Virus record (IMG/VR): IMGVR_UViG_3300035208_003026
Span: 144,981-208,980 of that record
Reading direction: 5' to 3' (one strand)
DNA length: 64,000 nt
Source of the DNA: a virus
Lineage: Duplodnaviria > Caudoviricetes
In this document: positions 1 to 64,000 of the stretch, in pieces
How the letters are laid out: every line of letters starts with the position of its first letter
How positions within the stretch are numbered: the stretch's first letter is position 1
Program-made: the position numbers and the translations under genes
Notes under the pieces: model-generated
The model's database searches: none
Told to the model about the DNA's origin: nothing
What the model saw: the letters and a program-made list of their open reading frames with translations, nothing else

Positions 1-2
1 GG

Positions 3-113
3 ACTGTTTTGGTCGAGGCTAATGATGGGTTTGCTTTTGGACATTATGGGATGTCTCCAGTAGCTTATGCAACCTGTTTGGCTGCTAGATTAATGCAGCT
101 AGCTAGTGGTTAG
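3..113 (+). CDS. 3' end of ATP-grasp (R2K/DUF4343-like) protein, truncated by window start
   Basis: Manual translation TVLVEANDGFAFGHYGMSPVAYATCLAARLMQLASG*; the LVEaNDGxAxGxYG...YA..L.AR pattern resembles the C-terminus of phage DUF4343 ATP-grasp proteins. Confidence 0.55.
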   Translation, partial: TVLVEANDGFAFGHYGMSPVAYATCLAARLMQLASG

Positions 114-1065
114 GCAATATCGGTCTAAGTATTTCCCATTTTCTGCAGGTGTCCCATGGAAAACTGAACGTGGAAAGTACATTGTACCAGAGATTGATTC
201 AGCAATTTGGCATAAGGTAACCGGAGGCCGTGATATTATTATCACGGCCTTTGGTGGTTTGTTTGAATCTTTCTTTTCTCTATCTGTAGTAGAAGCTTTA
301 AACTCTTTCGATTCTTCGCATAAACTGTACTGGCTAGGTAATCCTAGTTACGAGTTCTTTGTGCGAGCGCAAGGGTTGAGTAAGGTCAGTAACATCAACC
401 TTACTTCAGAGACTTTAAAGAGTTATCCAGTTCCGTTGTTCTTCGATCAGGATAACAATGCGTACATGAATGTTCTCAATAACTACCTTACCAGGACATC
501 TTACTGGGGGAAATACCCGCAACAAGTTGATGCTCCAGTGGTAGAGCAGATATTCAGGAATGCAATGATTCCATGGCAAAATTATATTCCAGTAATGCGC
601 AAAGCTGGTTCAGAGTTCTATAACGAACTTGAAAAAGTAAATCATATTACATATCGATCAAAGATTGTAACTATTATACATAACATAAACAATGATGATA
701 CACTAAAATGGAACATACACAATATTAAAGAATTTGCTCAATTAGCTGGTATAAATGGTTTGAAAGTTGTACTGTTTACTCATAATCCATTGATTTTCCA
801 TGGGACAAAAATGATAGTACATCAATATGATATTAGAAAGATAATTCAAGTACTTCAAAAATCTTGGATGGTATTATCAACAGATGTACATTGGTTGTTG
901 ATATCATTGATGATATCAGATGCTAAAGTAATATCAAAATACATAGATGGACCATACGATTTGTTCAAAAATGCCGAGATTCTTCAGGTGCAGAATGATA
1001 TATTTACAGACAAAAATTGGGTATCACCGATTGATGTTATTACTATTTGTGAAGGATTTTTATGA
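106..1065 (+). CDS. Divergent GT-B (GT9-like) glycosyltransferase-related protein
   Basis: 319 aa; IIITAFGGLFESFF weakly resembles the GT9 N-terminal GGxGD loop; first gene of glycosylation cluster. Confidence 0.4.
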   Translation: MVRQYRSKYFPFSAGVPWKTERGKYIVPEIDSAIWHKVTGGRDIIITAFGGLFESFFSLSVVEALNSFDSSHKLYWLGNPSYEFFVRAQGLSKVSNINLTSETLKSYPVPLFFDQDNNAYMNVLNNYLTRTSYWGKYPQQVDAPVVEQIFRNAMIPWQNYIPVMRKAGSEFYNELEKVNHITYRSKIVTIIHNINNDDTLKWNIHNIKEFAQLAGINGLKVVLFTHNPLIFHGTKMIVHQYDIRKIIQVLQKSWMVLSTDVHWLLISLMISDAKVISKYIDGPYDLFKNAEILQVQNDIFTDKNWVSPIDVITICEGFL

Positions 1066-1823
1066 CCGATACTACTCTTATGATGATTACTTATAATCGT
1101 CTAGACTTTACTTCAAAAACTTTAATGGATTTGTTTGGTACAGACCCTGGTCGTAACTTCAACCTAGTTATTGTAGATAATGGATCTAGTGATGGAACGG
1201 TTGATGTCTTGGATACGATGGAAAAGGTAAAAGAGTTTAATGGTGAAGGTAGACTCAAAAAACTTGTTGTGGTTAAGCTTCCGCAGAATAAGGGTATCGC
1301 TGTTGGCCGGAATATAGCTTTGAAGAAAGCTGATGAGCTTGGTACCAAATGGTACTGTACAATTGATAATGATGTGAATATGCCAAATGGCTGGCTTCAA
1401 GAATGTGTTGAGATTCTTGAAGAAAATAAAGGATTCGGAATTGTTGGTGTAAATATGGAGGACACAATTTATCCAATGATTACAATGGGTTCGCATAAAT
1501 TCCAAGAAAAACCTCAAGGGAATTTGGGAACGGCTTGCATGGTATTCCGCAAGCAGGTGCATCAGATGATTGGTTTCTTTACTACAGAGTACGGGATGTA
1601 TGGGGAAGAGGATGCTGACTTTGGGATGAGGGCTAGAGTTGCTGGTTTTAAAATGGGGTATATTGAACGTATGGGAACTCATCTTGGGGCTGATGAGACT
1701 GAGGTTGGTGAGTATAGGGTTTTTAAAACAAAGCAACATGCAGACAATCTAGCATTATTTAAACAGAATTGTGCGCGATATTCTCAAAGAACAAAAGCAC
1801 TTTTCATCCCATATAAGGATTAA
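1062..1823 (+). CDS. Glycosyltransferase family 2
   Basis: ITYNR, IVDNGSSDGT, NKGIAVGRN, IDND (DxD), GEEDADF motifs. Confidence 0.9.
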   Translation: MTDTTLMMITYNRLDFTSKTLMDLFGTDPGRNFNLVIVDNGSSDGTVDVLDTMEKVKEFNGEGRLKKLVVVKLPQNKGIAVGRNIALKKADELGTKWYCTIDNDVNMPNGWLQECVEILEENKGFGIVGVNMEDTIYPMITMGSHKFQEKPQGNLGTACMVFRKQVHQMIGFFTTEYGMYGEEDADFGMRARVAGFKMGYIERMGTHLGADETEVGEYRVFKTKQHADNLALFKQNCARYSQRTKALFIPYKD

Positions 1824-3781
1824 TGATGGAGCAAGATCTAATCATTAAGATACCGGTATCTGGATTTAAGCCATACATCCAATCTATGCGTAACTGTAAC
1901 AATATTAATAATGGATTGGTTTTACTTCCAAAAACCGGAACTCTTACACTAGACTTTAGTAATACAGAAGCAATGTCCTGTACGATCAATTTTAAGCGAG
2001 ATGGTGGCAATGGGTTAATTTTCTCAAATATTGGAAGTTTAAGCAATGAATATCAGATTACATCGACAACATCTCAATCGGTTACATTTAATCTAGGAAC
2101 AAATAGAGTAATAAGACTTAATAGAACAGCAAGATCTCGTGGTAATGTAGTTGTTTTAGATGTATCTTTGTTTGGTGATAAGTTACAATCTAATTGGAAT
2201 TCTGAATTAAAGAAAAGTAAAGAACATGGCTGTCTTCGTTTAGTTGGCGATAAACTTTTCGCATCTGAAGGAGCTTTCATCAAGGGGATTGGGATAACAA
2301 TTAGAACAGATCCTCCAAATGTATGCACTACAGATGGTGAAGGAATCAAGTTTACATCATCTTGTCAGGTTCTAAGTCTTAACATACCAAATCAAATAAA
2401 GGAAGTTTCAAAATTAGCTAAAGCGAAAGCTGATAGCTTAATTGTGTTTGATACGAACAATTCTGGATTCAACAGAGCGTATTGTAACAACTTTGCGTCA
2501 TCGTCATCTGGTAATATAATCCTAGACCATAAAGGATCTTACACAGTTCCGGTACAATCAGTTATAGCTGGGAATAGATATGCAGTTCACATTTCCGTTT
2601 CAAGAATAGATGGAAATGGAAAAGTAATGTTTGGTTTAATGCCAGACAAAGACAGTAACGCATCTATGTTTGTCACAGTAGGTGGTGTATCAAGTAATGA
2701 TTTTGTTCTTTACACTACGCCATCAATAATTAATCATGGATATTCTGTATCAGTTTGGCGTCATCCTTCAGCTACGGGAAAGTTAAAGATTAAGAGAATC
2801 TTTATAGAACAAACTGATGCTGATAATGTTTCTGAAAGACCATTAAACAAACAAAATCACTTTACATTAATTAGGGAATCGGCTCCAGTAAATCCAGATG
2901 ATGTATACAAATCTATTGAATCAATAGGCTCTCCAGCATTTGAAATTACTGATGTAGTTAAAAAGTACGAAGCATTGTCAAAGCACTTTGCAATTTTCCC
3001 AATTCCAATAACTCAACTTGGAGCTTTAGATATTGCTGGAAAAGCAAATGTGTATGGCTTTAAAGCCAGACAATGGTTGTATAGAGCTCAAACCATACTT
3101 CCAAATATTGTCCACGATCCTAAGTCTGATATTCTTATATGTGATGCTGACTGTGTTATTGCATCGTCTCGCGTTTGGATAAGTGAATTTCGTGGAGATA
3201 AACGAGATTGTCTTGCCGCATTGAGCGAATCAAAAACGATCTATACTCCATCATTGGAAAACAAAATCATGTTAAACACATGGTTCCCAAATGCTGAAGT
3301 TATCCTGTGTGATTTACCACTTCCCAAAATATTGGATAAACAATCTGATGACACTTACTACTTTTATGTAGAAGATAATGCTGGATACACTCAACATTTG
3401 ATAGACATTTGGGATGAGCAACAAACACTTTGTATTGTTGGTACGAAGCTCAAGATACCAAATAGTATGAAGTACCTTTCAGATTACACTGATCATAGCG
3501 TTCTATCAGATTACCTATCTAGAAGTAAGGGATTGATTAGTTTAACAACTAATACTAATTTCAAATCATCATTCATAGAATTAGCACTTAGTATGGGTGT
3601 TCCAGTTACTACCAACAATACTAAATATCTTGGTAAAGCAAGTATTATCAGGCACACTAAATCAAGTATGGTTTCACCCACACTATTTAAGAATGGTTTG
3701 AATAGAATTATACAACCCGTACAAAATCCAAATCATAATGATAATGTAGTTGAATCTTTGAGAACATTAGGTGTTGTATGA
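1823..3781 (+). CDS. Multidomain protein: beta-rich N-terminal domains plus degenerate GT-B-like C-terminus
   Basis: 652 aa; beta-sandwich-like N-terminal composition; C-terminal IELALSMGVPVTTNN resembles the GT4 EAxxxGxPV motif. Confidence 0.45.
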   Translation: MMEQDLIIKIPVSGFKPYIQSMRNCNNINNGLVLLPKTGTLTLDFSNTEAMSCTINFKRDGGNGLIFSNIGSLSNEYQITSTTSQSVTFNLGTNRVIRLNRTARSRGNVVVLDVSLFGDKLQSNWNSELKKSKEHGCLRLVGDKLFASEGAFIKGIGITIRTDPPNVCTTDGEGIKFTSSCQVLSLNIPNQIKEVSKLAKAKADSLIVFDTNNSGFNRAYCNNFASSSSGNIILDHKGSYTVPVQSVIAGNRYAVHISVSRIDGNGKVMFGLMPDKDSNASMFVTVGGVSSNDFVLYTTPSIINHGYSVSVWRHPSATGKLKIKRIFIEQTDADNVSERPLNKQNHFTLIRESAPVNPDDVYKSIESIGSPAFEITDVVKKYEALSKHFAIFPIPITQLGALDIAGKANVYGFKARQWLYRAQTILPNIVHDPKSDILICDADCVIASSRVWISEFRGDKRDCLAALSESKTIYTPSLENKIMLNTWFPNAEVILCDLPLPKILDKQSDDTYYFYVEDNAGYTQHLIDIWDEQQTLCIVGTKLKIPNSMKYLSDYTDHSVLSDYLSRSKGLISLTTNTNFKSSFIELALSMGVPVTTNNTKYLGKASIIRHTKSSMVSPTLFKNGLNRIIQPVQNPNHNDNVVESLRTLGVV

Positions 3782-4356
3782 GTATAAATGTTTTCGTTGG
3801 ATACTATCAAGATAAGAATCAAACTCGTAATGATGAGCTTATGGAATGTATGCGTTGTAACATCAATAATCCATACATCAACTATGTTTTGATAGAGTCA
3901 GATGAACGCATGAAGTATAATGATTACTTCAGGATTATCAACGCTTATTCGGATCCTAATGATGTGAATGTTATCATGAATCTAGATATCTATCTAGATC
4001 CTGAAAGCTGTTCTTTACTAGAAAAAATCAAGCCCAAAGAGATGTTTGCCTTATGTCGATGGGAGAAACAACCGAATGGGGAATTGAAGTTCGCTGACAG
4101 ACCTGATAGTCAGGATGCGTGGGTTTTCAGAGGTTATATAGACATAAATGTTGACTTTCATCTTGGGTACGCTGGCTGCGATAACAGGTTAGCAAAAGTC
4201 TTTGCAGATGCTGGTTGGAAAGTAACTAATCCAAGTAGGACGATAAAGACAATACATATACATTCTTCTAATATCAGAAATTACAAACCAGGCAAACATA
4301 ACAAGATGATGGTAGAAGGTCCGTATTTAACTCTTACCCCAACAATATTGGAGTAA
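3778..4356 (+). CDS. Putative GT-A-like glycosyltransferase (viral family)
   Basis: IMNLDIYLD, ALCRWE, DSQDAWVF, GCDNRLA motifs; cluster context. Confidence 0.55.
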   Translation: MSINVFVGYYQDKNQTRNDELMECMRCNINNPYINYVLIESDERMKYNDYFRIINAYSDPNDVNVIMNLDIYLDPESCSLLEKIKPKEMFALCRWEKQPNGELKFADRPDSQDAWVFRGYIDINVDFHLGYAGCDNRLAKVFADAGWKVTNPSRTIKTIHIHSSNIRNYKPGKHNKMMVEGPYLTLTPTILE

Positions 4357-4357
4357 C

Positions 4358-5293
4358 ATGAAGGTTCTGTATTTACCAATTGGACAGCAAGAAGGTACGG
4401 AAAGAGCGTTTCGTCGTTTTGCTGATACTATAGTTTTTGATTTCACGCAATCGAGAGATCCTAACAGTGAATTTACCAGAATAGCTCTGGAGTTTAAACC
4501 AGATCTTGTTCATATGCAGCTGCAAATGACAAGTAGTATTAAACCAGAGACAATTCGTAATTTGAAAAACCAATTACCAAACACAATATTTACCAATTGG
4601 TCTGGTGATATTAGAAGAAAACCAGACCATAACTATATTGCAACGTCTACAGCTGTTGATTATTCCCTTATGTCCAATGTTGGACAAATGGAGCTTCATG
4701 AAGGTAGTGGATGTAAAAATGTGAGATACTGGCAAATTGGTTTTGATAAACAAGCTTATTATCCTAAAAACTATAATCTTTTCAAATATGATGTTTCATT
4801 TATTGGAAATTATTATGGAAATATGTTCCCAGATGGACATATAAGATCATCAATAGCTGAAAGATTAAAGAATACATATAGTGATCGTGCTGGTATTTTT
4901 GGAACTGGTTATAAGAAGATCAGGGTTCGTGCATGTGATATCAAAGATACTAATGAGATTTACAACAACTCGGCTTGTGTTGTCAGTGTAAGCAATTTCA
5001 ATGATGTTAGCCATTATTTCTCTGATAGAATGTTGATGTGTTTAGCATCTGGTCGTCCAACAATTGCATACAGGTTTCCTGGTTCAGAAAGCTACTTTAC
5101 CGATCGCGGGGATTTGTTAATTGCAAATGATGAGCAACAGGTTTTTGACCTTGTAAAGGAATGTCTTGAAAAACCAGAATGGGCATCCGAGATTGGCACT
5201 AATGGAAGCCGAAGAGTTTTGGCTGAGCATACATTCGAATCAAGAATTCTTGAACTATTTTCAATTGTAGGTTTACTTGACAGGGTTGGCTAA
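4358..5293 (+). CDS. CgeB-like GT-B glycosyltransferase
   Basis: YDVSFIGN, SDRMLMCLASG, IGTNGSRRVLAEHTFESR typical of Glyco_trans_1_2/CgeB. Confidence 0.8.
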   Translation: MKVLYLPIGQQEGTERAFRRFADTIVFDFTQSRDPNSEFTRIALEFKPDLVHMQLQMTSSIKPETIRNLKNQLPNTIFTNWSGDIRRKPDHNYIATSTAVDYSLMSNVGQMELHEGSGCKNVRYWQIGFDKQAYYPKNYNLFKYDVSFIGNYYGNMFPDGHIRSSIAERLKNTYSDRAGIFGTGYKKIRVRACDIKDTNEIYNNSACVVSVSNFNDVSHYFSDRMLMCLASGRPTIAYRFPGSESYFTDRGDLLIANDEQQVFDLVKECLEKPEWASEIGTNGSRRVLAEHTFESRILELFSIVGLLDRVG

Positions 5294-5294
5294 C

Positions 5295-6194
5295 ATGAAT
5301 GTGAAAAAGGTAATATTCTTCAATGCGTTCCATAAAGGAGATCTTCATTTATCCAGAACAATGGTAAAGAGATTTGTTGAGGCTTTTCCTGATATTGAAT
5401 TTGGATACATGCACCAGAATGATCCTTATCTGTTAAAAGATCTTGGGTTGAAATACTACGGATGGAGAAGGCTTTCATCAAAGGACCAAACAGGTGTCGT
5501 TCAAATTGACGACACATTGTATTTGAATACTTGGTTCTGCTCTTATGATAATGAGTTTATGAACAGGTACAACGGTATTACTTTTGATACGTTGTATTTT
5601 GTTTTCGAGAAGCATTTGTCTCTTTTCGGTCGAACTTGGGCGGATATCGAAAAGGATCCGAAAGAGCTTTACCCATCCATAGATTGGTCAAAATACAACT
5701 GTGCTGGTGTTGATAGGTATAGAGCCATTGAATTCCCAAAGTACAAAAAGAATGTAATAATTTGCAATGGTCCAGCTCTATCTGGTCAATCAAAACCATT
5801 TGATTGGAATATAATTATTGATTATTTATCACGTAAATTTCCTAATGTTCAGTTTATCTGTACAGATAATGGATACAAGAAAAAGACATCAAATGTAGCT
5901 TTTACAAGTGATATTATTGGAATTAAGGAATGTGATCTTAACGAAATTGCTTACTTATCAACTTTTTGTGAAGTAATTATAGGAAGAACGTCTGGGCCAA
6001 ATTCCTATACGATGATTAAGGAAAATTCTTTCGACAGTCGCAAAACATTACTTTCATTTTCTAGCATCAATGCGCCTATTTTCTATTTAGATGTAATGGC
6101 TGAGAAAATCAAGTACGATGCTGATGTTAGAAATTACGATATAGATGACATTCAGGAAATCGAAAGATTGATAACCGAAGCTATCGAAAAATAA
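5295..6194 (+). CDS. Putative glycosyltransferase-related protein
   Basis: FHKGDLHLSR, DLNEIAYLS, IIGRTSGP motifs (GT9-like); ATG at 5295 directly follows the upstream stop. Confidence 0.5.
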   Translation: MNVKKVIFFNAFHKGDLHLSRTMVKRFVEAFPDIEFGYMHQNDPYLLKDLGLKYYGWRRLSSKDQTGVVQIDDTLYLNTWFCSYDNEFMNRYNGITFDTLYFVFEKHLSLFGRTWADIEKDPKELYPSIDWSKYNCAGVDRYRAIEFPKYKKNVIICNGPALSGQSKPFDWNIIIDYLSRKFPNVQFICTDNGYKKKTSNVAFTSDIIGIKECDLNEIAYLSTFCEVIIGRTSGPNSYTMIKENSFDSRKTLLSFSSINAPIFYLDVMAEKIKYDADVRNYDIDDIQEIERLITEAIEK

Positions 6195-6203
6195 GGGAGT
6201 AAG

Positions 6204-8366
6204 ATGAAGAAGGCATGTATCACCGGCATCACTGGTCAAACTGGCTCATATTTAGCAGAGATTCTGATTGAAAAGGGTTACGAAGTTCACGGTTTAATTC
6301 GTCGAAGTTCTTCGTTTAGTACGGGTAGAATCGAGCATATCTACAATGACATCAAGCTTGCTTATGGTGATCTTTCAGATTACGGAAGTATTTCTAATTG
6401 GGTTCGAGAAGTACAGCCGGATGAGTTTTACAACCTTGGAGCTATGAGTCATGTTCGTGTATCTTTTGATATTCCTGAGTACACGATGGATATTGGAGCA
6501 ACTGGAGTAATTCGTTGCTTGGAAGCATTATCCAATTTTTCTCCGCATACACACTTTGTACAAGCTAGTACATCAGAGATGTTTGGATCGGTACCACCTC
6601 CTCAAAATGAGAAGACGGTCCTTCATCCACGCTCACCTTATGGTGCGGCAAAGATTGCAGGATTCTGGAGTACTGTAAATTACAGAGAAGCTGGGAAGCT
6701 TTTTGCTGCAAACTCCATGTCTTTTAATCATGAAACAGTAGCTGATTTTATGCCTGTTATTTTCAAGCAAAATGGAATAATGGATATTAAACCAATATCA
6801 GAAGTAGTTTGTGACCATTGTAATATTGGTTTTGATTTATCTCGTGACGAATATCAAGAGGGAGAGGTAAAGAATGATGTTGATATTTGGGATGCTAATG
6901 GATGGACGAGAGTAAAATTTGCTTCTGGATATTCTCATAAACATGCCGGAATGAATAAGAATCCCAGATTTGTAAATGCTAGAAACTCAGCATATATGGC
7001 AACTGATACTCATGTTGTTATTATGTGTGATGGTAGTGAAAAAGAGATTAAGGATATTTCAATTGGTGATAAAATTGGAAACGTTTCTACTTTTCCAAAT
7101 TCTAATATAAAAAATGTTAAAAATATAGAGGAAGCTAGGTTGATTGGTTTTATCGTTGGTGATGGGTGTGTAACTTCAAATCATTTAAAATTAACAGCAA
7201 AAACCAAAGAAAAGATGGCTGTCTATACAGATATCTGGGAGAAGATGGGTGGAAATGTTCGTTATCAGCAGACAAAATCTGGATTTTCTGATGGTGATAT
7301 TTGGCAAGCAAATTTGACAGGAAAGCCAGAGTGGGTCCGTTCTCTTGATGTGTATGATTCTTTTGGTAATAAGAGAATTCCTGTTGAAATTCTCAATAGT
7401 ACAAATGATATAAAACATGCATTTCTTCTAGGATACAATGATGCTGATGGATTGAAAAATAACCCATGTAATTATGTGTTTAAAAACTTCAAAACAAATT
7501 CAGCAACATTAGCTATGGGTTTGTTGTACTTGGTTTCACAAACAACATCTCAACAATACAATATTACAGTAGAAGAATCTGAAAAATGGGAATACAAAAC
7601 TTTGTATTACTCAATAAATCTACTTAGCGATAATCCAAGATGTAATGCTCGTGAGTCTGTTAAAAAGTATGTTGTAGTAAAACCAATGCTAGATAATGGA
7701 AAATCTATATTATCAATTCATAAAGAAACGGGCATTTCATACCAATTTATTCACAAAGTGAAACATGGTTATGTTCCTACTAGCAAATCTCATCTCGAAA
7801 AACCACAAAATGAAGTTAAAAAAATCATTGAAATGAATGATTTTGACGGATGGTTTTTTGACCTTGAAACAGAAAGTGGAACATTTCATTGTGGAATTGG
7901 ATGCGGTCATGTTCACAATAGTCCGCGAAGAGGTGAGACTTTTGTGACGCGTAAAATCACAAGGGCAGCAACCAGAATCAAGCTAGGTCTACAAGACAAA
8001 CTCGTTCTTGGAAATCTAGACGCGCAACGAGATTGGAACCATGCAAAGGACGTTGCTAGAGCAATTCACTTGATGGCAACAGCACCAAAAGCGGATGATT
8101 GGGTTGTAGCCTCCGGGGAAATGTACTCTGTAAAAGACTTCTTGGTAAAGGTATTTGACAAGCTTGGATTACATTGGGAAGAGTTTGTTGAGTTTGATTC
8201 TAAGTATCTAAGACCAACAGAGGTTGATGCTTTATGTGGTGATCCTTCAAAGATAAAGTCTGAACTTGGATGGAAACCAGAATATACTTTTGATCAGTTA
8301 GTAGATGAAATGGTCGAGCATGATCTAAAACTTGCTACTCAGGAAAGTAAGTTAAAGAGTTTGTGA
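6204..8366 (+). CDS. gmd: GDP-mannose 4,6-dehydratase with intein
   Basis: [30 protein letters not shown]|[28 protein letters not shown]; 325 aa after intein removal. Confidence 0.95.
6735..7919 (+). mobile_element. Intein (395 aa) with LAGLIDADG endonuclease in gmd; starts with Thr
   Basis: Interrupts conserved FNHE|SPRRG; block B TDTH; IGFIVGDG and [10 protein letters not shown]; ends [21 protein letters not shown]|S. Confidence 0.92.
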
Positions 8367-8372
8367 GGAATA

Positions 8373-10883
8373 ATGAAGAAGATTCTTGTAACTGGTGCGT
8401 CATCATTTTTAGGGCATCATGTCATGCCTTTACTGGAGAATTATAACACTTCCTTTGAGCCAGAATGGTTAACTGGTGATCGTGGAACACGTTTAATCCC
8501 ACGATTTGAGATTTTTGCTCCTAGTTCTAAAGAACTAAATCTACTGAACCGTGATTCAGTTATCGCGTACATCAAGAAACACAAACCAGATACTATTCTT
8601 CATATGGCAGCTTTATGCGGAGGTATTGGAGCAAATAAGAAGCGTCCAGGAGATTTCATTCTTCACAATACAAAGATGGCTACGAATCTGTTTGATGCCA
8701 TCTCTGAGGTGAATTTCTGGGACAATCCATCTATGACCCGTCAGGTTGTTACTCATTTTTATGGCCTCGGATCTGTTTGTGGGTATCCAAAAAACTGTCC
8801 AGTACCATTCAAGGAAGAAGATTTATGGAATGGGTTTCCAGAGGAAACCAATGCTCCATATGGAACTGCTAAGCGTCATATGATTGTCATGCAAGATGCC
8901 TACAGACTTCAACATGGCCTTCGAGGTGCTCATCTAATCCCAGTGAATTTGTATGGTGAATATGATCACTTTAACCTGGATAACTCTCATGTTATGCCTG
9001 CTTTGATTAATAAGTTCATAGCAGCAAAACAAAATGAAGATGAATCTGTGGAAGTTTGGGGAGATGGAACTCCAACTCGTGAATTTCTATATGCTGGGGA
9101 TTGTGCGGAGGCTATTGTAAGAGCTGTAGTTACGGGATTTGATTATCCAATACCGGTTAATATTGGTACAGGACATGATATATCTATTAAAGACTTGGCA
9201 GATCTAATCAAAGAAGTTGTTGGCTTCGATGGTGAGATTAGGTTCACTGGAGAAGTTTCCGTGAATGGCCAACCAAAGCGCCGTTTGGATGTATCTCGCG
9301 CCCGAGATGTGTTGGGTTTTACAGCGAAGACTGACCTAAGAACAGGTTTAGAGAAGACGGTAGCTTGGTACCAAAAGTCTAAATCTAAACCCGTGGGACA
9401 AATGGAAAACAAAACAGAGTACGAAGCACTTTCAAAACTAAATAGAATAATCAATCTATTAGAAAAGAATACTGAAGAAGTGTTTGATCAGATTAGTAGA
9501 AACCCCAAAGATACTAGAATGGAAGCAATTATCAACAAGTATCTTGGTTTATTGACATTATCATTAGAGCGCGCACAAGCTCTTAGAAATTCTAAGACAG
9601 CCGAAGTTGGTGGAGTCTATGGTGGTGGGGCAATCTTTGTCAAGGCAAAGCCTGCTGGTGAAATCGAACCTGTAGCTGTTGATTTGCAGAGTTTGGTTGC
9701 AATGATAAGGAATGCAATCGGAGAGCCTGAGCTTTTGAAGCGTATTGCGGCTCACATCGATTCAATCAAGCCTAATTTCAACACAATCACTCAAGAGAAT
9801 AAAGAGTTTTTGCTTGGGTTAATTGCTAGAGCGCAACAAGCTCATAAACCCAATACTCAAAAGCCTGGAATTGATCTACATACACAGATTCCTTTGAGTT
9901 TTATCAAACCTGAGACTTTAAAGAGAGATAGTGATGCGTATCGAACTTATACAGAAAAGTTTAAGTTCAACGAGTATAAGGGATCTATCAATCCAGTTGA
10001 GTTTTTGGTTAGAGCTGGCCTTGACCGAGGTGTTGCAGAGAATCGTGTCAAAAACGGTTTGGGTAACCAGAAAAATCGCGCAGAAGTTCTAAAGGCTATT
10101 GGTATAAATGACAATCCAATTGCTTCCAAGATTACATCAACAAATCCCGTTCAGCAGCAAGAGCTGAGAAAGTTGGCAGCACAGATCAATGCCATTAAGG
10201 ATGATTCTGAAAAGCCAAAATACAATAGGGTTATCCGTAAAGATCCTTACGGTGAAGTAATTGAATTCGAGAAAAAACCAGATGTTCAGGAATCTTTAAA
10301 AGTCATCTCCGAAAGTACTGAGAAAGCTCAAAACATTTTCAATAAAAAAACTCAAAATCTTCCAAATAATCTTTTCGGTGATGATATCAAGAAGTTCAAC
10401 GGATCTTTAGGTATTACATCTGCTGAAGATAAGCTGGAACGAGATCTGTCATTCTATGAGCATGCAGAGGTCTACAAGAGAGAGAAGGCAAAGAATGCTA
10501 TCTTTGGAGTTGGTCATGGATCTTTCCGTCGTGGAGGAATGCCAGAGGATGAAGATCATCGTAATGTGAAATACTTAAGCGAACACGAATCCGATTTCAT
10601 GAAAGCTGCTGAAAAATTCGCAAAAGAACACGGAATTCCAGTTTCGGATTTGGTTCGATACAAACGTGGTAAGAGATTGCCCGATGGTAATTTATTGAAT
10701 AATATTGGAGTCACTGACACTGAAATAATGATGTCAACCATCAAGCTGCCTCGTTCAAACAGAACTAAAGTCGAGAAAACAAACGTTAATCGATCCTGTA
10801 AGGTCGAGAGTAAGAAGAAGTATACGTTAATTGGTTCTGTAAAGAAGTTTGTATCTTCAGTTATCGAATCGATTAAATGGTAA
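8373..10883 (+). CDS. fcl: GDP-L-fucose synthase (aa 1-~338) fused to a ~490-aa unknown C-terminal region
   Basis: AALCGGIGAN, PEETNAPYGTAK, NLYGEYDHF, SHVMPALI, WGDGTPTREFLY, GQPKRRLD; no stop before the extension. Confidence 0.85.
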   Translation: MKKILVTGASSFLGHHVMPLLENYNTSFEPEWLTGDRGTRLIPRFEIFAPSSKELNLLNRDSVIAYIKKHKPDTILHMAALCGGIGANKKRPGDFILHNTKMATNLFDAISEVNFWDNPSMTRQVVTHFYGLGSVCGYPKNCPVPFKEEDLWNGFPEETNAPYGTAKRHMIVMQDAYRLQHGLRGAHLIPVNLYGEYDHFNLDNSHVMPALINKFIAAKQNEDESVEVWGDGTPTREFLYAGDCAEAIVRAVVTGFDYPIPVNIGTGHDISIKDLADLIKEVVGFDGEIRFTGEVSVNGQPKRRLDVSRARDVLGFTAKTDLRTGLEKTVAWYQKSKSKPVGQMENKTEYEALSKLNRIINLLEKNTEEVFDQISRNPKDTRMEAIINKYLGLLTLSLERAQALRNSKTAEVGGVYGGGAIFVKAKPAGEIEPVAVDLQSLVAMIRNAIGEPELLKRIAAHIDSIKPNFNTITQENKEFLLGLIARAQQAHKPNTQKPGIDLHTQIPLSFIKPETLKRDSDAYRTYTEKFKFNEYKGSINPVEFLVRAGLDRGVAENRVKNGLGNQKNRAEVLKAIGINDNPIASKITSTNPVQQQELRKLAAQINAIKDDSEKPKYNRVIRKDPYGEVIEFEKKPDVQESLKVISESTEKAQNIFNKKTQNLPNNLFGDDIKKFNGSLGITSAEDKLERDLSFYEHAEVYKREKAKNAIFGVGHGSFRRGGMPEDEDHRNVKYLSEHESDFMKAAEKFAKEHGIPVSDLVRYKRGKRLPDGNLLNNIGVTDTEIMMSTIKLPRSNRTKVEKTNVNRSCKVESKKKYTLIGSVKKFVSSVIESIKW

Positions 10884-10890
10884 AGGGTAA

Positions 10891-11856
10891 ATGGATATGG
10901 GTAAGAAAAAGAAAGTTATAATCACTGGTAGTGGTGGTTTTATTTTTGGCAATTTCATCAGGCAGGTGTTTTATGCCAAGATACCATATACTATCTCAAG
11001 TATAGATAGGGTTCGTGATTCTCATATTATTCACAATATCTATATAAATCAAGATCATCAATTTTATATAGCTGATGTTAGAGATCCTCATACACTTCGT
11101 GTAATATTTGAGAAAGAACGACCTGATATTGTTATTCATGGAGCTGCTGAAAGCTGTATAGATAATGGTATTGATACTCTTTCATTTACTACTTCAAATG
11201 TTGTAGGTACTCAAAACATTATAGATCAGTGTCTTGCAATTAATGCAAAACTTATTTATATAAGTACTGATAAAGTATACGGATCACTTCCAAATGAGCA
11301 AGCATCTCCTTGGACTGAGGATTTTCCTCTTAATCCAAAAAATATATATTCAGCTACAAAAGCAGCTGGTGAGCTATTGATACAAGCGGCATCTCAGACA
11401 CATAATTTGAAGTTTAACATTGTTCGTGCATCTAATAATTATGGACCATGGCAAACTACCGAAAAACTCATTCCTCGTATTATTGAGAGAGTTTTGACTA
11501 ACAAAGATATTTCAATTTACGGAAAGGGTGATCAGATCCGAGATTGGATTCATGTAAATGATACATGTTCAGCTTTGTTTAAAGTAGTTGATAATGGTAG
11601 TAATGGTGAAACATATAATATAACAGCTAAACAAGAATTCACTAACTTAGAGGTTGCCCAGATTATATGTAATACATTAGGTAAAGGCCATGAGTTGTTG
11701 AAGCATGTTGAAGATAGACCTGGCCATGATTTTAGATATGCGATGAGTAATGAAAAAATCAAAGCTCTTGGTTGGGTACCTGAATATAAGTTTCGCGAAG
11801 GAATTGCGCAAACATGTCAATGGTATGTAAATAATAAGTTTGCTTTGCAACTGTGA
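10891..11856 (+). CDS. rfbB: dTDP-glucose 4,6-dehydratase-like NDP-sugar dehydratase
   Basis: TGSGGFI, HGAAES, STDKVYG, YSATK, SNNYGPWQ, EKLIP, IRDWIHV, DRPGHDFRY. Confidence 0.8.
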   Translation: MDMGKKKKVIITGSGGFIFGNFIRQVFYAKIPYTISSIDRVRDSHIIHNIYINQDHQFYIADVRDPHTLRVIFEKERPDIVIHGAAESCIDNGIDTLSFTTSNVVGTQNIIDQCLAINAKLIYISTDKVYGSLPNEQASPWTEDFPLNPKNIYSATKAAGELLIQAASQTHNLKFNIVRASNNYGPWQTTEKLIPRIIERVLTNKDISIYGKGDQIRDWIHVNDTCSALFKVVDNGSNGETYNITAKQEFTNLEVAQIICNTLGKGHELLKHVEDRPGHDFRYAMSNEKIKALGWVPEYKFREGIAQTCQWYVNNKFALQL

Positions 11857-11872
11857 TATAGATAGGAAAAAT

Positions 11873-13252
11873 ATGGGTACTGAATCTAAAACCGAGGTCT
11901 TGCAAAGAGAGGAAATAGTGAACGACATCAACGATAAGCCACAAGTAGATGAAGAAAAATTGGCCAAACTAAAAGCGCGAGCTGCGCAGAAAAGGGCCGA
12001 AGAAGAAGCAGCGCAAGCTGAACCACAGGAGGAAGTGATGCCACCACGTATTGTAGAAGATCGTAAGAAGAGTCTTCGTTTTGGTGTAATTGGCTCTGGA
12101 CAATGTGGTAGTAGAATTTCTGAACAATTTTATGCTCTTGGATATCCAACGGTAGTTATGAATACAGCTCCACAGGATTTGGAAGATATCAAAGTTCCGG
12201 AACAAAATAAGCTTTTGTTAGATTTTGGTCTAGGTGGTGCTGCTAAAGATCTTAGTATTGGGTATGATGCGGCCGATGCATATCGTGCAGCAATTAACCA
12301 ATTGGTTCAGACCAAACTTAGTGATGCTCAAGTTTTTGTATTCTGTACATCTCTTGGGGGTGGTTCTGGCGCTGGTTCAGTTGAAATTATTGTTGACATT
12401 CTTGCACAGATTGGAAAGCCGGTTGTAGTTCTTACTGTTTTGCCTAAGGCTTCAGAAGATTCTCAGCTTAAACACAATGCTTGGCAGACTCTTCATAAGT
12501 TCACTAAGATGTTTAACGAAGGTAAGATCGACAATATTATTACCGTTGATAATGCCAAGATTGAATCTTTGTATTCAGACGTTGGACCATTCAACTTTTT
12601 CAAAGTCTCTAATAAGGCTATTGTTCAACCTATCGATGTGTTCAATACCATGAGTCGTCGTAAGGACGAAGGTCTCAAGGTTCTAGACTCAACTGAGTTC
12701 GGTAAATTGTTTATCGATGGTAAAGGATTTACTGTATATGGCGAGATGTCAGTTGAGGATTACGAAGATGAGATGGCAATTGCCACCGCTATCGTTGAAT
12801 CTCTTAAGGGCAATTTGTTAGCTTCTGGTTTTGATATTCGCCAGGCCAGATACGCTGGTTTCATGTTAGTAGCTCCAGAGAGTGTTTGGAATAAAATTCC
12901 AAGTTCATCTTTGGATTTTGCACAGCATATGATTAATGATGCGTGTGATTCTCCACTTGCTGTTTTTCATGGTGTTTACCGTGAGGATACTGGTGAGGAT
13001 TGTATCAAGGTATACAGCATGTTCTCTGGTCTTGGTTTGCCTGAGGAGCGTATTGATCAGCTCAAGGCTGAAGCGCAAGCAAAGATGGCAAATGCTCAGC
13101 GCAAGGATGAAGACCGCAAGATGACCATGAAGGTTGATGTTGGCGAAGAGACCATGAACAAGGTTGATGAAATTAAGAAGAAGATTCAACAGAAGGCTTC
13201 TTCATTCAACAAGTTGCATGGTGGAGCTATCAAAGATCGTCGGAAGCTATAA
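11873..13252 (+). CDS. Tubulin/FtsZ-family GTPase (phage tubulin)
   Basis: IGSGQCGSRI, GGAAKD, signature LGGGSGAG, VDN; coiled-coil N and C tails; ATG 11873 after AGGA. Confidence 0.9.
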   Translation: MGTESKTEVLQREEIVNDINDKPQVDEEKLAKLKARAAQKRAEEEAAQAEPQEEVMPPRIVEDRKKSLRFGVIGSGQCGSRISEQFYALGYPTVVMNTAPQDLEDIKVPEQNKLLLDFGLGGAAKDLSIGYDAADAYRAAINQLVQTKLSDAQVFVFCTSLGGGSGAGSVEIIVDILAQIGKPVVVLTVLPKASEDSQLKHNAWQTLHKFTKMFNEGKIDNIITVDNAKIESLYSDVGPFNFFKVSNKAIVQPIDVFNTMSRRKDEGLKVLDSTEFGKLFIDGKGFTVYGEMSVEDYEDEMAIATAIVESLKGNLLASGFDIRQARYAGFMLVAPESVWNKIPSSSLDFAQHMINDACDSPLAVFHGVYREDTGEDCIKVYSMFSGLGLPEERIDQLKAEAQAKMANAQRKDEDRKMTMKVDVGEETMNKVDEIKKKIQQKASSFNKLHGGAIKDRRKL

Positions 13253-13806
13253 TGAATGAAAACCTTTATCTGGTAACAAACTTTGTACTAGACAACCTAG
13301 ATGCAAAGGTTCCGGTAGTAGAAGGTTCATGGCATAAAATCACTGAGGACGAAGTCCTTTACAACTTTAGAAAACATAAAGATGTAAAGTGTCTCGTCCT
13401 TAATGGTAATGGTTTGGCCGAAATAAGAACAACCTCATTTACCGGAAAGCTCTCCGTACCTCTTGTAGCTTTGGACTTTGCGAAGACCATGGACGAATTT
13501 GTTTGTTCTGCTTGTATAGTTCAATTTAAAGAAAATTTTAGTTCGTTCAAGCAAGTTAAGCTTGGTGAACTTCAGGATTGGGTTCAGTCTTGTAAAGATG
13601 GAGCGTTTTATGCCAATGAAAAAACAAGGGGTTTCATTACGGCAGAAAATGTTCTCAACGCATCTTTACCAGATGGTGTTATAGTGTACATACCAGATTG
13701 TGTTGGGCTTATTCCTTGTAAGTTTGATAGTGATGGGAAGTTATCGAAGTTTGGGCTGAACATGATGATGGGTTATGCGGTATTTGCAAATGTGGAGGAA
13801 ATATGA
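13252..13806 (+). CDS. Hypothetical protein, possibly a diverged capsid-domain derivative
   Basis: 184 aa, coupled start/stop overlaps; C-terminus weakly resembles huge-phage MCP C-terminus (from memory). Confidence 0.5.
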   Translation: MNENLYLVTNFVLDNLDAKVPVVEGSWHKITEDEVLYNFRKHKDVKCLVLNGNGLAEIRTTSFTGKLSVPLVALDFAKTMDEFVCSACIVQFKENFSSFKQVKLGELQDWVQSCKDGAFYANEKTRGFITAENVLNASLPDGVIVYIPDCVGLIPCKFDSDGKLSKFGLNMMMGYAVFANVEEI

Positions 13807-14297
13807 AATATTCACTAGTTATCAATGCTAAAGGACCAAAACCATCAGATTTTGCCGTATATCTTACGGACGCAAAAGAACATATAGATAAGGATGCTTC
13901 TTGGTTCGCTGTTGGAAGGCTTCAGAGCGTTCATTTTAATGCAAGTTCTGATAACTTCATTCCAAAAGTAAGTGGTAGTTTTGTTGGTGTTTCGATTAGC
14001 AAGTGCGATGAACCAGATCTGAGTGGAGGTTTCAATGTCTTTTATTCAGGTTTTGCTATGATTAATGATGAAAACCAGAGAGCTTTAACTGAATTATATA
14101 TTCGTAAGGGATATGATGTTATCGGTTTAGTTAAGGAAATAGATTTTGATGTTGATGTAAATGGTAAAGCAAAGCTCTATATCGAAACTTGTAATCCGGT
14201 CGAGTTGTATGGAGATGATACAACTCCATGGTATAAAGATATTCAAGATTGGGTAGATCTTAAAGTTATATCTTTCAAAGAGGTATCTAATGGATAA
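13803..14297 (+). CDS. Hypothetical protein
   Basis: GGAGG RBS; internal pseudo-repeat VGRLQSVHFNAS / IGLVKEIDFDVD. Confidence 0.6.
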   Translation: MKYSLVINAKGPKPSDFAVYLTDAKEHIDKDASWFAVGRLQSVHFNASSDNFIPKVSGSFVGVSISKCDEPDLSGGFNVFYSGFAMINDENQRALTELYIRKGYDVIGLVKEIDFDVDVNGKAKLYIETCNPVELYGDDTTPWYKDIQDWVDLKVISFKEVSNG

Positions 14298-14403
14298 GTG
14301 GGCAATTTTGGTTTGGGACGAAGAAGAGTTGACTATGGTTACCGAGTACATTGATGGTATTTGGGGCGCTGCAACTCCAGAAGAAGAAATAGTTTGGCAC
14401 TGA
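14290..14403 (+). CDS. Small acidic hypothetical protein (37 aa)
   Basis: GAGG RBS, ATG 14290, fills the gap between two genes; below ORF-track cutoff. Confidence 0.4.
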   Translation: MDKWAILVWDEEELTMVTEYIDGIWGAATPEEEIVWH

Positions 14404-14412
14404 CGGAGTAGA

Positions 14413-17169
14413 ATGACATCAATTGTCAGATTCGATAACTCATGTAAAATTGTTGATGAAGATGACCTGGAACTATACAAAGCCCTGGACAACGAACTCA
14501 GCTTTCAAATTAAAGGAGCTGAGTTCTCAGCGGCGTATCAAGGTTACATCAATGAGTCAGGAGAATTTGTAACTTGGGACGGTAAGCGGCATTTGCTAAA
14601 TAGTAATGGTAAATTTCCTGTTGGTTTACTTCCCAGAGTTCAGGAGTTTTTTTCTCGAAGAGGAATTTATGTTCCTGTAATCGATCAGAGAACATTAAGA
14701 AGTCCATTATTAGAACTTGATATTTCTGGTAATTTGCAGAAATTAGGAAAGATTCCACGACCATATCAAATTATGGCTGCAGAAACAGCTGTTGGAACAG
14801 ATCGCGGCATTATTCGTATGGCCACGGGCGCTGGAAAGTGCAATTCTATTGATTCATTACATATAACCGAAAATGGATTATTAGATTATAAAGAACTTCT
14901 TGAAGATATTTCTTTACCAGAAGGCTGTTGTATTCCGTATGATATAAAAGTTTCTACATCTAAAGTTTTTGGTGAGACTGATTCGTCTTCTATGATTTAT
15001 AGAGATGGATATGGGAAATCATTAAAGATAACAACTTCTTATGGTTACAATTTAACAGCAACTTATAATCATAAGATTCAAGTAATAGATAAAGATGGAA
15101 ATTTTGTTTGGAAGAAATTTCTGGATTTATCATGTGATGATTATGCTCTTATTTCATATAATAATATGATGTTTGGCAATGATCAAATGTCTAAAGATGA
15201 AGCTTATTGGCTTGGTTTGTTGTTTGGAGACGGTTCTTTAACATTAAAACATCAGGTAAGTTTCACAAATATGGATGAACATATTCTGAATTTTGTAAAA
15301 TTATTTTTGGATAATAATAATATTCTTTATAAAGAATATAATACAAAAAGTAAAGCTAAAAATATAAATATTTATAGTTTAAAATATAGAGATTATTTAT
15401 ATAATATGGGTTTTGGTTATGAAAAAAGTATACATAAAACTGTTCCGAAGCATATACGAAAATTAAATGAAAAATCTTTAGCTATGTTTTTGCGCGGAAT
15501 TTACGAAACAGATGGATGGGTTGAAAATAAAGGGTCTAAAATATGTATTTGTTTAGGTTTATCTAATAAAAAAGCAATAGATCAAATTCATTTGCTTTTA
15601 GCAAATTTTGGAATTATAGCATCAAGACGTTTAAAGAAAACAACACATCAAGATAGTCATATATTAACAATTTATAGAGATTATATTGATGTATTTAATG
15701 ATAGGATTGGGTTTGATCCAAATGGTAAAAAGTTTAAAAGAATACAACAATTAAAAAATTGTAAACATAATTCAAATCAAAAAATTTCAAATATAAAATA
15801 TAGAATAAAAAGTATAATTAACAGTGTTCCTTTTGAGAAAAAATTATGTCCTATAAAATGGGAAACTGTAAAATCATGGCTAGGAAAATGTGCATGGAGG
15901 GAACCTTCAAAAGAAAATCTTATATGTTTACTGTCTTTTATAATTAATAGATATAAATCATCTGATGCCAAGTATTTATTATTACAGATAACTGATGTTT
16001 TTTGCGATAAAATAAAAAAAATAGAAGAAACATATGTAGATAATTATGATTTTGTTATACCAAAAACTCATAGTTTTATATCTCAGGGTTTTATAAATCA
16101 TAATACACTCGTATCTGCTTTGATAGCTTCAAAGATTGGTAAAAAGGCATTGATATTAGTAATTGGTAAAGATCTTTTATACCAGACAAATAATTTTTTT
16201 ACCAAAGTCTTTGGACAGGAAATTGGTATTATTGGAGATGGTAAGTGTGAGATTAGGGATATTAATGTTGCTACTATCTGGAGTGTTGGTCAGGCACTTG
16301 GAATTAAGCAAAATGCAACAATTGATGATGATAATGATTCTGAAAAGAAAGTTGATTCTTCTAAATTCAAAAATATTAGACAAATGTTACTTGATTCTGA
16401 TTTGGTCCTGATCGATGAATGCCATCTTGCAGCTTGCGATACTGTTCAGGCAATATCTCGCAACATCAAGGGTGAATATGTTTACGGTATGTCTGCAAGT
16501 CCTTGGCGTGATGATGGTGCTGATATGCTTATCGAGGCGTTTTTGGGCCGAAAGATTGTGGATATTGGTGCTCGTAGTTTGATCGATCAGGGATATCTTG
16601 TGGAACCGAACATCAGATTTCTAGCTCCTAAACCTTACAAGTTCAAGAGTGGTCAGTATCAAAGTATCTACTCCAAGTATATCGTAGAAAATGAGCAACG
16701 AAACGGAATGGTAATCAAGGGAGCGCAGAAGTTGGTCGAGCAAGGCTTCGTCCCGCTGGTGCTGTTCCACACGATTAAGCATGGCGATACTCTGTTCAAG
16801 GAGCTGAAGAAGAGTATTCCAACCGCCTTACTGAGCGGAAAGGATAACTCAAATGTTCGAGAAAAGATCAAGACAGAATTGGAAGATGGTAAGTTGAAGT
16901 GTTTAGTTGCTTCAAAGATCTTTGACCTAGGAATTGATTTACCAATTCTATCTGGACTTGTTATTGCTGGTGGAGGAAAATCTTCTGTTCGAGCCCTTCA
17001 AAGGATAGGTCGAGTAATTAGACCATATCCTGGTAAAAATACAGCAGCTGTAATCGATTTTAGTGACCAAGCTCCTTATTTAAGTGATCATGCAGATATT
17101 CGTCGTCAAATCTATGAATCGGAGTTTAATGTTCAATGGCCACAAGAAAAAAGCAACAAGGAAAGTTAA
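14413..17169 (+). CDS. Superfamily 2 (UvsW/XPB-like) helicase with intein
   Basis: RPYQ, ATGAGK|T, LIDECH, GMSASP, GIDLP, LQRIGRVIR. Confidence 0.92.
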   Translation: MTSIVRFDNSCKIVDEDDLELYKALDNELSFQIKGAEFSAAYQGYINESGEFVTWDGKRHLLNSNGKFPVGLLPRVQEFFSRRGIYVPVIDQRTLRSPLLELDISGNLQKLGKIPRPYQIMAAETAVGTDRGIIRMATGAGKCNSIDSLHITENGLLDYKELLEDISLPEGCCIPYDIKVSTSKVFGETDSSSMIYRDGYGKSLKITTSYGYNLTATYNHKIQVIDKDGNFVWKKFLDLSCDDYALISYNNMMFGNDQMSKDEAYWLGLLFGDGSLTLKHQVSFTNMDEHILNFVKLFLDNNNILYKEYNTKSKAKNINIYSLKYRDYLYNMGFGYEKSIHKTVPKHIRKLNEKSLAMFLRGIYETDGWVENKGSKICICLGLSNKKAIDQIHLLLANFGIIASRRLKKTTHQDSHILTIYRDYIDVFNDRIGFDPNGKKFKRIQQLKNCKHNSNQKISNIKYRIKSIINSVPFEKKLCPIKWETVKSWLGKCAWREPSKENLICLLSFIINRYKSSDAKYLLLQITDVFCDKIKKIEETYVDNYDFVIPKTHSFISQGFINHNTLVSALIASKIGKKALILVIGKDLLYQTNNFFTKVFGQEIGIIGDGKCEIRDINVATIWSVGQALGIKQNATIDDDNDSEKKVDSSKFKNIRQMLLDSDLVLIDECHLAACDTVQAISRNIKGEYVYGMSASPWRDDGADMLIEAFLGRKIVDIGARSLIDQGYLVEPNIRFLAPKPYKFKSGQYQSIYSKYIVENEQRNGMVIKGAQKLVEQGFVPLVLFHTIKHGDTLFKELKKSIPTALLSGKDNSNVREKIKTELEDGKLKCLVASKIFDLGIDLPILSGLVIAGGGKSSVRALQRIGRVIRPYPGKNTAAVIDFSDQAPYLSDHADIRRQIYESEFNVQWPQEKSNKES
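14839..16104 (+). mobile_element. Intein (422 aa) with LAGLIDADG endonuclease in helicase Walker A
   Basis: GK|CNSIDS...TYNH...LGLLFGDG...FLRGIYETDG...GFINHN|T; much more AT-rich than flanks. Confidence 0.95.
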
Positions 17170-17759
17170 GCGGTCTTACTGTTGACGGTACGCCCAATGC
17201 GTATTGGCGCAGGTTTAAAGAAAGACTTGAGGCTTATGAAGAGGTCCCAGTTAAAGACTGGAAAGAAGAGCAAATGCTCGGTCATATCATTAAGCGATAC
17301 AAAGATGTAATGGAAGTTGACTTTGCTCTTTCGTATTCTGGTCCTCCTACAAAATGTAAAGAGATTTATTGTCTTCGAAGAACAATCTTAGCTCTTGGTG
17401 CTGATGATGGTCCAACTGTCAAGCAGTATATTGATTGGGTTTTTGATACAAAAATCATACCTCAGAAGATGACAATCTCAAGTATTGCGTTCTTCTTTAC
17501 CACAAATCTAGTTCTAACATTCAAGAAAGATATGCGTAAGCAGAATCGTATATCTAGAGCAACGGAATTACCAAAAGAATATTCTGATATAGCTATTGCT
17601 TTTGAATTAGATGTAAAAACTTATGGAGATTTAGCCTTTGCTAAGGTTGCTCTGGAAGATGATCCAAACAATGAGGATCTTAGTGTTTACTCTAATCTTT
17701 TTGGTAAATTGAGAGAGATTGGGTTTGATGATATTGTTCTAGGATCGATAGAGGGATAA
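17136..17759 (+). CDS. Hypothetical protein in replication block
   Basis: 207 aa between helicase and DnaC-like loader; no motif recognised. Confidence 0.6.
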   Translation: MATRKKQQGKLSGLTVDGTPNAYWRRFKERLEAYEEVPVKDWKEEQMLGHIIKRYKDVMEVDFALSYSGPPTKCKEIYCLRRTILALGADDGPTVKQYIDWVFDTKIIPQKMTISSIAFFFTTNLVLTFKKDMRKQNRISRATELPKEYSDIAIAFELDVKTYGDLAFAKVALEDDPNNEDLSVYSNLFGKLREIGFDDIVLGSIEG

Positions 17760-18181
17760 TGGAAATATCGATTGGCTCAATGATCAAGATATTCTGTCTA
17801 GGTGGTGTTATGGAAGCTGGAAAGCTGATCGAACGCACTAAAGAGCAAATGGTGCTTGAGCTGATCGATAAATCCTACACGATTATTCAGAATCCTGATC
17901 AGAACATTATCGCAATTAAGATCTCTGCTTACGAAAGAAAGTCGAGCACCGAGGATGAGGTGTTTGTTGACGTTGAGCTAAAACCCGAACGCTATGCTCG
18001 CAAAGAGGATTTGCGAGCAGCTAGCCTTGCTGAGTTGCACAAACTTAAAGCAAATGAAGAGCGTAAAAGGGCTAGAGAAAAGCTAACGAGTTATCAATTG
18101 ACAGCACAACCAGAGGTGGCTTTTGGACTTCCAGACTTCAGCAAATCCGTTTCTAAATATCCCAAGAAAAAAACTCGATGA
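17759..18181 (+). CDS. Hypothetical protein
   Basis: 140 aa, GAGG RBS, coupled to upstream stop. Confidence 0.6.
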   Translation: MEISIGSMIKIFCLGGVMEAGKLIERTKEQMVLELIDKSYTIIQNPDQNIIAIKISAYERKSSTEDEVFVDVELKPERYARKEDLRAASLAELHKLKANEERKRAREKLTSYQLTAQPEVAFGLPDFSKSVSKYPKKKTR

Positions 18182-18848
18182 TGCTCTAAGTGACATCAAA
18201 GATCATTACTCTGACCAGAATGGCCTTCTTACAAAAGAAGGCGCTATTCTTACTGAGGTTTTCTATGGGTATTACAACTCCAATATTCCTGTGGATTATT
18301 GGTGGAGAGATATGTCCGATTTCATCGGACCACCTATCCTTAAGAATTTCTATAATTCTTATGTAGAAGATATTAAAACAGCTTACAAAGATGGTAAGCG
18401 TGCCCGTTTGGGAGGCTCACATGGTGTAGGTAAAAGTATGACATGTGCGTGTATTCTCAAACGTGTTGTAGAAACTCAAAAGTATAGTACTTTGTATATT
18501 AATCTTACAGATATAATTCATGTACTCTTAACTTCATCGCACGAAGATAAAATCTATGCCAGACAAAATCTTTTAAGTGTAGATTTTTTGGTAATAGATG
18601 AATTTGATGAGAGATTTATGGGATCAGAAAATGCTGCTGATTTATTTGGTCGTATTTTGGAACCTATTTTAAGAACAAGAATTCAAAATAGAATGCCTTT
18701 GTTAATATGTACGAATACAGCAAAAATTGAAGATTCTTTTTCTGGACCTTTAAAAGCAAGTATAGAAAGCTTATTCAACTTAATAAAGCTTGTACCTGTT
18801 ATTGGTGGTAAAGATGTTCGTGCAATGATTAAAAATGGTGAGTTATGA
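18123..18848 (+). CDS. DnaC/IstB-like AAA+ helicase loader
   Basis: Walker A GSHGVGKS, Walker B FLVIDE, R..NRMPLLICTN; adjacent to dnaB. Confidence 0.85.
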   Translation: MDFQTSANPFLNIPRKKLDDALSDIKDHYSDQNGLLTKEGAILTEVFYGYYNSNIPVDYWWRDMSDFIGPPILKNFYNSYVEDIKTAYKDGKRARLGGSHGVGKSMTCACILKRVVETQKYSTLYINLTDIIHVLLTSSHEDKIYARQNLLSVDFLVIDEFDERFMGSENAADLFGRILEPILRTRIQNRMPLLICTNTAKIEDSFSGPLKASIESLFNLIKLVPVIGGKDVRAMIKNGEL

Positions 18849-20302
18849 TGGAAGAACTCGATCTCAAAGTCCTTAAAGGTATCCTTACTGATAAAGTAAA
18901 TGCCTTAACATTTGCTCATAGATATGATCACACTTTATTCGATGAGGATTCTGAGCGTTTTGCTAAGCTTGTAATTGATTACATCAAGCATTTCCGTACG
19001 CCGCCCACAAAGCGTACCCTTATTGATCGGCATAAGAACAATTCCCACATTACAGACATTATTGAAGGCGCTTGGGATGAAGTGGATGCTGTTGAATCCA
19101 ATGCATACGAATTCCAGTATGATCTTGGAGAGTTAAAGAAGCGATATCAGCAACGTGCTGTGGAGATAATCCGTGAACGTGCGGCAACTGAGGATCCTGA
19201 TTCTCCAGAGAATCCAGATGAGTACTTTAACAAGTTATCTCTTGAGATATCTCGCGTTACTTCTCTTGATATGGAGAGAACTCACACACAAATGCCTGTT
19301 GGGGATTATGTGGATGAGTTCCAGGAGGGCTATGATTCTAGACGCCAAAGTCCAGAAGAATCCCCTGAGATTAAGACTGGGTATTCCATGATTGATGCTG
19401 TCACTGGTGGGGTATCCCCTGGTGAACTCATTATGATAGGCGCAGAAACAAATGGGGGTAAGTCTATGATGCTTAATAACATGGGTAAACAAATTTGGAT
19501 GCAGGGAAATACTCTAGATACTGAAGGCAATTTCCAGCGTGGGTATAACATATTATATTTTTCATTAGAGATGCCATATCAGGATTGTTTTATTAGATTC
19601 TTGGCATCCCTAGCCAATGTTCCTCAAAGATCTTTGCAGAAGTCTCTTCTTACCAGAGAAGAGGAAAAAAGAGTTCAACAAGCTTATGATTTTATAAAGA
19701 GATATCAGGAAGCCGGGTATTATTTTGACATTGTAGACGTTCCTCGAAATCTTACTATCGAGGAAGTGGAGCTAAGGTATCACGATGCCATGTTACGTTA
19801 TCGCCCAGAAGTAGTCATTGTGGATTACATGGGTTTGATGCATAGCAAGGCACTTGCAAAAGAGCAAGACTGGTTGAAGCTTGGTGGGATTGCATCATCA
19901 CTTCACGAGTTTGCTAGAGCTTATGATTGTGTAGTTATTACAGCTGCTCAGCTTACGGACCTTAAGAGGAATGCTGGTTCTTATAGTTCGCAAGAAGATG
20001 GTCGTCAAGTTGGTGTACATAGATGGGGACGTTCAAGTTTGATTATGCACAACGTCAATCTAGGTATACAGATTGAAACAAGACCAAATGAGAGATCATT
20101 CCCAGATTTAAAGATTCATGTTGTAAAGAACAGAAAAGGACCATTGGGTCAAGGAAATCTCGTAAAGAATTTTGCCAATGCATCACTAGTTGATGTTCCT
20201 TTTGATCAGAGAGAAATACCCGGAGATGTATCTTCAGATATCCCAAACTTGATTAAAGCTATTCAAGATGCCAAAAATGCCAAGGCAAGCGATTCTAAAT
20301 GA
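18845..20302 (+). CDS. dnaB: Replicative DnaB-like helicase
   Basis: IKTGYSMID, GAETNGGKS, FSLEM, VIVDYMGLM, TAAQL, KNRKGP. Confidence 0.92.
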   Translation: MMEELDLKVLKGILTDKVNALTFAHRYDHTLFDEDSERFAKLVIDYIKHFRTPPTKRTLIDRHKNNSHITDIIEGAWDEVDAVESNAYEFQYDLGELKKRYQQRAVEIIRERAATEDPDSPENPDEYFNKLSLEISRVTSLDMERTHTQMPVGDYVDEFQEGYDSRRQSPEESPEIKTGYSMIDAVTGGVSPGELIMIGAETNGGKSMMLNNMGKQIWMQGNTLDTEGNFQRGYNILYFSLEMPYQDCFIRFLASLANVPQRSLQKSLLTREEEKRVQQAYDFIKRYQEAGYYFDIVDVPRNLTIEEVELRYHDAMLRYRPEVVIVDYMGLMHSKALAKEQDWLKLGGIASSLHEFARAYDCVVITAAQLTDLKRNAGSYSSQEDGRQVGVHRWGRSSLIMHNVNLGIQIETRPNERSFPDLKIHVVKNRKGPLGQGNLVKNFANASLVDVPFDQREIPGDVSSDIPNLIKAIQDAKNAKASDSK

Positions 20303-20475
20303 ATACACCAGATACTATAGCTAGAGCAGTAAGAATTGAGATAGATCCTCTTACTGGTGATGTATATTTGGTATTTAAGGTTATTGATGAGGCGTTTAAA
20401 CAAAATGTTCGAGAAAACTGGGAGCAGGATATTGAAGTAAAGGTTCTTGGAAGAGACCTTGTAAAACGGAGTTAA
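20299..20475 (+). CDS. Small hypothetical protein (58 aa)
   Basis: Manual ORF MNTPDTIARAVRIEIDPLTGDVYLVFK...; ATGA overlap with dnaB stop, ends 1 nt before next ATG. Confidence 0.65.
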   Translation: MNTPDTIARAVRIEIDPLTGDVYLVFKVIDEAFKQNVRENWEQDIEVKVLGRDLVKRS

Positions 20476-20476
20476 T

Positions 20477-20737
20477 ATGCCATGTTATGAACATCTGTGT
20501 CAATTTTGCAAACATGAATGGGAAGATACTTACAGTATCCATGCTGAAGTACCAAAAATTTGCCCAGAATGTAAAACTGAAGGACAAGTCAAGAGACTTA
20601 TTTCAGGAGGCGGATCTGTTAAAGTAGAATTGACAGGTAAAGAACTTATACAACAACTCTGGAAAGAGGGAAAGCAAATTGCCAAAGAAGCAAGAAAGAA
20701 TGAAAACCTAGCTGCTAGTTTATATGGACGAAAATAG
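20477..20737 (+). CDS. FmdB-family zinc-ribbon regulator
   Basis: MPCYEHLCQFCKH...CPEC...KRLIS pattern. Confidence 0.85.
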   Translation: MPCYEHLCQFCKHEWEDTYSIHAEVPKICPECKTEGQVKRLISGGGSVKVELTGKELIQQLWKEGKQIAKEARKNENLAASLYGRK

Positions 20738-21404
20738 GAGTATTTTGAATAAGGAAACAAAAGCAGAGAGGATAAGTAATCTTCTAGAGAGATTAGTAAC
20801 GCTTAGACGCAAATGTTTGAAATCAAAAAATGTAAAACTTAGGAAAGAATTTGAACAAGTCCAAGAGTTATGTATAATAGAGTTGGATTATTTGATAAGG
20901 ACACATACAAGAAGATATAAAAGCTTCTCAAATTATGATGATCTTTGTCAGGATGGAAGATTAGCATTGTATTCTGCATTGCAGAATTACGAGCCTGAGA
21001 AGGGTGATTTTTATTGGTGGGCGAATAAGTACATAAAAACCAAGATTAGTCGAGAGGCCAATCGCCACTCCACTATAAAGATACCTATTAAGCATACCAA
21101 ACATGTTACCCCGTATAAAGTTTCTCAGTTGCCTATTATTGTTGATAACAGTTTAAATGCTGTTGAAAATATGGAAAAAGGTGAGTTTGAGATATCTATT
21201 AGATCAGCAGTTAAAAAACTTCCTGATGACCAGCGTAGGGTAATAGAACTACATTACGAAATGAGCGGTGGTAGTTCTCATCATTCTGAATCGCAGAGCA
21301 TTGGTAAAATCTGTGACAAACTAAGTATTACTAGAGTGAATTGTATGAAACTGCTCAATGAAGCAAAAAAGACACTAAGACAAGAGCTGTCTGAAGTTTA
21401 TTGA
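20724..21404 (+). CDS. Sigma-70 family RNA polymerase sigma factor
   Basis: Region 2 DDLCQDGRLALYSALQNYEPEKG-F; region 4 LPDDQRRVIELHY...IGKICDKLSITR. Confidence 0.85.
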   Translation: MDENRSILNKETKAERISNLLERLVTLRRKCLKSKNVKLRKEFEQVQELCIIELDYLIRTHTRRYKSFSNYDDLCQDGRLALYSALQNYEPEKGDFYWWANKYIKTKISREANRHSTIKIPIKHTKHVTPYKVSQLPIIVDNSLNAVENMEKGEFEISIRSAVKKLPDDQRRVIELHYEMSGGSSHHSESQSIGKICDKLSITRVNCMKLLNEAKKTLRQELSEVY

Positions 21405-21415
21405 GGAAATGAAAC

Positions 21416-24400
21416 ATGGCGGATCAAAAGTTTACTTTCAAAGAAGCACACGAGATTGCACTTCAGTATTTTCGCGGAGGAGAAATCTCCGCATCTGTGT
21501 ATCTGAATAAATACGCAATGAAGGACAACGATGCAAACATCGTTGAACCAACTCCAGACTACATGCATAGAAGGCTTGCTGGAGAATTTGCTAGAATAGA
21601 CTCAGAGAAGTATGGTCTAAACTATCAAGAACGATATGATGTTTACTTTTCCGCCATGAAAGACTTCGGCCGTATCGTTCCGCAAGGATCGGTCATGGCT
21701 GCAGTTGGTAATCCATATCAAGTAATGTCTGCGTCTAACTGTGTTGTAGAAGCATCTCCTGAAGATTCTATTTCTGGAATCTTCAGAACTGCTCACAATT
21801 TAGCTCAGTTGTATAAGAGACGTTGTGTTGCAGAGGGATCTAAAGTTGTTACAAAAGAGCATGGACCGATTAATATCGAAAATGTTCTTCCTGGTATGCA
21901 TATTCTATCTTTTGATATTGATGAACAAAAGACGGTTTATAACAAGGTCTTGGACAAATTTGAGTCTAATGTTAATGAAGATGATAGAATTATCGTAAGA
22001 TATTCAAATGGTACAGAGCTAAGAACATCCAAGAAACATCCAATTCTTGAGTTTGGCGAGCAAGGTTTCGGTTACACTGAAGCTGGTAACATTAAAGCAG
22101 GAAGTATCAATGTTCGACCAGAAAATATCAATCTAACTGATTTGAATACTGGAGATTGGGATATTAACGCCACAGACGCACACGATCTTGCATGGTTTGT
22201 TGGTGCTCATATTGGTGATGGGTCTGCTGATTATGTTGTTACTGGTGATGATCGTGGTCGATATGATAGGATTCGTTTTAGAATCTCAGGTGACAATGAA
22301 GAGGTTGTGGAACAGTACAGGAACATTCATAATCATCTGACTACTAATTCAGCAAATTACCATAAGTCATATCGTACAGATTATCAGACGACATGTTGGG
22401 AGTTTTCATCAGCTGTAAAGGCAAATGAGGATATTCTCAATGAGTTGATAGGTAATCAGGTTGGGTCTAAGACGTATTCTGCGTTTGTTCCTAACTCGAT
22501 TGATTCTGACTTTAAAATGTGGTCATTCATAGCTGGTCTTATTGATACAGATGGAACAGTTAAACAAGATGGGCAGCAGATTGTTATTGGCATCTGTGCC
22601 AGGAAGGTGATCGATCAGGTGGCTGTATTTTTACAGTCCAAGGGAATTAGTACACATCTGATTGTTCGTGACGATGTTCGCGATAATGAACATACCATTT
22701 ACCAATTGTGTATTCATTATGATATGAATCTATGGGATGGTTTAGCGAACCGCATGGCTCATGATGAAAAACGAAATGCTCTTCGTGTTTACTTGTATGA
22801 GAATATGACTAAGCAGCATTCGTTGCGAAAGCCAATTAATCAGAGTGAATATGAACACATTCTTAAACATTATGATTGTCTTACAAAAGACTGGAAAAAT
22901 CCTAATCATAAACTTTTAGCAGCGAACATCTATTACATGAAAAAGGCAGATGTTCGTGGAGTTGGTAAAACGTTTTTGAATCAGCTTGTTGATTTTGGAG
23001 TCTTTTCTAAGGATGAGGCTGATTCTATAGTTAGCAGAGTATCTGTAATTGAGGTTGTTCAGGATACCGAGTCAAAAAAGTATTATGACATTGAAGTTGA
23101 GAATACAAACAATTTCTATTGTGGTAATGGTGGGTTGGTTTTAATTCATAACTGCGGTGTTGGTTTTGATCTTTCAAGCCTACGTCCAGAAGGTTCGAGT
23201 GTCAATAATGCCGCTCGTACAACTACTGGTGCCTGGAGTTTTGCAGATTTATATTCTACTGTAACTCGTTTGGTTGGTCAAGCGGGTCGTCGTGGAGCCT
23301 TGATGCTTACAATGGATGTTCATCATCCTGATGTGCTCAAGTTTGCTACAATGAAGCATGACCTAACCAAGGTTACTGGGGCAAATATTTCTTTGCGTTT
23401 GAGTGATGAATTCCTCAAGGCAGTTGATGAGGGTACTGATTATGAGGTTCGTTGGCCTGTTAACGATCCTAATCCAAAGATTCGTAAACGAGTGGATGCT
23501 CGCAAGGTTTGGGAAGTTATTGTAGAGTCTGCTACGAAGAGTGCAGAGCCTGGTCTTATTCTTTGGACTAATGCTGTTCGAACTCTTCCTGCTCATTGCT
23601 ATCCTCAATTCGTTTCTGTTTCTACAAACCCATGTTCCGAGATTATTCTTTCGGCTTCTGATAGCTGCCGATTGATTTCAATGAACTTGACTGCTTATAT
23701 TCGTAATGCTTTTGAAAGAGATGCATTCTTCGACTTTGAAGCATTTAAGAAAGATGCTGCTATCGCAGCTCAAATGGGTGACAATCTTGTTGACCTAGAA
23801 ATTGAGCTGATTGATAGAATCATCAATACCATTAAATCTACAGCAACAACGCTTGAAGATTCAGAGTGGGAAATTGAGATCTGGAAGAAGCTACGTAAAG
23901 CTGGTCATGATGGTCGTCGTACTGGTCTAGGAACTCATGGTCTTGCAGATGCTCTCGCACAGCTTCGGCTTCGATATGATTCGGATGATGCAAATGCAAT
24001 GGTAGATCAAATCTATCGCCACTTCAAGGAATCCATTTATCAAGCTTCTGCTGACTTAGCAAAGATTCGTGGACCATTCCCTGCGTTTGATCCTAAATAT
24101 GAAGTTGGTCATCCTTTCATCTCTGCATTGCCTGAGAGCACTCAGCGAGAAATGATGGAGAGTGGTCGTCGAAATATTTCGATGCTAACTCAAGCACCTA
24201 CTGGTTCGGTGTCAATCATCTCAAAGGTTGGCGAGTTTGATCTATTCAATGTGTCATCTGGTGTTGAGCCTGTCTTCCGCGTTGCTTATACAAGACGTAA
24301 GAAGGTTAATCCAGATGATGAGGGATCGAGAGTAGATTTCAGAGATGCCAACGGGGATTGCTGGCAAGAATATAGAATCTTCTCTGGTAATGCAAAGGCT

Positions 24401-25420
24401 TATCTTGATAAGTTTGGTCTTGATGAGGATACGAAGCTTCCAGAGTTTTTTGTCAGTTCTGATGAGATTAACTGGACAAAGCGTATTCGTATTCAGGCAA
24501 CTGAACAGAGACATATCGATCACTCCATTTCAAGTACCATTAACCTTCCGGCTGGTACGCCTAACTCTGTTGTTGCTGAGTTGTATTTAGAAGCTTGGAA
24601 ACAGGGTTTGAAGGGTGTTACTGTTTATGTTGATGGTTCAAGAGATGGTGTGCTTGTTACTGGAGAAAAGCAAGCCCTGAAGTGTGACAATTATCTGATC
24701 GGACATTACAATCAGGTATTTGATAAGGATGGTTTTGAACTCTGGGATGCTTTTGATCAGAAATTCCAGGAGATTTCTAAGAAGCTCAGGGACATCGCAG
24801 AGGCCAAGAGAAATGCTCAGGCTAACTTCGATTGGAATGCTGCTGAAGCTGTGGAGTTTCCAAAAATGCGAAAGCAAGATGTTTATGATGTTTTTGCACC
24901 AATCTTCAGTGATCCTGAGCGTGCTTACGCTCCTAAACGTCCAGCAGTCTTAGAATCTAAAACTCATAAGATCAGGATTGATTTTGGAAATGGTGAACCA
25001 AGGAATGCTTATGTTACAGTTTCCTTCTTCCCCAACTCCAAGCGACCATACGAGATTCTTGTTCAGGCTCCTAACTTTGGGCTTGGAGAAAAGGATCTTC
25101 AAATCCTGGAGTTGACTGCTCGAACAACATCCATGAATCTAAGACATGGAGTGCCGATTCCATTCATTTGTGAGCAGCTTGATAAGATTGGCGGACAGTA
25201 TCTGTTCTCTCTTCCAACCAATATTGCAAGAGTTCTTCGCCATTATGCTGGTGAAGAGGAGCTTGTGGAAGATGAGGGTGCTGATATTGAAGAGTTTGAC
25301 CGTAAGAATGCGGTATCTCTTGAGAAATGTCCATCATGTGGCCAGCGTACTTATAGAAGAACTGGTGCTGCTTGTGGGCATTGCGAAAATCCGAAGTGTA
25401 CTTATAGTAGTTGCGGATGA
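21416..25420 (+). CDS. nrdJ: Class II (B12-dependent) ribonucleotide reductase with intein and C-terminal TSCPD/Zn region
   Basis: SASNCVV, GRRGALM, TNPCSEI, APTGSVS, GLKGVTVYVDGSR, terminal CPSCG...CGHC...CTYSSCG. Confidence 0.92.
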   Translation: MADQKFTFKEAHEIALQYFRGGEISASVYLNKYAMKDNDANIVEPTPDYMHRRLAGEFARIDSEKYGLNYQERYDVYFSAMKDFGRIVPQGSVMAAVGNPYQVMSASNCVVEASPEDSISGIFRTAHNLAQLYKRRCVAEGSKVVTKEHGPINIENVLPGMHILSFDIDEQKTVYNKVLDKFESNVNEDDRIIVRYSNGTELRTSKKHPILEFGEQGFGYTEAGNIKAGSINVRPENINLTDLNTGDWDINATDAHDLAWFVGAHIGDGSADYVVTGDDRGRYDRIRFRISGDNEEVVEQYRNIHNHLTTNSANYHKSYRTDYQTTCWEFSSAVKANEDILNELIGNQVGSKTYSAFVPNSIDSDFKMWSFIAGLIDTDGTVKQDGQQIVIGICARKVIDQVAVFLQSKGISTHLIVRDDVRDNEHTIYQLCIHYDMNLWDGLANRMAHDEKRNALRVYLYENMTKQHSLRKPINQSEYEHILKHYDCLTKDWKNPNHKLLAANIYYMKKADVRGVGKTFLNQLVDFGVFSKDEADSIVSRVSVIEVVQDTESKKYYDIEVENTNNFYCGNGGLVLIHNCGVGFDLSSLRPEGSSVNNAARTTTGAWSFADLYSTVTRLVGQAGRRGALMLTMDVHHPDVLKFATMKHDLTKVTGANISLRLSDEFLKAVDEGTDYEVRWPVNDPNPKIRKRVDARKVWEVIVESATKSAEPGLILWTNAVRTLPAHCYPQFVSVSTNPCSEIILSASDSCRLISMNLTAYIRNAFERDAFFDFEAFKKDAAIAAQMGDNLVDLEIELIDRIINTIKSTATTLEDSEWEIEIWKKLRKAGHDGRRTGLGTHGLADALAQLRLRYDSDDANAMVDQIYRHFKESIYQASADLAKIRGPFPAFDPKYEVGHPFISALPESTQREMMESGRRNISMLTQAPTGSVSIISKVGEFDLFNVSSGVEPVFRVAYTRRKKVNPDDEGSRVDFRDANGDCWQEYRIFSGNAKAYLDKFGLDEDTKLPEFFVSSDEINWTKRIRIQATEQRHIDHSISSTINLPAGTPNSVVAELYLEAWKQGLKGVTVYVDGSRDGVLVTGEKQALKCDNYLIGHYNQVFDKDGFELWDAFDQKFQEISKKLRDIAEAKRNAQANFDWNAAEAVEFPKMRKQDVYDVFAPIFSDPERAYAPKRPAVLESKTHKIRIDFGNGEPRNAYVTVSFFPNSKRPYEILVQAPNFGLGEKDLQILELTARTTSMNLRHGVPIPFICEQLDKIGGQYLFSLPTNIARVLRHYAGEEELVEDEGADIEEFDRKNAVSLEKCPSCGQRTYRRTGAACGHCENPKCTYSSCG
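21824..23152 (+). mobile_element. Intein (443 aa) with LAGLIDADG endonuclease in nrdJ
   Basis: KRR|CVAEGSKV...SKKH...VGAHIGDG...FIAGLIDTDG...YYDIEVENTNNFY...LIHN|CGVG. Confidence 0.95.
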
Positions 25421-25794
25421 TTGAACGTTCTGTTTATCTAGATAGAGAAGATTGCAAGCTCATCGAAGAGGAAGAGCGGAATCTTTTCGTGCGGGGCATC
25501 CTGGAAGCAATGGGTGTTCCGCTCGAAGAGGCTTGGCCGGATATATCTCTTTCGGTCGAGCAGAAAATCAAACTTAGAGGTCTTCTTGGTAAATTGGAGA
25601 TGGAAATTATCGATGATGGAGATAGAGGATATACTATCTATCATCAAAATACAAAACTTGCAGAATGGTTTAAACCAAGATTTATCTTACGAGAAGATAA
25701 AGGGGCGAGAATTCTTAACAAGAAACTTTACTATGAGATGGTCATAAAAACTTGGAGTGTTTTTGACCAACAGGAGAATAATACTAATGACTAG
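25417..25794 (+). CDS. Hypothetical protein
   Basis: ATGA overlap with nrdJ stop. Confidence 0.65.
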   Translation: MIERSVYLDREDCKLIEEEERNLFVRGILEAMGVPLEEAWPDISLSVEQKIKLRGLLGKLEMEIIDDGDRGYTIYHQNTKLAEWFKPRFILREDKGARILNKKLYYEMVIKTWSVFDQQENNTND

Positions 25795-26128
25795 AGTAAC
25801 CGAAATTAGCAAAGAACAGTTGGCACCTATCGTTACGGCTCGCACCAAGACCATTGAATTGGCCCAGGCTGCTGAGCAGGCAATCAAGGATGCGCGTATG
25901 GCCGAGTTGGAGTTTAAGGTTCAGATTCAACAGCTTTACCTTGAGAAGGGTTTGGATTCCAATTGTCGAGTTGACATCAATACCGGTGCTGTAACTTGGC
26001 CAGATGTTGCTATTCAGGCAGTTGCCGTTGCTGTAGAAGAAGATGTCAAGTCAGAGGAAGTAAAACCACGTAAGAAGGCAAAGAAAAAGGACACGGTTGT
26101 AGTTGATGAAGATGAGACAACTGTCTAA
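25787..26128 (+). CDS. Hypothetical protein
   Basis: AGGAG RBS; charged C-terminal tail. Confidence 0.65.
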   Translation: MTRVTEISKEQLAPIVTARTKTIELAQAAEQAIKDARMAELEFKVQIQQLYLEKGLDSNCRVDINTGAVTWPDVAIQAVAVAVEEDVKSEEVKPRKKAKKKDTVVVDEDETTV

Positions 26129-26137
26129 GGATAAGTA

Positions 26138-26890
26138 ATGAAAATAACAGACCTTGCAGCATTAGTGCAAGTCCGCAACCATGTTTTGACAGTCATTAAC
26201 GATAAATCTGTTACCAACAGAGATGATTTCAAGCCTCTTAATGAGGCAAGGATGAAGTTGGATAAGAAGTTTGTTGAGATTGTTAAAACACTAGATGTGG
26301 ATTCGATTTTTCCTAACGAACTTCTTCTTGTGAAGGTTAGTGGAAATCCAACATCTAAAGAACTTGAAACTTGGAGAGATCTTTTCGAAGCGTCTCGTAA
26401 CGATCCTGATTTCAAGATCTTTACAAACGATGGTGTTTCTATTGTTCAACTTTCTATTGATCCAAAGTCTGAAGTAAGAGTTTGTCCAGCAATTGAGCCT
26501 AGAAGCATTGAGGTTTCCCCCAATATTTCAATTGCTAAGAAAGTACAGCTTAATCTTCCTTTTCAAACCCATGAAAAACCAGCTGATCCAACATTAAGCA
26601 TTGCAGCTGATGTTTTGACAGAGGTTGCTAATGGTGAAATTAAGAAGCTTGAAGCAAATTTAGCTAAGCTTAAAGAGCAGAACGTTACAATTGCTCCCGC
26701 GGTATTGGCAGAGGCTGCAAAACCGATTCAGGCTCCTGAAGAGGAAAAGTTGGCGGTTGTTGAGAAAGTTAGAAAGACAAAACTAACAGAAGCATCGCAA
26801 GATCCTGATATTGCAGCAGCTATTGCTCGTCAAAAGGAAGAGTTGAAGATTCAGGGTCGTTCGAATAAGAAAGTTAAGAAGGATGATTAA
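26138..26890 (+). CDS. Hypothetical protein containing a portal-protein-like segment (aa ~61-105)
   Basis: LLLVKVSGNPTSKELETWRDLFEASRNDPDFKIFTNDGVSI resembles a huge-phage portal clip region (recalled, not searched); low-complexity C-terminus. Confidence 0.65.
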   Translation: MKITDLAALVQVRNHVLTVINDKSVTNRDDFKPLNEARMKLDKKFVEIVKTLDVDSIFPNELLLVKVSGNPTSKELETWRDLFEASRNDPDFKIFTNDGVSIVQLSIDPKSEVRVCPAIEPRSIEVSPNISIAKKVQLNLPFQTHEKPADPTLSIAADVLTEVANGEIKKLEANLAKLKEQNVTIAPAVLAEAAKPIQAPEEEKLAVVEKVRKTKLTEASQDPDIAAAIARQKEELKIQGRSNKKVKKDD

Positions 26891-27686
26891 TAAAGGTGAG
26901 CTTATTCCGTTAAAGGATAAGCTCTGGTTAACTAAACAAAAACACGCCGGTCGTGTCGTTGCGAAATCCCATCAAGAGATTTTTGGGATGATCAAGGGCA
27001 TGGCCAGTGGCCTTTCTCTTAAGGTATTAGGAGATGTTGTAGAAGAAATCATTCGAAAGAATGATTGTATACCAACGTTTCTTAACTATCAAGGGTTTCC
27101 AAGTCCTATTTGTGCATCTTTGAATAATGAAATTGTTCATGGGTTTGCTCGTGACATTAAATTGCAAGATGGAGATGTTCTAAAGGTTGATATTGGTGCA
27201 ACTTTTGAAGGTGCAATTGCGGATTGTGCATTTACTTATGTTTTTGGTAAGTTGAAGAATCCAGAGATTGGGAGAATGCTTGTTTCATGTCAGCAAGCTC
27301 TGTATGATGCTATAGATGTTGTAAAGCCCGGAAAACAAATAGGCGTAATCGGAAAAGCTATTTGGGAAAGATCAAAAACTGATGGCTTTGGTGTAATTAC
27401 TACCTATGGTGGACATGGTATTAGTTATAATAAGCTACATGATTCACCATTTATCTCTAATAAATCAAGTGAGAATCTAGGAATTACAATTCAGCCAGGA
27501 ATGTCATTTGCAATAGAACCAATGTTTGTACTTGGTACCAATACTAATACCAAAACTCTAAAGGATAAATGGACAGTGATTACTAAAGATATAGGATGTC
27601 ATTATGAACACTCTATTACCCTTGATGATGATGGAAACTTACATATCATTACAGATCATGGTCTAAGTGCAAAGAATTTTCTGTAA
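26883..27686 (+). CDS. map: Methionine aminopeptidase type I
   Basis: FLNYQGFP, VHG, VDIG, DCAFT, GHGI, IEPM, HYEH metal ligands. Confidence 0.95.
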   Translation: MINKGELIPLKDKLWLTKQKHAGRVVAKSHQEIFGMIKGMASGLSLKVLGDVVEEIIRKNDCIPTFLNYQGFPSPICASLNNEIVHGFARDIKLQDGDVLKVDIGATFEGAIADCAFTYVFGKLKNPEIGRMLVSCQQALYDAIDVVKPGKQIGVIGKAIWERSKTDGFGVITTYGGHGISYNKLHDSPFISNKSSENLGITIQPGMSFAIEPMFVLGTNTNTKTLKDKWTVITKDIGCHYEHSITLDDDGNLHIITDHGLSAKNFL

Positions 27687-27704
27687 AGAAATAAGGGGTC
27701 GAGG

Positions 27705-27962
27705 ATGAAAATCGTTTTCGATGATGGTGGGTACATTGAGTTTCAGCGATCTAAGAAAGCACATCATGTTTTTGTGATGATTGCTGCAAAAGATTCAACT
27801 AACCCATTGAAACTATTAGTAAATTCTGCTGAGATTCAACTTAGTCAATTGATAGAGGCCGTAAAATCAGTATCAGGCCCGTTAATGTTAGAAGGAAAGA
27901 CCAATGACCAAAACAATCAAGACAGCCAAGACATCACTCCAGACAATTCAGAACATTCATAG
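27705..27962 (+). CDS. Hypothetical protein
   Basis: 85 aa ORF with RBS-like GAGG. Confidence 0.55.
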   Translation: MKIVFDDGGYIEFQRSKKAHHVFVMIAAKDSTNPLKLLVNSAEIQLSQLIEAVKSVSGPLMLEGKTNDQNNQDSQDITPDNSEHS

Positions 27963-28230
27963 CCGTAAGCTGACGAATAATACCCAAAGGGTAGGTCTGC
28001 GGTTGTTAACCGCAGCCGGAGAGTGGATTCCCCGTTCTCAGCTTGCCAGGATTCCATCTGCCACTGCTCGTGTTCGGGATCTTCGCAAGGAGCAGTTTGG
28101 GTCATTACAGGTTGAATGTAGAAGTTCTGATGACTTAAAAAAGAAGACTTCCAAGAGGACGTTTTATTATCGAATCAACGCAAGCCGAGTTACCAAAAAG
28201 CAGTTAGACAAGCTATTTCCAACAGTATAA
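27904..28230 (+). CDS. Putative winged-helix DNA-binding protein
   Basis: Basic; GEWIPRSQL...SATARVRDLRK...YYRI pattern. Confidence 0.55.
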   Translation: MTKTIKTAKTSLQTIQNIHSRKLTNNTQRVGLRLLTAAGEWIPRSQLARIPSATARVRDLRKEQFGSLQVECRSSDDLKKKTSKRTFYYRINASRVTKKQLDKLFPTV

Positions 28231-28254
28231 TACGTAACTAGATTCTAAAAGCAT

Positions 28255-28290
28255 AAGAGCCCCAGAAGATTTTTCCTTCTGGGGCTTTTT
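28255..28290 (+). terminator. Intrinsic terminator
   Basis: Stem AGCCCCAGAAG / CTTCTGGGGCT followed by a T-run. Confidence 0.85.
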
Positions 28291-28346
28291 CGTTGCGCAT
28301 AATCAGGAATATACTTGAAAAACACCCTGAATCAGGCTGAGGACTA

Positions 28347-31300
28347 ATGGTACTACCTTATGTAAATCCAGATGGAGTGAACCCGTCTTTTGTCTATACT
28401 CGATACCCGTGTGACTTTGACGATCCTCGTCCTACGGATACTCGTGGTTTACCTGTTACAGTAGATAATAAAACACCTGTAAAAGCTGAAGTTGTAAACA
28501 GACAAAGAGAGTCAATTCTAGCTATTGAAGCTGAACTAGGCATTCAGCCAAGTGGTACTTTTACAACTGTACGAGCGCGTCTTGATGCTTTAGATTCACT
28601 TATTTGGGAATCTGATGGCTATGTTGAAGGACCAAGTTCATCTACTTATAACGCAATTGCCAGGTTTGAAGACAGTACAGGAAAATTAATTCAGAATTCT
28701 GTAGTAACAATATCTGATACTGGAGATATACAAGGGGCAACGATTGACGGATATAATATTCCTGATATTGCTTATGATGTTGCTAATATTAATCTAACAT
28801 CACTTAATGATGTTAATGGAATTACAAGCCCTCTTGATGGATACTATCTCAGAGGAAATGGATCTTATTGGCAAGGTAGAGTTTTTTCAAATGATGTTTT
28901 GTCCTTGGCTGATGTTAAAGGAGCTTCATCATCAACAGATAATGCTATTGCCAGGTTTAATTTAACTACAGGAAAATTAATTCAGAATTCTTTGGTAACA
29001 ATATCTGATACTGGAATTATTGATGGCGTAAATTCTGTATCACTTAATTTATTACCTAATGGATCTTATCCATCTTGGCAAGAAGGTTTGATATTCTATG
29101 ATTCAACAAATCATACTCTTGTTGCTTATAATGATCAATCTGATGTAACTCAACAAATAGGACAAGAATTCTATTTGAGAATTGTCAATAAAACAGGAGT
29201 TATTATTCCTAATGGTTCTGTTGTATACGTAAATGGAGCACAAGAAAATCGTCCAACAGTTGCTTTAGCTCAGGCAAATGATCCTGTAAAGGTATTAGCA
29301 ACTGGTATAGCTACTCATGATATTGCAATCAATCAGGAAGGTTTAATAACAATTAAAGGCACAGTAAATGGTATTGATACTAGAGCGTTTACGGCCGGTG
29401 ACTTTCTTTACGTTAGTCCAAGTGTTGCTGGTGGTTTAACAAATATCAAACCACTTGGTCAACATTATGTTTGGTTTGTTGGTGTTGCTTTAAATAGTAC
29501 TGTTAATGGATCTGTTGTTGTTAGTACGCAAGGGCCTATTAATCTAACATCGCTTCATGATGTTAATGGTATTTCTTCAGCTCTTGATGGATATTATCTC
29601 AGAGGAGATGGAACGATTTGGGAAGGACGCGAATTCTCAAGTGATGTTCTTGAATTAGCTGATGTTAAAGGACCAGTATCATCAACAGATAATGCTATTG
29701 CTAGATTTGATTTAAGTACAGGAAAATTAATTCAGAATTCTGTAGTAACAATATCTGATACTGGAAATATCCAAGGAGCAACAATTGATGGATATAATAT
29801 TCCTGATATTGTTTATGATGTTGCTTATAATGTCACCTATCGCGATTCATTGCATGTTGCTGGTCGTGCCGAACTTCCGCAGGTAGCGCAGGCTCGTGTG
29901 GGGAGCCATGTGACGTGCGGAAATCTCGGTGACGAGTTTGTAGCTATAGCAGCCAATACTTATCCTATCGATAAAGAGTTCGTGATTGCGTCCATCGCGT
30001 CGCCTGGTGTTCAGTGGGTTTGGCGGAATCCTGAAACTGGGCGGTTGGGATTCGATCCTTCGGAATCCCTGAAATGGGTTTGTGCATTAAGTGCAGAACG
30101 TATTTTACTTCGACACAACGCAGGTACAATTACCGATGCTATTGTTGATGGCGGATGGGCGGCTTCGACTGGTGAGCAATTAACGGCTGGATACGGTGGA
30201 ACACCAACACTTTCAGAATCATTGTACGGAGGCAAGCCTGGACTATCATTCGATACTAGTTCGTGGATAAAATTTGTACTACCAGATCGTTGTCATCCCG
30301 ATGCGAATTGGGGTTATTTGTGTTCAACACAATTAACGGACGATGCGCTTACTGCAAACCATAACGTTCTTGATGTTGATTCTGGTGCTACTGATACTGA
30401 CACGTACCGTCTCGGTATCTATGATGCGTCTGAAATGTTTCACGTAATGGTAACTGATTCGACGACGCGGTTCAATAGCGTTGCAAACGATGAATTGTAC
30501 ATGGCTCCAATTCGTGGGCCGTCATTATTGAATGAGCACAGACAGACGTTCGGGTTCTTTAGTGATACTGGTTACACTACGTATTGTAATTGCCGTCCTG
30601 GATATACAAAATCTAAAATCGTAACGACGTATATTGGCGATACAGCCCCTGTTGTTTATATAAATGTGCAGGCGAACGGGGCGAATATTGGTTCTCAGGT
30701 TTTCAACAGGATCGATTTTTTTAACGGATATCCTGGTGATCTTTATCTTCGAAACTATGATCGATACGTTAATGCCGGTCTGCCTGATATACGTGTAATC
30801 TGCATTGGGGACTCAATAACATGGGGAGCCGGTTTATCGAACGAGCAAAGTTGGCCAGTTCTGCTGTCATCTGACAGCTCTATCGCTGCAGGTTTTGATT
30901 CCAATGGTGTAACAGCTCATTATAACGTCGAAAATCTTGGTATTTCCGGCTGGCAAACAGGCAATGTGATTCAAGCGCTATCAAGTAGGATTGGTCCATT
31001 TGTGCCATTCGAAGGTCGTGTGCGAAACGGGAGAACGATCACAATTGTTCTCATCGGGATCAATGACGTAATAGTAACTCCGGCAGGTACAGATATTGGG
31101 GAGCGTGCAGCTGAAATTTCTGATCGAATCTACGAGATTTGCGACCGATTAACACCACAAGGCGCATATGTGATCTTGCAAACGTTGTTACCAGCCACCA
31201 GTGCGTGGTTGGACACTGATAAACAATCGATACGAACTAGTATCAATAATACAATTATTAATAGTGGAACAAACCATGCAGATTCTGTTTTTCAGTCTCA

Positions 31301-33242
31301 CATCATATCTGGTTTAACTGATCCGACTGGTGCTGGTTACGGCGATGGGCTACACCCTAGTGCCACAGGCGCGGCGCTACTCGCGGCTGCCCTGGTCCCA
31401 GAAATCCAAGTTGTTCAATTACTACTCGGATTGCAGGATATTTATGGGGATAGCCTAGTAGCATTCTGGCATGGCAATGACATGCAAGTTATTTCAACTA
31501 TTAATGTTGCTAGCGTGACTGGTAGGATTGATAGCAATGTAACTAATCTTGATGATACTGTGTATCTTAATACTGGAACCGTAGGCGGGCGAAAAGCTTG
31601 GGGTGCTGATTCGTCAGGAACAAAGGTATTAAGATCTTTAAGTGTTCCTGCATATAAATCAGTCGTAGCTGTCGCTACATCTCCCGCATTACCATTTACT
31701 ACTTGGCAAGATTTAGTACGTTCAACGACATACTTGATAGAAGGTTATAACGGTCAAAGCAATCTCAGGCAGCCTGCTAACCAGACTATCTATGTAGACG
31801 GCAATAATACGTTAGATATGGCTTCGGGCACTCATATATTGGAGGCTTCTGGTGCGATCGATTATACTAGGATTGACCTAGGCGGTAATGATGGGGGCGG
31901 GACTTGGCTTTCGTATACTGGGTTAGTGTATTGTTTAAACGCTCAGCAGACAGAGGCCCAAAGAGAAGCAGCCAACGCTCTTCTAAGGGATCATTTCTCA
32001 ATACCACCGGGGTCCGCTTGGTTAGCTAACCAAATAGCACTTCTCATTCCTACAGGGATCACTACCCTATGTATTGGAGATGATGTTGTAGTTTCAGGGG
32101 GTGAGATTAATGAATGGGCTAATAGGACTGGCTCGAATATCACCCCTGTATCTACTGCTAAAGCCTCGGTCATTACGGTAAATGGCCGCAAGGGAGGGCT
32201 ATTCTCAACCAATGCCGCTGCCATGGGTTACGGATTAGCAACCGGTCAATTAACCCAAATAGCCGTTGCGCGGTGGGATGATACATTAACACTACCAGGC
32301 TATTGCGGTTTGATTGGTGGTCAAAACGCCACTTCAGGAAGGTTAATTACCGATGTTGGAGTTCCTCATCTTTACAATAGTGCAGGGGAGATTATCTATC
32401 GTGATGGTCGTCTCGGGGACACGATTGATAATGAGATTCATATCTGGGAATCTAACTCTGCCACGAGCAACACTTCATCGAGGCAACTAGGTTGTGGTGA
32501 TTCTACTCCCGCGGGTAACTGGCGCGGTCCGATATTCTTTGTACTTCAAGCAAGTATCCAACTTAGTACAGAACAAAGATCGGGCTTAGTTGAGTTGCTT
32601 CGTCAATATTACGGACTTGAAGACAGAGCCCAGAAGCTAAGTGCTTTGGTCTCCAATTTGACTGCTATTTATGGTTCAGACTTAACAGAGATTTGGGTCG
32701 GTGATGCTGTTCAATTCGACGTCGCTACTAGAGCGGCGGCTTGGCCAGGGAGTAAAAATAGCCTTCCTCTTAATTATCAAGGGTCGTATTTTGGAGAGTC
32801 GATAGTAAATGGTAGAGTCGGAATTTTAGCACCCGATACCACTACTAGGTGGCTGGAAAACCCTACATCCACAGCCCCAAAATCTATTGTAGCCGTCGCC
32901 GTTGCTCCTACAATACCAGTAACAGCCCAGTGTAACCTGGCAATGGCATGGGGTACATCTGGTACCGATGCGTCTATATTCGTGGCGACAGACGGAACTT
33001 GGAGTGCTTCGGGCTGGACCCACTATTGTGATGGTTATGCGTCTGCAGATCCGGGTGTTGGGCTTCATGTTTACCAGGCCGATAAGGCTACAAATACTAC
33101 CCCCGGCGTGAGAGTTGGCGGCCTAGGCGGTACCGTACCTTATCCAGCTGATATCCTAACTGTAATGAGTCTCTCAGTCGTTCCTACGGATGAGCAACGG
33201 GCGGCGCACACAGCATTGCTTGAAGAGTATTATTCTATATAA
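28347..33242 (+). CDS. Tail fibre/virion appendage protein with internal repeats, SGNH esterase and repeated lectin-like domains
   Basis: N-terminal VNRQRESILAIEAELG..P.G...TVRARLD anchor; STDNAIARF repeats; SGNH blocks GDSI, GISG, GIND, DGLHP; three C-terminal units ending in QR....LL..Y/HY/F. Confidence 0.75.
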   Translation: MVLPYVNPDGVNPSFVYTRYPCDFDDPRPTDTRGLPVTVDNKTPVKAEVVNRQRESILAIEAELGIQPSGTFTTVRARLDALDSLIWESDGYVEGPSSSTYNAIARFEDSTGKLIQNSVVTISDTGDIQGATIDGYNIPDIAYDVANINLTSLNDVNGITSPLDGYYLRGNGSYWQGRVFSNDVLSLADVKGASSSTDNAIARFNLTTGKLIQNSLVTISDTGIIDGVNSVSLNLLPNGSYPSWQEGLIFYDSTNHTLVAYNDQSDVTQQIGQEFYLRIVNKTGVIIPNGSVVYVNGAQENRPTVALAQANDPVKVLATGIATHDIAINQEGLITIKGTVNGIDTRAFTAGDFLYVSPSVAGGLTNIKPLGQHYVWFVGVALNSTVNGSVVVSTQGPINLTSLHDVNGISSALDGYYLRGDGTIWEGREFSSDVLELADVKGPVSSTDNAIARFDLSTGKLIQNSVVTISDTGNIQGATIDGYNIPDIVYDVAYNVTYRDSLHVAGRAELPQVAQARVGSHVTCGNLGDEFVAIAANTYPIDKEFVIASIASPGVQWVWRNPETGRLGFDPSESLKWVCALSAERILLRHNAGTITDAIVDGGWAASTGEQLTAGYGGTPTLSESLYGGKPGLSFDTSSWIKFVLPDRCHPDANWGYLCSTQLTDDALTANHNVLDVDSGATDTDTYRLGIYDASEMFHVMVTDSTTRFNSVANDELYMAPIRGPSLLNEHRQTFGFFSDTGYTTYCNCRPGYTKSKIVTTYIGDTAPVVYINVQANGANIGSQVFNRIDFFNGYPGDLYLRNYDRYVNAGLPDIRVICIGDSITWGAGLSNEQSWPVLLSSDSSIAAGFDSNGVTAHYNVENLGISGWQTGNVIQALSSRIGPFVPFEGRVRNGRTITIVLIGINDVIVTPAGTDIGERAAEISDRIYEICDRLTPQGAYVILQTLLPATSAWLDTDKQSIRTSINNTIINSGTNHADSVFQSHIISGLTDPTGAGYGDGLHPSATGAALLAAALVPEIQVVQLLLGLQDIYGDSLVAFWHGNDMQVISTINVASVTGRIDSNVTNLDDTVYLNTGTVGGRKAWGADSSGTKVLRSLSVPAYKSVVAVATSPALPFTTWQDLVRSTTYLIEGYNGQSNLRQPANQTIYVDGNNTLDMASGTHILEASGAIDYTRIDLGGNDGGGTWLSYTGLVYCLNAQQTEAQREAANALLRDHFSIPPGSAWLANQIALLIPTGITTLCIGDDVVVSGGEINEWANRTGSNITPVSTAKASVITVNGRKGGLFSTNAAAMGYGLATGQLTQIAVARWDDTLTLPGYCGLIGGQNATSGRLITDVGVPHLYNSAGEIIYRDGRLGDTIDNEIHIWESNSATSNTSSRQLGCGDSTPAGNWRGPIFFVLQASIQLSTEQRSGLVELLRQYYGLEDRAQKLSALVSNLTAIYGSDLTEIWVGDAVQFDVATRAAAWPGSKNSLPLNYQGSYFGESIVNGRVGILAPDTTTRWLENPTSTAPKSIVAVAVAPTIPVTAQCNLAMAWGTSGTDASIFVATDGTWSASGWTHYCDGYASADPGVGLHVYQADKATNTTPGVRVGGLGGTVPYPADILTVMSLSVVPTDEQRAAHTALLEEYYSI
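28629..29825 (+). repeat. Intragenic direct repeats A-B-A'-X-B'-A''
   Basis: A 28629-28784 and A'' 29670-29825 (156 bp each); B 28788-28919 and B' 29538-29669 (132 bp each); partial A' from 28920; shared run ACAGGAAAATTAATTCAGAATTCT in all three A copies. Confidence 0.9.
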
Positions 33243-33452
33243 TACTTTAGTGGTTATATTATCTAAAATGGATATTTTAAGAATGTTAATGACTAAAAAC
33301 GATTCTTGTAAAAATTAATGAGAATGATATCTTTTTAGGCTATATAGTAGCAGTAATTATATTCAAAGACAGATAGGTAAAATGTTCGATATATCCCAGA
33401 GTTAAGTTTGGAAAATTCTTCATGGAAAAAGATGGACGTTTATGGAGGTAAT

Positions 33453-34733
33453 TTGACTTCTTGGGATATTGGAATTATTGGGGCTGGTGTTGCTGGAGTA
33501 TTTGCAGCTCTCCGTTTAGCAGAGAAACATAGACATTTAAAAGTTGTTGTCTTTGAGTTTGGGCCTCCACCACCAAATTGTCTACGGCAGGATCCTATTC
33601 ATATAAAGCGTCGCCGAAGACAATTAGAAGGTTGGCTTGGATGTTTCCCAACTGGTGATGGAAAGATTTATTTAGATGATGATACTCAAAAAGTATCAGA
33701 GATTGTAGATGGACGACGCGTTCGGCCGATTAAAGATTGGTTTGCCGAACAATTGGGTGAGGTAAATACATCCAAAATCATTAAACCAAAACAACCATCT
33801 CTTAACATAAAAAAGGCTATACAGGATAAGGGATTTGATCTTAATGTTCATTCATATGAACAATGGGTACCAGATCAGATTCATCAATTATCCAAGATTT
33901 CTGCTGAAAAAATCGAAGCTGCAGGTAATGTGTTTTTAAGTTTCGATACTGAAGTTTATAGCTTTTTAAAGAATGGGAAGAAATTTAGTGTTAATACATC
34001 TCAGGGTGATTTCAGTTGTAAGAAATTGATCATGAGTGTTGGGCGCACTGGTTGGAGATGGGTTAACTCTCAGTATAAAAATCTTGGACTTCTATCAGAA
34101 GAACGCGGAATGGTGAAATATGGTGTTCGAGTTGAAATGCCATCAAGCGCTCTTAAAGACTTTAACAAATCTCATTGTTCATTAATTCGAAGTGATTTAG
34201 AAATTGGGCCTTTAAGCTGGATGGGTTCAATCATTCAAGAAGATCATGAGGGTGTAACACTTGCTGCTTTTAGGTCTAATGAAGACCGTTGGAAGAGTGA
34301 TAAAGTTTTCTTCTCTGTACAGAAAAATATTCCATTTTCTGAGGCTTCAATACCATTAAGAGGCATTATTCCAACTGATGTTAAGAGTTATGTAGATAGA
34401 ATAGCTCAGCTATCTCATTGTCTTTCTGGTGAGCGTGTTGGAAGAGAGAAGATCACAAACTTCTCAAAAGGTCTTGGTGATTTGGCATTAATGCCTGAGT
34501 ATGGTTGGGTAACATCAACTCTTAAAGAGATAGAATCGATCTTTCCTAATTTGATTGGTCGAGGGTATTTTCACGTTCCAGACATTGATACAAATATAAG
34601 TACTATCAATATAGCAAATAACCTAGAGACAGAAATTGATGGTTTGTTTGTTGCTGGTGAGAGTGCTGGTATTAAGGGAATAGCAGCTGCCGGTATAACT
34701 GGAGCTTGTGCTGCCGAAGGAGCCGCGAAATGA
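33453..34733 (+). CDS. FAD-dependent oxidoreductase
   Basis: IGIIGAGVAGVFAA Rossmann motif, DGK, SVGRTG, GLFVAGESAG; TTG start after GGAGG. Confidence 0.8.
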   Translation: MTSWDIGIIGAGVAGVFAALRLAEKHRHLKVVVFEFGPPPPNCLRQDPIHIKRRRRQLEGWLGCFPTGDGKIYLDDDTQKVSEIVDGRRVRPIKDWFAEQLGEVNTSKIIKPKQPSLNIKKAIQDKGFDLNVHSYEQWVPDQIHQLSKISAEKIEAAGNVFLSFDTEVYSFLKNGKKFSVNTSQGDFSCKKLIMSVGRTGWRWVNSQYKNLGLLSEERGMVKYGVRVEMPSSALKDFNKSHCSLIRSDLEIGPLSWMGSIIQEDHEGVTLAAFRSNEDRWKSDKVFFSVQKNIPFSEASIPLRGIIPTDVKSYVDRIAQLSHCLSGERVGREKITNFSKGLGDLALMPEYGWVTSTLKEIESIFPNLIGRGYFHVPDIDTNISTINIANNLETEIDGLFVAGESAGIKGIAAAGITGACAAEGAAK

Positions 34734-35122
34734 TGGTAAAAGCAAACTCTGGAAATACAACATCTAACTCATATAGTTCTGGTCATGATAATTACGACAA
34801 ATATAAAGATCATGATCAATTTGTATATGACGAGAATAGTTCTGGAAAGTCTTTTATAAAGCAAGATTCGGAACTGTATAATGAAGAAGAAGCTGCAATT
34901 CCAGGATCATCTGTTCGTGTAAAGTGTACTAATACTGATTGGAAGATTTACATAAACGGAGTTGAAGTCTTAGTTTTGAAGGAATCTAGATTCACGGCAA
35001 AGGAACGTGATTGGCTTCAAACTACTCAAGGTTTCTTATTTTTGCTTAATGGGGCTAAGCAGGGTTGGAATTCCGTCTCTGAATTCAAGAGACAAATCAA
35101 AGACAGACCAGAGGTTCAATGA
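34730..35122 (+). CDS. Hypothetical protein
   Basis: AAGGAG RBS, ATGA overlap. Confidence 0.6.
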   Translation: MMVKANSGNTTSNSYSSGHDNYDKYKDHDQFVYDENSSGKSFIKQDSELYNEEEAAIPGSSVRVKCTNTDWKIYINGVEVLVLKESRFTAKERDWLQTTQGFLFLLNGAKQGWNSVSEFKRQIKDRPEVQ

Positions 35123-35307
35123 TTATTTTCCACAGCACAAAAAGAATACAAGATCAAGCGTTTATGATTTTTACAAACGAAGATGGTGCTATGATTCAGA
35201 TTCCGGTAGATGATAAAACCCAATCCGTGTTTTTACATCATTTTGATCGTCTATCTCATGGAATGAAACCGGTCGAGGATGACTCTAGGGAAGCCTCACA
35301 TAAGTGA
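35119..35307 (+). CDS. Hypothetical protein
   Basis: GAGG RBS, ATGA overlap. Confidence 0.55.
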   Translation: MIIFHSTKRIQDQAFMIFTNEDGAMIQIPVDDKTQSVFLHHFDRLSHGMKPVEDDSREASHK

Positions 35308-35322
35308 AGGAGTCCTCTTTTT

Positions 35323-35967
35323 ATGAGTTATGTTCAGTATGTAATCGACATAGAATCTACAGGGCTAGACCCTATTAAGAATGATATTATAGAAGTTTGT
35401 TTTTGGCGTCTTGGAGATGCTGAAAGTAAGACTTGGTGGTTGACACCTTTGTCTCCAGAGAATATCGAAGAGGAAGCTTTGCAGATAAATAAACATCTCA
35501 GAGAAGATATTCTTCACCAAACAAAAGAAGGAAGAGAAAAATACAGACATCCATCTGAAGTTCTTCCTGAGATTGAAATGTGGCTAATGGAAGATGGAGC
35601 AGCCGCAGAAGAGCGTGTGTTCATTGGTCAGAACCCAATGTTCGATTACGAGTTCCTTCTTGCTCTTTGGCGCAAAATGAAGGTAGAAAAGGAGTTCCCG
35701 TTTGGTTATTGGATTCCTAACCGTGATGGTACAGAGCGTAACCAAGGCTACATCATAGATACCATGCAACTCGCTCGATTCATTGATGTATGCACCGGAA
35801 AGAAGCGTGCTCGTTATGGTCTTGGAGCCTTGGTTAAAGACTTTGGCGTGACCAAATCAACAGCTCACAGAGCTGATGGTGACGTTAAAATGACTAAAGA
35901 ACTGTATGAGAAAATGATTGGGGTTCTTAGAGATCCAATCATTGGAGCTTTTAACGAAACTTACTGA
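35323..35967 (+). CDS. DEDDh 3'-5' exonuclease (DnaQ-like)
   Basis: IDIESTG, GQNPMFD, IDT, AHRADGD. Confidence 0.9.
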   Translation: MSYVQYVIDIESTGLDPIKNDIIEVCFWRLGDAESKTWWLTPLSPENIEEEALQINKHLREDILHQTKEGREKYRHPSEVLPEIEMWLMEDGAAAEERVFIGQNPMFDYEFLLALWRKMKVEKEFPFGYWIPNRDGTERNQGYIIDTMQLARFIDVCTGKKRARYGLGALVKDFGVTKSTAHRADGDVKMTKELYEKMIGVLRDPIIGAFNETY

Positions 35968-35970
35968 TAT

Positions 35971-36094
35971 TGTGCAAAGAAAGCTCCACTGCTTTAGCCG
36001 TTTGAATAAATTCGGTATGGAACACACGAATTAAAAAGCCTTGAGAACGTAAGTTCAATAGGAAGCCCCTATTCTTTAGATTGGGGTAGTTCAC
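35971..36094 (+). mobile_element. Internally deleted IS200/IS605-family element (left-end hairpin fragment plus TnpB omegaRNA-like right end)
   Basis: AAGCTCCACTGCTTTAGCCGT left-end-like fragment; 36008-36094 near-identical to reverse complement of 63898-63985; ends GAAGCCCC...GGGGTAGTTCAC; left boundary approximate. Confidence 0.75.
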
Positions 36095-36106
36095 AACGAG
36101 AAGTAA

Positions 36107-36481
36107 ATGTTATCTAGCATTGGCATTTTCAGGTACACTCCAGAGAAATTGTACATTGAGGTTGATCCTGGTATTGCTGATTACTATAGAAGTTTAATAC
36201 CCAAATACTTCAAAGTACATACAACTCGATATGCTCCACATATCTCTGTTGTACGAGAAGAGAATCCCAATAATAAGTGGGGTTTGTATAATGGTGCTCA
36301 GTTTGTCTTTGAATATGATTCATACATACACAACGATGGAGGTGTGTATTGGTGGTTGAATGTTCGAAGTAAGATTCTGAGCAACCTTCGTGTTGAGCTT
36401 GGATTACCAAGATGGTCTAAGTTGTCAAGACCACCAGATGGATCTGATAACTTTCACATTACAATAGGTAATACTAAATAA
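36107..36481 (+). CDS. 2H phosphoesterase family protein
   Basis: Two HxS/T motifs: PHISVV and FHITIG. Confidence 0.75.
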   Translation: MLSSIGIFRYTPEKLYIEVDPGIADYYRSLIPKYFKVHTTRYAPHISVVREENPNNKWGLYNGAQFVFEYDSYIHNDGGVYWWLNVRSKILSNLRVELGLPRWSKLSRPPDGSDNFHITIGNTK

Positions 36482-36723
36482 TGAATGTAAGAATTGGAAA
36501 GAATCAAGAGATTTTTAAAGAGAACGGCGAAGTATCTTTTTCAGCCTCTGATAAATTAACATCTTTGGTGTATGAAATTCTTAGAGATGTTGCACCTTCA
36601 GGTGCGGTAGAAGGAAAACTTCGTCAGGTTGAAGAAGAATCAATTGATGGTGAAATTACATACACCAACGGTTGGTTGGCTAAGTATGCAAAACACTTAG
36701 CTGATAGAATTCGAAAACTATGA
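36481..36723 (+). CDS. Phage hypothetical protein
   Basis: Coupled ORF; YEILRD...YTNGWLAKYA. Confidence 0.65.
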   Translation: MNVRIGKNQEIFKENGEVSFSASDKLTSLVYEILRDVAPSGAVEGKLRQVEEESIDGEITYTNGWLAKYAKHLADRIRKL

Positions 36724-37574
36724 AGATACTTATTGGTTCTGGCAACTTTTCCGGCTCTAATCTTATGGTATCAAGGTGGCTGGAAAACATGCCACAGCAT
36801 GAGTTTAAAGTAGCCGCATGGTACCGGAACCATAAGTATCTTAATACTATCGATTGGTGTATCGATTGTCTTCAAGATACTCGTGTTGGAGAATTGAACT
36901 ATTTTGATGAACGTTTTGGTATTCAAGGGCCTTGTGTAAATCATGATTTAGCTGATGAAATCATTGATGATTTACTACTTTGGAGCCCAGACTTAGTGAT
37001 TTCTGATTGCGATTCGTTTACTGTAGCTTTGTCTAAAGTTCTCGGAATACCTTTATGGTATTGTTCGGGAATGTTGCAAATGATCGGTATCGAACATGAT
37101 CGTAAAGAAATACAAACTAAAAAATGGGATAGAATAAAGAGATACCTTGAGACGTTGCCTAAGGGAGACGCTTACCTAGTGTATTCTCCTTTATGTGACA
37201 TTTCTTCACGTCCATTTTTAAAGAATGGTTTTGAGTGGATTCGACCGTACTCGATAACACCTCAGGAAGACACTGAGTTTTCAGATATTCGGAAGGCATT
37301 ACCTGAGAAAGCCTTATTGAGTACTGGTGAGACATCTCTGGTATCGGATTGCGTGTATTCTGGAAGAACCACATTCATTTGTCCAGATCCGAATGATCCT
37401 GAACAGGTTCTAAATGCTCAGCTATTGGAATGGTATGGGTGCGGTCGAAACATTGGAAGGCCGCAAAGCATTGAGTTTGTAAAACGAATAACTCAAGGAT
37501 ACAACCAAAGCCCTGTGCTTTCTATTCAGAAATGGAAGCAACTAGACGAAAGATTGGAAGAATTCAAGAGTTGA
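36720..37574 (+). CDS. Degenerate GT-B glycosyltransferase-like protein
   Basis: PDLVISDCD, TGETSLVSDC, EQVLNAQLL resemble GT28/MJ1255-type motifs. Confidence 0.55.
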   Translation: MKILIGSGNFSGSNLMVSRWLENMPQHEFKVAAWYRNHKYLNTIDWCIDCLQDTRVGELNYFDERFGIQGPCVNHDLADEIIDDLLLWSPDLVISDCDSFTVALSKVLGIPLWYCSGMLQMIGIEHDRKEIQTKKWDRIKRYLETLPKGDAYLVYSPLCDISSRPFLKNGFEWIRPYSITPQEDTEFSDIRKALPEKALLSTGETSLVSDCVYSGRTTFICPDPNDPEQVLNAQLLEWYGCGRNIGRPQSIEFVKRITQGYNQSPVLSIQKWKQLDERLEEFKS

Positions 37575-37619
37575 AAGTTTTGTCTTGCAAACTTGATCTT
37601 GATGTGGTAGGTTCGATGT

Positions 37620-38222
37620 ATGAACAGAGTTGCTTTTGACATTGGAAATGTTCTATGCCATGTGGATATCGGTGTTCTTTTCAAAACCCTGTTGGATTTA
37701 TCTGTTGTAGAGTCCGAAAAACAGGCACATGAATTCATGGATTCAATTCATGAACAACAAGACATCGGAGCATGTAATCTCAAACAAGGATTAGTTAGAG
37801 CCAATCCTCTGTTAAGCGAGGATGTAATAAAGAAATTACACGAAGTGTGGATTGATATCGCTCGTCCATCAGATGTAATGTTGAGTCTTGTTGAGGAGTT
37901 GATAGACAAACATGGATATGAAGTTTCGTTACTATCAAATATAGGACTTGATCATTCTGATATGTTGCGTCAGAAGTGTCCAGTTTTCAAGAGATGTAAT
38001 CAGCACTTCTCTTGTGATATTGGAATAAGTAAACCGTCAAAGAAATTCTATGAAAGCTTTATATCTAGATATGGATGGGATAGTAATGTATTGTTCTTTG
38101 ATGATCGATTAGAGAATGTTCAAGCAGCGAATGGTTATCTTACAGGCGTTTTGTTTGACGTTGAGAAGTATGATTCTGATGAGCTTGCTGCGCAAGCAAT
38201 GCGTAAGCATCTTATTTTGTAG
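37620..38222 (+). CDS. HAD-superfamily phosphatase (YihX-like)
   Basis: FDIGNVL, LLSN, SCDIGISKP, FFDDRLENV. Confidence 0.85.
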   Translation: MNRVAFDIGNVLCHVDIGVLFKTLLDLSVVESEKQAHEFMDSIHEQQDIGACNLKQGLVRANPLLSEDVIKKLHEVWIDIARPSDVMLSLVEELIDKHGYEVSLLSNIGLDHSDMLRQKCPVFKRCNQHFSCDIGISKPSKKFYESFISRYGWDSNVLFFDDRLENVQAANGYLTGVLFDVEKYDSDELAAQAMRKHLIL

Positions 38223-38260
38223 GATATATTCTCTAGTGGTGATTAAGCCATTGGAGAATT

Positions 38261-38446
38261 ATGTCTGGAATAACACATCACAAAACGTTAACGGCACAAG
38301 AGGCTCTTGAATATATCGCATTTGCTGTTTGGCAAAGAGATCTACCTGATGGTTTTGATGGTCAGATTACATGCGAATTGAATGATGATGGTTCGGTCGA
38401 GGTGTATGCAGTTGACCAAGACTCGGATATTCAGCCATTGAATTGA
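38261..38446 (+). CDS. Hypothetical protein
   Basis: GGAG RBS; 61 aa. Confidence 0.55.
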   Translation: MSGITHHKTLTAQEALEYIAFAVWQRDLPDGFDGQITCELNDDGSVEVYAVDQDSDIQPLN

Positions 38447-38497
38447 CCATGATAATATCTTGAAGTTGGGAGTTGCTTCTGTCGAAACTTCAAGTTA

Positions 38498-38689
38498 GTG
38501 GATCATGATGAAGTAAAGAGACAAGTTATTTTTCTGGCAAGAGAGGGTTTTCTATTGCCAGACTATCCGGAGTGTGGTAACATCTTCACCTCGATAGCGA
38601 AGCTTTGGCTAGCAAGTGTGATACTTGCGGCAAAAGATCTCCAAATAGAAGCATATTTTCCCACAGGTATAAACAATGGCAAAAGTTAA
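38498..38689 (+). CDS. Hypothetical protein
   Basis: 63 aa ORF filling the gap; start uncertain. Confidence 0.35.
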   Translation: MDHDEVKRQVIFLAREGFLLPDYPECGNIFTSIAKLWLASVILAAKDLQIEAYFPTGINNGKS

Positions 38690-40139
38690 AACTGATAAGC
38701 TTCCTGCATTCACTGATTATGAAGTTCCTGTTGGCTGGATTTTGGAGCTTAACTTTTTTGATATGACTGGTGAAAAAGCTGGGACACGTGGTACGTCATC
38801 AAAGATGTATCATATGGAACTTCAAATTGCTAAGGATGGTAGGTGTCAGCTTTTTACACAGTATGGACCTACTGGTAAAATACAAGCTTCTGAGTATCGA
38901 AATTTTGGAGTTGATCGTACTGCCGCTGAAGCAGAATTTAATTCCATTAAGAAGTCAAAACTCAAAAAGGGGTATGTTGAAATTGATGTAGCTCAGCGAG
39001 TTATTGGGTCTGATCAAGCTAAGAAGCATGTTAAGGTAGTATCTTTTAAGAATGATAATGGTATTGTAGATTCAATTCAAAAGCCCAATCTACATGTAGA
39101 AACTTCTAGGATTATTTCTACTTTGATGGGAGCAACTAATAAGTGGGTTATTCAAACGCTTAAATGTCCTCTTGGCCAATTAACAAATGATCAGGTTGAT
39201 AAAGGGCGTCAATGTTTAGTAAATGCCAAACAGATTGTTTCATCATCTAAAGATACTAAAGAGTTATTAGATATTACTAATCAATTCTATGGACTAATTC
39301 CACACAACCTCGGATCTGGGGCTCGTGGTCAAATGTCTCATCTACTTCTTGATACAATTGAAAAAATTGATCAGAAGGAATATGATTTAGATACATTGTT
39401 AGATGCTAAAGCTATTGGAGCTACACTTGGTAGTGATTCTACTTATGATCAGTATAAATCACTAGATACTGAATTTGTTTTTATTAATCATACAGATCCT
39501 AGATTTCTATGGTTAGATAAACTAATTCAAGATACCAAAGCATCTAACCATAAGCATCTTGGAAAGATTGTTTTACTGAATGCTTGGGATATTCAACGCA
39601 ATAACGAGAGAGATCAATTTCTTATTAGAGCAAAACAGATTGCATCTCAATGTGGAAAACAAGTAATTCCAGATCAAATGTCTATAGTTACCAAACGAAC
39701 TGATGTATACGATAAAACTCTTTTCGAAAATGCAAATATAATTCCTTTATTTCATGGAACTCGTACTCAAAACCTTACAGGAATTCTTAAACAGGGTATG
39801 TTGATCCGTCCATCTGGTGTTGTTATTAGCGGAAATATGTACGGAAATGCACTCTATAATGGAAAGTCGAGTAAAGCTATAAACTATACTGATATTAGAT
39901 CATCATATTGGGCTAATGGAAATGATGATAAAGCATTTTTGTTTGTATCAGATTGCGCATTAGGAAATCAGTTTATAGCAAAATCATCTGGACAATATAC
40001 ATTAAAGTCTATTGAACCATATCATTCTGTGTGGGCTAAAGGTGGGCAGAGTGGTGTGATTAATGATGAGATGATGTTGTACAGAACAGATCAGCATAAC
40101 ATTAGATATTTGTTGGAGTTTACTTGTCTACAAAATTAA
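38676..40139 (+). CDS. WGR-domain poly(ADP-ribose) polymerase-like ADP-ribosyltransferase
   Basis: WGR-like TQYGPTG...KLKKGY; helical domain PLGQL...NQFYGLIPH; catalytic LFHGTR, MYGNALY, SKAINY, NDEMMLY (H-Y-E). Confidence 0.9.
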   Translation: MAKVKTDKLPAFTDYEVPVGWILELNFFDMTGEKAGTRGTSSKMYHMELQIAKDGRCQLFTQYGPTGKIQASEYRNFGVDRTAAEAEFNSIKKSKLKKGYVEIDVAQRVIGSDQAKKHVKVVSFKNDNGIVDSIQKPNLHVETSRIISTLMGATNKWVIQTLKCPLGQLTNDQVDKGRQCLVNAKQIVSSSKDTKELLDITNQFYGLIPHNLGSGARGQMSHLLLDTIEKIDQKEYDLDTLLDAKAIGATLGSDSTYDQYKSLDTEFVFINHTDPRFLWLDKLIQDTKASNHKHLGKIVLLNAWDIQRNNERDQFLIRAKQIASQCGKQVIPDQMSIVTKRTDVYDKTLFENANIIPLFHGTRTQNLTGILKQGMLIRPSGVVISGNMYGNALYNGKSSKAINYTDIRSSYWANGNDDKAFLFVSDCALGNQFIAKSSGQYTLKSIEPYHSVWAKGGQSGVINDEMMLYRTDQHNIRYLLEFTCLQN

Positions 40140-40145
40140 CAATAA

Positions 40146-40342
40146 ATCAAGTTTCAATGTAGTTGTGGTTTTATATGGACGACTACACCTAACAGTATCA
40201 CTAATGGCCATTGGTGTTTGCGTTGTGCACATAAGGTCCCAATTACCATAGATGATATGCAAATACAAAGAAATGGTGTCCAGATTGTGCGTTGAAGAAA
40301 CGAATAAATGGTTTAAAAAAGAGTAGAGCAAAGGTAAAGTAA
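40146..40342 (+). pseudogene. Decayed zinc-ribbon repeat gene fragment
   Basis: No start; IKFQCSCGFIWTTTPNSITNGHWCLRCA...TIDDMQ, then frameshifted KWCPDCALKKR...*. Confidence 0.6.
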
Positions 40343-40345
40343 ACA

Positions 40346-40939
40346 ATGACACTTGATATTGTTCTGTTAAGTCTTTTGTGTTTGGGCCTCTTTGTAAGTG
40401 CCGTTTACGAAGCAATGTCCTGGGCAACCATCTTGATGGTCGTTAGTGGTATTTATTACCATTTCTGGCATCGGAATGTGTTTAAGATGATTGCTGACAA
40501 CTATCAGAATATTATACCAATCGGTATTGGGTATTTGGTAATTGGTATTGTGTGGTCGTTTGCTAAATGGGTTTTGCTTCTGTTAAAGTTCAAAGCTTTC
40601 AGAAACGAGAATTGGGCTGCGTACAACAACGATGCGTTGAGATATAATGGCCCAAGAACGTTTCAAGGAATCCTTATTTCAGATACCCCAAAAGCATCTA
40701 GGTTCAAGCCAGAAATTGTTGGTTGGATGTGTTGGTGGCCGCTTTCCGCGATTGGAACGTTAATCAATGATCCTGTCAGGAAGGCTTTTTATTTCGCGTT
40801 CGATATGCTTGCTGGTTCATATCAGCGAATTGCTGATAAGATTGTTCCAAAGATGGAAGAGTCTGCTGGTAAGCACGTTGATTCCAGATCAGAAACCGTC
40901 GAAGAATTCGCACAACGTATTGAAAGGCAAAGACGTTGA
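40346..40939 (+). CDS. Membrane protein
   Basis: Several hydrophobic segments; GIVWSFAKW, WMCWWP..NDPVR motifs. Confidence 0.75.
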   Translation: MTLDIVLLSLLCLGLFVSAVYEAMSWATILMVVSGIYYHFWHRNVFKMIADNYQNIIPIGIGYLVIGIVWSFAKWVLLLLKFKAFRNENWAAYNNDALRYNGPRTFQGILISDTPKASRFKPEIVGWMCWWPLSAIGTLINDPVRKAFYFAFDMLAGSYQRIADKIVPKMEESAGKHVDSRSETVEEFAQRIERQRR

Positions 40940-41217
40940 TCTTTGGACCTTCACGTTGCTCCGAGATACTGTCAGAAAGGTGTTCGCAATGGAACTCTCA
41001 GAAGAGAAGCAAAGTTGTGAGCACCTTTCAAAAGTATGCGAAGATAACCAGCGCAACACGCGATATCCGTGACTTCGACTCAAGATGTCGTGTCATTGAT
41101 GCGTTGAAACGCGAAGCGAAGCATACGGTGTTCAGTGATTTGGTTCTTGACGAAGACTCCAAACATCGGTTATACTACTGCATTCGATCCGTGATGGAAG
41201 AGTCTTTGAGATACTGA
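40936..41217 (+). CDS. Hypothetical protein
   Basis: Overlaps upstream stop and fills the gap. Confidence 0.45.
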   Translation: MIFGPSRCSEILSERCSQWNSQKRSKVVSTFQKYAKITSATRDIRDFDSRCRVIDALKREAKHTVFSDLVLDEDSKHRLYYCIRSVMEESLRY

Positions 41218-41231
41218 TAAGGAATACGATA

Positions 41232-42350
41232 ATGAGAGATACTCTATTAGAGAACAAAGCTCTGCTCTATGTAGCTACCACTGGGGCAGGTCTTTCATTT
41301 CAGTACAACCTTTGGAAGAAGCCTGGATGCTCGAAGTATCTAGTTGGCTTCTTTACGCCGTATGCAAAAACTGAATTGCAGGAGTTCATTGGATACGAAC
41401 CCGAAGGATCGTTCGTATCCAAAGAAGTTGCATATGACTTGGCAATGGCTTCGTATATTCGAGCTGCTAAGTTCAAAGTTCAGGAAGCTAGTGATGGTGA
41501 GCCTATTGGTATTGGTATTACCGCTGCGGTTGCCACAAATCGAATCCCCCGTGGCGAACAAAGGGCTTTTATTTGTGTTATTACTAAAGACAAAGCCCTT
41601 CTTCATGAAGTAAAATTGGAAAAGACACTAGGCGAAAGTCATCGTGAGGCTCATGATCAAATCATCGCAGCTGAGGCTGAGAATGTCTTGATTTGCGCCA
41701 TTAATTGGATGACTCACCCGTATACCAATTGTACAAATGAAGCATTGGATAGGTTTTACCAATATCCAACATTCCTTGCTAACTCCAGAACGAAAGATTC
41801 TTTCGGAGCGTCTCTGTATCTCCCAGCATCTCTAAATCCAATTCATGATGGTCACAGAGAGCTTGCTCGAACTGCAGAATCTGTTTGTGTTGGCGCTTTA
41901 AGTGATGGTGGCTGTAAGTATCTAATTTCAACAGTGAGCCCTCATAAGGGTGAAATGACTCTGCAGGAAATGTTATTCAAGGCCGGAATGTTGCGAGCCG
42001 AAAAAACGTTCCTGGGTTTTGAATTTACCAAAGATGAACCTTTGTTTTTGGACAAAGCCAGGAAGCGTCCGAATTCCATTTTTATAATTGGTGCAGATAC
42101 AATGGAACGGTTCCTTGATTCGAAATGGGGGCCGAATCCTGAAGAGCTTCTTAAAGAACTAAAAGAACTAAAAACTACTTTCTTGGTAATGGGTCGAGTT
42201 GTTGATGGTGTTTTTAAGACCACCGATGACATTACAGTGCCAAATGGTTACAAAGATCTGTTTGTACCAATGGATGGTAGGGTTGATATTTCATCAACTG
42301 AGATTAGAGAAAAATCAGCTGTAGAAACATTAGAGGTAATTAATGGCTAA
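41232..42350 (+). CDS. CinA/PncC-like domain fused to NadD-like nucleotidyltransferase
   Basis: TGAG..PGCS...PYA...VSKEVA..LA...GIGITA (CinA-like); ASLNPIHDGH (HxGH), IIGADT, ISSTEIR. Confidence 0.8.
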   Translation: MRDTLLENKALLYVATTGAGLSFQYNLWKKPGCSKYLVGFFTPYAKTELQEFIGYEPEGSFVSKEVAYDLAMASYIRAAKFKVQEASDGEPIGIGITAAVATNRIPRGEQRAFICVITKDKALLHEVKLEKTLGESHREAHDQIIAAEAENVLICAINWMTHPYTNCTNEALDRFYQYPTFLANSRTKDSFGASLYLPASLNPIHDGHRELARTAESVCVGALSDGGCKYLISTVSPHKGEMTLQEMLFKAGMLRAEKTFLGFEFTKDEPLFLDKARKRPNSIFIIGADTMERFLDSKWGPNPEELLKELKELKTTFLVMGRVVDGVFKTTDDITVPNGYKDLFVPMDGRVDISSTEIREKSAVETLEVING

Positions 42351-42543
42351 TCCTGAAAAGCTATCCCTATGGGATCGATTATTTAATAGATACAGACGAT
42401 CAATTCATAGTCGAGGCTCTGAGAATTGGAGTATTCATCAGTATGGAGTACATTGTTATAACTATTCAAGAGACTATGTAGAGTATCTTGTAATTGATCG
42501 CTTGACTGGCTCCGAAAGAATTGAGAAGAAGTATCTAAACTAA
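42343..42543 (+). CDS. Hypothetical protein
   Basis: GAGG RBS; 66 aa. Confidence 0.55.
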   Translation: MANPEKLSLWDRLFNRYRRSIHSRGSENWSIHQYGVHCYNYSRDYVEYLVIDRLTGSERIEKKYLN

Positions 42544-42878
42544 TGACACCTCTAATATCTATAGGTTTAGAACCCAATATTGTTGAGGCCATCAAAGCAG
42601 AGGTTGGTCACGTTATGAAGTTAGAACAAAGGGACTCTAGTAGAGATGTTGGTGTTAAGTGGGTCTGGCCAAAAGTAGAAAACTGCTCTTGCCATATTTA
42701 TGCTCCATGTTCTCGTTGTTTTAATAATGTACCAACAGTAGATAAAGCTATCGAAGTCCAAGAACTAGGTCCAGAAGACTCTGGATTTGAAGTCTACGTT
42801 CCATACGAACAGCTTGTTGAGGCTTACGCCGAAATAGATAAACTAGAGAAACAACTGAGTGCTTCATTATTACTCTAA
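42543..42878 (+). CDS. Hypothetical protein with CSCH..PC..C motif
   Basis: Coupled ORF with a putative metal-binding motif. Confidence 0.6.
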   Translation: MTPLISIGLEPNIVEAIKAEVGHVMKLEQRDSSRDVGVKWVWPKVENCSCHIYAPCSRCFNNVPTVDKAIEVQELGPEDSGFEVYVPYEQLVEAYAEIDKLEKQLSASLLL

Positions 42879-42904
42879 TATACTGAAACTATAGTTTTAA
42901 TAGC

Positions 42905-42939
42905 AAGAAAAAGGGCCGTGAATACGGCCCTTTTCTTTT
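42905..42939. terminator. Bidirectional intrinsic terminator
   Basis: AAAAGGGCCGT-GAAT-ACGGCCCTTTT between convergent genes. Confidence 0.9.
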
Positions 42940-42946
42940 GTGTTAT

Positions 42947-43270
42947 TCAGCTGATGGGTGGGACAATTGATAGATGTTGCGTTTTGATAGAAGCAATTAC
43001 ATCTACCATATTACAAATCCAAACAGTATCACCATTCACAGATAGTGGTTCTGCATGAGATGCATCAAAGACAACTTCATCTCCCTTTTCTAGTTCTGGT
43101 TTTGTAAATGTTCCTTGAACTAGTTCACCAGGACCAACCTCTACAATCTTTCCAATCCTAAGATTGCCTGGTCTTGAAGTCTGAGGAAGGAAGATTCCTC
43201 CAGATGTTTGCCCCATTCCACCTTCTTGAACATTAATTGCTACATTTCCATTTCTCATTTTCAGATGCAT
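42947..43270 (-). CDS. groES: GroES-like co-chaperonin
   Basis: TSGGIFLP mobile loop, GKIVEVGPG, KGDEVVF, DVIA. Confidence 0.88.
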   Translation of the reverse strand: MHLKMRNGNVAINVQEGGMGQTSGGIFLPQTSRPGNLRIGKIVEVGPGELVQGTFTKPELEKGDEVVFDASHAEPLSVNGDTVWICNMVDVIASIKTQHLSIVPPIS

Positions 43271-43332
43271 ATTGTCTCCTATTTCCTAATTCGAAGCGTT
43301 TAAGACCAACCAAATGTGTCCTGTTATTGAAC

Positions 43333-43368
43333 GGGTCGAGGGATTCTCTCTCGGCCTTTTTCTGTTTC
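43333..43368 (+). promoter_or_regulatory. Terminator-like hairpin abutting the IMPDH/GMPR start codon
   Basis: GGTCGAGGGA-TTC-TCTCTCGGCC then TTTTTCTGTTTC and ATG. Confidence 0.4.
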
Positions 43369-44403
43369 ATGTTCACCCAGGGTTACACATTCGATGATGT
43401 CCTGCTTATTCCAAAGCACTCAAACATAGAGTCAAGATCTCAGGTTGAGACCTCTGTTGAGTTACCAAGAGGTATTAAGTTAACCATTCCTCTTGTGAGT
43501 GCAAACATGAAAACGGTTACCGGTGTAAAAATGGCAAAAACCATTCGTACACTAGGAGGGCTTGCGATTTTACACAGGTTTGGTGACTACAAAGATTTGT
43601 GTTTGGATTTTCACGAAGCAAATATACCAATAGATCCGGTGGTTTTCCCTGGAGCTGTTGGAATGTCCGTTGGAATCAAACCTAAAGATATTGAATTGGT
43701 TAAAGAGCTGTATGATACCAGATGCCGTATTTTCTGTGTAGATGTAGCTCATGGAGATCATTCGTCAGTTGCTTCATTTGTAAATGAGCTTAGGATAAAG
43801 CATTGTCCTAATGCTTGTATCATTGCTGGTAATGTTGTCACCGAATCTGGAGCTAATCTGCTATGGGAGGCTGGAGCAGATATCATTAAGTGTGGAGTTG
43901 GTTCAGGGAGCACGTGTAGTACAAGAATTGAAACAGGAAATGGATATCCGCAATTATCAGCACTTCAAAATGTAACAAATGGACTTTACCGATCACGAAA
44001 AATTGATGGTAAAGATATGTATCCTATGTTTATTGCTGATGGCGGGATAAAGAGTGCTGGTGATTGTGTAAAGGCATTGTGTTTTGCTGATTTAGTGATG
44101 ATTGGAAACTTATTTGCAGGAACAGATGAAGCTCCTGGAGAAATCATCACAGTAAATGGTCAGAGGTATAAATCATATGCCGGAAGCTCTACTCATAAAC
44201 AAAACCATGTTGAAGGTGTTGTAGCTTTGGTACCTTACAAAGGAAGAGTTAATGATGTTGTTCAGAGATTGGTCGAGGGGATTAAAAGTGGATGCTCGTA
44301 CCAGGGAGTATCCAAAATTCAAGATCTCACAAACAATCCTCAGTTTGTAGTGATTTCAAATGCGGGATTAATTGAATCTCACCCACATAACGTAAAGCTA
44401 TAA
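43369..44403 (+). CDS. IMP dehydrogenase / GMP reductase family protein (no CBS domains)
   Basis: TFDDVLLIP, SANM, VDVAHG, AGNV, GSGSTCSTR, ADGGI, EGV; short flap lacking the RY dyad. Confidence 0.9.
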   Translation: MFTQGYTFDDVLLIPKHSNIESRSQVETSVELPRGIKLTIPLVSANMKTVTGVKMAKTIRTLGGLAILHRFGDYKDLCLDFHEANIPIDPVVFPGAVGMSVGIKPKDIELVKELYDTRCRIFCVDVAHGDHSSVASFVNELRIKHCPNACIIAGNVVTESGANLLWEAGADIIKCGVGSGSTCSTRIETGNGYPQLSALQNVTNGLYRSRKIDGKDMYPMFIADGGIKSAGDCVKALCFADLVMIGNLFAGTDEAPGEIITVNGQRYKSYAGSSTHKQNHVEGVVALVPYKGRVNDVVQRLVEGIKSGCSYQGVSKIQDLTNNPQFVVISNAGLIESHPHNVKL

Positions 44404-44413
44404 GAGAGATATT

Positions 44414-45451
44414 ATGACCGAAGTTCTTTTTACAGAGATTGAGAAGGCCAATTATGAAGCTATTAAAGCTCGCACAAACGAATCCGCTAACAAGTTGTTG
44501 GGATTGTACTTCCCAGTACTTGATCATGGCTTTGTATCGCTTGTTGATTACATGGGGTCAGATGCTGAGGTGGCAAGAGCCGCTCGTTGCAGCTATGGTG
44601 CTGGAACTAGGGCTATTTCCGACGACCGTGCTCTTATCCGGTACTTGGTGCGTCACAAACACACTTCCCCTCTTGAACAAGTAGAGTTCAAGCTTCATTG
44701 TAAAATGCCGATCTTTGTAGCTCGGCAGTGGGTGCGTCATCGTACAGCATCTTTGAATGAGATGTCTGGGCGTTACAGTATCATGCCTCTTCAGTTCTAT
44801 TCTCCAAAGTTTGAAGACTTCAAACTCCAAGCTAAAGACAATAAGCAGGGACGTGATCGTGAAGTGGAACGTAATGTATACATTGAGAATCGTATCAGGT
44901 CGGATACAGCTCGCGCCTTAGTAACGGAAAACTACGAGATTGATCTTGGTAATGATGTAGCGCGTGAATTAGCGCGCATTGATCTTCCGCTTTCAACTTA
45001 CACTGAGTGGTATTGGAAGATGGATCTTAATAACCTCATGCGGTTCATGTATTTGCGTAGTGATTCTCATGCTCAGTTCGAGATTCGTGCATTCTCGGAT
45101 GTTATTGCTGGTATCGTACAAGAGGTCGCTCCAGCTTCTTACGAAGCATGGTTGGACTACATGTTCACTGGTGCAGAGTTCTCTCATCAAGAAATGAAAG
45201 CGCTTCTAGCTCTTGGTAATGAGCTTGGTGGTTGTGGCTCTGATCTAGGAGGTGGTTTTGAGGAGGTTATTCCGCCTGAAGATCAGTGGACCGAATGGGG
45301 AAAGCTCTTCGGGCTCTCCAAGAGAGAAGTTGCTGAATTCTTTGGTAAATTGAAGTTAAAGGAACGTCCAAACTATAAATTGGATTTGAGTAAAGCAAAG
45401 TCTCCAGAATACTACCAAAAAGAAGCTGAGAAGTATGTTCCAAAGATCTGA
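44414..45451 (+). CDS. thyX: Flavin-dependent thymidylate synthase
   Basis: HTSPLEQ, ARQWVRHRTASLNEMSGRY, ARELAR, HAQFEIR. Confidence 0.95.
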   Translation: MTEVLFTEIEKANYEAIKARTNESANKLLGLYFPVLDHGFVSLVDYMGSDAEVARAARCSYGAGTRAISDDRALIRYLVRHKHTSPLEQVEFKLHCKMPIFVARQWVRHRTASLNEMSGRYSIMPLQFYSPKFEDFKLQAKDNKQGRDREVERNVYIENRIRSDTARALVTENYEIDLGNDVARELARIDLPLSTYTEWYWKMDLNNLMRFMYLRSDSHAQFEIRAFSDVIAGIVQEVAPASYEAWLDYMFTGAEFSHQEMKALLALGNELGGCGSDLGGGFEEVIPPEDQWTEWGKLFGLSKREVAEFFGKLKLKERPNYKLDLSKAKSPEYYQKEAEKYVPKI

Positions 45452-45617
45452 AACTCCAACCATAAAAGTTATGGTTGTGTATGAGGAAACATCAAGAGGG
45501 TTAGTTAGAAAAGGTACCGCCTGTTTCTCAACCATTGAAGGAAAACTCAACATACACATGGAGAATGTTTTCCATGAAGATCCGTTTTCTCCAAAACTTG
45601 TATTCAAAGAAGTATAA
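45435..45617 (+). CDS. Hypothetical protein
   Basis: 60 aa ORF ending just before a terminator. Confidence 0.45.
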   Translation: MFQRSETPTIKVMVVYEETSRGLVRKGTACFSTIEGKLNIHMENVFHEDPFSPKLVFKEV

Positions 45618-45619
45618 AG

Positions 45620-45652
45620 AAAAAGCCCCGATTACTCGGGGCTTTCGCTTTT
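45620..45652. terminator. Bidirectional intrinsic terminator
   Basis: AAAGCCCCGA-TTAC-TCGGGGCTTT between convergent genes. Confidence 0.85.
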
Positions 45653-45667
45653 GTGAAGCCAGAACAA

Positions 45668-47161
45668 TTACCGGAATGTTCCAGCGATGTCCATTGCTTG
45701 ATCTCTTGTTAGATCGGGATTGTCCAAAAGAACATCATCGATAGCAGCCAAGATTTGTCCCATAACAGGTCCTGGTTGAAACCCTTCAAGGATAAGATCT
45801 TTACCAGTGATTGGTCTGGGCAGTTTTGTAGGATCTTTTAGAGGCATCAATCCAACAATCCTAGTCCTGAGGTTTTCGTAGAGTTGAACTTCGGCAGCTT
45901 CCTCTTCTGGAGTGAAGTATTTCTTACCAAGGTTATCAGCAATGGCAAGATCGATGCTGAAGTTCCAATCTTTGAAATCTCTTACAAACTTACGGCACGC
46001 TCTTGAAGTCCCTTCGGCCATAAGCTTGTGTGGCCTCAAGTGTCGGTCAATGAGAACACTAACTCTCTCAATGATTTCTTGTGGTGCTTTCAGTCTAGTA
46101 AGAACAACCTCAACCATTTTAGCAGAGACTTCTTCATGTTTCTTGTACGATGTCCGCCCAATGGAATTTGTGCTTTGGATTCCCTTGTATCTCTTCCCAA
46201 TATCATGGAGAAGAGCTGTAAGGTTTAGAATTAGTTCCATCCAAGGATCAATGTCCGACCTAACATAGTTACGACCATTTAGGTGCGTAAAGACCTGTAG
46301 CGTATGATTCCAGATGGTGAATTCATGGTATGCACTGTCTTGATCAGTGTCCCAAGGTACCATTGGTTCGGTGTATCCTAGAGCTTCCATTTCTTCTTGA
46401 GTAGGATCAAAGATGAGTTCCATCAATCCCATTTGCTTCATAAGAGAAACGGCAAGGATTGGGTTTGGTCCATTCAGAAGACCTGGCTTGTATTTATCTC
46501 CATCTTTCTTACCTCCAAGCTCAGCCCAAATACGTTCATGAGAAATCTTCTCACTGAAAGCCTTTTGAACTTCAGGAAGCTTTGCAGCTTGAATAATAGC
46601 AGTATCAACATTAAGATTGAACCTTGCTGCAAACCTAATGCAGCGCAGGATTCGAAGAGGATCATCCATGAATGTTTGAACTGGGTCAAGTGGTGTTCTG
46701 GCAATCTTATTTGTCAGGTCTTCCATCCCACCACAGAAGTCTTCAATCTCATTGGTATTGATATTGAAGAACATAGAGTTGATGGTCAGATCTCTTCTGG
46801 ACGCATCTTCCTCTGGAGTCCCAAACTTCATCTCAGGAATTCTAGAATCAGTGTACGTTTCAGTCCTGAGATTAACAAAGTCGATTGGCAGACCTTCTAG
46901 ACGAACCATGGCAGTAGCCAAATGCTTTGACTGCTCGGGATTCGCTTCGACAACGCTTACATTACCGGAAATAAGTCTAGCAAAATCTTCGCCAGTCATA
47001 TTATCCACAGCAATATCAATGTCGTTGGAATCCAGGCCCAGGAGTTTGTCACGTACAAATCCACCAGCGACCCGAAGGGTTGTATTGGGTGCTTTTTCTT
47101 GGATTATTTTTCGCAGCAAATTGAAAATTAACTGCTCTTTTGTTGTAAATTGAATACTCAT
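45668..47161 (-). CDS. cca: Class II CCA-adding tRNA nucleotidyltransferase with HD domain
   Basis: AGGFVRD, DIDIA, RRDLTINS, DDPLRILR..RFAARF, ERIWAE; HD motifs HT, LLHDIGK, HEEVS; start at MSIQF. Confidence 0.9.
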   Translation of the reverse strand: MSIQFTTKEQLIFNLLRKIIQEKAPNTTLRVAGGFVRDKLLGLDSNDIDIAVDNMTGEDFARLISGNVSVVEANPEQSKHLATAMVRLEGLPIDFVNLRTETYTDSRIPEMKFGTPEEDASRRDLTINSMFFNINTNEIEDFCGGMEDLTNKIARTPLDPVQTFMDDPLRILRCIRFAARFNLNVDTAIIQAAKLPEVQKAFSEKISHERIWAELGGKKDGDKYKPGLLNGPNPILAVSLMKQMGLMELIFDPTQEEMEALGYTEPMVPWDTDQDSAYHEFTIWNHTLQVFTHLNGRNYVRSDIDPWMELILNLTALLHDIGKRYKGIQSTNSIGRTSYKKHEEVSAKMVEVVLTRLKAPQEIIERVSVLIDRHLRPHKLMAEGTSRACRKFVRDFKDWNFSIDLAIADNLGKKYFTPEEEAAEVQLYENLRTRIVGLMPLKDPTKLPRPITGKDLILEGFQPGPVMGQILAAIDDVLLDNPDLTRDQAMDIAGTFR

Positions 47162-47182
47162 CGAATTTCCTAACATATACCT

Positions 47183-47455
47183 ATGGCAAAAAATACTACT
47201 ACAGAAGAGACCAAGAGTCAAGAGAAACCGAAAGTCAAAAGACGTTTCGTTGTCGAAGTGCAGGGAATTGCTCCTGTGGTTCTTCAATTGGAAACTTGGG
47301 CGTATGATGAAGAAGAAGCTCTAAAACAATTAGACAACCCAAGGTTAATGAGTCTTCGAAATAAGCCAGATATTGACCTTTCCAGATTGCGCAGACACAA
47401 AGTTACAATCAAGGATGCATTATCATCTCTAATTAAGATTGTTAAGAGTTTTTAA
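47183..47455 (+). CDS. Hypothetical protein
   Basis: 90 aa, divergent from cca with only 21 bp between start codons. Confidence 0.65.
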   Translation: MAKNTTTEETKSQEKPKVKRRFVVEVQGIAPVVLQLETWAYDEEEALKQLDNPRLMSLRNKPDIDLSRLRRHKVTIKDALSSLIKIVKSF

Positions 47456-47464
47456 TAACTACAA

Positions 47465-47530
47465 ATATGGTCGAGCTAAGCACCGTATAACGGTATCATC
47501 TATAGAAAAGCAAGATATAGCTCACCGAAT
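47465..47530 (+). ncRNA. Candidate structured RNA (Y RNA-like bulged-C helix)
   Basis: GGU(C)GAGCUA 47469-47478 pairs with UAGCUCACC 47518-47526; inner hairpin ACCGU-AUA-ACGGU; 1.7 kb upstream of the Ro60 gene. Confidence 0.3.
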
Positions 47531-47565
47531 AAATCAGCTGGCTTATTGTCTTGGTATGAAAAGAA

Positions 47566-48246
47566 ATGTCAATAGAGTATTATATTCTTGATACGGAAAC
47601 AACGGGGCTCATGACTGACGTTCATGAGATTAACCAAATCTCAATAATGAGAGTTTCAGATGAAGAGCAATTATCACTGCAAATTGCTGTTGCACACCCT
47701 AACATTTATAATCCGCAAGCTCTTGAGGTTCAAGGAATTACACCCAAAGACTTGCGCGAGGGTGTACCTATTTCAGAGGCTGTTGAAGCCATCAACCTTT
47801 TCATGGAAGAAGACGGTAAAACGAAGGCACATCGGTGCATCGTAGCACATAACGCTCCGTTTGACAGGAAATTCGTACACCGTGCGTGGGAAAGGTTGGA
47901 CATTGAGTTCCCAGCTGATTTATGGATGTGTACCCAGTCATTTGGAAAACGATATGTGAAGAAGTTTGGCGGTGACAAAATTGCAAAGGCGCAATCAGAC
48001 GCGGGTATTGATGTCAAGCCAGATAAAGGTGGCAAACTCAAACCTAAGTTTGGATTAAATAACCTTATGATTGGTATTGGATTGGAAGCTAAAGTAGGTG
48101 CTCACTCCGCTGATGTAGATGTGAAGAACACATTAACATTATATAATTGGTTGATGAATTCTAAGACGGAACATATTTCTTTAATTGAACGTATTCCTCA
48201 TCGCGATCCTCCAAAAACCCAAGAATTGGATCTTAATGATTTTTGA
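47566..48246 (+). CDS. DEDDh 3'-5' exonuclease
   Basis: LDTETTG, AHNAPFD, AHSADVD. Confidence 0.9.
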   Translation: MSIEYYILDTETTGLMTDVHEINQISIMRVSDEEQLSLQIAVAHPNIYNPQALEVQGITPKDLREGVPISEAVEAINLFMEEDGKTKAHRCIVAHNAPFDRKFVHRAWERLDIEFPADLWMCTQSFGKRYVKKFGGDKIAKAQSDAGIDVKPDKGGKLKPKFGLNNLMIGIGLEAKVGAHSADVDVKNTLTLYNWLMNSKTEHISLIERIPHRDPPKTQELDLNDF

Positions 48247-48261
48247 TAATGTTAGGTTATT

Positions 48262-48510
48262 ATGAATAAAGTTGATGATATTAATAATCAGATTTCAAAT
48301 CTTTACAAAGAGTTGAAACAAATTCAGAAAGAATGTTCTCATCCTAAATCATGTCTTGAAAAAGAGGCAAAATCAAATTCCGGAAACTATGATCCGAGTG
48401 CTGATCGTTATTGGTATGATTTTCATTGTACTCTGTGTGATAAACGATGGTCCGAAGATCAAGAAGAGTATAATAAAAAAGAACGTATGCGGAGATCTGG
48501 TCTTGAATAA
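48262..48510 (+). CDS. Small zinc-binding phage protein
   Basis: CSH...SGNYDPSADRYW...CTLCDKRW. Confidence 0.7.
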   Translation: MNKVDDINNQISNLYKELKQIQKECSHPKSCLEKEAKSNSGNYDPSADRYWYDFHCTLCDKRWSEDQEEYNKKERMRRSGLE

Positions 48511-48560
48511 AACTCTTGATACTACGCATATCTAGAAATCTAAAGTTAAGGAAAATTCAG

Positions 48561-48695
48561 ATGTCAAATGTTCTGTTGGATAAATTGGTAAGTGAAGCTC
48601 AACGGTCAATTTCTGAAGAAGAAACCATAAAGAGAAAAGAGCGTAATAAGCGAAAGTCCCAGAGACAAGCTTTGCGCGGAAAGAAAAAGAAGTAA
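48561..48695 (+). CDS. Small basic protein (44 aa)
   Basis: AAGGA RBS, manual ORF, K/R-rich C-terminus. Confidence 0.5.
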   Translation: MSNVLLDKLVSEAQRSISEEETIKRKERNKRKSQRQALRGKKKK

Positions 48696-48697
48696 CC

Positions 48698-58138: not shown

Positions 58139-58332
58139 TTGAACAAGCAAGAGGAAATGGATTTTTTACTGTCGCTGTTGACACGGAGAATGGTAAATTC
58201 GTAAACATCTTATGCCAGCTATCTGGAAAGATGAGAACCAATAACATTAAAGTTGTCAGTGGTGACAAGGTTGATGTTGAACTCGATCCTTACGACATGC
58301 AAAAGGGTCGTATTATTTATAGGAAACGATAA
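58102..58332 (+). CDS. infA: Translation initiation factor IF-1
   Basis: GIVEQ..GNGFFTV...LSGKMRTNNIKVVSGDKVDVELDPYD..KGRIIYR. Confidence 0.93.
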   Translation: MPSDDKPKFTGIVEQARGNGFFTVAVDTENGKFVNILCQLSGKMRTNNIKVVSGDKVDVELDPYDMQKGRIIYRKR

Positions 58333-58505
58333 TGAAAATTAAAAGAGAAGTTGAGATTGAAACTGTTCAAGCTTTAAAGCTTGAAGATGGTAAGTTATTT
58401 ATCATTACAAAACACTTAAGTAATGGAGATGTTGTATCGTTTAGTAACACATCTGTTCAATTAGAAAGTGTTCTTAAACTTCTAAAAGATGAAGGGATTA
58501 TTTAA
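58332..58505 (+). CDS. Small hypothetical protein (57 aa)
   Basis: Manual ORF; TAATG overlaps at both ends. Confidence 0.6.
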   Translation: MKIKREVEIETVQALKLEDGKLFIITKHLSNGDVVSFSNTSVQLESVLKLLKDEGII

Positions 58506-59002
58506 TGAAGCAGCCAAGTGATCATGCACCTAAGGGTCTATTAAAATACACTACGGGAGACGCAACACTACCAAACGGTAGCTCCCTGCGTTACATCCTA
58601 CAGATTGTTAACGATGCTGGTAAGTATGGGGCTGGTTTTAGTGGAGCTTTAAGTGCTCGTTGGCCCAAGGTTGAAACCGAATACAGAGCTTGGTGGCGCG
58701 CACGATATGGCAAGCTGAGCCTTGGTGATATTCAGGTTATTCAGGTTCTTAGCGATCTTTGTGTTATCAACATGGTTGCTCAGCACGATGTTGTATCCAA
58801 GGATAATCCAAAGCCTATTGACTATAAAGCTCTTCAGATGTGTTTAGCGAAAGCTGGTGTCGAAGTCTCGCAGTACAATGCTAGCATTCATATTCCGCGT
58901 ATTGGTTGCGGATCTCAAGGTTCCTGGGACGATATTGAACCCCTGATTGATCAGGAACTTCTCAAACGTGGTATCAATGTAACTGTTTATGATCAGGAAT
59001 AA
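58505..59002 (+). CDS. Macrodomain ADP-ribosylhydrolase (TARG1/DarG-like)
   Basis: GDAT, VNDAGKYGAGF, INMVAQ, HIPRIGCG, W..IE..I. Confidence 0.85.
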   Translation: MKQPSDHAPKGLLKYTTGDATLPNGSSLRYILQIVNDAGKYGAGFSGALSARWPKVETEYRAWWRARYGKLSLGDIQVIQVLSDLCVINMVAQHDVVSKDNPKPIDYKALQMCLAKAGVEVSQYNASIHIPRIGCGSQGSWDDIEPLIDQELLKRGINVTVYDQE

Positions 59003-59010
59003 GGCATTAA

Positions 59011-59331
59011 GTGGGTTTTAGAAAGTTTGCGGAGATAGCTGGATTCGACATCTATAGAAATCTTACCAAGAAAGAAGTTAAGCTTTTCCGTAAGTTTCTA
59101 AAGAAGAGGCTTTGTACTCATGGGTCTTGGGCTCAACCTTGGTTTTCTGAGGCTCAGCGTCTAAACCGTAAAGCTAGATACACTACAATCTCACAGATTG
59201 AACGTATTCAGTTTTTACATTCCTTATCAAAGAATTTACAGCCATGGCAATTTCAGCTGAGCGCGCTTCTCGTGCACTTTGTCCTCGACGAACCTAGTCA
59301 CTGTGGTCCTTACCCAAGAGGGTCAATCTAG
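59011..59331 (+). CDS. Hypothetical basic protein
   Basis: 106 aa, GTG start. Confidence 0.5.
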   Translation: MGFRKFAEIAGFDIYRNLTKKEVKLFRKFLKKRLCTHGSWAQPWFSEAQRLNRKARYTTISQIERIQFLHSLSKNLQPWQFQLSALLVHFVLDEPSHCGPYPRGSI

Positions 59332-59334
59332 CCT

Positions 59335-59436
59335 ATGAGAGATTATCAAAGCATTGCAAGGCGTTTGTTTCAGATTGATTCCTTGCCATCTGGGGCTGAA
59401 CCGGTTTACTGCACCGAGATAGATGTAAATGTATGA
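59335..59436 (+). CDS. 33-aa peptide resembling a major-capsid N-proximal segment
   Basis: MRDYQSIARRLFQIDSLPSGAEPVYCTEIDVNV*; GAGG upstream; ATGA overlap with next gene; absent from ORF track. Confidence 0.6.
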   Translation: MRDYQSIARRLFQIDSLPSGAEPVYCTEIDVNV

Positions 59437-61328
59437 AGACAATTCTTGTTACTGGAGCTGCTGGTTTTATCGGCTCTCATCTTTGTGATCGGTTGTTGTT
59501 TGAGGGACACAAAGTCATTGGTATTGATAATATGATGACTGGGTCTCTTGAAAACCTTCAGCAAGCTAAAAAGAATCCGAACTTCCATTTTGAGATTCAT
59601 GATGTTCGTGAACCTCTTAATGTATACTCGGATGTTATCTTCAACCTTGCTTGTCCAGCATCACCAATACACTACCAGAAGAGTCCTATTGATACGTTCA
59701 CAACATCAGTGATGGGTGTACATCAACTGATTAAGGCTACACAAAATCGCAAGTGTACAATCATACATACATCTACATCTGAGGTGTATGGTGATCCTCA
59801 AGTCCATCCTCAAGTTGAAAGCTATTGGGGTAATGTAAACCCAATAGGTCCAAGGTCTTGTTATGATTCTAAAACGGAAATCTTAACAGATGTTGGTTGG
59901 GTGTATCTAAAAGATATAATCACCACAAAGCAATGTAAAATTGCTACAAGAACATCAATTGGTAATGTTGAATTTCATAATCCGTTAGAAATAATTCATG
60001 ACAGATATGTTGGTAGCATGTATCATCTTAGTAATAATAAGATGGATGTTATGATAACTCCAAATCATAATATTTGCATTGCTGATAGGTTTGGTAAAAA
60101 TGAAAAGATTGTTGCTGTTAATTCTGTAACAGATTGGTATCACTCAAAAATTCCAGTATCAGCTAATTTTGAATCTGATGATGTTGAATATTTCAAATTA
60201 CCATCAATTGATGGGTGTAGGGTTACACATTCTGATTTAAAAATGGATGACTGGATTGAATTTCTTGGATGGTATTTATCTGAGGGATCTGTATATTATC
60301 CAGATTACACTGTTTTGATATCTCAAACAAAAAAGGATAATCGCGAGATTATATCTTCTTGTTTGAAACGATTAGGATTTAAGTTCTTTGTTGAAAAAGC
60401 ACAGTTTAGAATATGTAATAAGCAACTTTATAGTTTTCTTTTACCTCTAGGAAAATCTGGAGACAAGTATATTCCAAGACAGTTTTTTACCGTATCAAAA
60501 AGACAATTAAACATACTTCTAAAGGCAATGGTTTTAGGAGATGGTACCAATAATACAAAAAGTACAGGATTTCGTTATTATTCAAAATCAGAACGTCTTG
60601 CAAATGATTTTCAGGAATTAGCTTTACGTTGTGGTTTTGCTAGTACAAAATCAAAACCAAGCCAAGGTCGTAGTGTTTACAGTGTTAATGTAAGGAACTA
60701 TAAATATACATCTGGTATTAGACCAAATGTAATTAATTATGATGGTTATGTTCACTGTGTCAATGTTCCTAACCATGTTGTTTGTGTTAGGAGAAATGGA
60801 AAGTCAATTTGGTGCGGTAATTGCTACGACGAAGGAAAACGTGGCGCAGAGACTCTTCTAAATGATGCTCGCCGAGTTCACGGAATGGACACCCGAATAG
60901 TTAGATTGTTTAACGTATACGGACCGAGGATGTCTTTCGATGATGGTAGGGTTGTATCTAACTTTATCATTCAAAAGCTCAGAAACGAACCCATAACAGT
61001 TTGTGGAACAGGCACTCAGACAAGATCTTTCTGTTACGTATCTGATCTTATCGATGCTTTGATGAAGGTTTTGGAACTACCATCTTTGGATGGTCCTATT
61101 AATCTTGGGAACCCTAAAGAGTACACAATCTTGGAAATGGTTCAAAAACTAGAACAAGTTCTTGGTAAATCTGAGTTGAAGTTTATTGATCTTCCAATAG
61201 ATGATCCTAAAATGCGTCAGCCAGATATCTCCAGAGCACGAGAGCTTCTAAATTGGGAACCTACAGTTTCATTGGAAGATGGTTTATTAATGACTGCCCA
61301 TGATTTCCAAAACCGTCTTAGGAGCTAA
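59433..61328 (+). CDS. UDP-glucuronate decarboxylase (UDP-xylose synthase) with intein
   Basis: GAAGFIGSHL, LACPASP, STSEVYGDP, YWGNVNPIGPRS|CYDEGKR, DGRVVSNF, TRSFCYV, DDPKMRQPDI. Confidence 0.93.
   Translation: MKTILVTGAAGFIGSHLCDRLLFEGHKVIGIDNMMTGSLENLQQAKKNPNFHFEIHDVREPLNVYSDVIFNLACPASPIHYQKSPIDTFTTSVMGVHQLIKATQNRKCTIIHTSTSEVYGDPQVHPQVESYWGNVNPIGPRSCYDSKTEILTDVGWVYLKDIITTKQCKIATRTSIGNVEFHNPLEIIHDRYVGSMYHLSNNKMDVMITPNHNICIADRFGKNEKIVAVNSVTDWYHSKIPVSANFESDDVEYFKLPSIDGCRVTHSDLKMDDWIEFLGWYLSEGSVYYPDYTVLISQTKKDNREIISSCLKRLGFKFFVEKAQFRICNKQLYSFLLPLGKSGDKYIPRQFFTVSKRQLNILLKAMVLGDGTNNTKSTGFRYYSKSERLANDFQELALRCGFASTKSKPSQGRSVYSVNVRNYKYTSGIRPNVINYDGYVHCVNVPNHVVCVRRNGKSIWCGNCYDEGKRGAETLLNDARRVHGMDTRIVRLFNVYGPRMSFDDGRVVSNFIIQKLRNEPITVCGTGTQTRSFCYVSDLIDALMKVLELPSLDGPINLGNPKEYTILEMVQKLEQVLGKSELKFIDLPIDDPKMRQPDISRARELLNWEPTVSLEDGLLMTAHDFQNRLRS
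59859..60821 (+). mobile_element. Intein (321 aa) with LAGLIDADG endonuclease in the UXS gene
   Basis: PRS|CYDSKTEILT..TPNH..LGWYLSEG..MVLGDG..VRRNGKSIWCGN|CYDEG. Confidence 0.93.
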
Positions 61329-61329
61329 T

Positions 61330-61584
61330 ATGCAGTATCATTCTATCTTTAGTTCAAACGACTATGAAATTGAATACAGTCCAAAACTTAGAGATTCTCT
61401 AACAAGTCTTCATAAGACTTTAATGGCAGATATTGACGATGTTATTAGATGCTTTGGAGATAACGTAAATAATTACGTTATATCTATCCATCCTTTCTCT
61501 ATTGAACGTTTGGATAAAAATCCAATTTCTGTTGATTTGTTAAGATCTATTCAGGTAAAACTTCAATCAGATCAGATACTTTGA
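61330..61584 (+). CDS. Hypothetical protein
   Basis: AGGAG RBS before ATG 61330. Confidence 0.55.
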   Translation: MQYHSIFSSNDYEIEYSPKLRDSLTSLHKTLMADIDDVIRCFGDNVNNYVISIHPFSIERLDKNPISVDLLRSIQVKLQSDQIL

Positions 61585-61609
61585 AAGTTTGCTGGTATAT
61601 CTCTAAGAT

Positions 61610-62359
61610 ATGGTAGGAAGAGATGTAATCATTTCTGCGCTTGCTTGTGGTGGGAAGATGTCCTGTCGCAAGCAAGCGGCTGAGTTTGAAAATCCCCCGG
61701 TTGTAATCAATATCAATAGTTCCAATGGTATTACAACTGGTGGTGGAACTGTTGATGGCTTTAGAAAAGCTGCGGCAGAGTATAAGAAGCAAGGGAACGG
61801 TTCTATCATTCAGGGTGTTCTTAATACCCAGAAGATTTCACAGCCTAATCGTATAGCCCTTGTATCATACTTAGATGGTTGGAGTTTCGTGAATGAAGTT
61901 GTCAAATCTGATGACTTTACACGTATAGATACCGTTATTGTTTTCGAAGGATTAAACACCAAAAGTGCAAGACTATTTCAGCAATGGGAAGCTTTTGCTG
62001 ATAAGAAAAAGCTTGTGCTAGTGTATTCTCAGATGTCTCATAAGACAGCGTCATCCAAGAGTGCGTGCTCAAAAATTGTGACTCCATTTACAAATGAGAA
62101 AGAGCTGGAGTTACCAGATTATATAAAAGACCCACTGTGGGAAAAGAGTATTTCTATATATTCAAAAACAGAAATACTTAAAACAAAGATTTATCACACT
62201 GATACTTTGGTAAATTCATGGTATTCTAAGTCAATAATGGCTCTTGAATATTCGGGTAAGCAGTCCCAGGACCAGACCTACATTCAGCAATACGTTCAGC
62301 CAAGAATTTGGAAATGGCTGAGAGAACAGTGGAAGGACCCTACTACTGGTTGTGTATGA
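61610..62359 (+). CDS. Hypothetical alpha/beta protein
   Basis: 249 aa; RIALVSYLDGW weakly resembles a hydrolase elbow. Confidence 0.6.
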   Translation: MVGRDVIISALACGGKMSCRKQAAEFENPPVVININSSNGITTGGGTVDGFRKAAAEYKKQGNGSIIQGVLNTQKISQPNRIALVSYLDGWSFVNEVVKSDDFTRIDTVIVFEGLNTKSARLFQQWEAFADKKKLVLVYSQMSHKTASSKSACSKIVTPFTNEKELELPDYIKDPLWEKSISIYSKTEILKTKIYHTDTLVNSWYSKSIMALEYSGKQSQDQTYIQQYVQPRIWKWLREQWKDPTTGCV

Positions 62360-63092
62360 TAGTATGGGTAATACAAGTATTTTTGCAGCAGAACGTTCAT
62401 TTGATATTGGATGTAGAGTAATCAAATGGGATGAGCCTGGTGGTTTTGACTTCACCCCAAAGGGTAAGTACAATAAAAGGGATATCAACTTCGAGCAGCT
62501 ATCACCTTTAATGAAGCAGTTCTGTGTTCACTATTCAGTGACATATAGAGCTTCTCATATGGTTGGCGGGCTCAATGCTCGTGGACTATCAGTCAATTTC
62601 ATGATTGATGATAATGTGAATGAACAAGGCTATGCAGATGTGTACCAATGCCTTGACATGAAACATGGAGCTTGGAGTCAGGGTGGTGTGTATAACAATA
62701 TGGGGCCTGGTGTTGAAATTTCTTACATGCCACAAGCATGGGAGAAGAATATGTATACCCAAGCCGATATTAAGAAGTGGAATGTTCAGCCACACGATAC
62801 CGCAGTCGCAACAGTCCATGGAACAAAGCTAAAAGTACATTTACCAACTAAAGCACAAATTGCTTCATTGATTCAGTTGATGTGGGGATTCACAGAGCTG
62901 TTCCCACACGTTCCTGCGAAGTTCCCTCGTACTCCGCAGGGCTTTCTAGTTACTACTAAACTAGAAAAGCCAGAAACGTATTCTGGCTTTGTTAATCATT
63001 ACCATCTAACAAGAAGTAAGATGGACACATTAGGTTTGGATATGGAAATGATTGAGAGAGAAGTTGAACTGCGTAAGATGATTGGATACTAA
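62352..63092 (+). CDS. N-acetylmuramoyl-L-alanine amidase (Amidase_2) endolysin-like
   Basis: CVHYS, GLSVNFMID, VYQ..D...AW, GVEI, Q..SL..L, NHYH....KMD. Confidence 0.75.
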   Translation: MYDSMGNTSIFAAERSFDIGCRVIKWDEPGGFDFTPKGKYNKRDINFEQLSPLMKQFCVHYSVTYRASHMVGGLNARGLSVNFMIDDNVNEQGYADVYQCLDMKHGAWSQGGVYNNMGPGVEISYMPQAWEKNMYTQADIKKWNVQPHDTAVATVHGTKLKVHLPTKAQIASLIQLMWGFTELFPHVPAKFPRTPQGFLVTTKLEKPETYSGFVNHYHLTRSKMDTLGLDMEMIEREVELRKMIGY

Positions 63093-63100
63093 CATTAAGC

Positions 63101-63667
63101 TTAGTATTCATTAACAGGCTGAATTTTACTTTCGTCAAGGAGTTGGGCTTCAGCCTTTTTCATGAGCGAATCTTTTTCTTCTTGAGATAGTTCGTACCAA
63201 GATATCCAATCTCCGCCAAAGATTGTTTTAGCACGATTGTTGATGATTGAATTGCGGTGATCTAATTTCCGTTGATGAATACGATCATTCTCACAATCAT
63301 CACAGAGAGTTCTCATCCAGCCATCTTTTCTAAGAATACCAGGCGCTCCACAAGCCTCGCAAGTTTTGCCACACTTATCCTCAGCTATATTTATAAGGGC
63401 ATGTATCTTATCATAAAGATCATCATCAAGAGTAAAATCTACATAAAACCTCAGACCACCAAATTTCTCTTTAATTTGAGCAACCTGAAAGTTGTGATCC
63501 TTATTAGGAAGTGCTGAGAGGATTTTCTCAATTTCCGTACACAGCTCCCTAATAATATCAAACCAACCTAGCCCAGCACTAAATCCACAATACGGCGGAA
63601 CGGGAAAGCACAATGGAAAATCAGCGTAAAGTTTTTGGATTTTCTCTTGGTAATTGTCATGGTCCAT
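63101..63667 (-). CDS. Phage protein with zinc finger
   Basis: GWFDII, QIKEKFGGLRFY, CEACGAPG, GWMRTLCDDC; start uncertain. Confidence 0.8.
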   Translation of the reverse strand: MDHDNYQEKIQKLYADFPLCFPVPPYCGFSAGLGWFDIIRELCTEIEKILSALPNKDHNFQVAQIKEKFGGLRFYVDFTLDDDLYDKIHALINIAEDKCGKTCEACGAPGILRKDGWMRTLCDDCENDRIHQRKLDHRNSIINNRAKTIFGGDWISWYELSQEEKDSLMKKAEAQLLDESKIQPVNEY

Positions 63668-63686
63668 ATCATTGTATCTCATGTTT

Positions 63687-63896
63687 TCATCGATTGTCAA
63701 ACCAATACAAAACACTCTGTATTATTGTAGCTCCAATTAAAAATACGATTGCAAGTGGCCATAACACACCAATTAGAATTGATAAAGCCATATGCAAACA
63801 GAGAATCTTTTCGTTGTTATGGCCACCATAAAAACCGTATTCAATCAAAGAAATACAGACACCACTAATGATTATACCAATAGCAAAAACACAATA
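63687..63896 (-). pseudogene. Two-TM membrane protein gene cut at its 5' end by the IS right end
   Basis: 69 open codons YCVFAIGIIISG...GVLWPLAIVFLIG...DNR*; no start at the 5' end; abuts TCAC. Confidence 0.6.
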
Positions 63897-63897
63897 T

Positions 63898-64000
63898 GTG
63901 AACTACCCCAATCTAAAGAATAGGGGCTTCCTATTGAACTTACGTTCTCAAGGCTTTTTAATTCGGTCTGTTCCATACCGAATTTGATTTCTAATTTAGA
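63898..64000 (-). mobile_element. Right end / omegaRNA-like region of an IS200/IS605 (TnpB) element extending beyond the window
   Basis: Minus strand ATTCGGT-ATGGAACAG-ACCGAAT hairpin ... GGAAGCCCCTATTCTTTAGATTGGGGTAGTTCAC. Confidence 0.75.

Follow-up and report, generated by a model that had tools for sequence, protein, structure and literature searches.

Accessory genes of a phage-G-like huge phage encode chimeras that carry diverged pieces of its own portal and capsid proteins

The window analyzed here is a stretch of 64,000 nucleotides corresponding to bases 144981-208980 of one 208,980-bp contig from a phage-G-like huge phage. Three loci in this window encode chimeras in which an unrelated domain is combined with a copied piece of the phage's own head machinery, derived from the portal protein in one case and from the major capsid protein (MCP) in the other two. 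The relevant features are listed below in window coordinates, including neighboring genes that are given for context.

13252-13806, + strand: 184-aa ORF after the tubulin gene (outside the set)
26138-26890, + strand: P0001 carrier gene, 250 aa (41 homologues, synteny)
26300-26461, + strand: portal-derived beta-alpha-beta module, P0001 residues 55-108
26883-27686, + strand: methionine aminopeptidase (M24; map), PF00557, E 5.7e-34 (context)
48698-49216, + strand: P0002 carrier gene, 172 aa
48701-48946, + strand: MCP-derived segment, P0002 residues 2-83 (core residues 26-73 at 48773-48916)
49219-50811, + strand: Ro60-like vWA protein, PF25045, E 6.4e-11, starting 2 nt past the P0002 gene (context)
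59011-59331, + strand: 106-aa ORF, the N-terminal domain of a gene that is whole in a relative
59335-59436, + strand: 33-aa ORF resembling the MCP N-arm and first strand
59433-61328, + strand: NAD-dependent sugar epimerase/dehydratase (context)

Both source genes are located upstream of the window on the same contig, 65-125 kb from the three loci, and are arranged as follows in contig coordinates.

52280-56503: portal gene, 1407 aa, with two inteins (residues 338-730 and 770-1153)
77755-77985: MCP exon 1
78138-79055: LAGLIDADG homing endonuclease between the MCP exons
79149-79934: MCP exon 2

The portal gene is split by its two inteins and the MCP gene by a group I intron, and inteins and homing endonucleases are abundant in this genome. 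The spliced MCP is a 336-aa protein with a phage-G-type HK97 fold; it is closely homologous to phage G gp27 (E 3e-113), and its sequence identity among more than 470 contigs of the clade is 78-95%. The contig contains no tRNA genes, and a megablast search with 11.8 kb of sequence returned no matches.

The P0001 protein consists of an N-terminal helical domain, the portal-like module, a disordered linker and a basic helical tail (AF2 model, pLDDT 57). The original prediction had placed a portal-like segment at 26318-26452, and alignment with the resident portal bore this out over the slightly wider interval listed above, in which 22 of 48 residues are identical to the intein-free portal. The module corresponds to portal residues ~741-769 plus 1154-1175 and hence reads across the insertion point of intein 2, a site at which the portal of a relative is also split. 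When a profile built from 20 family members was compared with 1,057 ORFs, the portal was matched with 63.9 bits (E 1.6e-19); profile positions 55-108 aligned with residues 344-396 of the spliced portal only, such that P0001 does not match the full-length portal family (phrog_16240), and P0001 itself had no PHROG or Pfam match. Full-length homologues number 41, with identities of 35-97%, and the module and the N-terminal domain are the best-conserved parts of this family. Synteny is also kept at the locus (nrdJ, two small ORFs, the P0001 gene and the M24 peptidase), and the last 8 nt of the P0001 gene are shared with the beginning of the methionine aminopeptidase gene, the two being translationally coupled. 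The dN/dS value of the portal module is 0.37. A GroES annotation carried by one member of the P0001 family was not reproduced in any family search of P0001. Neither the P0001 profile nor the portal C-extein matched any solved structure above chance level in sequence searches, ESM Atlas searches with P0001 and P0002 yielded nothing usable, and searches of cultured phages returned no close relatives of P0001 or of one two-repeat protein described below.

The portal module extends well beyond P0001. It is a beta-alpha-beta unit comprising a wing strand, a stem helix and a clip strand, and it is carried by 66 representatives, 47 of which are small proteins of 42-161 aa that mostly contain two copies; one protein of 976 aa bears a single copy. 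We defined the family by the presence of one or two beta-alpha-beta modules with the motif LVKVG, PT, DLE, WR, FE, DPDFKIFTH, and P0001 belongs to it as a single-copy member with extra domains. Residues 52-112 of P0001 retrieved the 47 small proteins (E 5.5e-13 to 9e-4), with which its module shares 'A..DPDF' rather than the 'SQYDKDF' of the portal. The small proteins matched only the portal among PHROGs, at positions 287-342 of 643. In an AF2 model of a two-repeat protein (pLDDT 80) the repeats form a compact ferredoxin-like domain, the second repeat of which superposes on the corresponding stretch in 12 solved portals (Z 3.5-5.4; residues 234-293 of the G20c portal, for example), and an Atlas structure search returned a list headed by predicted portals. 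Thus the portal module behaves as an autonomous unit, and the proteins that carry it are an undescribed family for which Pfam, PHROGs and NCBIfam offer no dedicated model.

The N-terminal half of P0002 resembles the MCP C-terminus, and its C-terminal half is rich in Trp and Cys and has no known family. An MCP-like segment had been noticed at 48782-48922; it proved to be wider, with 24 of 43 residues identical to the MCP (E 1.5e-14) and 31 of 70 identical when the whole ORF was used (E 4.6e-13). The segment is equivalent to residues ~246-324 of the 336 in spliced MCP, which form the last beta-strands of the HK97 fold. Consistent with a partial copy, P0002 matched phrog_2522 at profile positions 254-301 of 318 only (E 2.7e-9) and the NCBIfam HK97 capsid model NF042927 at positions 216-266 of 280 (E 3.4e-7; 29.5 bits, against a cut-off of 80), and it is 42.6% identical to phage G gp27 (E 1e-7). 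Neither P0002 nor the 33-aa ORF matches either capsid model over the whole fold. Four relatives of P0002 were found, the gene lies immediately 5′ of a Ro60-vWA gene in all cases, and the capsid-like segment has a dN/dS of 0.30-0.42. The Cys residue that follows the capsid-like part raised the idea of an intein (Hint) remnant, which we rejected because no Pfam, PHROG or NCBIfam match was found outside residues 23-73 and because alignment with the MCP C-terminus and phage G gp27 continues past residue 71, as far as residue 83. A complex prediction for MCP and P0002 scored 0.00 and, having been run without controls, is evidence neither way.

The third piece, the 33-aa ORF, matches the MCP with 17 of 29 residues identical (E 1.3e-7), in agreement with the original prediction. 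This ORF has its own ATG, with AAGAGGG 12 nt upstream, and its stop codon overlaps the epimerase start (ATGA). It had been taken for an independent gene, but it is instead the tail of a gene that is unsplit in a relative, in which the MCP-like segment is the C-terminus of a 121-aa protein (P0049). In the present genome an in-frame TAG at 59329-59331, after an insertion of ~19 codons, separates the segment from the 106-aa N-terminal domain. Read-through of this TAG by a phage suppressor tRNA was discarded as the contig has no tRNA genes, and a degenerate intron or endonuclease 5′ of the 33-aa ORF was likewise dismissed for lack of similarity to the capsid-gene intron region. Compared with the relative, the segment has a dN/dS of 0.26 over 34 codons, a value for which dS is saturated. 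The gene was found in two genomes only, and in this one the third member is probably undergoing decay, as indicated by its premature TAG. The segment-3 family spans the site of the group I intron in the capsid gene. The neighborhood of the 33-aa ORF contains a macro-domain protein, for which a search for related loci found no relatives, as well as the ORF homologous to P0049. The downstream epimerase gene is split by a LAGLIDADG intein that has homology to intein 2 of the portal, and L018 contains an intein-less 311-aa orthologue.

Alignment to the contig therefore established that the portal and HK97 capsid resemblances put forward in the original prediction are true homologies to the phage's own genes. 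A weaker fourth case proposed at 13252-13806 did not hold up: the best match of this ORF to the MCP had an E of 0.49, it had no portal match, and no family match was found in Pfam, PHROGs, NCBIfam or PADLOC.

The three segments are about 61-67% identical to their source genes in DNA and 45-59% identical in protein; the likeness is one of protein and not of DNA. Recent duplication, or copying into a homing site at the DNA level, was rejected on these grounds, with 61% DNA identity for the portal module and BLASTN matches of only 92 nt (67%) for the P0002 capsid piece and 27 nt for the N-arm piece. When the contig ORFs were compared all against all by BLASTP, the MCP and the 172-aa P0002 were the sole pair in which a structural protein locally matched a small unrelated ORF, and thus fragments are not randomly scattered. 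Invariant positions of the carriers coincide with invariant positions of the portal and capsid protein. Because the capsid fragments have diverged to 45-59% identity while the resident MCP is near-invariant, they cannot be under all of the constraints that act on the MCP. Across the segments dN/dS was 0.26-0.42, below the neutral expectation that the original prediction had named as contrary to it. Its view that these are maintained genes rather than debris stands for two of the three carriers, with synteny in a 41-member family for one, four relatives for the other and dN/dS of 0.3-0.4, but not for the 33-aa ORF. From these data we conclude that the pieces are old, diverged copies under purifying selection, neither recent duplicates nor random debris, and that the segments are maintained, exapted structural-protein modules.

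Similar chimeras were seen in both related and unrelated huge phages. Among 17 relatives, at least 5 encode additional capsid-derived ORFs well away from the capsid gene, one of which fuses a 28-aa capsid C-terminus to a GT2-like enzyme, and on other contigs carriers are coupled to a GT92 gene and to an RmlD-like gene. An unrelated phage of 436 kb encodes at least 35 zinc-ribbon paralogues, 6 of which bear differing parts of its own capsid protein, and no other large protein is matched repeatedly. The pieces in our window thus belong to a wider, undescribed set that includes portal-module small proteins and capsid pieces on various carriers. A full-text literature search, which was not exhaustive, turned up no description of accessory genes that carry portal or capsid fragments.

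Our preferred model, which we advance tentatively from sequence comparisons and at somewhat less than even confidence, is that the copied pieces are interface mimics. Through the copied piece, a carrier would occupy the partner surface on which that piece normally sits. For the portal module the partner might be the large terminase, a head-completion adaptor or a neighboring portal subunit, with docking at the stem or clip, and for the capsid pieces it might be an adjacent capsid subunit, the scaffold or a capsid-modifying enzyme; in this way the carrier would anchor or control some component at the head during its assembly. A small protein that binds a phage packaging motor is known in Gpi of PLE (PMC11417361). 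Counting against interface mimicry are the aminopeptidase, Ro60-vWA and epimerase neighbors, which have no known head role, the ferredoxin-like fold of the duplicated module, which could serve any function unrelated to the portal, the divergence of the fragments relative to a near-invariant resident MCP, and the restriction of the third gene to two genomes, in one of which it is interrupted. It is rather unlikely that the pieces were instead captured once and kept merely as folding units, a half-ferredoxin and a beta-hairpin, in carriers whose roles are unconnected with portal or capsid partners and which might, for example, be cofactors of the downstream enzymes. The compact domain of the two-repeat proteins, the tight coupling of carriers to enzymes here and elsewhere (GT92, RmlD-like) and a fragment divergence much faster than that of the resident capsid protein would fit such reuse, which leaves unexplained why the invariant residues of the carriers match those of the portal and capsid protein and why the 436-kb phage sampled its capsid protein alone, six times, at different positions and in one carrier family.

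Portal and capsid protein are the best-known phage triggers of immunity, and the original prediction had favored a decoy function. Free pieces would titrate portal or capsid sensors (Avs4-, RAZR-, CapRel- or Lit-like) before the full-length triggers accumulate, binding them without productive oligomerization or activation. RAZR, for instance, senses portal rings (PMC13017515). We consider this unlikely, even though the pieces are conserved, surface-forming parts of both proteins, the carrier genes lie among non-structural and probably earlier genes, and independent, repeated capture of capsid pieces on differing carriers fits an arms race. A trigger fragment may activate a sensor as easily as block it, and the large conserved N-terminal domain and the tail of the 41-member family would be superfluous for a simple decoy. 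PADLOC, whose models describe defense rather than anti-defense, had no matches for P0001, P0002, P0049 or two module proteins. That the pieces are functionless relics, captured ectopically after breaks made by intein or intron endonucleases, is quite improbable. Segment 1 is centered on the intein-2 site, the segment-3 family spans the capsid-gene intron site, the genome is rich in such elements and the third gene has a premature stop; however, inteins and introns target the most conserved motifs in any case, which confounds these coincidences. No endonuclease adjoins any of the three loci, and the low DNA identity, the dN/dS values and the conservation of the portal module across 41 members also argue against relics. 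Such breaks may account for the origin of the pieces, but not for their retention. The least probable explanation, and a very unlikely one, is a weapon against co-infecting relatives in which fragments would cap or poison the assembly of portals or capsids in competing phages, or block their terminase. Satellite-encoded inhibitors of assembly and packaging offer a precedent (PMC11417361), and the fragments do differ from the resident proteins, but no immunity determinant is evident, and given a capsid protein that is 78-95% identical in more than 470 contigs, poisoning relatives should also hit the phage's own assembly. A broader statement, that phage-G-like huge phages keep a class of trigger or interface mimics, made up of free-standing portal stem/clip modules and of capsid-strand peptides borne by carrier domains, which would serve as sensor decoys or, in conflicts between phages, competitively block the terminase or the assembly of capsids, is speculative and seems rather doubtful.

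The portal and MCP are conserved parts that bacterial immunity reads, and they also provide the surfaces that organize head assembly and DNA packaging. Easily clonable candidates with which to ask whether mimicry serves phage assembly, the control of packaging or evasion of immunity are provided by the 250-aa family, the two-repeat proteins of 110-125 aa and the zinc-ribbon/capsid-peptide fusions. The module shares LVK(V/I)G..PT..DLE.WR..FE...D.DFKIFTH with the huge-phage portal (phrog_16240; Portal_Mu-type fold), and its model superposes on the stem-helix and clip stretch of solved portals. Unlike portals, it comprises only ~54 of ~630 extein residues, which either lie within unrelated sequence or have been duplicated to give a small ferredoxin-like protein. 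It lacks the wing, crown and tunnel loop and as such is incapable of assembling into a portal ring. Similarly, the capsid fragments copy the N-arm and first strand and the C-terminal strands of phage G gp27 (PDB 6WKK) and keep the family-invariant residues. In contrast to gp27, they are 30-80 aa long, are fused to other domains and have no E-loop, spine helix or A-domain, and they cannot build capsomers. Homing-endonuclease gene stubs are likewise short, protein-conserved and DNA-diverged parts of essential genes in an element-rich genome, and two of the pieces described here span an intein or intron insertion point. Such stubs combine an adjoining endonuclease with an intact source gene, a combination found at none of our loci, where the nearest neighbors are nrdJ and map, RNase T and Ro60-vWA, and the macro-domain and epimerase genes; the pieces are also 65-125 kb from their sources and lie inside conserved multi-domain genes, not always at gene termini. 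We know of no phage decoy built from portal or capsid fragments, and our literature search found none. PLE Gpi, which binds TerL, and satellite capsid-redirecting proteins are also small accessory proteins, and our candidates could likewise act on head assembly or the packaging motor, although those proteins, unlike our candidates, are not derived from portal or capsid protein. The integrated decoys of plant NLRs and the subviral decoy particles of viruses embody the same concept, in that a sensed part is displayed outside its native context.

The window takes up the last 64 kb of one virus contig, which measures 208,980 bp, has a G+C content of 38% and carries a tubulin along with many inteins and homing endonucleases; no tRNA genes were found on it. 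The major capsid protein (MCP) encoded on the contig is closely homologous to gp27 of Bacillus phage G (PDB 6WKK; E 3e-113), and more than 470 IMG/VR stretches encode an MCP of this type, the best 80 of these being 78-95% identical; the source is therefore a phage-G-like huge phage of an uncultured clade. Because relatives with the same MCP reach 480 kb, and those of similar size are rated ~45-50% complete, the contig may be a fragment of a larger genome. Other accessory genes in the window encode a tubulin/TubZ-like protein (11840-13252), a Ro60-like vWA protein (49219-50811) and a zinc-ribbon-bactofilin fusion (53832-54659). Coordinates are window positions unless prefixed by "contig".

The resident portal and MCP genes are both interrupted.

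Portal gene, contig 52280-56503: 1407 aa, N-terminal part matched by PHROG portal profiles
Portal intein 1, residues 338-730: Cys...Asn, +1 Ser
Portal intein 2, residues 770-1153: +1 Cys
MCP exon 1, contig 77755-77985: positions 10-69 of phrog_2522
LAGLIDADG endonuclease between the MCP exons, contig 78138-79055
MCP exon 2, contig 79149-79934: positions 71-317 of phrog_2522

The portal intein boundaries were confirmed by an orthologue with an intein at site 1 only, by intein-less portal frames of 594-649 aa in relatives, and by the homology of intein 2 to the intein inside the window's sugar epimerase. In the MCP gene (contig 77755-79934), ~1.17 kb of intervening sequence follows codon 76, and sub-threshold Rfam matches to group I introns flank the endonuclease ORF on both sides (27.3 bits, E 1.4e-4). 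The spliced MCP (336 aa) aligned over its whole length with orthologues of 336-339 aa that have no intron. In two relatives (G003 and G013) the MCP is seemingly split at the same point, and in a third (G018) at about residue 95-100. The intein load is heavy, with two in the portal and at least one in the large terminase (both within contig 48244-56503) and one in the epimerase (59433-61328); nrdJ (21416-25420) is probably interrupted too, as it encodes 1334 aa here versus 891 aa in a relative.

The original prediction held that pieces resembling portal or MCP are embedded in three accessory ORFs and, less clearly, in a fourth. The resemblance was borne out for three segments, each in an accessory protein, or carrier, that joins the piece to unrelated sequence.

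26138-26890: P0001, 250 aa, portal-like piece at 26318-26452
48698-49216: P0002, 172 aa, capsid C-terminal-like piece at 48782-48922
59335-59436: 33-aa ORF, capsid-like

Residues 55-108 of P0001 align to the spliced portal across the intein-2 site with 22/48 residues identical, and a profile of 20 P0001 family members matched the portal at 63.9 bits (E 1.6e-19 against all 1,057 ORFs). Residues 2-83 of P0002 align to MCP exon-2 residues 171-249, where 24 of 43 core residues are identical (E 1.5e-14; 4.6e-13 for the whole ORF); P0002 also matched phrog_2522 (E 2.7e-9), the NCBIfam HK97 capsid model (E 3.4e-7) and phage G gp27 (42.6% identity). The 33-aa ORF aligns to exon-2 residues 5-33 (17/29 identical, E 1.3e-7). 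The fourth case (13252-13806) resembled neither MCP nor portal nor any family, and when the contig was searched all against all, no further structural-protein fragments turned up inside small ORFs. At the DNA level the pieces are just ~61-67% identical to their source genes; the copies are therefore old, with the likeness kept at the protein level.

These loci are maintained chimeric genes bearing exapted portal and MCP modules. P0001 has 41 homologues, 35-97% identical along the entire protein, and the contigs that bear them reach 446 kb. Conservation across the family alignment is highest in the N-terminal 50 residues and in the portal-like module, and the nearly invariant residues K66, P71, L76, W79, R80, F83, E84, D89 and F92-F95 are those common to the portal. 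A 79%-identical relative shares the gene order nrdJ, two small ORFs, P0001 and methionine aminopeptidase. P0002 has four relatives (55-83% identity); in the window, and in the two relatives whose contigs were examined (P0046 and P0044), the next gene downstream encodes the Ro60-like vWA protein. Thus the expectation that the segments lie in maintained genes held for the P0001 and P0002 families, with their conserved context and low dN/dS, but not for the 33-aa ORF, which is the tail of a larger gene. Its counterpart in a relative is the C-terminus of a single 121-aa protein, P0049, whose N-domain is homologous to the window's 106-aa ORF (59011-59331) and whose capsid-like part crosses the MCP exon 1/exon 2 junction (...MPVRRSLDYQRIAR...). 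The 106-aa and 33-aa parts are in the same frame, parted by a ~19-codon insertion ending in TAG; no further homologues were found among 5.8 billion proteins.

By the Nei-Gojobori method, with segment estimates resting on 34-58 codons, dN/dS was 0.30-0.42 for the capsid-like segment of P0002 (three pairs), 0.37 for the portal module of P0001 and 0.26 for the 33-aa piece (dS saturated, 34 codons), and 0.13-0.26 for the remainder of each carrier gene. The P0001 module (26300-26461) also showed a dS of 0.23 against the 79%-identical orthologue, four times below the rest of the gene (0.92), a difference that may stem from constraint on the nucleotide sequence, from gene conversion or, with only 54 codons, from noise.

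A search with P0001 residues 52-112 against 1.84 billion representatives retrieved 66 proteins. Eight were P0001 family members, 47 were small proteins of 42-161 aa, mostly with two motif copies and often ending ...IVAVE, and five were of about 210-260 aa; one 976-aa protein with a single copy, one portal and, among the remaining large matches, two spurious repeat proteins were also present. The sole PHROG matched by the small proteins was that of the portal (positions 287-342 of 643); Pfam, PHROG and NCBIfam contain no separate family for them, and a search of 50,697 cultured-phage records gave no match. A two-repeat member modelled with AF2 (pLDDT 80) showed the topology beta-alpha-(alpha)-beta / beta-alpha-beta, and predicted portals headed its ESM Atlas list. 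Its second repeat superposed on one common stretch in 12 solved portals (Z 3.5-5.4), including residues ~234-293 of G20c and P74-26, 188-243 of the HK97-family portal 3KDR, and the HFTV1 portal (2.3 Å over 47 residues). Going by published domain boundaries, and with modest Z-scores, we take this stretch to be the stem helix with the preceding strand and the first clip strand. Since the P0001 module carries 'A..DPDF' like the small proteins, rather than the portal's 'SQYDKDF', it belongs to this exapted family and was not copied directly from the resident portal. Of 17 related genomes, only 2 have additional portal modules, in contrast to the five with capsid-derived ORFs described below. A 111-aa ORF with two repeats sits immediately downstream of a macro-domain gene on an IMG/VR contig of 7.3 kb (L010 5346-6129); the window gene with the capsid N-arm piece likewise comes after a macro-domain-like gene (58505-59002).

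The residues kept match the conserved positions of the parent proteins, in which the pieces are strand and helix elements that pack against other chains, so interface mimicry is the most economical mechanism, and one that we favor tentatively. A carrier would dock where the copied piece normally docks, or compete for its partner; candidate partners are the terminase, head-completion adaptor or portal subunits for the portal module, and capsid subunits, scaffold or a modifying enzyme for the capsid pieces. Pure structural reuse of the pieces seems unlikely. The originally proposed role as decoys for host immune sensors is compatible with everything observed, but a fragment of a trigger could equally activate the sensor, and we consider this role rather improbable.

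Homing-endonuclease break repair could be the origin of the pieces, as an intein site lies at the centre of segment 1 and the intron site falls within the stretch covered by the segment-3 family. However, inteins and introns target conserved motifs anyway, which confounds this coincidence, and that the pieces are repair relics and nothing else is very doubtful. A weapon against relatives, weakened by the near-invariance of the MCP across the clade, is the least probable reading.

The carriers are part of a broader, undescribed phenomenon in huge phages. G001, an unrelated 436-kb IMG/VR phage (50% G+C, MCP 31% identical), encodes a family of small proteins, at least 35 paralogues, that have hypervariable N-termini and share a C-terminal zinc ribbon plus VMES (for example L026 752-1036, L032 9308-10201 and L023 8356-8568); the zinc-ribbon domain had no Pfam or PHROG match. 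Six of them start with different pieces of G001's own MCP (positions 16-58, 26-67, 30-72, 93-122, 127-147 and 225-259), and a seventh ORF, outside the family, matches the exon-2 product of the window phage's MCP at residues 168-202. Out of 188 large G001 proteins, the MCP was the sole one matched more than once.

Capsid-derived ORFs also lie far from the MCP gene in 5/17 related genomes. Two of these ORFs are 'half-MCPs' (163 and 214 aa), one, present in two genomes, is a miniature MCP bearing a zinc ribbon, and one joins the last 28 aa of an MCP to a GT2-like enzyme. In a sixth genome, a diverged 3' stub comes immediately after the MCP gene. Module and fragment genes often adjoin or fuse with sugar-nucleotide or glycosyltransferase genes (L148 5001-6142; L142 1507-2298; window 52206-61328), as with a GT92 cluster, the GT2 fusion, an RmlD-like gene and, in the window, a cluster of GT8, phosphatase and epimerase genes; with about six contexts, chance may account for this in accessory regions. 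Many small proteins of the portal-module alignment end ...IVAVE and a capsid 3' stub (L141 1477-1743) ends ...VTIVE, a hydrophobic-x-Glu C-terminus that presumably resembles the P3-P1 residues of T4-type prohead-protease sites.

Follow-up and report, generated by a model that had tools for sequence, protein, structure and literature searches.

Pairwise and profile comparisons show that residues 57-115 of P0001, a 250-residue gene product of an uncultured huge phage, are a paralogous duplicate of a segment at the predicted clip position in the portal protein of the same phage. By the same comparisons, the copied module retains nearly all residues that are invariant in this portal lineage. It stands in a modular protein together with a helical hairpin, a putative sliding-clamp-binding peptide and a basic tail. 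We tentatively propose that P0001 is a clamp-tethered adaptor, which would show the portal clip and hold a clip ligand on replicating DNA.

Anatomy of P0001 and selection on its gene

P0001 is a member of a conserved huge-phage family, and its gene is located at positions 26138..26890 (+) of the window, the whole 64,000-nucleotide stretch that was analysed. The N-terminal helical hairpin (aa 1-56, 26138..26305, +) shows the strongest conservation and is the defining element of the family. The portal-clip-like module follows (aa 57-115, 26306..26482, +), with a predicted beta-alpha-beta-beta fold. A disordered stretch (pLDDT <50) then contains QLNLPF, a hexapeptide of the beta-sliding-clamp-binding type (aa 137-142, 26546..26563, +), and the protein ends in a conserved basic C-terminal helix and tail (aa 218-250, ...QKEELK.QGRSNKKVKK, 26789..26887, +).

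The structure model, obtained with AF2 on a 20-sequence alignment, has a mean pLDDT of 59, which is moderate only. It contains a helical hairpin at residues 3-51, a strand at 61-67, a helix at 73-85, strands at 100-107 and 113-116, a low-confidence region at 115-200 (pLDDT <50) and C-terminal helices. A previous sequence-only reading of this DNA had quoted a 45-residue segment as strand-helix-strand, with a helical N-terminus before it and a low-complexity tail after it. This description fits the model, and the quoted segment matches the translation exactly (aa 61-105, 26318-26452, +).

Homologues of P0001 number 41, with identities of 35-97%. The whole protein has no match in Pfam, PHROGs, phage GenBank (tblastn) or the protein atlas, and a megablast search with the region was also empty. 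Foldseek and VIA searches with the P0001 model, a weak one at pLDDT 59, returned generic helical-hairpin matches only and no significant fold. One source names the homologue P0020 as GroES/Cpn10. A Pfam search of P0001 with E values up to 1 gave no Cpn10 match, and the co-chaperonin name looks spurious.

The P0001 gene is under purifying selection. Comparison with a 79%-identical homologue gives a dN/dS of 0.16 for the whole gene, with values of 0.05 in the hairpin, 0.28 in the clip and 0.09 in the tail. We note that dS in the clip module is 0.27, versus 0.7-1.0 in the flanks (window 26306-26467 compared with L020:3001-3756). Judging from this alignment, the low dS could come from local recombination or from an RNA/DNA constraint.

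Homology to the phage's own portal

The source of the window is a 208,980-bp IMG/VR record with 1,705 ORFs and an estimated completeness of 49%. One ORF in the record matches phrog_16240. It encodes 1,407 residues at genome positions 52280-56503 (L005:7280-11500), outside the window. Its translation contains two insertions of 393 and 384 residues (aa 338-730 and 770-1153), and since each starts with Cys, ends with Gly-Asn and contains a LAGLIDADG domain, the insertions are two inteins. The second intein splits the clip motif itself, between FEE and CQYDKDFKIF: the left extein ends ...LTLVKIGNQDFRPTPIDLEHWRNVFEE, and the right extein begins CQYDKDFKIFTHDAISVERV. In the unspliced portal, each half of the P0001 segment matches a separate extein piece. 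Splicing by script in silico yielded a portal of 630 residues, and intein-free orthologues of ~630 residues are common. Relatives of this portal family include the portals of Bacillus phage G and Tunturiibacter phage Tunturi_5. The large terminase gene (genome 48244-52269, 1,341 aa) lies immediately upstream of the portal gene and is likewise swollen by intein/endonuclease-like inserts.

The sequence-only reading had pointed to a likeness between the P0001 segment and the clip region of huge-phage portals, and had proposed a comparison with portals including that of this phage. Both BLASTP and profile methods uphold the likeness, identifying the segment as a homologue of the clip-position motif of the phage's own phage-G-type portal. 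With BLASTP, residues 348-393 of the spliced portal align with aa 60-102 of P0001 at 51% identity over 47 columns (E 2e-10). A search of the record's 1,705 ORFs with an HMM of the module found only P0001 (E 5e-25) and the spliced portal (E 7e-24), and the same HMM detects the motif in 119 of 120 related portals. An hhalign comparison of 20 modules (A3) with 20 intein-free portals (A2) gave a probability of 99.6% and an E value of 1e-24 at portal columns 339-401. As judged from these alignments, the likeness is far beyond chance.

The homology is limited to this segment. Matches of the portal HMM (A2) to family members are confined to positions 325-380. In P0001, the portal HMM aligns only at its positions 328-375, with aa 60-104, out of a full-length profile of ~600 aa. 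In an exhaustive phmmer search, aa 55-110 of P0001 independently matched proteins of 80-150 aa, and these proteins in turn match phrog_16240, annotated 'portal protein', at ~290-345 of 643 (E 1e-5 to 1e-3). A check for recent gene conversion of P0001 by the portal gave no clear signal, with identical codons at 15 of 22 identical residues and a nucleotide identity of 61%.

Position of the motif within the portal

Solved portals have the order stem helix, clip, stem helix, tunnel loop and wing helix. We modelled the intein-free portal orthologue P0131. The model is poor overall (pLDDT 50, and <50 in the motif region), and it matches more than 100 solved portals with a Foldseek probability of 1.00, which indicates that the portal identity is genuine. 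In the model, the motif (345-400) is located between helices 321-337 and 406-420, and a loop and a long helix (441-470) come next. The predicted helix order around the motif is that of solved portals, and this predicted topology supports a putative assignment of the motif to the clip position.

Among 177,635 solved sequences, the module profile found only residues 244-291 of the HFTV1 portal (8QQN), at a non-significant E value of 0.43. A phmmer search of solved structures with the intein-bearing portal gave no match, and the portal profile gave non-significant rows only.

Gene family and spread of the clip module

Relatives of P0001 were sorted with HMMs of the three conserved parts, which gave four groups. 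Hairpin, clip and basic tail are combined in 34 proteins, P0001 included, and ~56 proteins have hairpin and tail without the clip. The hairpin is thus common to ~90 cluster representatives, with or without clip, and the cterm HMM matches nearly all full-length family members. Small module proteins form ~40 clusters and contain either a single module or, typically, a full module preceded by half of one (strand and helix). The module is also found at aa 667-718, near the C-terminal third, of P0107, a metagenomic protein of 976 aa, which shows that it is a portable domain. By eye, P0107 seems to contain MORN/YwqK-like repeats and long coiled coils.

The small proteins were also considered as fragments of split portals. 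This is ruled out by their own starts and stops, by the half-plus-full tandem arrangement and by the lack of portal parts nearby. They are located among small accessory genes.

Some members sorted as clip-less, P0036 and P0037 among them, keep recognisable decayed clip remnants, which suggests that the clip was lost repeatedly rather than gained many times. Since relatives have lost the clip or let it decay, the clip appears to be an accessory add-on to the family, and its absence or decay in many members indicates that it is not required for the core function. In a tree of the modules, all portals fall on one side of a branch with an SH-aLRT of 79, and the tree is too short to separate a single capture from several.

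In IMG/VR, the motif was found at 240 loci, and the best 80 of these comprise 76 portals, 3 family members and 1 stand-alone tandem protein. The 202-kb contig that encodes the stand-alone tandem protein also encodes a portal. A scan of IMG/VR with one small clip protein gave no match, and 50,697 sequenced phage records contained no match to the hairpin family or to the small clip proteins. No stand-alone clip was found in two partial genomes with a clip-less family member, and no family member was found in the assembled half of one genome with a stand-alone clip (records 47-78% complete). Our literature search found no description of clip-only proteins. As defined by these profile searches, the portal-clip modules outside portals are a new and widespread domain family. 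Within the window, a 62-aa ORF (35119-35307, +) faintly resembles the module's second half (..AFMIFTNEDGAMIQI..), at a non-significant E value of 0.15.

The P0001 copy could be a functionless relic: a portal fragment may have entered the gene's variable middle region by way of the intein and homing-endonuclease traffic, which is rife in this genome, and may now be drifting. This origin would fit the two LAGLIDADG inteins of the own portal, one of them within the motif, as well as the capsid-gene fragments that are also dispersed in the window, the decayed remnants in P0036 and P0037 and the variability of the family's middle region. We consider a relic improbable, because 34 family proteins, some with as little as 35% overall identity, have the module at a constant position and retain its portal-invariant residues, the clip has a dN/dS of 0.28, an independent small-protein family and the 976-aa fusion exist, and no endonuclease gene adjoins the P0001 gene.

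Another explanation starts from the way clips are built. Neighbouring subunits of solved portals form sheets with the beta-strands of their clips. P0001 might accordingly modulate portal assembly, its clip pairing edge-to-edge with the clip strands of unassembled protomers. We regard this as unlikely, and equally so the effects that it would have, namely that ring formation is delayed or nucleated, or that portals and procapsids are tethered to replicating DNA. The half-plus-full small proteins could complete a clip sheet within one chain, and the module is closest to the phage's own portal lineage, both of which speak for such pairing. A strand-capping copy would poison the closed 12-mer, however, and many relatives manage without the clip.

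Other virion-gene pieces in the window

In a 172-aa ORF (window 48698-49216, +), the 44-aa stretch at aa 28-71 shares 54.5% identity with major capsid protein residues 195-238 (E 3e-13 within the ORFs of the genome). The major capsid gene itself is located at genome positions 79149-79934 (phrog_2522, E 2e-65). An earlier remark on a 'capsid fragment' in this DNA is thus real at the sequence level. A 33-aa ORF (window 59335-59436, +) shares 59% identity (E 1e-6) with residues 5-33 of this capsid protein and abuts the start of an intein-bearing gene of 631 aa (59433-61328). A free-standing LAGLIDADG endonuclease gene is found at genome positions 78138-79055, just upstream of the capsid gene. Separately, a 470-aa ORF (window 11840-13252, +) has a weak match to PhuZ tubulin (phrog_4733, E 2e-6) and a stronger one to phrog_17961, a function-unassigned family (E 3e-13). 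The result for P0001 means that pieces of virion genes really are dispersed through the non-structural part of the genome.

Operon context

The P0001 gene belongs to an operon region at 20724..28286 (+), which extends from a sigma70-like gene to a hairpin with a 12-bp stem. The sigma70-like gene (20724-21404, +) is followed by an intein-bearing class II-type RNR gene, nrdJ (21416-25420, +), with Ribonuc_red_lgC, TSCPD and intein matches. Two small ORFs (25411-25794 and 25757-26128, +) separate the RNR gene from the P0001 gene, and map, encoding an M24 methionine aminopeptidase (26883-27686, +), comes after it. The placement of the gene between nrdJ and map in the sequence-only reading agrees with this order, with the two small ORFs intervening after the RNR gene. 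The start of map overlaps the stop of the P0001 gene, which suggests translational coupling. Downstream of map are ORFs of 85 and 108 aa (+), and then the strong hairpin at which this run of tightly packed genes ends (28258-28286); it has a perfect 12-bp stem with 7 G-C pairs and is located after the operon's last small gene and before a fibre-like gene of 1,631 aa. From its sequence and position, the hairpin is likely a bidirectional terminator.

The order DnaB, Zn-ribbon protein, sigma70-like protein, RNR with intein, two small ORFs, P0001-family gene and map is conserved. It is kept in relatives that are only 35-41% identical, and also in one clip-less relative. The description of the gene as a non-structural ORF fits this setting, a conserved operon of replication and nucleotide metabolism.

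A conserved clamp-binding-type motif

Peptides that bind the bacterial beta clamp include those of the QL[SD]LF or QLxLxL type. In the P0001 family, the disordered stretch after the clip has the consensus Q-L-[SNTP]-L-P-[FL], represented by QLNLPF at aa 137-142 of P0001. The pattern Q-L-x-L-P-[F/L] occurs in 54 of 90 family proteins (27 of 34 with the clip and 27 of 56 without), and shuffled family sequences contain it 1.1 times on average and 5 times at maximum. It is absent from all 120 portals, and the stand-alone clip proteins do not have the clamp motif. QLNLPF itself is a peptide of this general type in a disordered segment (pLDDT <50) and is conserved in relatives. Several family members have exactly QLSLPL, a strong clamp-binding hexapeptide in work on E. 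coli (PMC3664792).

We predicted the complex of P0001 aa 105-175 with E. coli DnaN, which served as a stand-in for the host clamp. The model scored 0.64, compared with 0.02 for the best control, and passed a mark that 58 of 80 solved complexes and 2 of 110 mismatched pairs also reach; peptide-clamp complexes have already been solved in number, so the pass may reflect likeness only. At least 71% of the contacts are common to the runs, with a partner pLDDT of at least 40. The predicted contacts involve only aa 134-143 of P0001, together with beta residues 172, 174-177, 242-247, 320, 344, 346, 360 and 362-366, which we take to be the canonical peptide pocket of the clamp, a hydrophobic site between domains II and III. 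A clamp gene was not found in the 209-kb record, which is 49% complete. The motif conservation and the complex model indicate that aa 137-142 of P0001 are probably a conserved peptide of the beta-sliding-clamp-binding type.

In a subclade consisting of P0028, P0032, P0034, P0039, P0044 and L115, QLxLP[F/L] is replaced or weakened. The subclade with P0028/L115 carries a conserved acidic-aromatic sequence, DG[IVF]WEDAD..PDHPDD, which, going by its pattern, may be another short docking peptide.

Proposed function

In our proposal, P0001 would be a modular adaptor, with the hairpin, the clip copy, the clamp-type peptide in a disordered linker and the basic tail as its parts. Bound to loaded clamps on the replicating phage DNA, it would display the portal-clip surface there. 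The displayed surface would capture a partner that the clip naturally engages; the large terminase is the most plausible one, with a portal protomer or neck protein as alternatives. The terminase is favoured because it has business on replicating concatemers. Capture of the ligand would couple packaging to replication.

The clip of the T4 portal is the docking site of five gp17 terminase subunits, and later of gp13 / neck proteins (PMC9958956). T4 gp17 binds the late sigma factor gp55, and gp55 binds the gp45 clamp, a chain that was proposed to couple packaging with replication-dependent late transcription (PMC9026906). The late activator of phage Mu, C, is a further precedent, being described as using the host beta clamp (PMC12867686).

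A free copy of the clip could also act against immunity. As an anti-defence decoy, it would soak up or block a portal sensor (Avs4, Avs11 or RAZR-type), or compete with the packaging machinery of a rival phage. We judge this quite unlikely for P0001. Portal-sensing immunity is known, the module retains the portal-invariant residues, and its patchy accessory distribution, with loss and decay among close relatives, is usual in arms-race genes. Stand-alone and tandem clip proteins are moreover found in small-gene arrays beside ADP-ribosyl glycohydrolase and NADAR genes, and for these proteins, which have an accessory setting and no clamp motif, a decoy or regulator fits at least as well. The P0001 copy, on the other hand, belongs to a replication-type operon that is conserved, and it is joined to a motif of the clamp-binding type, which would be superfluous for a soluble decoy. 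In addition, according to one description (10.64898/2026.01.04.697583), Avs sensors recognise whole folds across extended interfaces, so that a piece of 50 aa would compete poorly and might set off the sensor instead. The predicted clamp-type motif and the operon context thus point more to a DNA tether than to a free decoy. The suggestion of the sequence-only reading that the segment is a portal mimic remains plausible as a putative function of the P0001 clip.

The clamp-tethered adaptor, if true, would connect replication with genome packaging in huge phages in a concrete molecular way that can be tested; in T4, this link rests mainly on interaction data. The ligand of the small-protein clip modules (~40 clusters) should then equal the ligand of the clip. 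These modules could be natural probes or inhibitors of terminase-portal docking, and they may be counter-defence candidates against portal-sensing immunity.

On a wider scale, we raise, with some doubt, the possibility that huge phages of the phage-G portal lineage reuse the surface of the portal on which terminase and neck proteins dock as a portable module that places or withholds the packaging motor. Free tandem mini-proteins, fusions to large proteins and the sliding-clamp adaptor would then form a previously unknown layer of control, an idea that we offer as speculation. It might conceivably serve the loading of terminase on replicating DNA, or its blocking in rivals or at the wrong time.

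Comparison with known systems

Phage decoys against host immunity are similar to the clip module in being small, patchy, accessory copies of a conserved viral pattern, and the stand-alone versions of the clip likewise occur among accessory genes. We found no portal-fragment decoy in the literature that we searched.

P0001 resembles portal proteins (phrog_16240; examples are T4 gp20 and HFTV1 8QQN) in its clear homology to the clip-position motif of the lineage, with the same predicted beta-alpha-beta arrangement and the invariant VK.G, PT, DLE.WR..FE.A and D.DFKIFT. It differs from them in having only ~55 portal residues. P0001 has no wing, stem or crown and so cannot form a portal, and its clip is embedded in an unrelated protein that is encoded outside the head module.

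The hexapeptide of P0001 has the same pattern as that of beta-clamp partners with Hda-type QLSLPL, and it is likewise disordered and predicted to bind in the canonical pocket. To our knowledge, no known clamp partner bears a portal piece. The P0001 gene adjoins a sigma-like gene and replication genes, a point in common with clamp users such as T4 gp55/gp33-gp45 and Mu C, and T4 offers the precedent for a link of clamp, sigma factor and terminase. Unlike gp55, gp33 and Mu C, to which it is unrelated in sequence, P0001 has its motif at an internal rather than a terminal position. P0001 would be new among clamp-binding adaptors.

Follow-up and report, generated by a model that had tools for sequence, protein, structure and literature searches.

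A 33-codon capsid-like reading frame in an uncultured giant phage is very probably the 3' remnant of a broken accessory gene

Results

Organization of the locus

The window analysed here is a stretch of 64,000 nucleotides that comprises bases 144981-208980 of a 208,980-bp IMG/VR virus record, which is about 49% complete according to CheckV. Its source is an uncultured giant phage with a GC content of about 38% and nearly all of its genes on the + strand. The major capsid protein (MCP) encoded by this genome is of the Bacillus phage G gp27 type. The MCP of a close relative matches chain A of PDB 6WKK with an E-value of 4e-94, and metagenomes hold hundreds of MCPs of about 336 residues that are 84-97% identical, some of them on contigs of 420-470 kb.

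The feature under study is a frame of 33 codons, opened by the ATG at 59335, which we refer to as the mini-ORF (Table 1). A preliminary description of this DNA, made from the sequence alone, had reported its peptide as the product of an unannotated ORF that exactly fills the gap between two genes and is equipped with an SD-like GAGG and ATGA coupling. Most of this layout was confirmed, and the frame encodes precisely the peptide reported. The upstream ORF ends at 59331, which leaves a gap of 3 nt to the ATG of the mini-ORF, the TGA at 59434-59436 overlaps the ATG at 59433 of a downstream gene of 631 codons, and the JGI gene calls on an identical contig (L010) omit the ORF. The SD-like GAGG is indeed present (59318-59321), yet 13 nt separate it from the ATG, which is a poor distance given that nearly all of the 85 long ORFs with such a core in the same genome space it at 4-11 nt, with a mode of 4-6 nt. 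What the preliminary description missed is that the upstream 106-codon ORF and the mini-ORF share one frame and that only a TAG and a CCT stand between them. A promoter and terminator scan of the locus returned nothing above shuffled sequences except a weak 5-bp hairpin where the patch described below begins.

Several neighbouring genes could be assigned. The downstream gene, identified by Pfam as a UDP-glucuronate decarboxylase, contains an intein of about 320 residues with a LAGLIDADG_3 domain, inserted between ...G-P-R-S and C-Y-D-E-G-K-R and absent from the enzymes of the seven closest relatives (311-352 aa). Just 5' of the broken gene lie two genes that are conserved in the relatives' loci, one for an IF-1/eIF-1A-like protein of 76 aa (58102-58332; Pfam E 7.5e-19) and one for a weakly recognizable macro-domain protein (58505-59002; PHROG 'phosphatase', 2e-19).

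Table 1. Features of the broken gene, its downstream neighbour and the genome's capsid gene (positions in the window unless stated otherwise)
Feature	Position	Strand	Remarks
5' part of the broken gene, 106 codons	59011..59331	+	GTG start (ATG in relatives); codons 1-83 correspond to the family N domain
Replacement patch, 81 nt	59260..59340	+	Replaces 36 nt of the relatives (T-Q-S-M-V-x-P-I-R-R-S-L)
In-frame TAG	59329..59331	+	Splits the ancestral frame (single-frame translation of 59011-59436)
Mini-ORF, 33 codons	59335..59436	+	Probable leftover 3' end of the broken gene; its TGA and the next ATG overlap (ATGA)
Retained MCP-like segment	59341..59433	+	D-Y-Q-S-I-A-R-R ... E-I-D-V-N-V; MCP profile positions 80-109
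Downstream gene, UDP-glucuronate decarboxylase (SDR/epimerase family)	59433..61328	+	Pfam; LAGLIDADG intein inside; translationally coupled
Real MCP gene	genome C1:77755-79931 (locus L003:113-2292)		Two pieces around an insert

The mini-ORF matches the N-terminal part of the major capsid protein

The capsid likeness noted in the preliminary description holds. When the 209-kb genome was cut into 7,907 six-frame segments and all of them were compared with a profile HMM built from 115 MCPs, four matched clearly, namely the two pieces of the real MCP, a segment of an ORF at 48698-49216 and the mini-ORF, which scored 30.8 bits (E=5.7e-8) over MCP positions 79-109. The short-query check that had been proposed points the same way: in a tblastn search of the 33-residue peptide against 50,697 phage records, the best three independent matches, at E-values of about 1e-2, were Bacillus phage G gp27, Tunturiibacter phage Tunturi_5 and an unannotated record of an uncultured 485-kb phage. 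The matches to the major head proteins of phage G and Tunturi_5 fall at the same place of the MCP, and identity to residues 39-66 of gp27 is 50%. Of the residues invariant in the MCP family, the peptide has D-Y-Q, R-R, D, L-P, Y and I-D-V. An exhaustive phmmer search of 1.84 billion proteins returned a single match below 1e-3, a bacterial cadherin/Ig-repeat protein of 2209 aa, which we regard as spurious, since it repeats the decamer F-R-I-D-S-L-P-S-G-A about ten times.

The source family of the copied segment is that of phage G gp27 (PDB 6WKK; Pfam PF25209, Phage_capsid_4). Judged by its position in the sequence, the segment precedes the spine helix and probably runs from the N-arm to the start of the E-loop, in line with the placement first suggested for it. 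A complete MCP fold of the phage G type consists of an N-arm, an E-loop, a P-domain with the spine helix and an A-domain, in about 280-340 residues. The mini-ORF aligns over only about 31 of 336 MCP positions and does not comprise a complete MCP fold; it is too short and cannot form an HK97 fold.

Two further capsid-like stretches were seen in the same genome. The ORF at 48698-49216 (+, 172 aa) is a second MCP-fragment gene: its residues ~26-97 copy MCP positions 268-321 (HMM E 5.7e-14; PHROG 'major head protein', 2.7e-9; tblastn to phage G gp27, 1e-7) and the rest of the protein is without a match. A weaker stretch at genome C1:140926-141114 (+), which lies immediately behind the stop codon that ends a 1007-codon ORF of the same frame, resembles MCP positions 153-179 in the spine-helix region (10.5 bits, E 0.083) and may be due to chance.

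Relatives carry a single gene with a capsid-derived tail

Searches with the 106-residue upstream product returned only two protein clusters, one consisting of the window's own protein, which is also found on the identical 14-kb JGI contig L010, and the other of a 126-residue protein on a 515-bp ENA contig (L011). In L011 both parts lie in one ORF, which runs ...S-P-I-R-R-S-L-D-Y-Q-S-I-A-R-R-L-F-Q-I-D-S-L-P... and ends in a stop that overlaps the start of the same downstream gene. Further relatives were fetched with the N-terminal part of the downstream gene as an anchor. The uninterrupted gene encodes 126 aa in L011 and L015, 124 aa in L016 and L017 and 111 aa in L018, whereas contig L019 starts inside the gene, so that its 5' end is truncated, and has an intact tail. 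Together these six contigs place a single gene of 111-126 aa in five lineages, and the gene tables of two more contigs, available as tables rather than DNA, list genes of 129 aa and 111 aa at the same place. The gene lies directly 5' of the decarboxylase gene in all relatives seen, and every intact copy with readable DNA (L011, L015, L016, L017 and L018) shows the stop/start overlap. Because these relatives carry both parts fused, we take the single uninterrupted gene to be the common state.

The protein family, which is previously undescribed, combines two parts. Its N-terminal domain looks helical and is marked by the motif L-T-K-K-E-V-K ... H-G-S-W-A ... W-F-S-E-A ... R-L-N, which is present in the window at 59011-59259; searches of Pfam and PHROGs with the N-terminal ~80 residues gave no match, and hhalign detected no homology of this domain to the MCP N-terminus. 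The last ~46 residues copy MCP positions 63-109 (...P-I-R-R-x-L-D-Y-Q-x-I-A-R...Y...I-D...), with an hhalign probability of 97.8%, an E-value of 1.2e-12 and 49% identity. Searched with the MCP profile, most intact relatives score 44-46 bits and the more diverged L018 scores 30 bits. The tail retains the MCP invariants P-I-R-R, L-D-Y, R-R, D, L, Y and I-D, which amounts to about half of the MCP-invariant residues. At the DNA level it is only about 54% identical to the MCP gene and, for this reason, the copy must be old.

Both halves of the intact gene are under purifying selection. Between L015 and L016 (pS ~0.6), pN/pS is 0.29 in the N domain and 0.26 in the tail, and between L011 and L015 the corresponding values are 0.09 and 0.13, so that we take this to be a real gene with a capsid-like tail that matters. 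Given this selection and the retained invariant residues, capsid-protein mimicry by the 111-126-aa family is plausible. Structure prediction gave models too poor for use: AlphaFold2 reached a pLDDT of 50.7 for the small family (3 sequences), with a tail below 50, and of 35.6 for the MCP (27 close sequences), and a predicted complex of MCP residues 44-336 with family residues 78-126 scored 0.02, below the mark. A likeness of the 126-aa protein to retrotransposon gag and caulimovirus coat proteins among ESM Atlas features (0.92) was dismissed as chance, as few features (93-115 of 256) were shared.

The gene is interrupted in the lineage of the window

Nucleotide identity between the window and L015 is 91-98% up to 59259, drops to 36% inside the replacement patch, an isolated island between flanks of 93-98%, and is back at 93% from 59345; the retained MCP-like segment as a whole is 85-93% identical to the tail of the intact L015 gene. 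The patch is 45 nt (15 codons) longer than the DNA that it replaces and keeps the frame, and it contains both the TAG and the ATG of the mini-ORF. The upstream ORF, too, owes its final 23 codons and its stop to the patch. Lost from the gene is the stretch Q-x-M-x-x-P-I-R-R-x-L, while D-Y-Q to the end is retained, so that of the family signature P-I-R-R/Q-x-L-D/E-Y-Q the window has only the portion from D-Y-Q onward, and the one uninterrupted frame seen in the relatives is closed by the TAG. Neither the 209-kb genome nor the fetched loci contained a source of the patch, and exact-pattern scans of viral and metagenome contigs, with the patch (its stop codon left free) and with conserved tail DNA, gave no match. 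Since L010 is identical to the window over the whole region, the patch and its stop are not an assembly error.

The N domain of the window differs from those of its relatives at positions that are conserved in all of them (L3F, E4R, E42Q and P73S). Against L011 it shows 8 non-synonymous and 4 synonymous differences, a ratio of 0.52 compared with the 0.09 of the sister pair, albeit on small counts. For the tail, pN/pS between the window and L011 is 0.15 and the lone substitution unique to the window introduces a Cys, with counts too small to decide.

A further broken form was found in L012, L013 and L014, which come from three samples and carry the same gene as a pseudogene with three shared in-frame stops and a small deletion. 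As the gene is broken in the window and L010 and independently dead in L012-L014, it has been lost repeatedly. In these three loci (L012:3001-3120, also L013 and L014) the 352-aa decarboxylase (P0127) has an N-terminal extension of 40 residues that is a gene-calling artefact, the 40 codons being read through another frame of the dead capsid-tail gene.

The surrounding DNA, at about 59405-59470 and 61600-62330, is of mosaic ancestry. As far as the mini-ORF reaches, and the patch excepted, identity to L015 is 87-98%; it is 65-76% through the decarboxylase gene and 87% after 62323. The closest relative of the decarboxylase gene is L012 and not L015, and the ORF at 61610-62359 occurs in L016 and is missing from L012 and L015.

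Discussion

The comparison with relatives leads us to a reading of the mini-ORF that differs from the one originally put forward. The preliminary description had proposed a free capsid-mimic peptide as the cleanest member of a set of decoys, and had named conservation of the micro-ORF as a check. The micro-ORF as such is not conserved, and a peptide gene that is free-standing by design is not supported: the same residues form the C-terminal tail of a 111-126-aa protein in five lineages, and a separate ORF exists only in the window and the identical L010, whereas the gene is fused in the five lineages and dead in one. In our view, the mini-ORF is very probably what remains of the 3' end of a small accessory gene. 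The ancestor would have possessed one gene of 111-126 codons that overlapped the start of the decarboxylase gene and carried the copy of MCP positions 63-109 as its tail. In the lineage of the window, 36 nt in the middle of this copy were swapped for 81 nt of foreign or filler DNA that kept the frame and brought in the TAG, one codon and then the ATG, and the outcome is a 106-codon 5' ORF followed by a 33-codon 3' ORF with the ATGA overlap of the ancestral gene at its end. The close fit of the mini-ORF to the gap and its ATGA coupling are accounted for in this way, because it inherited the end of an older, longer gene. To judge from the change of the start codon from ATG to GTG and from the replacements in the N domain, the locus in the window is most likely an early-stage pseudogene. 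Since the tail of the intact protein preserves MCP-invariant residues, the most economical view is that it would engage a partner of the corresponding MCP segment, which could be an adjacent subunit in the capsid, an assembly factor or a sensor on the host side.

Some features of the locus run counter to its being a mere remnant. The patch preserves the frame (+45 nt) and holds a single stop, the ATG follows one codon after that stop in an arrangement that could serve as a two-cistron split gene, and the tail shows no clear relaxation against L011, although counts are small. If the 5' ORF is translated, ribosomes that end at the TAG could restart at the ATG 3 nt further on and yield a candidate peptide of 33 residues. 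Termination-reinitiation is established for bacterial operons, and the short distance between stop and start would favour it. Such a functional split gene would release a peptide that mimics or decoys the MCP segment and could, for instance, titrate a host sensor or an assembly partner; the peptide retains the MCP-invariant residues listed above and has changed little in the window specifically. There is also a precedent for activity of so short a piece, as the 29-residue Gol peptide from T4 gp23 is active alone in exclusion by Lit/EF-Tu (PMC3014915), and several defence systems sense capsid proteins (PMC9712102, PMC11312562). Nevertheless, we consider a functional split gene unlikely, given that the stand-alone ORF is limited to the window and L010, that the P-I-R-R-x-L kept by every intact relative is missing from it, that its SD spacing is poor and that L012-L014 do without the gene. 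It is highly improbable that read-through or suppression of the TAG instead yields a family protein of 141 residues with a linker longer by 15 residues, in which case the mini-ORF would never be a separate product. A patch whose length is a multiple of three and which holds a single stop would suit such read-through, yet by calculation about 60% of random 27-codon stretches would hold one stop or none, which makes the open frame of the patch unremarkable. Among the long + strand ORFs of the 209-kb genome, 67 end with TAA, 46 with TGA and 18 with TAG; with 18 such ORFs, TAG counts here as a regular stop codon, and frames interrupted by TAG were not in excess. As for a suppressor, no tRNA genes were found in the 209 kb searched (~49% of the genome by CheckV), and in view of stop usage and this lack of tRNA genes we reject TAG recoding.

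The origin of the patch may be considered separately from its effect. The real MCP gene of this genome is interrupted exactly at P-I-R|R-N-L, after ...A-N-P-I-R, by an insert of ~1.17 kb that encodes a 305-aa LAGLIDADG_2 endonuclease with HTH domains. Its junctions fit a group I intron, with a U before the 5' site and a G before the 3' site, and joining of the exons restores P-I-R-R-N-L-D-Y as in the uninterrupted MCPs of relatives; an Rfam search for group I introns was negative both for the insert and for the surroundings of the mini-ORF. The 12 codons replaced by the patch are homologous to this insertion site, and the endonuclease insert is present in the MCP gene of this genome and in none of the three relatives' MCP genes seen. 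The patch could accordingly be a repair scar, left after the homing endonuclease from the MCP gene cut the homologous site in the small gene and the target was removed, and such a scar would be compatible with the remnant reading. We regard this origin as improbable. Only ~13 of 24 central positions match between the homing site in the MCP gene and the small-gene site of the closest relative, the identity of 53-60% over 30 nt is no higher than in the rest of the segment, and a patch of 12 codons placed at random would be expected to hit the site in about 10% of cases. A different origin, in which the patch would be the border of a co-conversion tract left by homing of the decarboxylase intein, was ruled out, because identity to L015 is back at 93% right after the patch and falls only near the start of the decarboxylase gene.

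With the mini-ORF read as the end of a broken accessory gene, the closest parallels come from phage T4. T4 alt.-1/alt.-2, as far as the RefSeq annotation describes them, go back to an old, partial duplicate of the beginning of alt that has acquired a stop codon, and are alike in that a gene fragment has been split into two small ORFs by an internal stop. The T4 fragment, however, adjoins its parent gene and derives from an ADP-ribosyltransferase, whereas the MCP piece in the window lies ~125 kb away from the gene for the MCP and, until it was split off, formed the tail of a composite protein. T4 gp61.1, an uncharacterised protein of 54 aa, copies residues 57-93 of T4 gp23 (BLASTP 46% identity, E 6e-9) and resembles the family described here in being small and accessory, in reproducing part of the MCP of the same phage and in being encoded far from the head genes. 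It is unlike it in that the gp23 family is not of the phage G type, that the copied segment lies just before the Gol region and that gp61.1 is an intact stand-alone ORF. Gol itself, 29 residues from the most conserved N-terminal part of gp23, is a precedent for a capsid peptide that matters to host defence, but it belongs to a real MCP and triggers defence rather than blocking it. An hhalign comparison of the MCP family with T4 gp23 found no relation (Prob 0.14) by which the present motif could be placed against the Gol region.

We found no description of phage capsid-fragment decoys in the literature. A more far-reaching proposal would be that the 111-126-aa family is a selected capsid-arm mimic that occupies a host capsid sensor or an assembly factor, that the split allele of the window still delivers an active 33-residue peptide by reinitiation and that, together with the ORF at 48698-49216 and T4 gp61.1, the family carries an undescribed class of capsid-fragment proteins beyond T4-like phages and into an MCP lineage unrelated to theirs; taken as a whole, we find this quite unlikely.

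The present case demonstrates that a micro-ORF that looks designed, with its close fit to a gap, an SD-like motif and an ATGA overlap, can be the leftover end of a broken gene, and it was the comparison with relatives that settled the origin of the mini-ORF. It also reveals that a clade of uncultured giant phages keeps a copy of an N-terminal MCP segment in a small protein family, under purifying selection and always coupled to the gene of a sugar-nucleotide enzyme. A lineage of the phage G type now stands beside the T4-type case of gp61.1, which suggests that capsid-fragment proteins have originated repeatedly. Nature has supplied two knock-outs of the gene, one shared by the window and L010 and one by L012-L014, which show that it is dispensable in some settings, as would be expected for an accessory or arms-race function, and provide ready comparators for the intact form.
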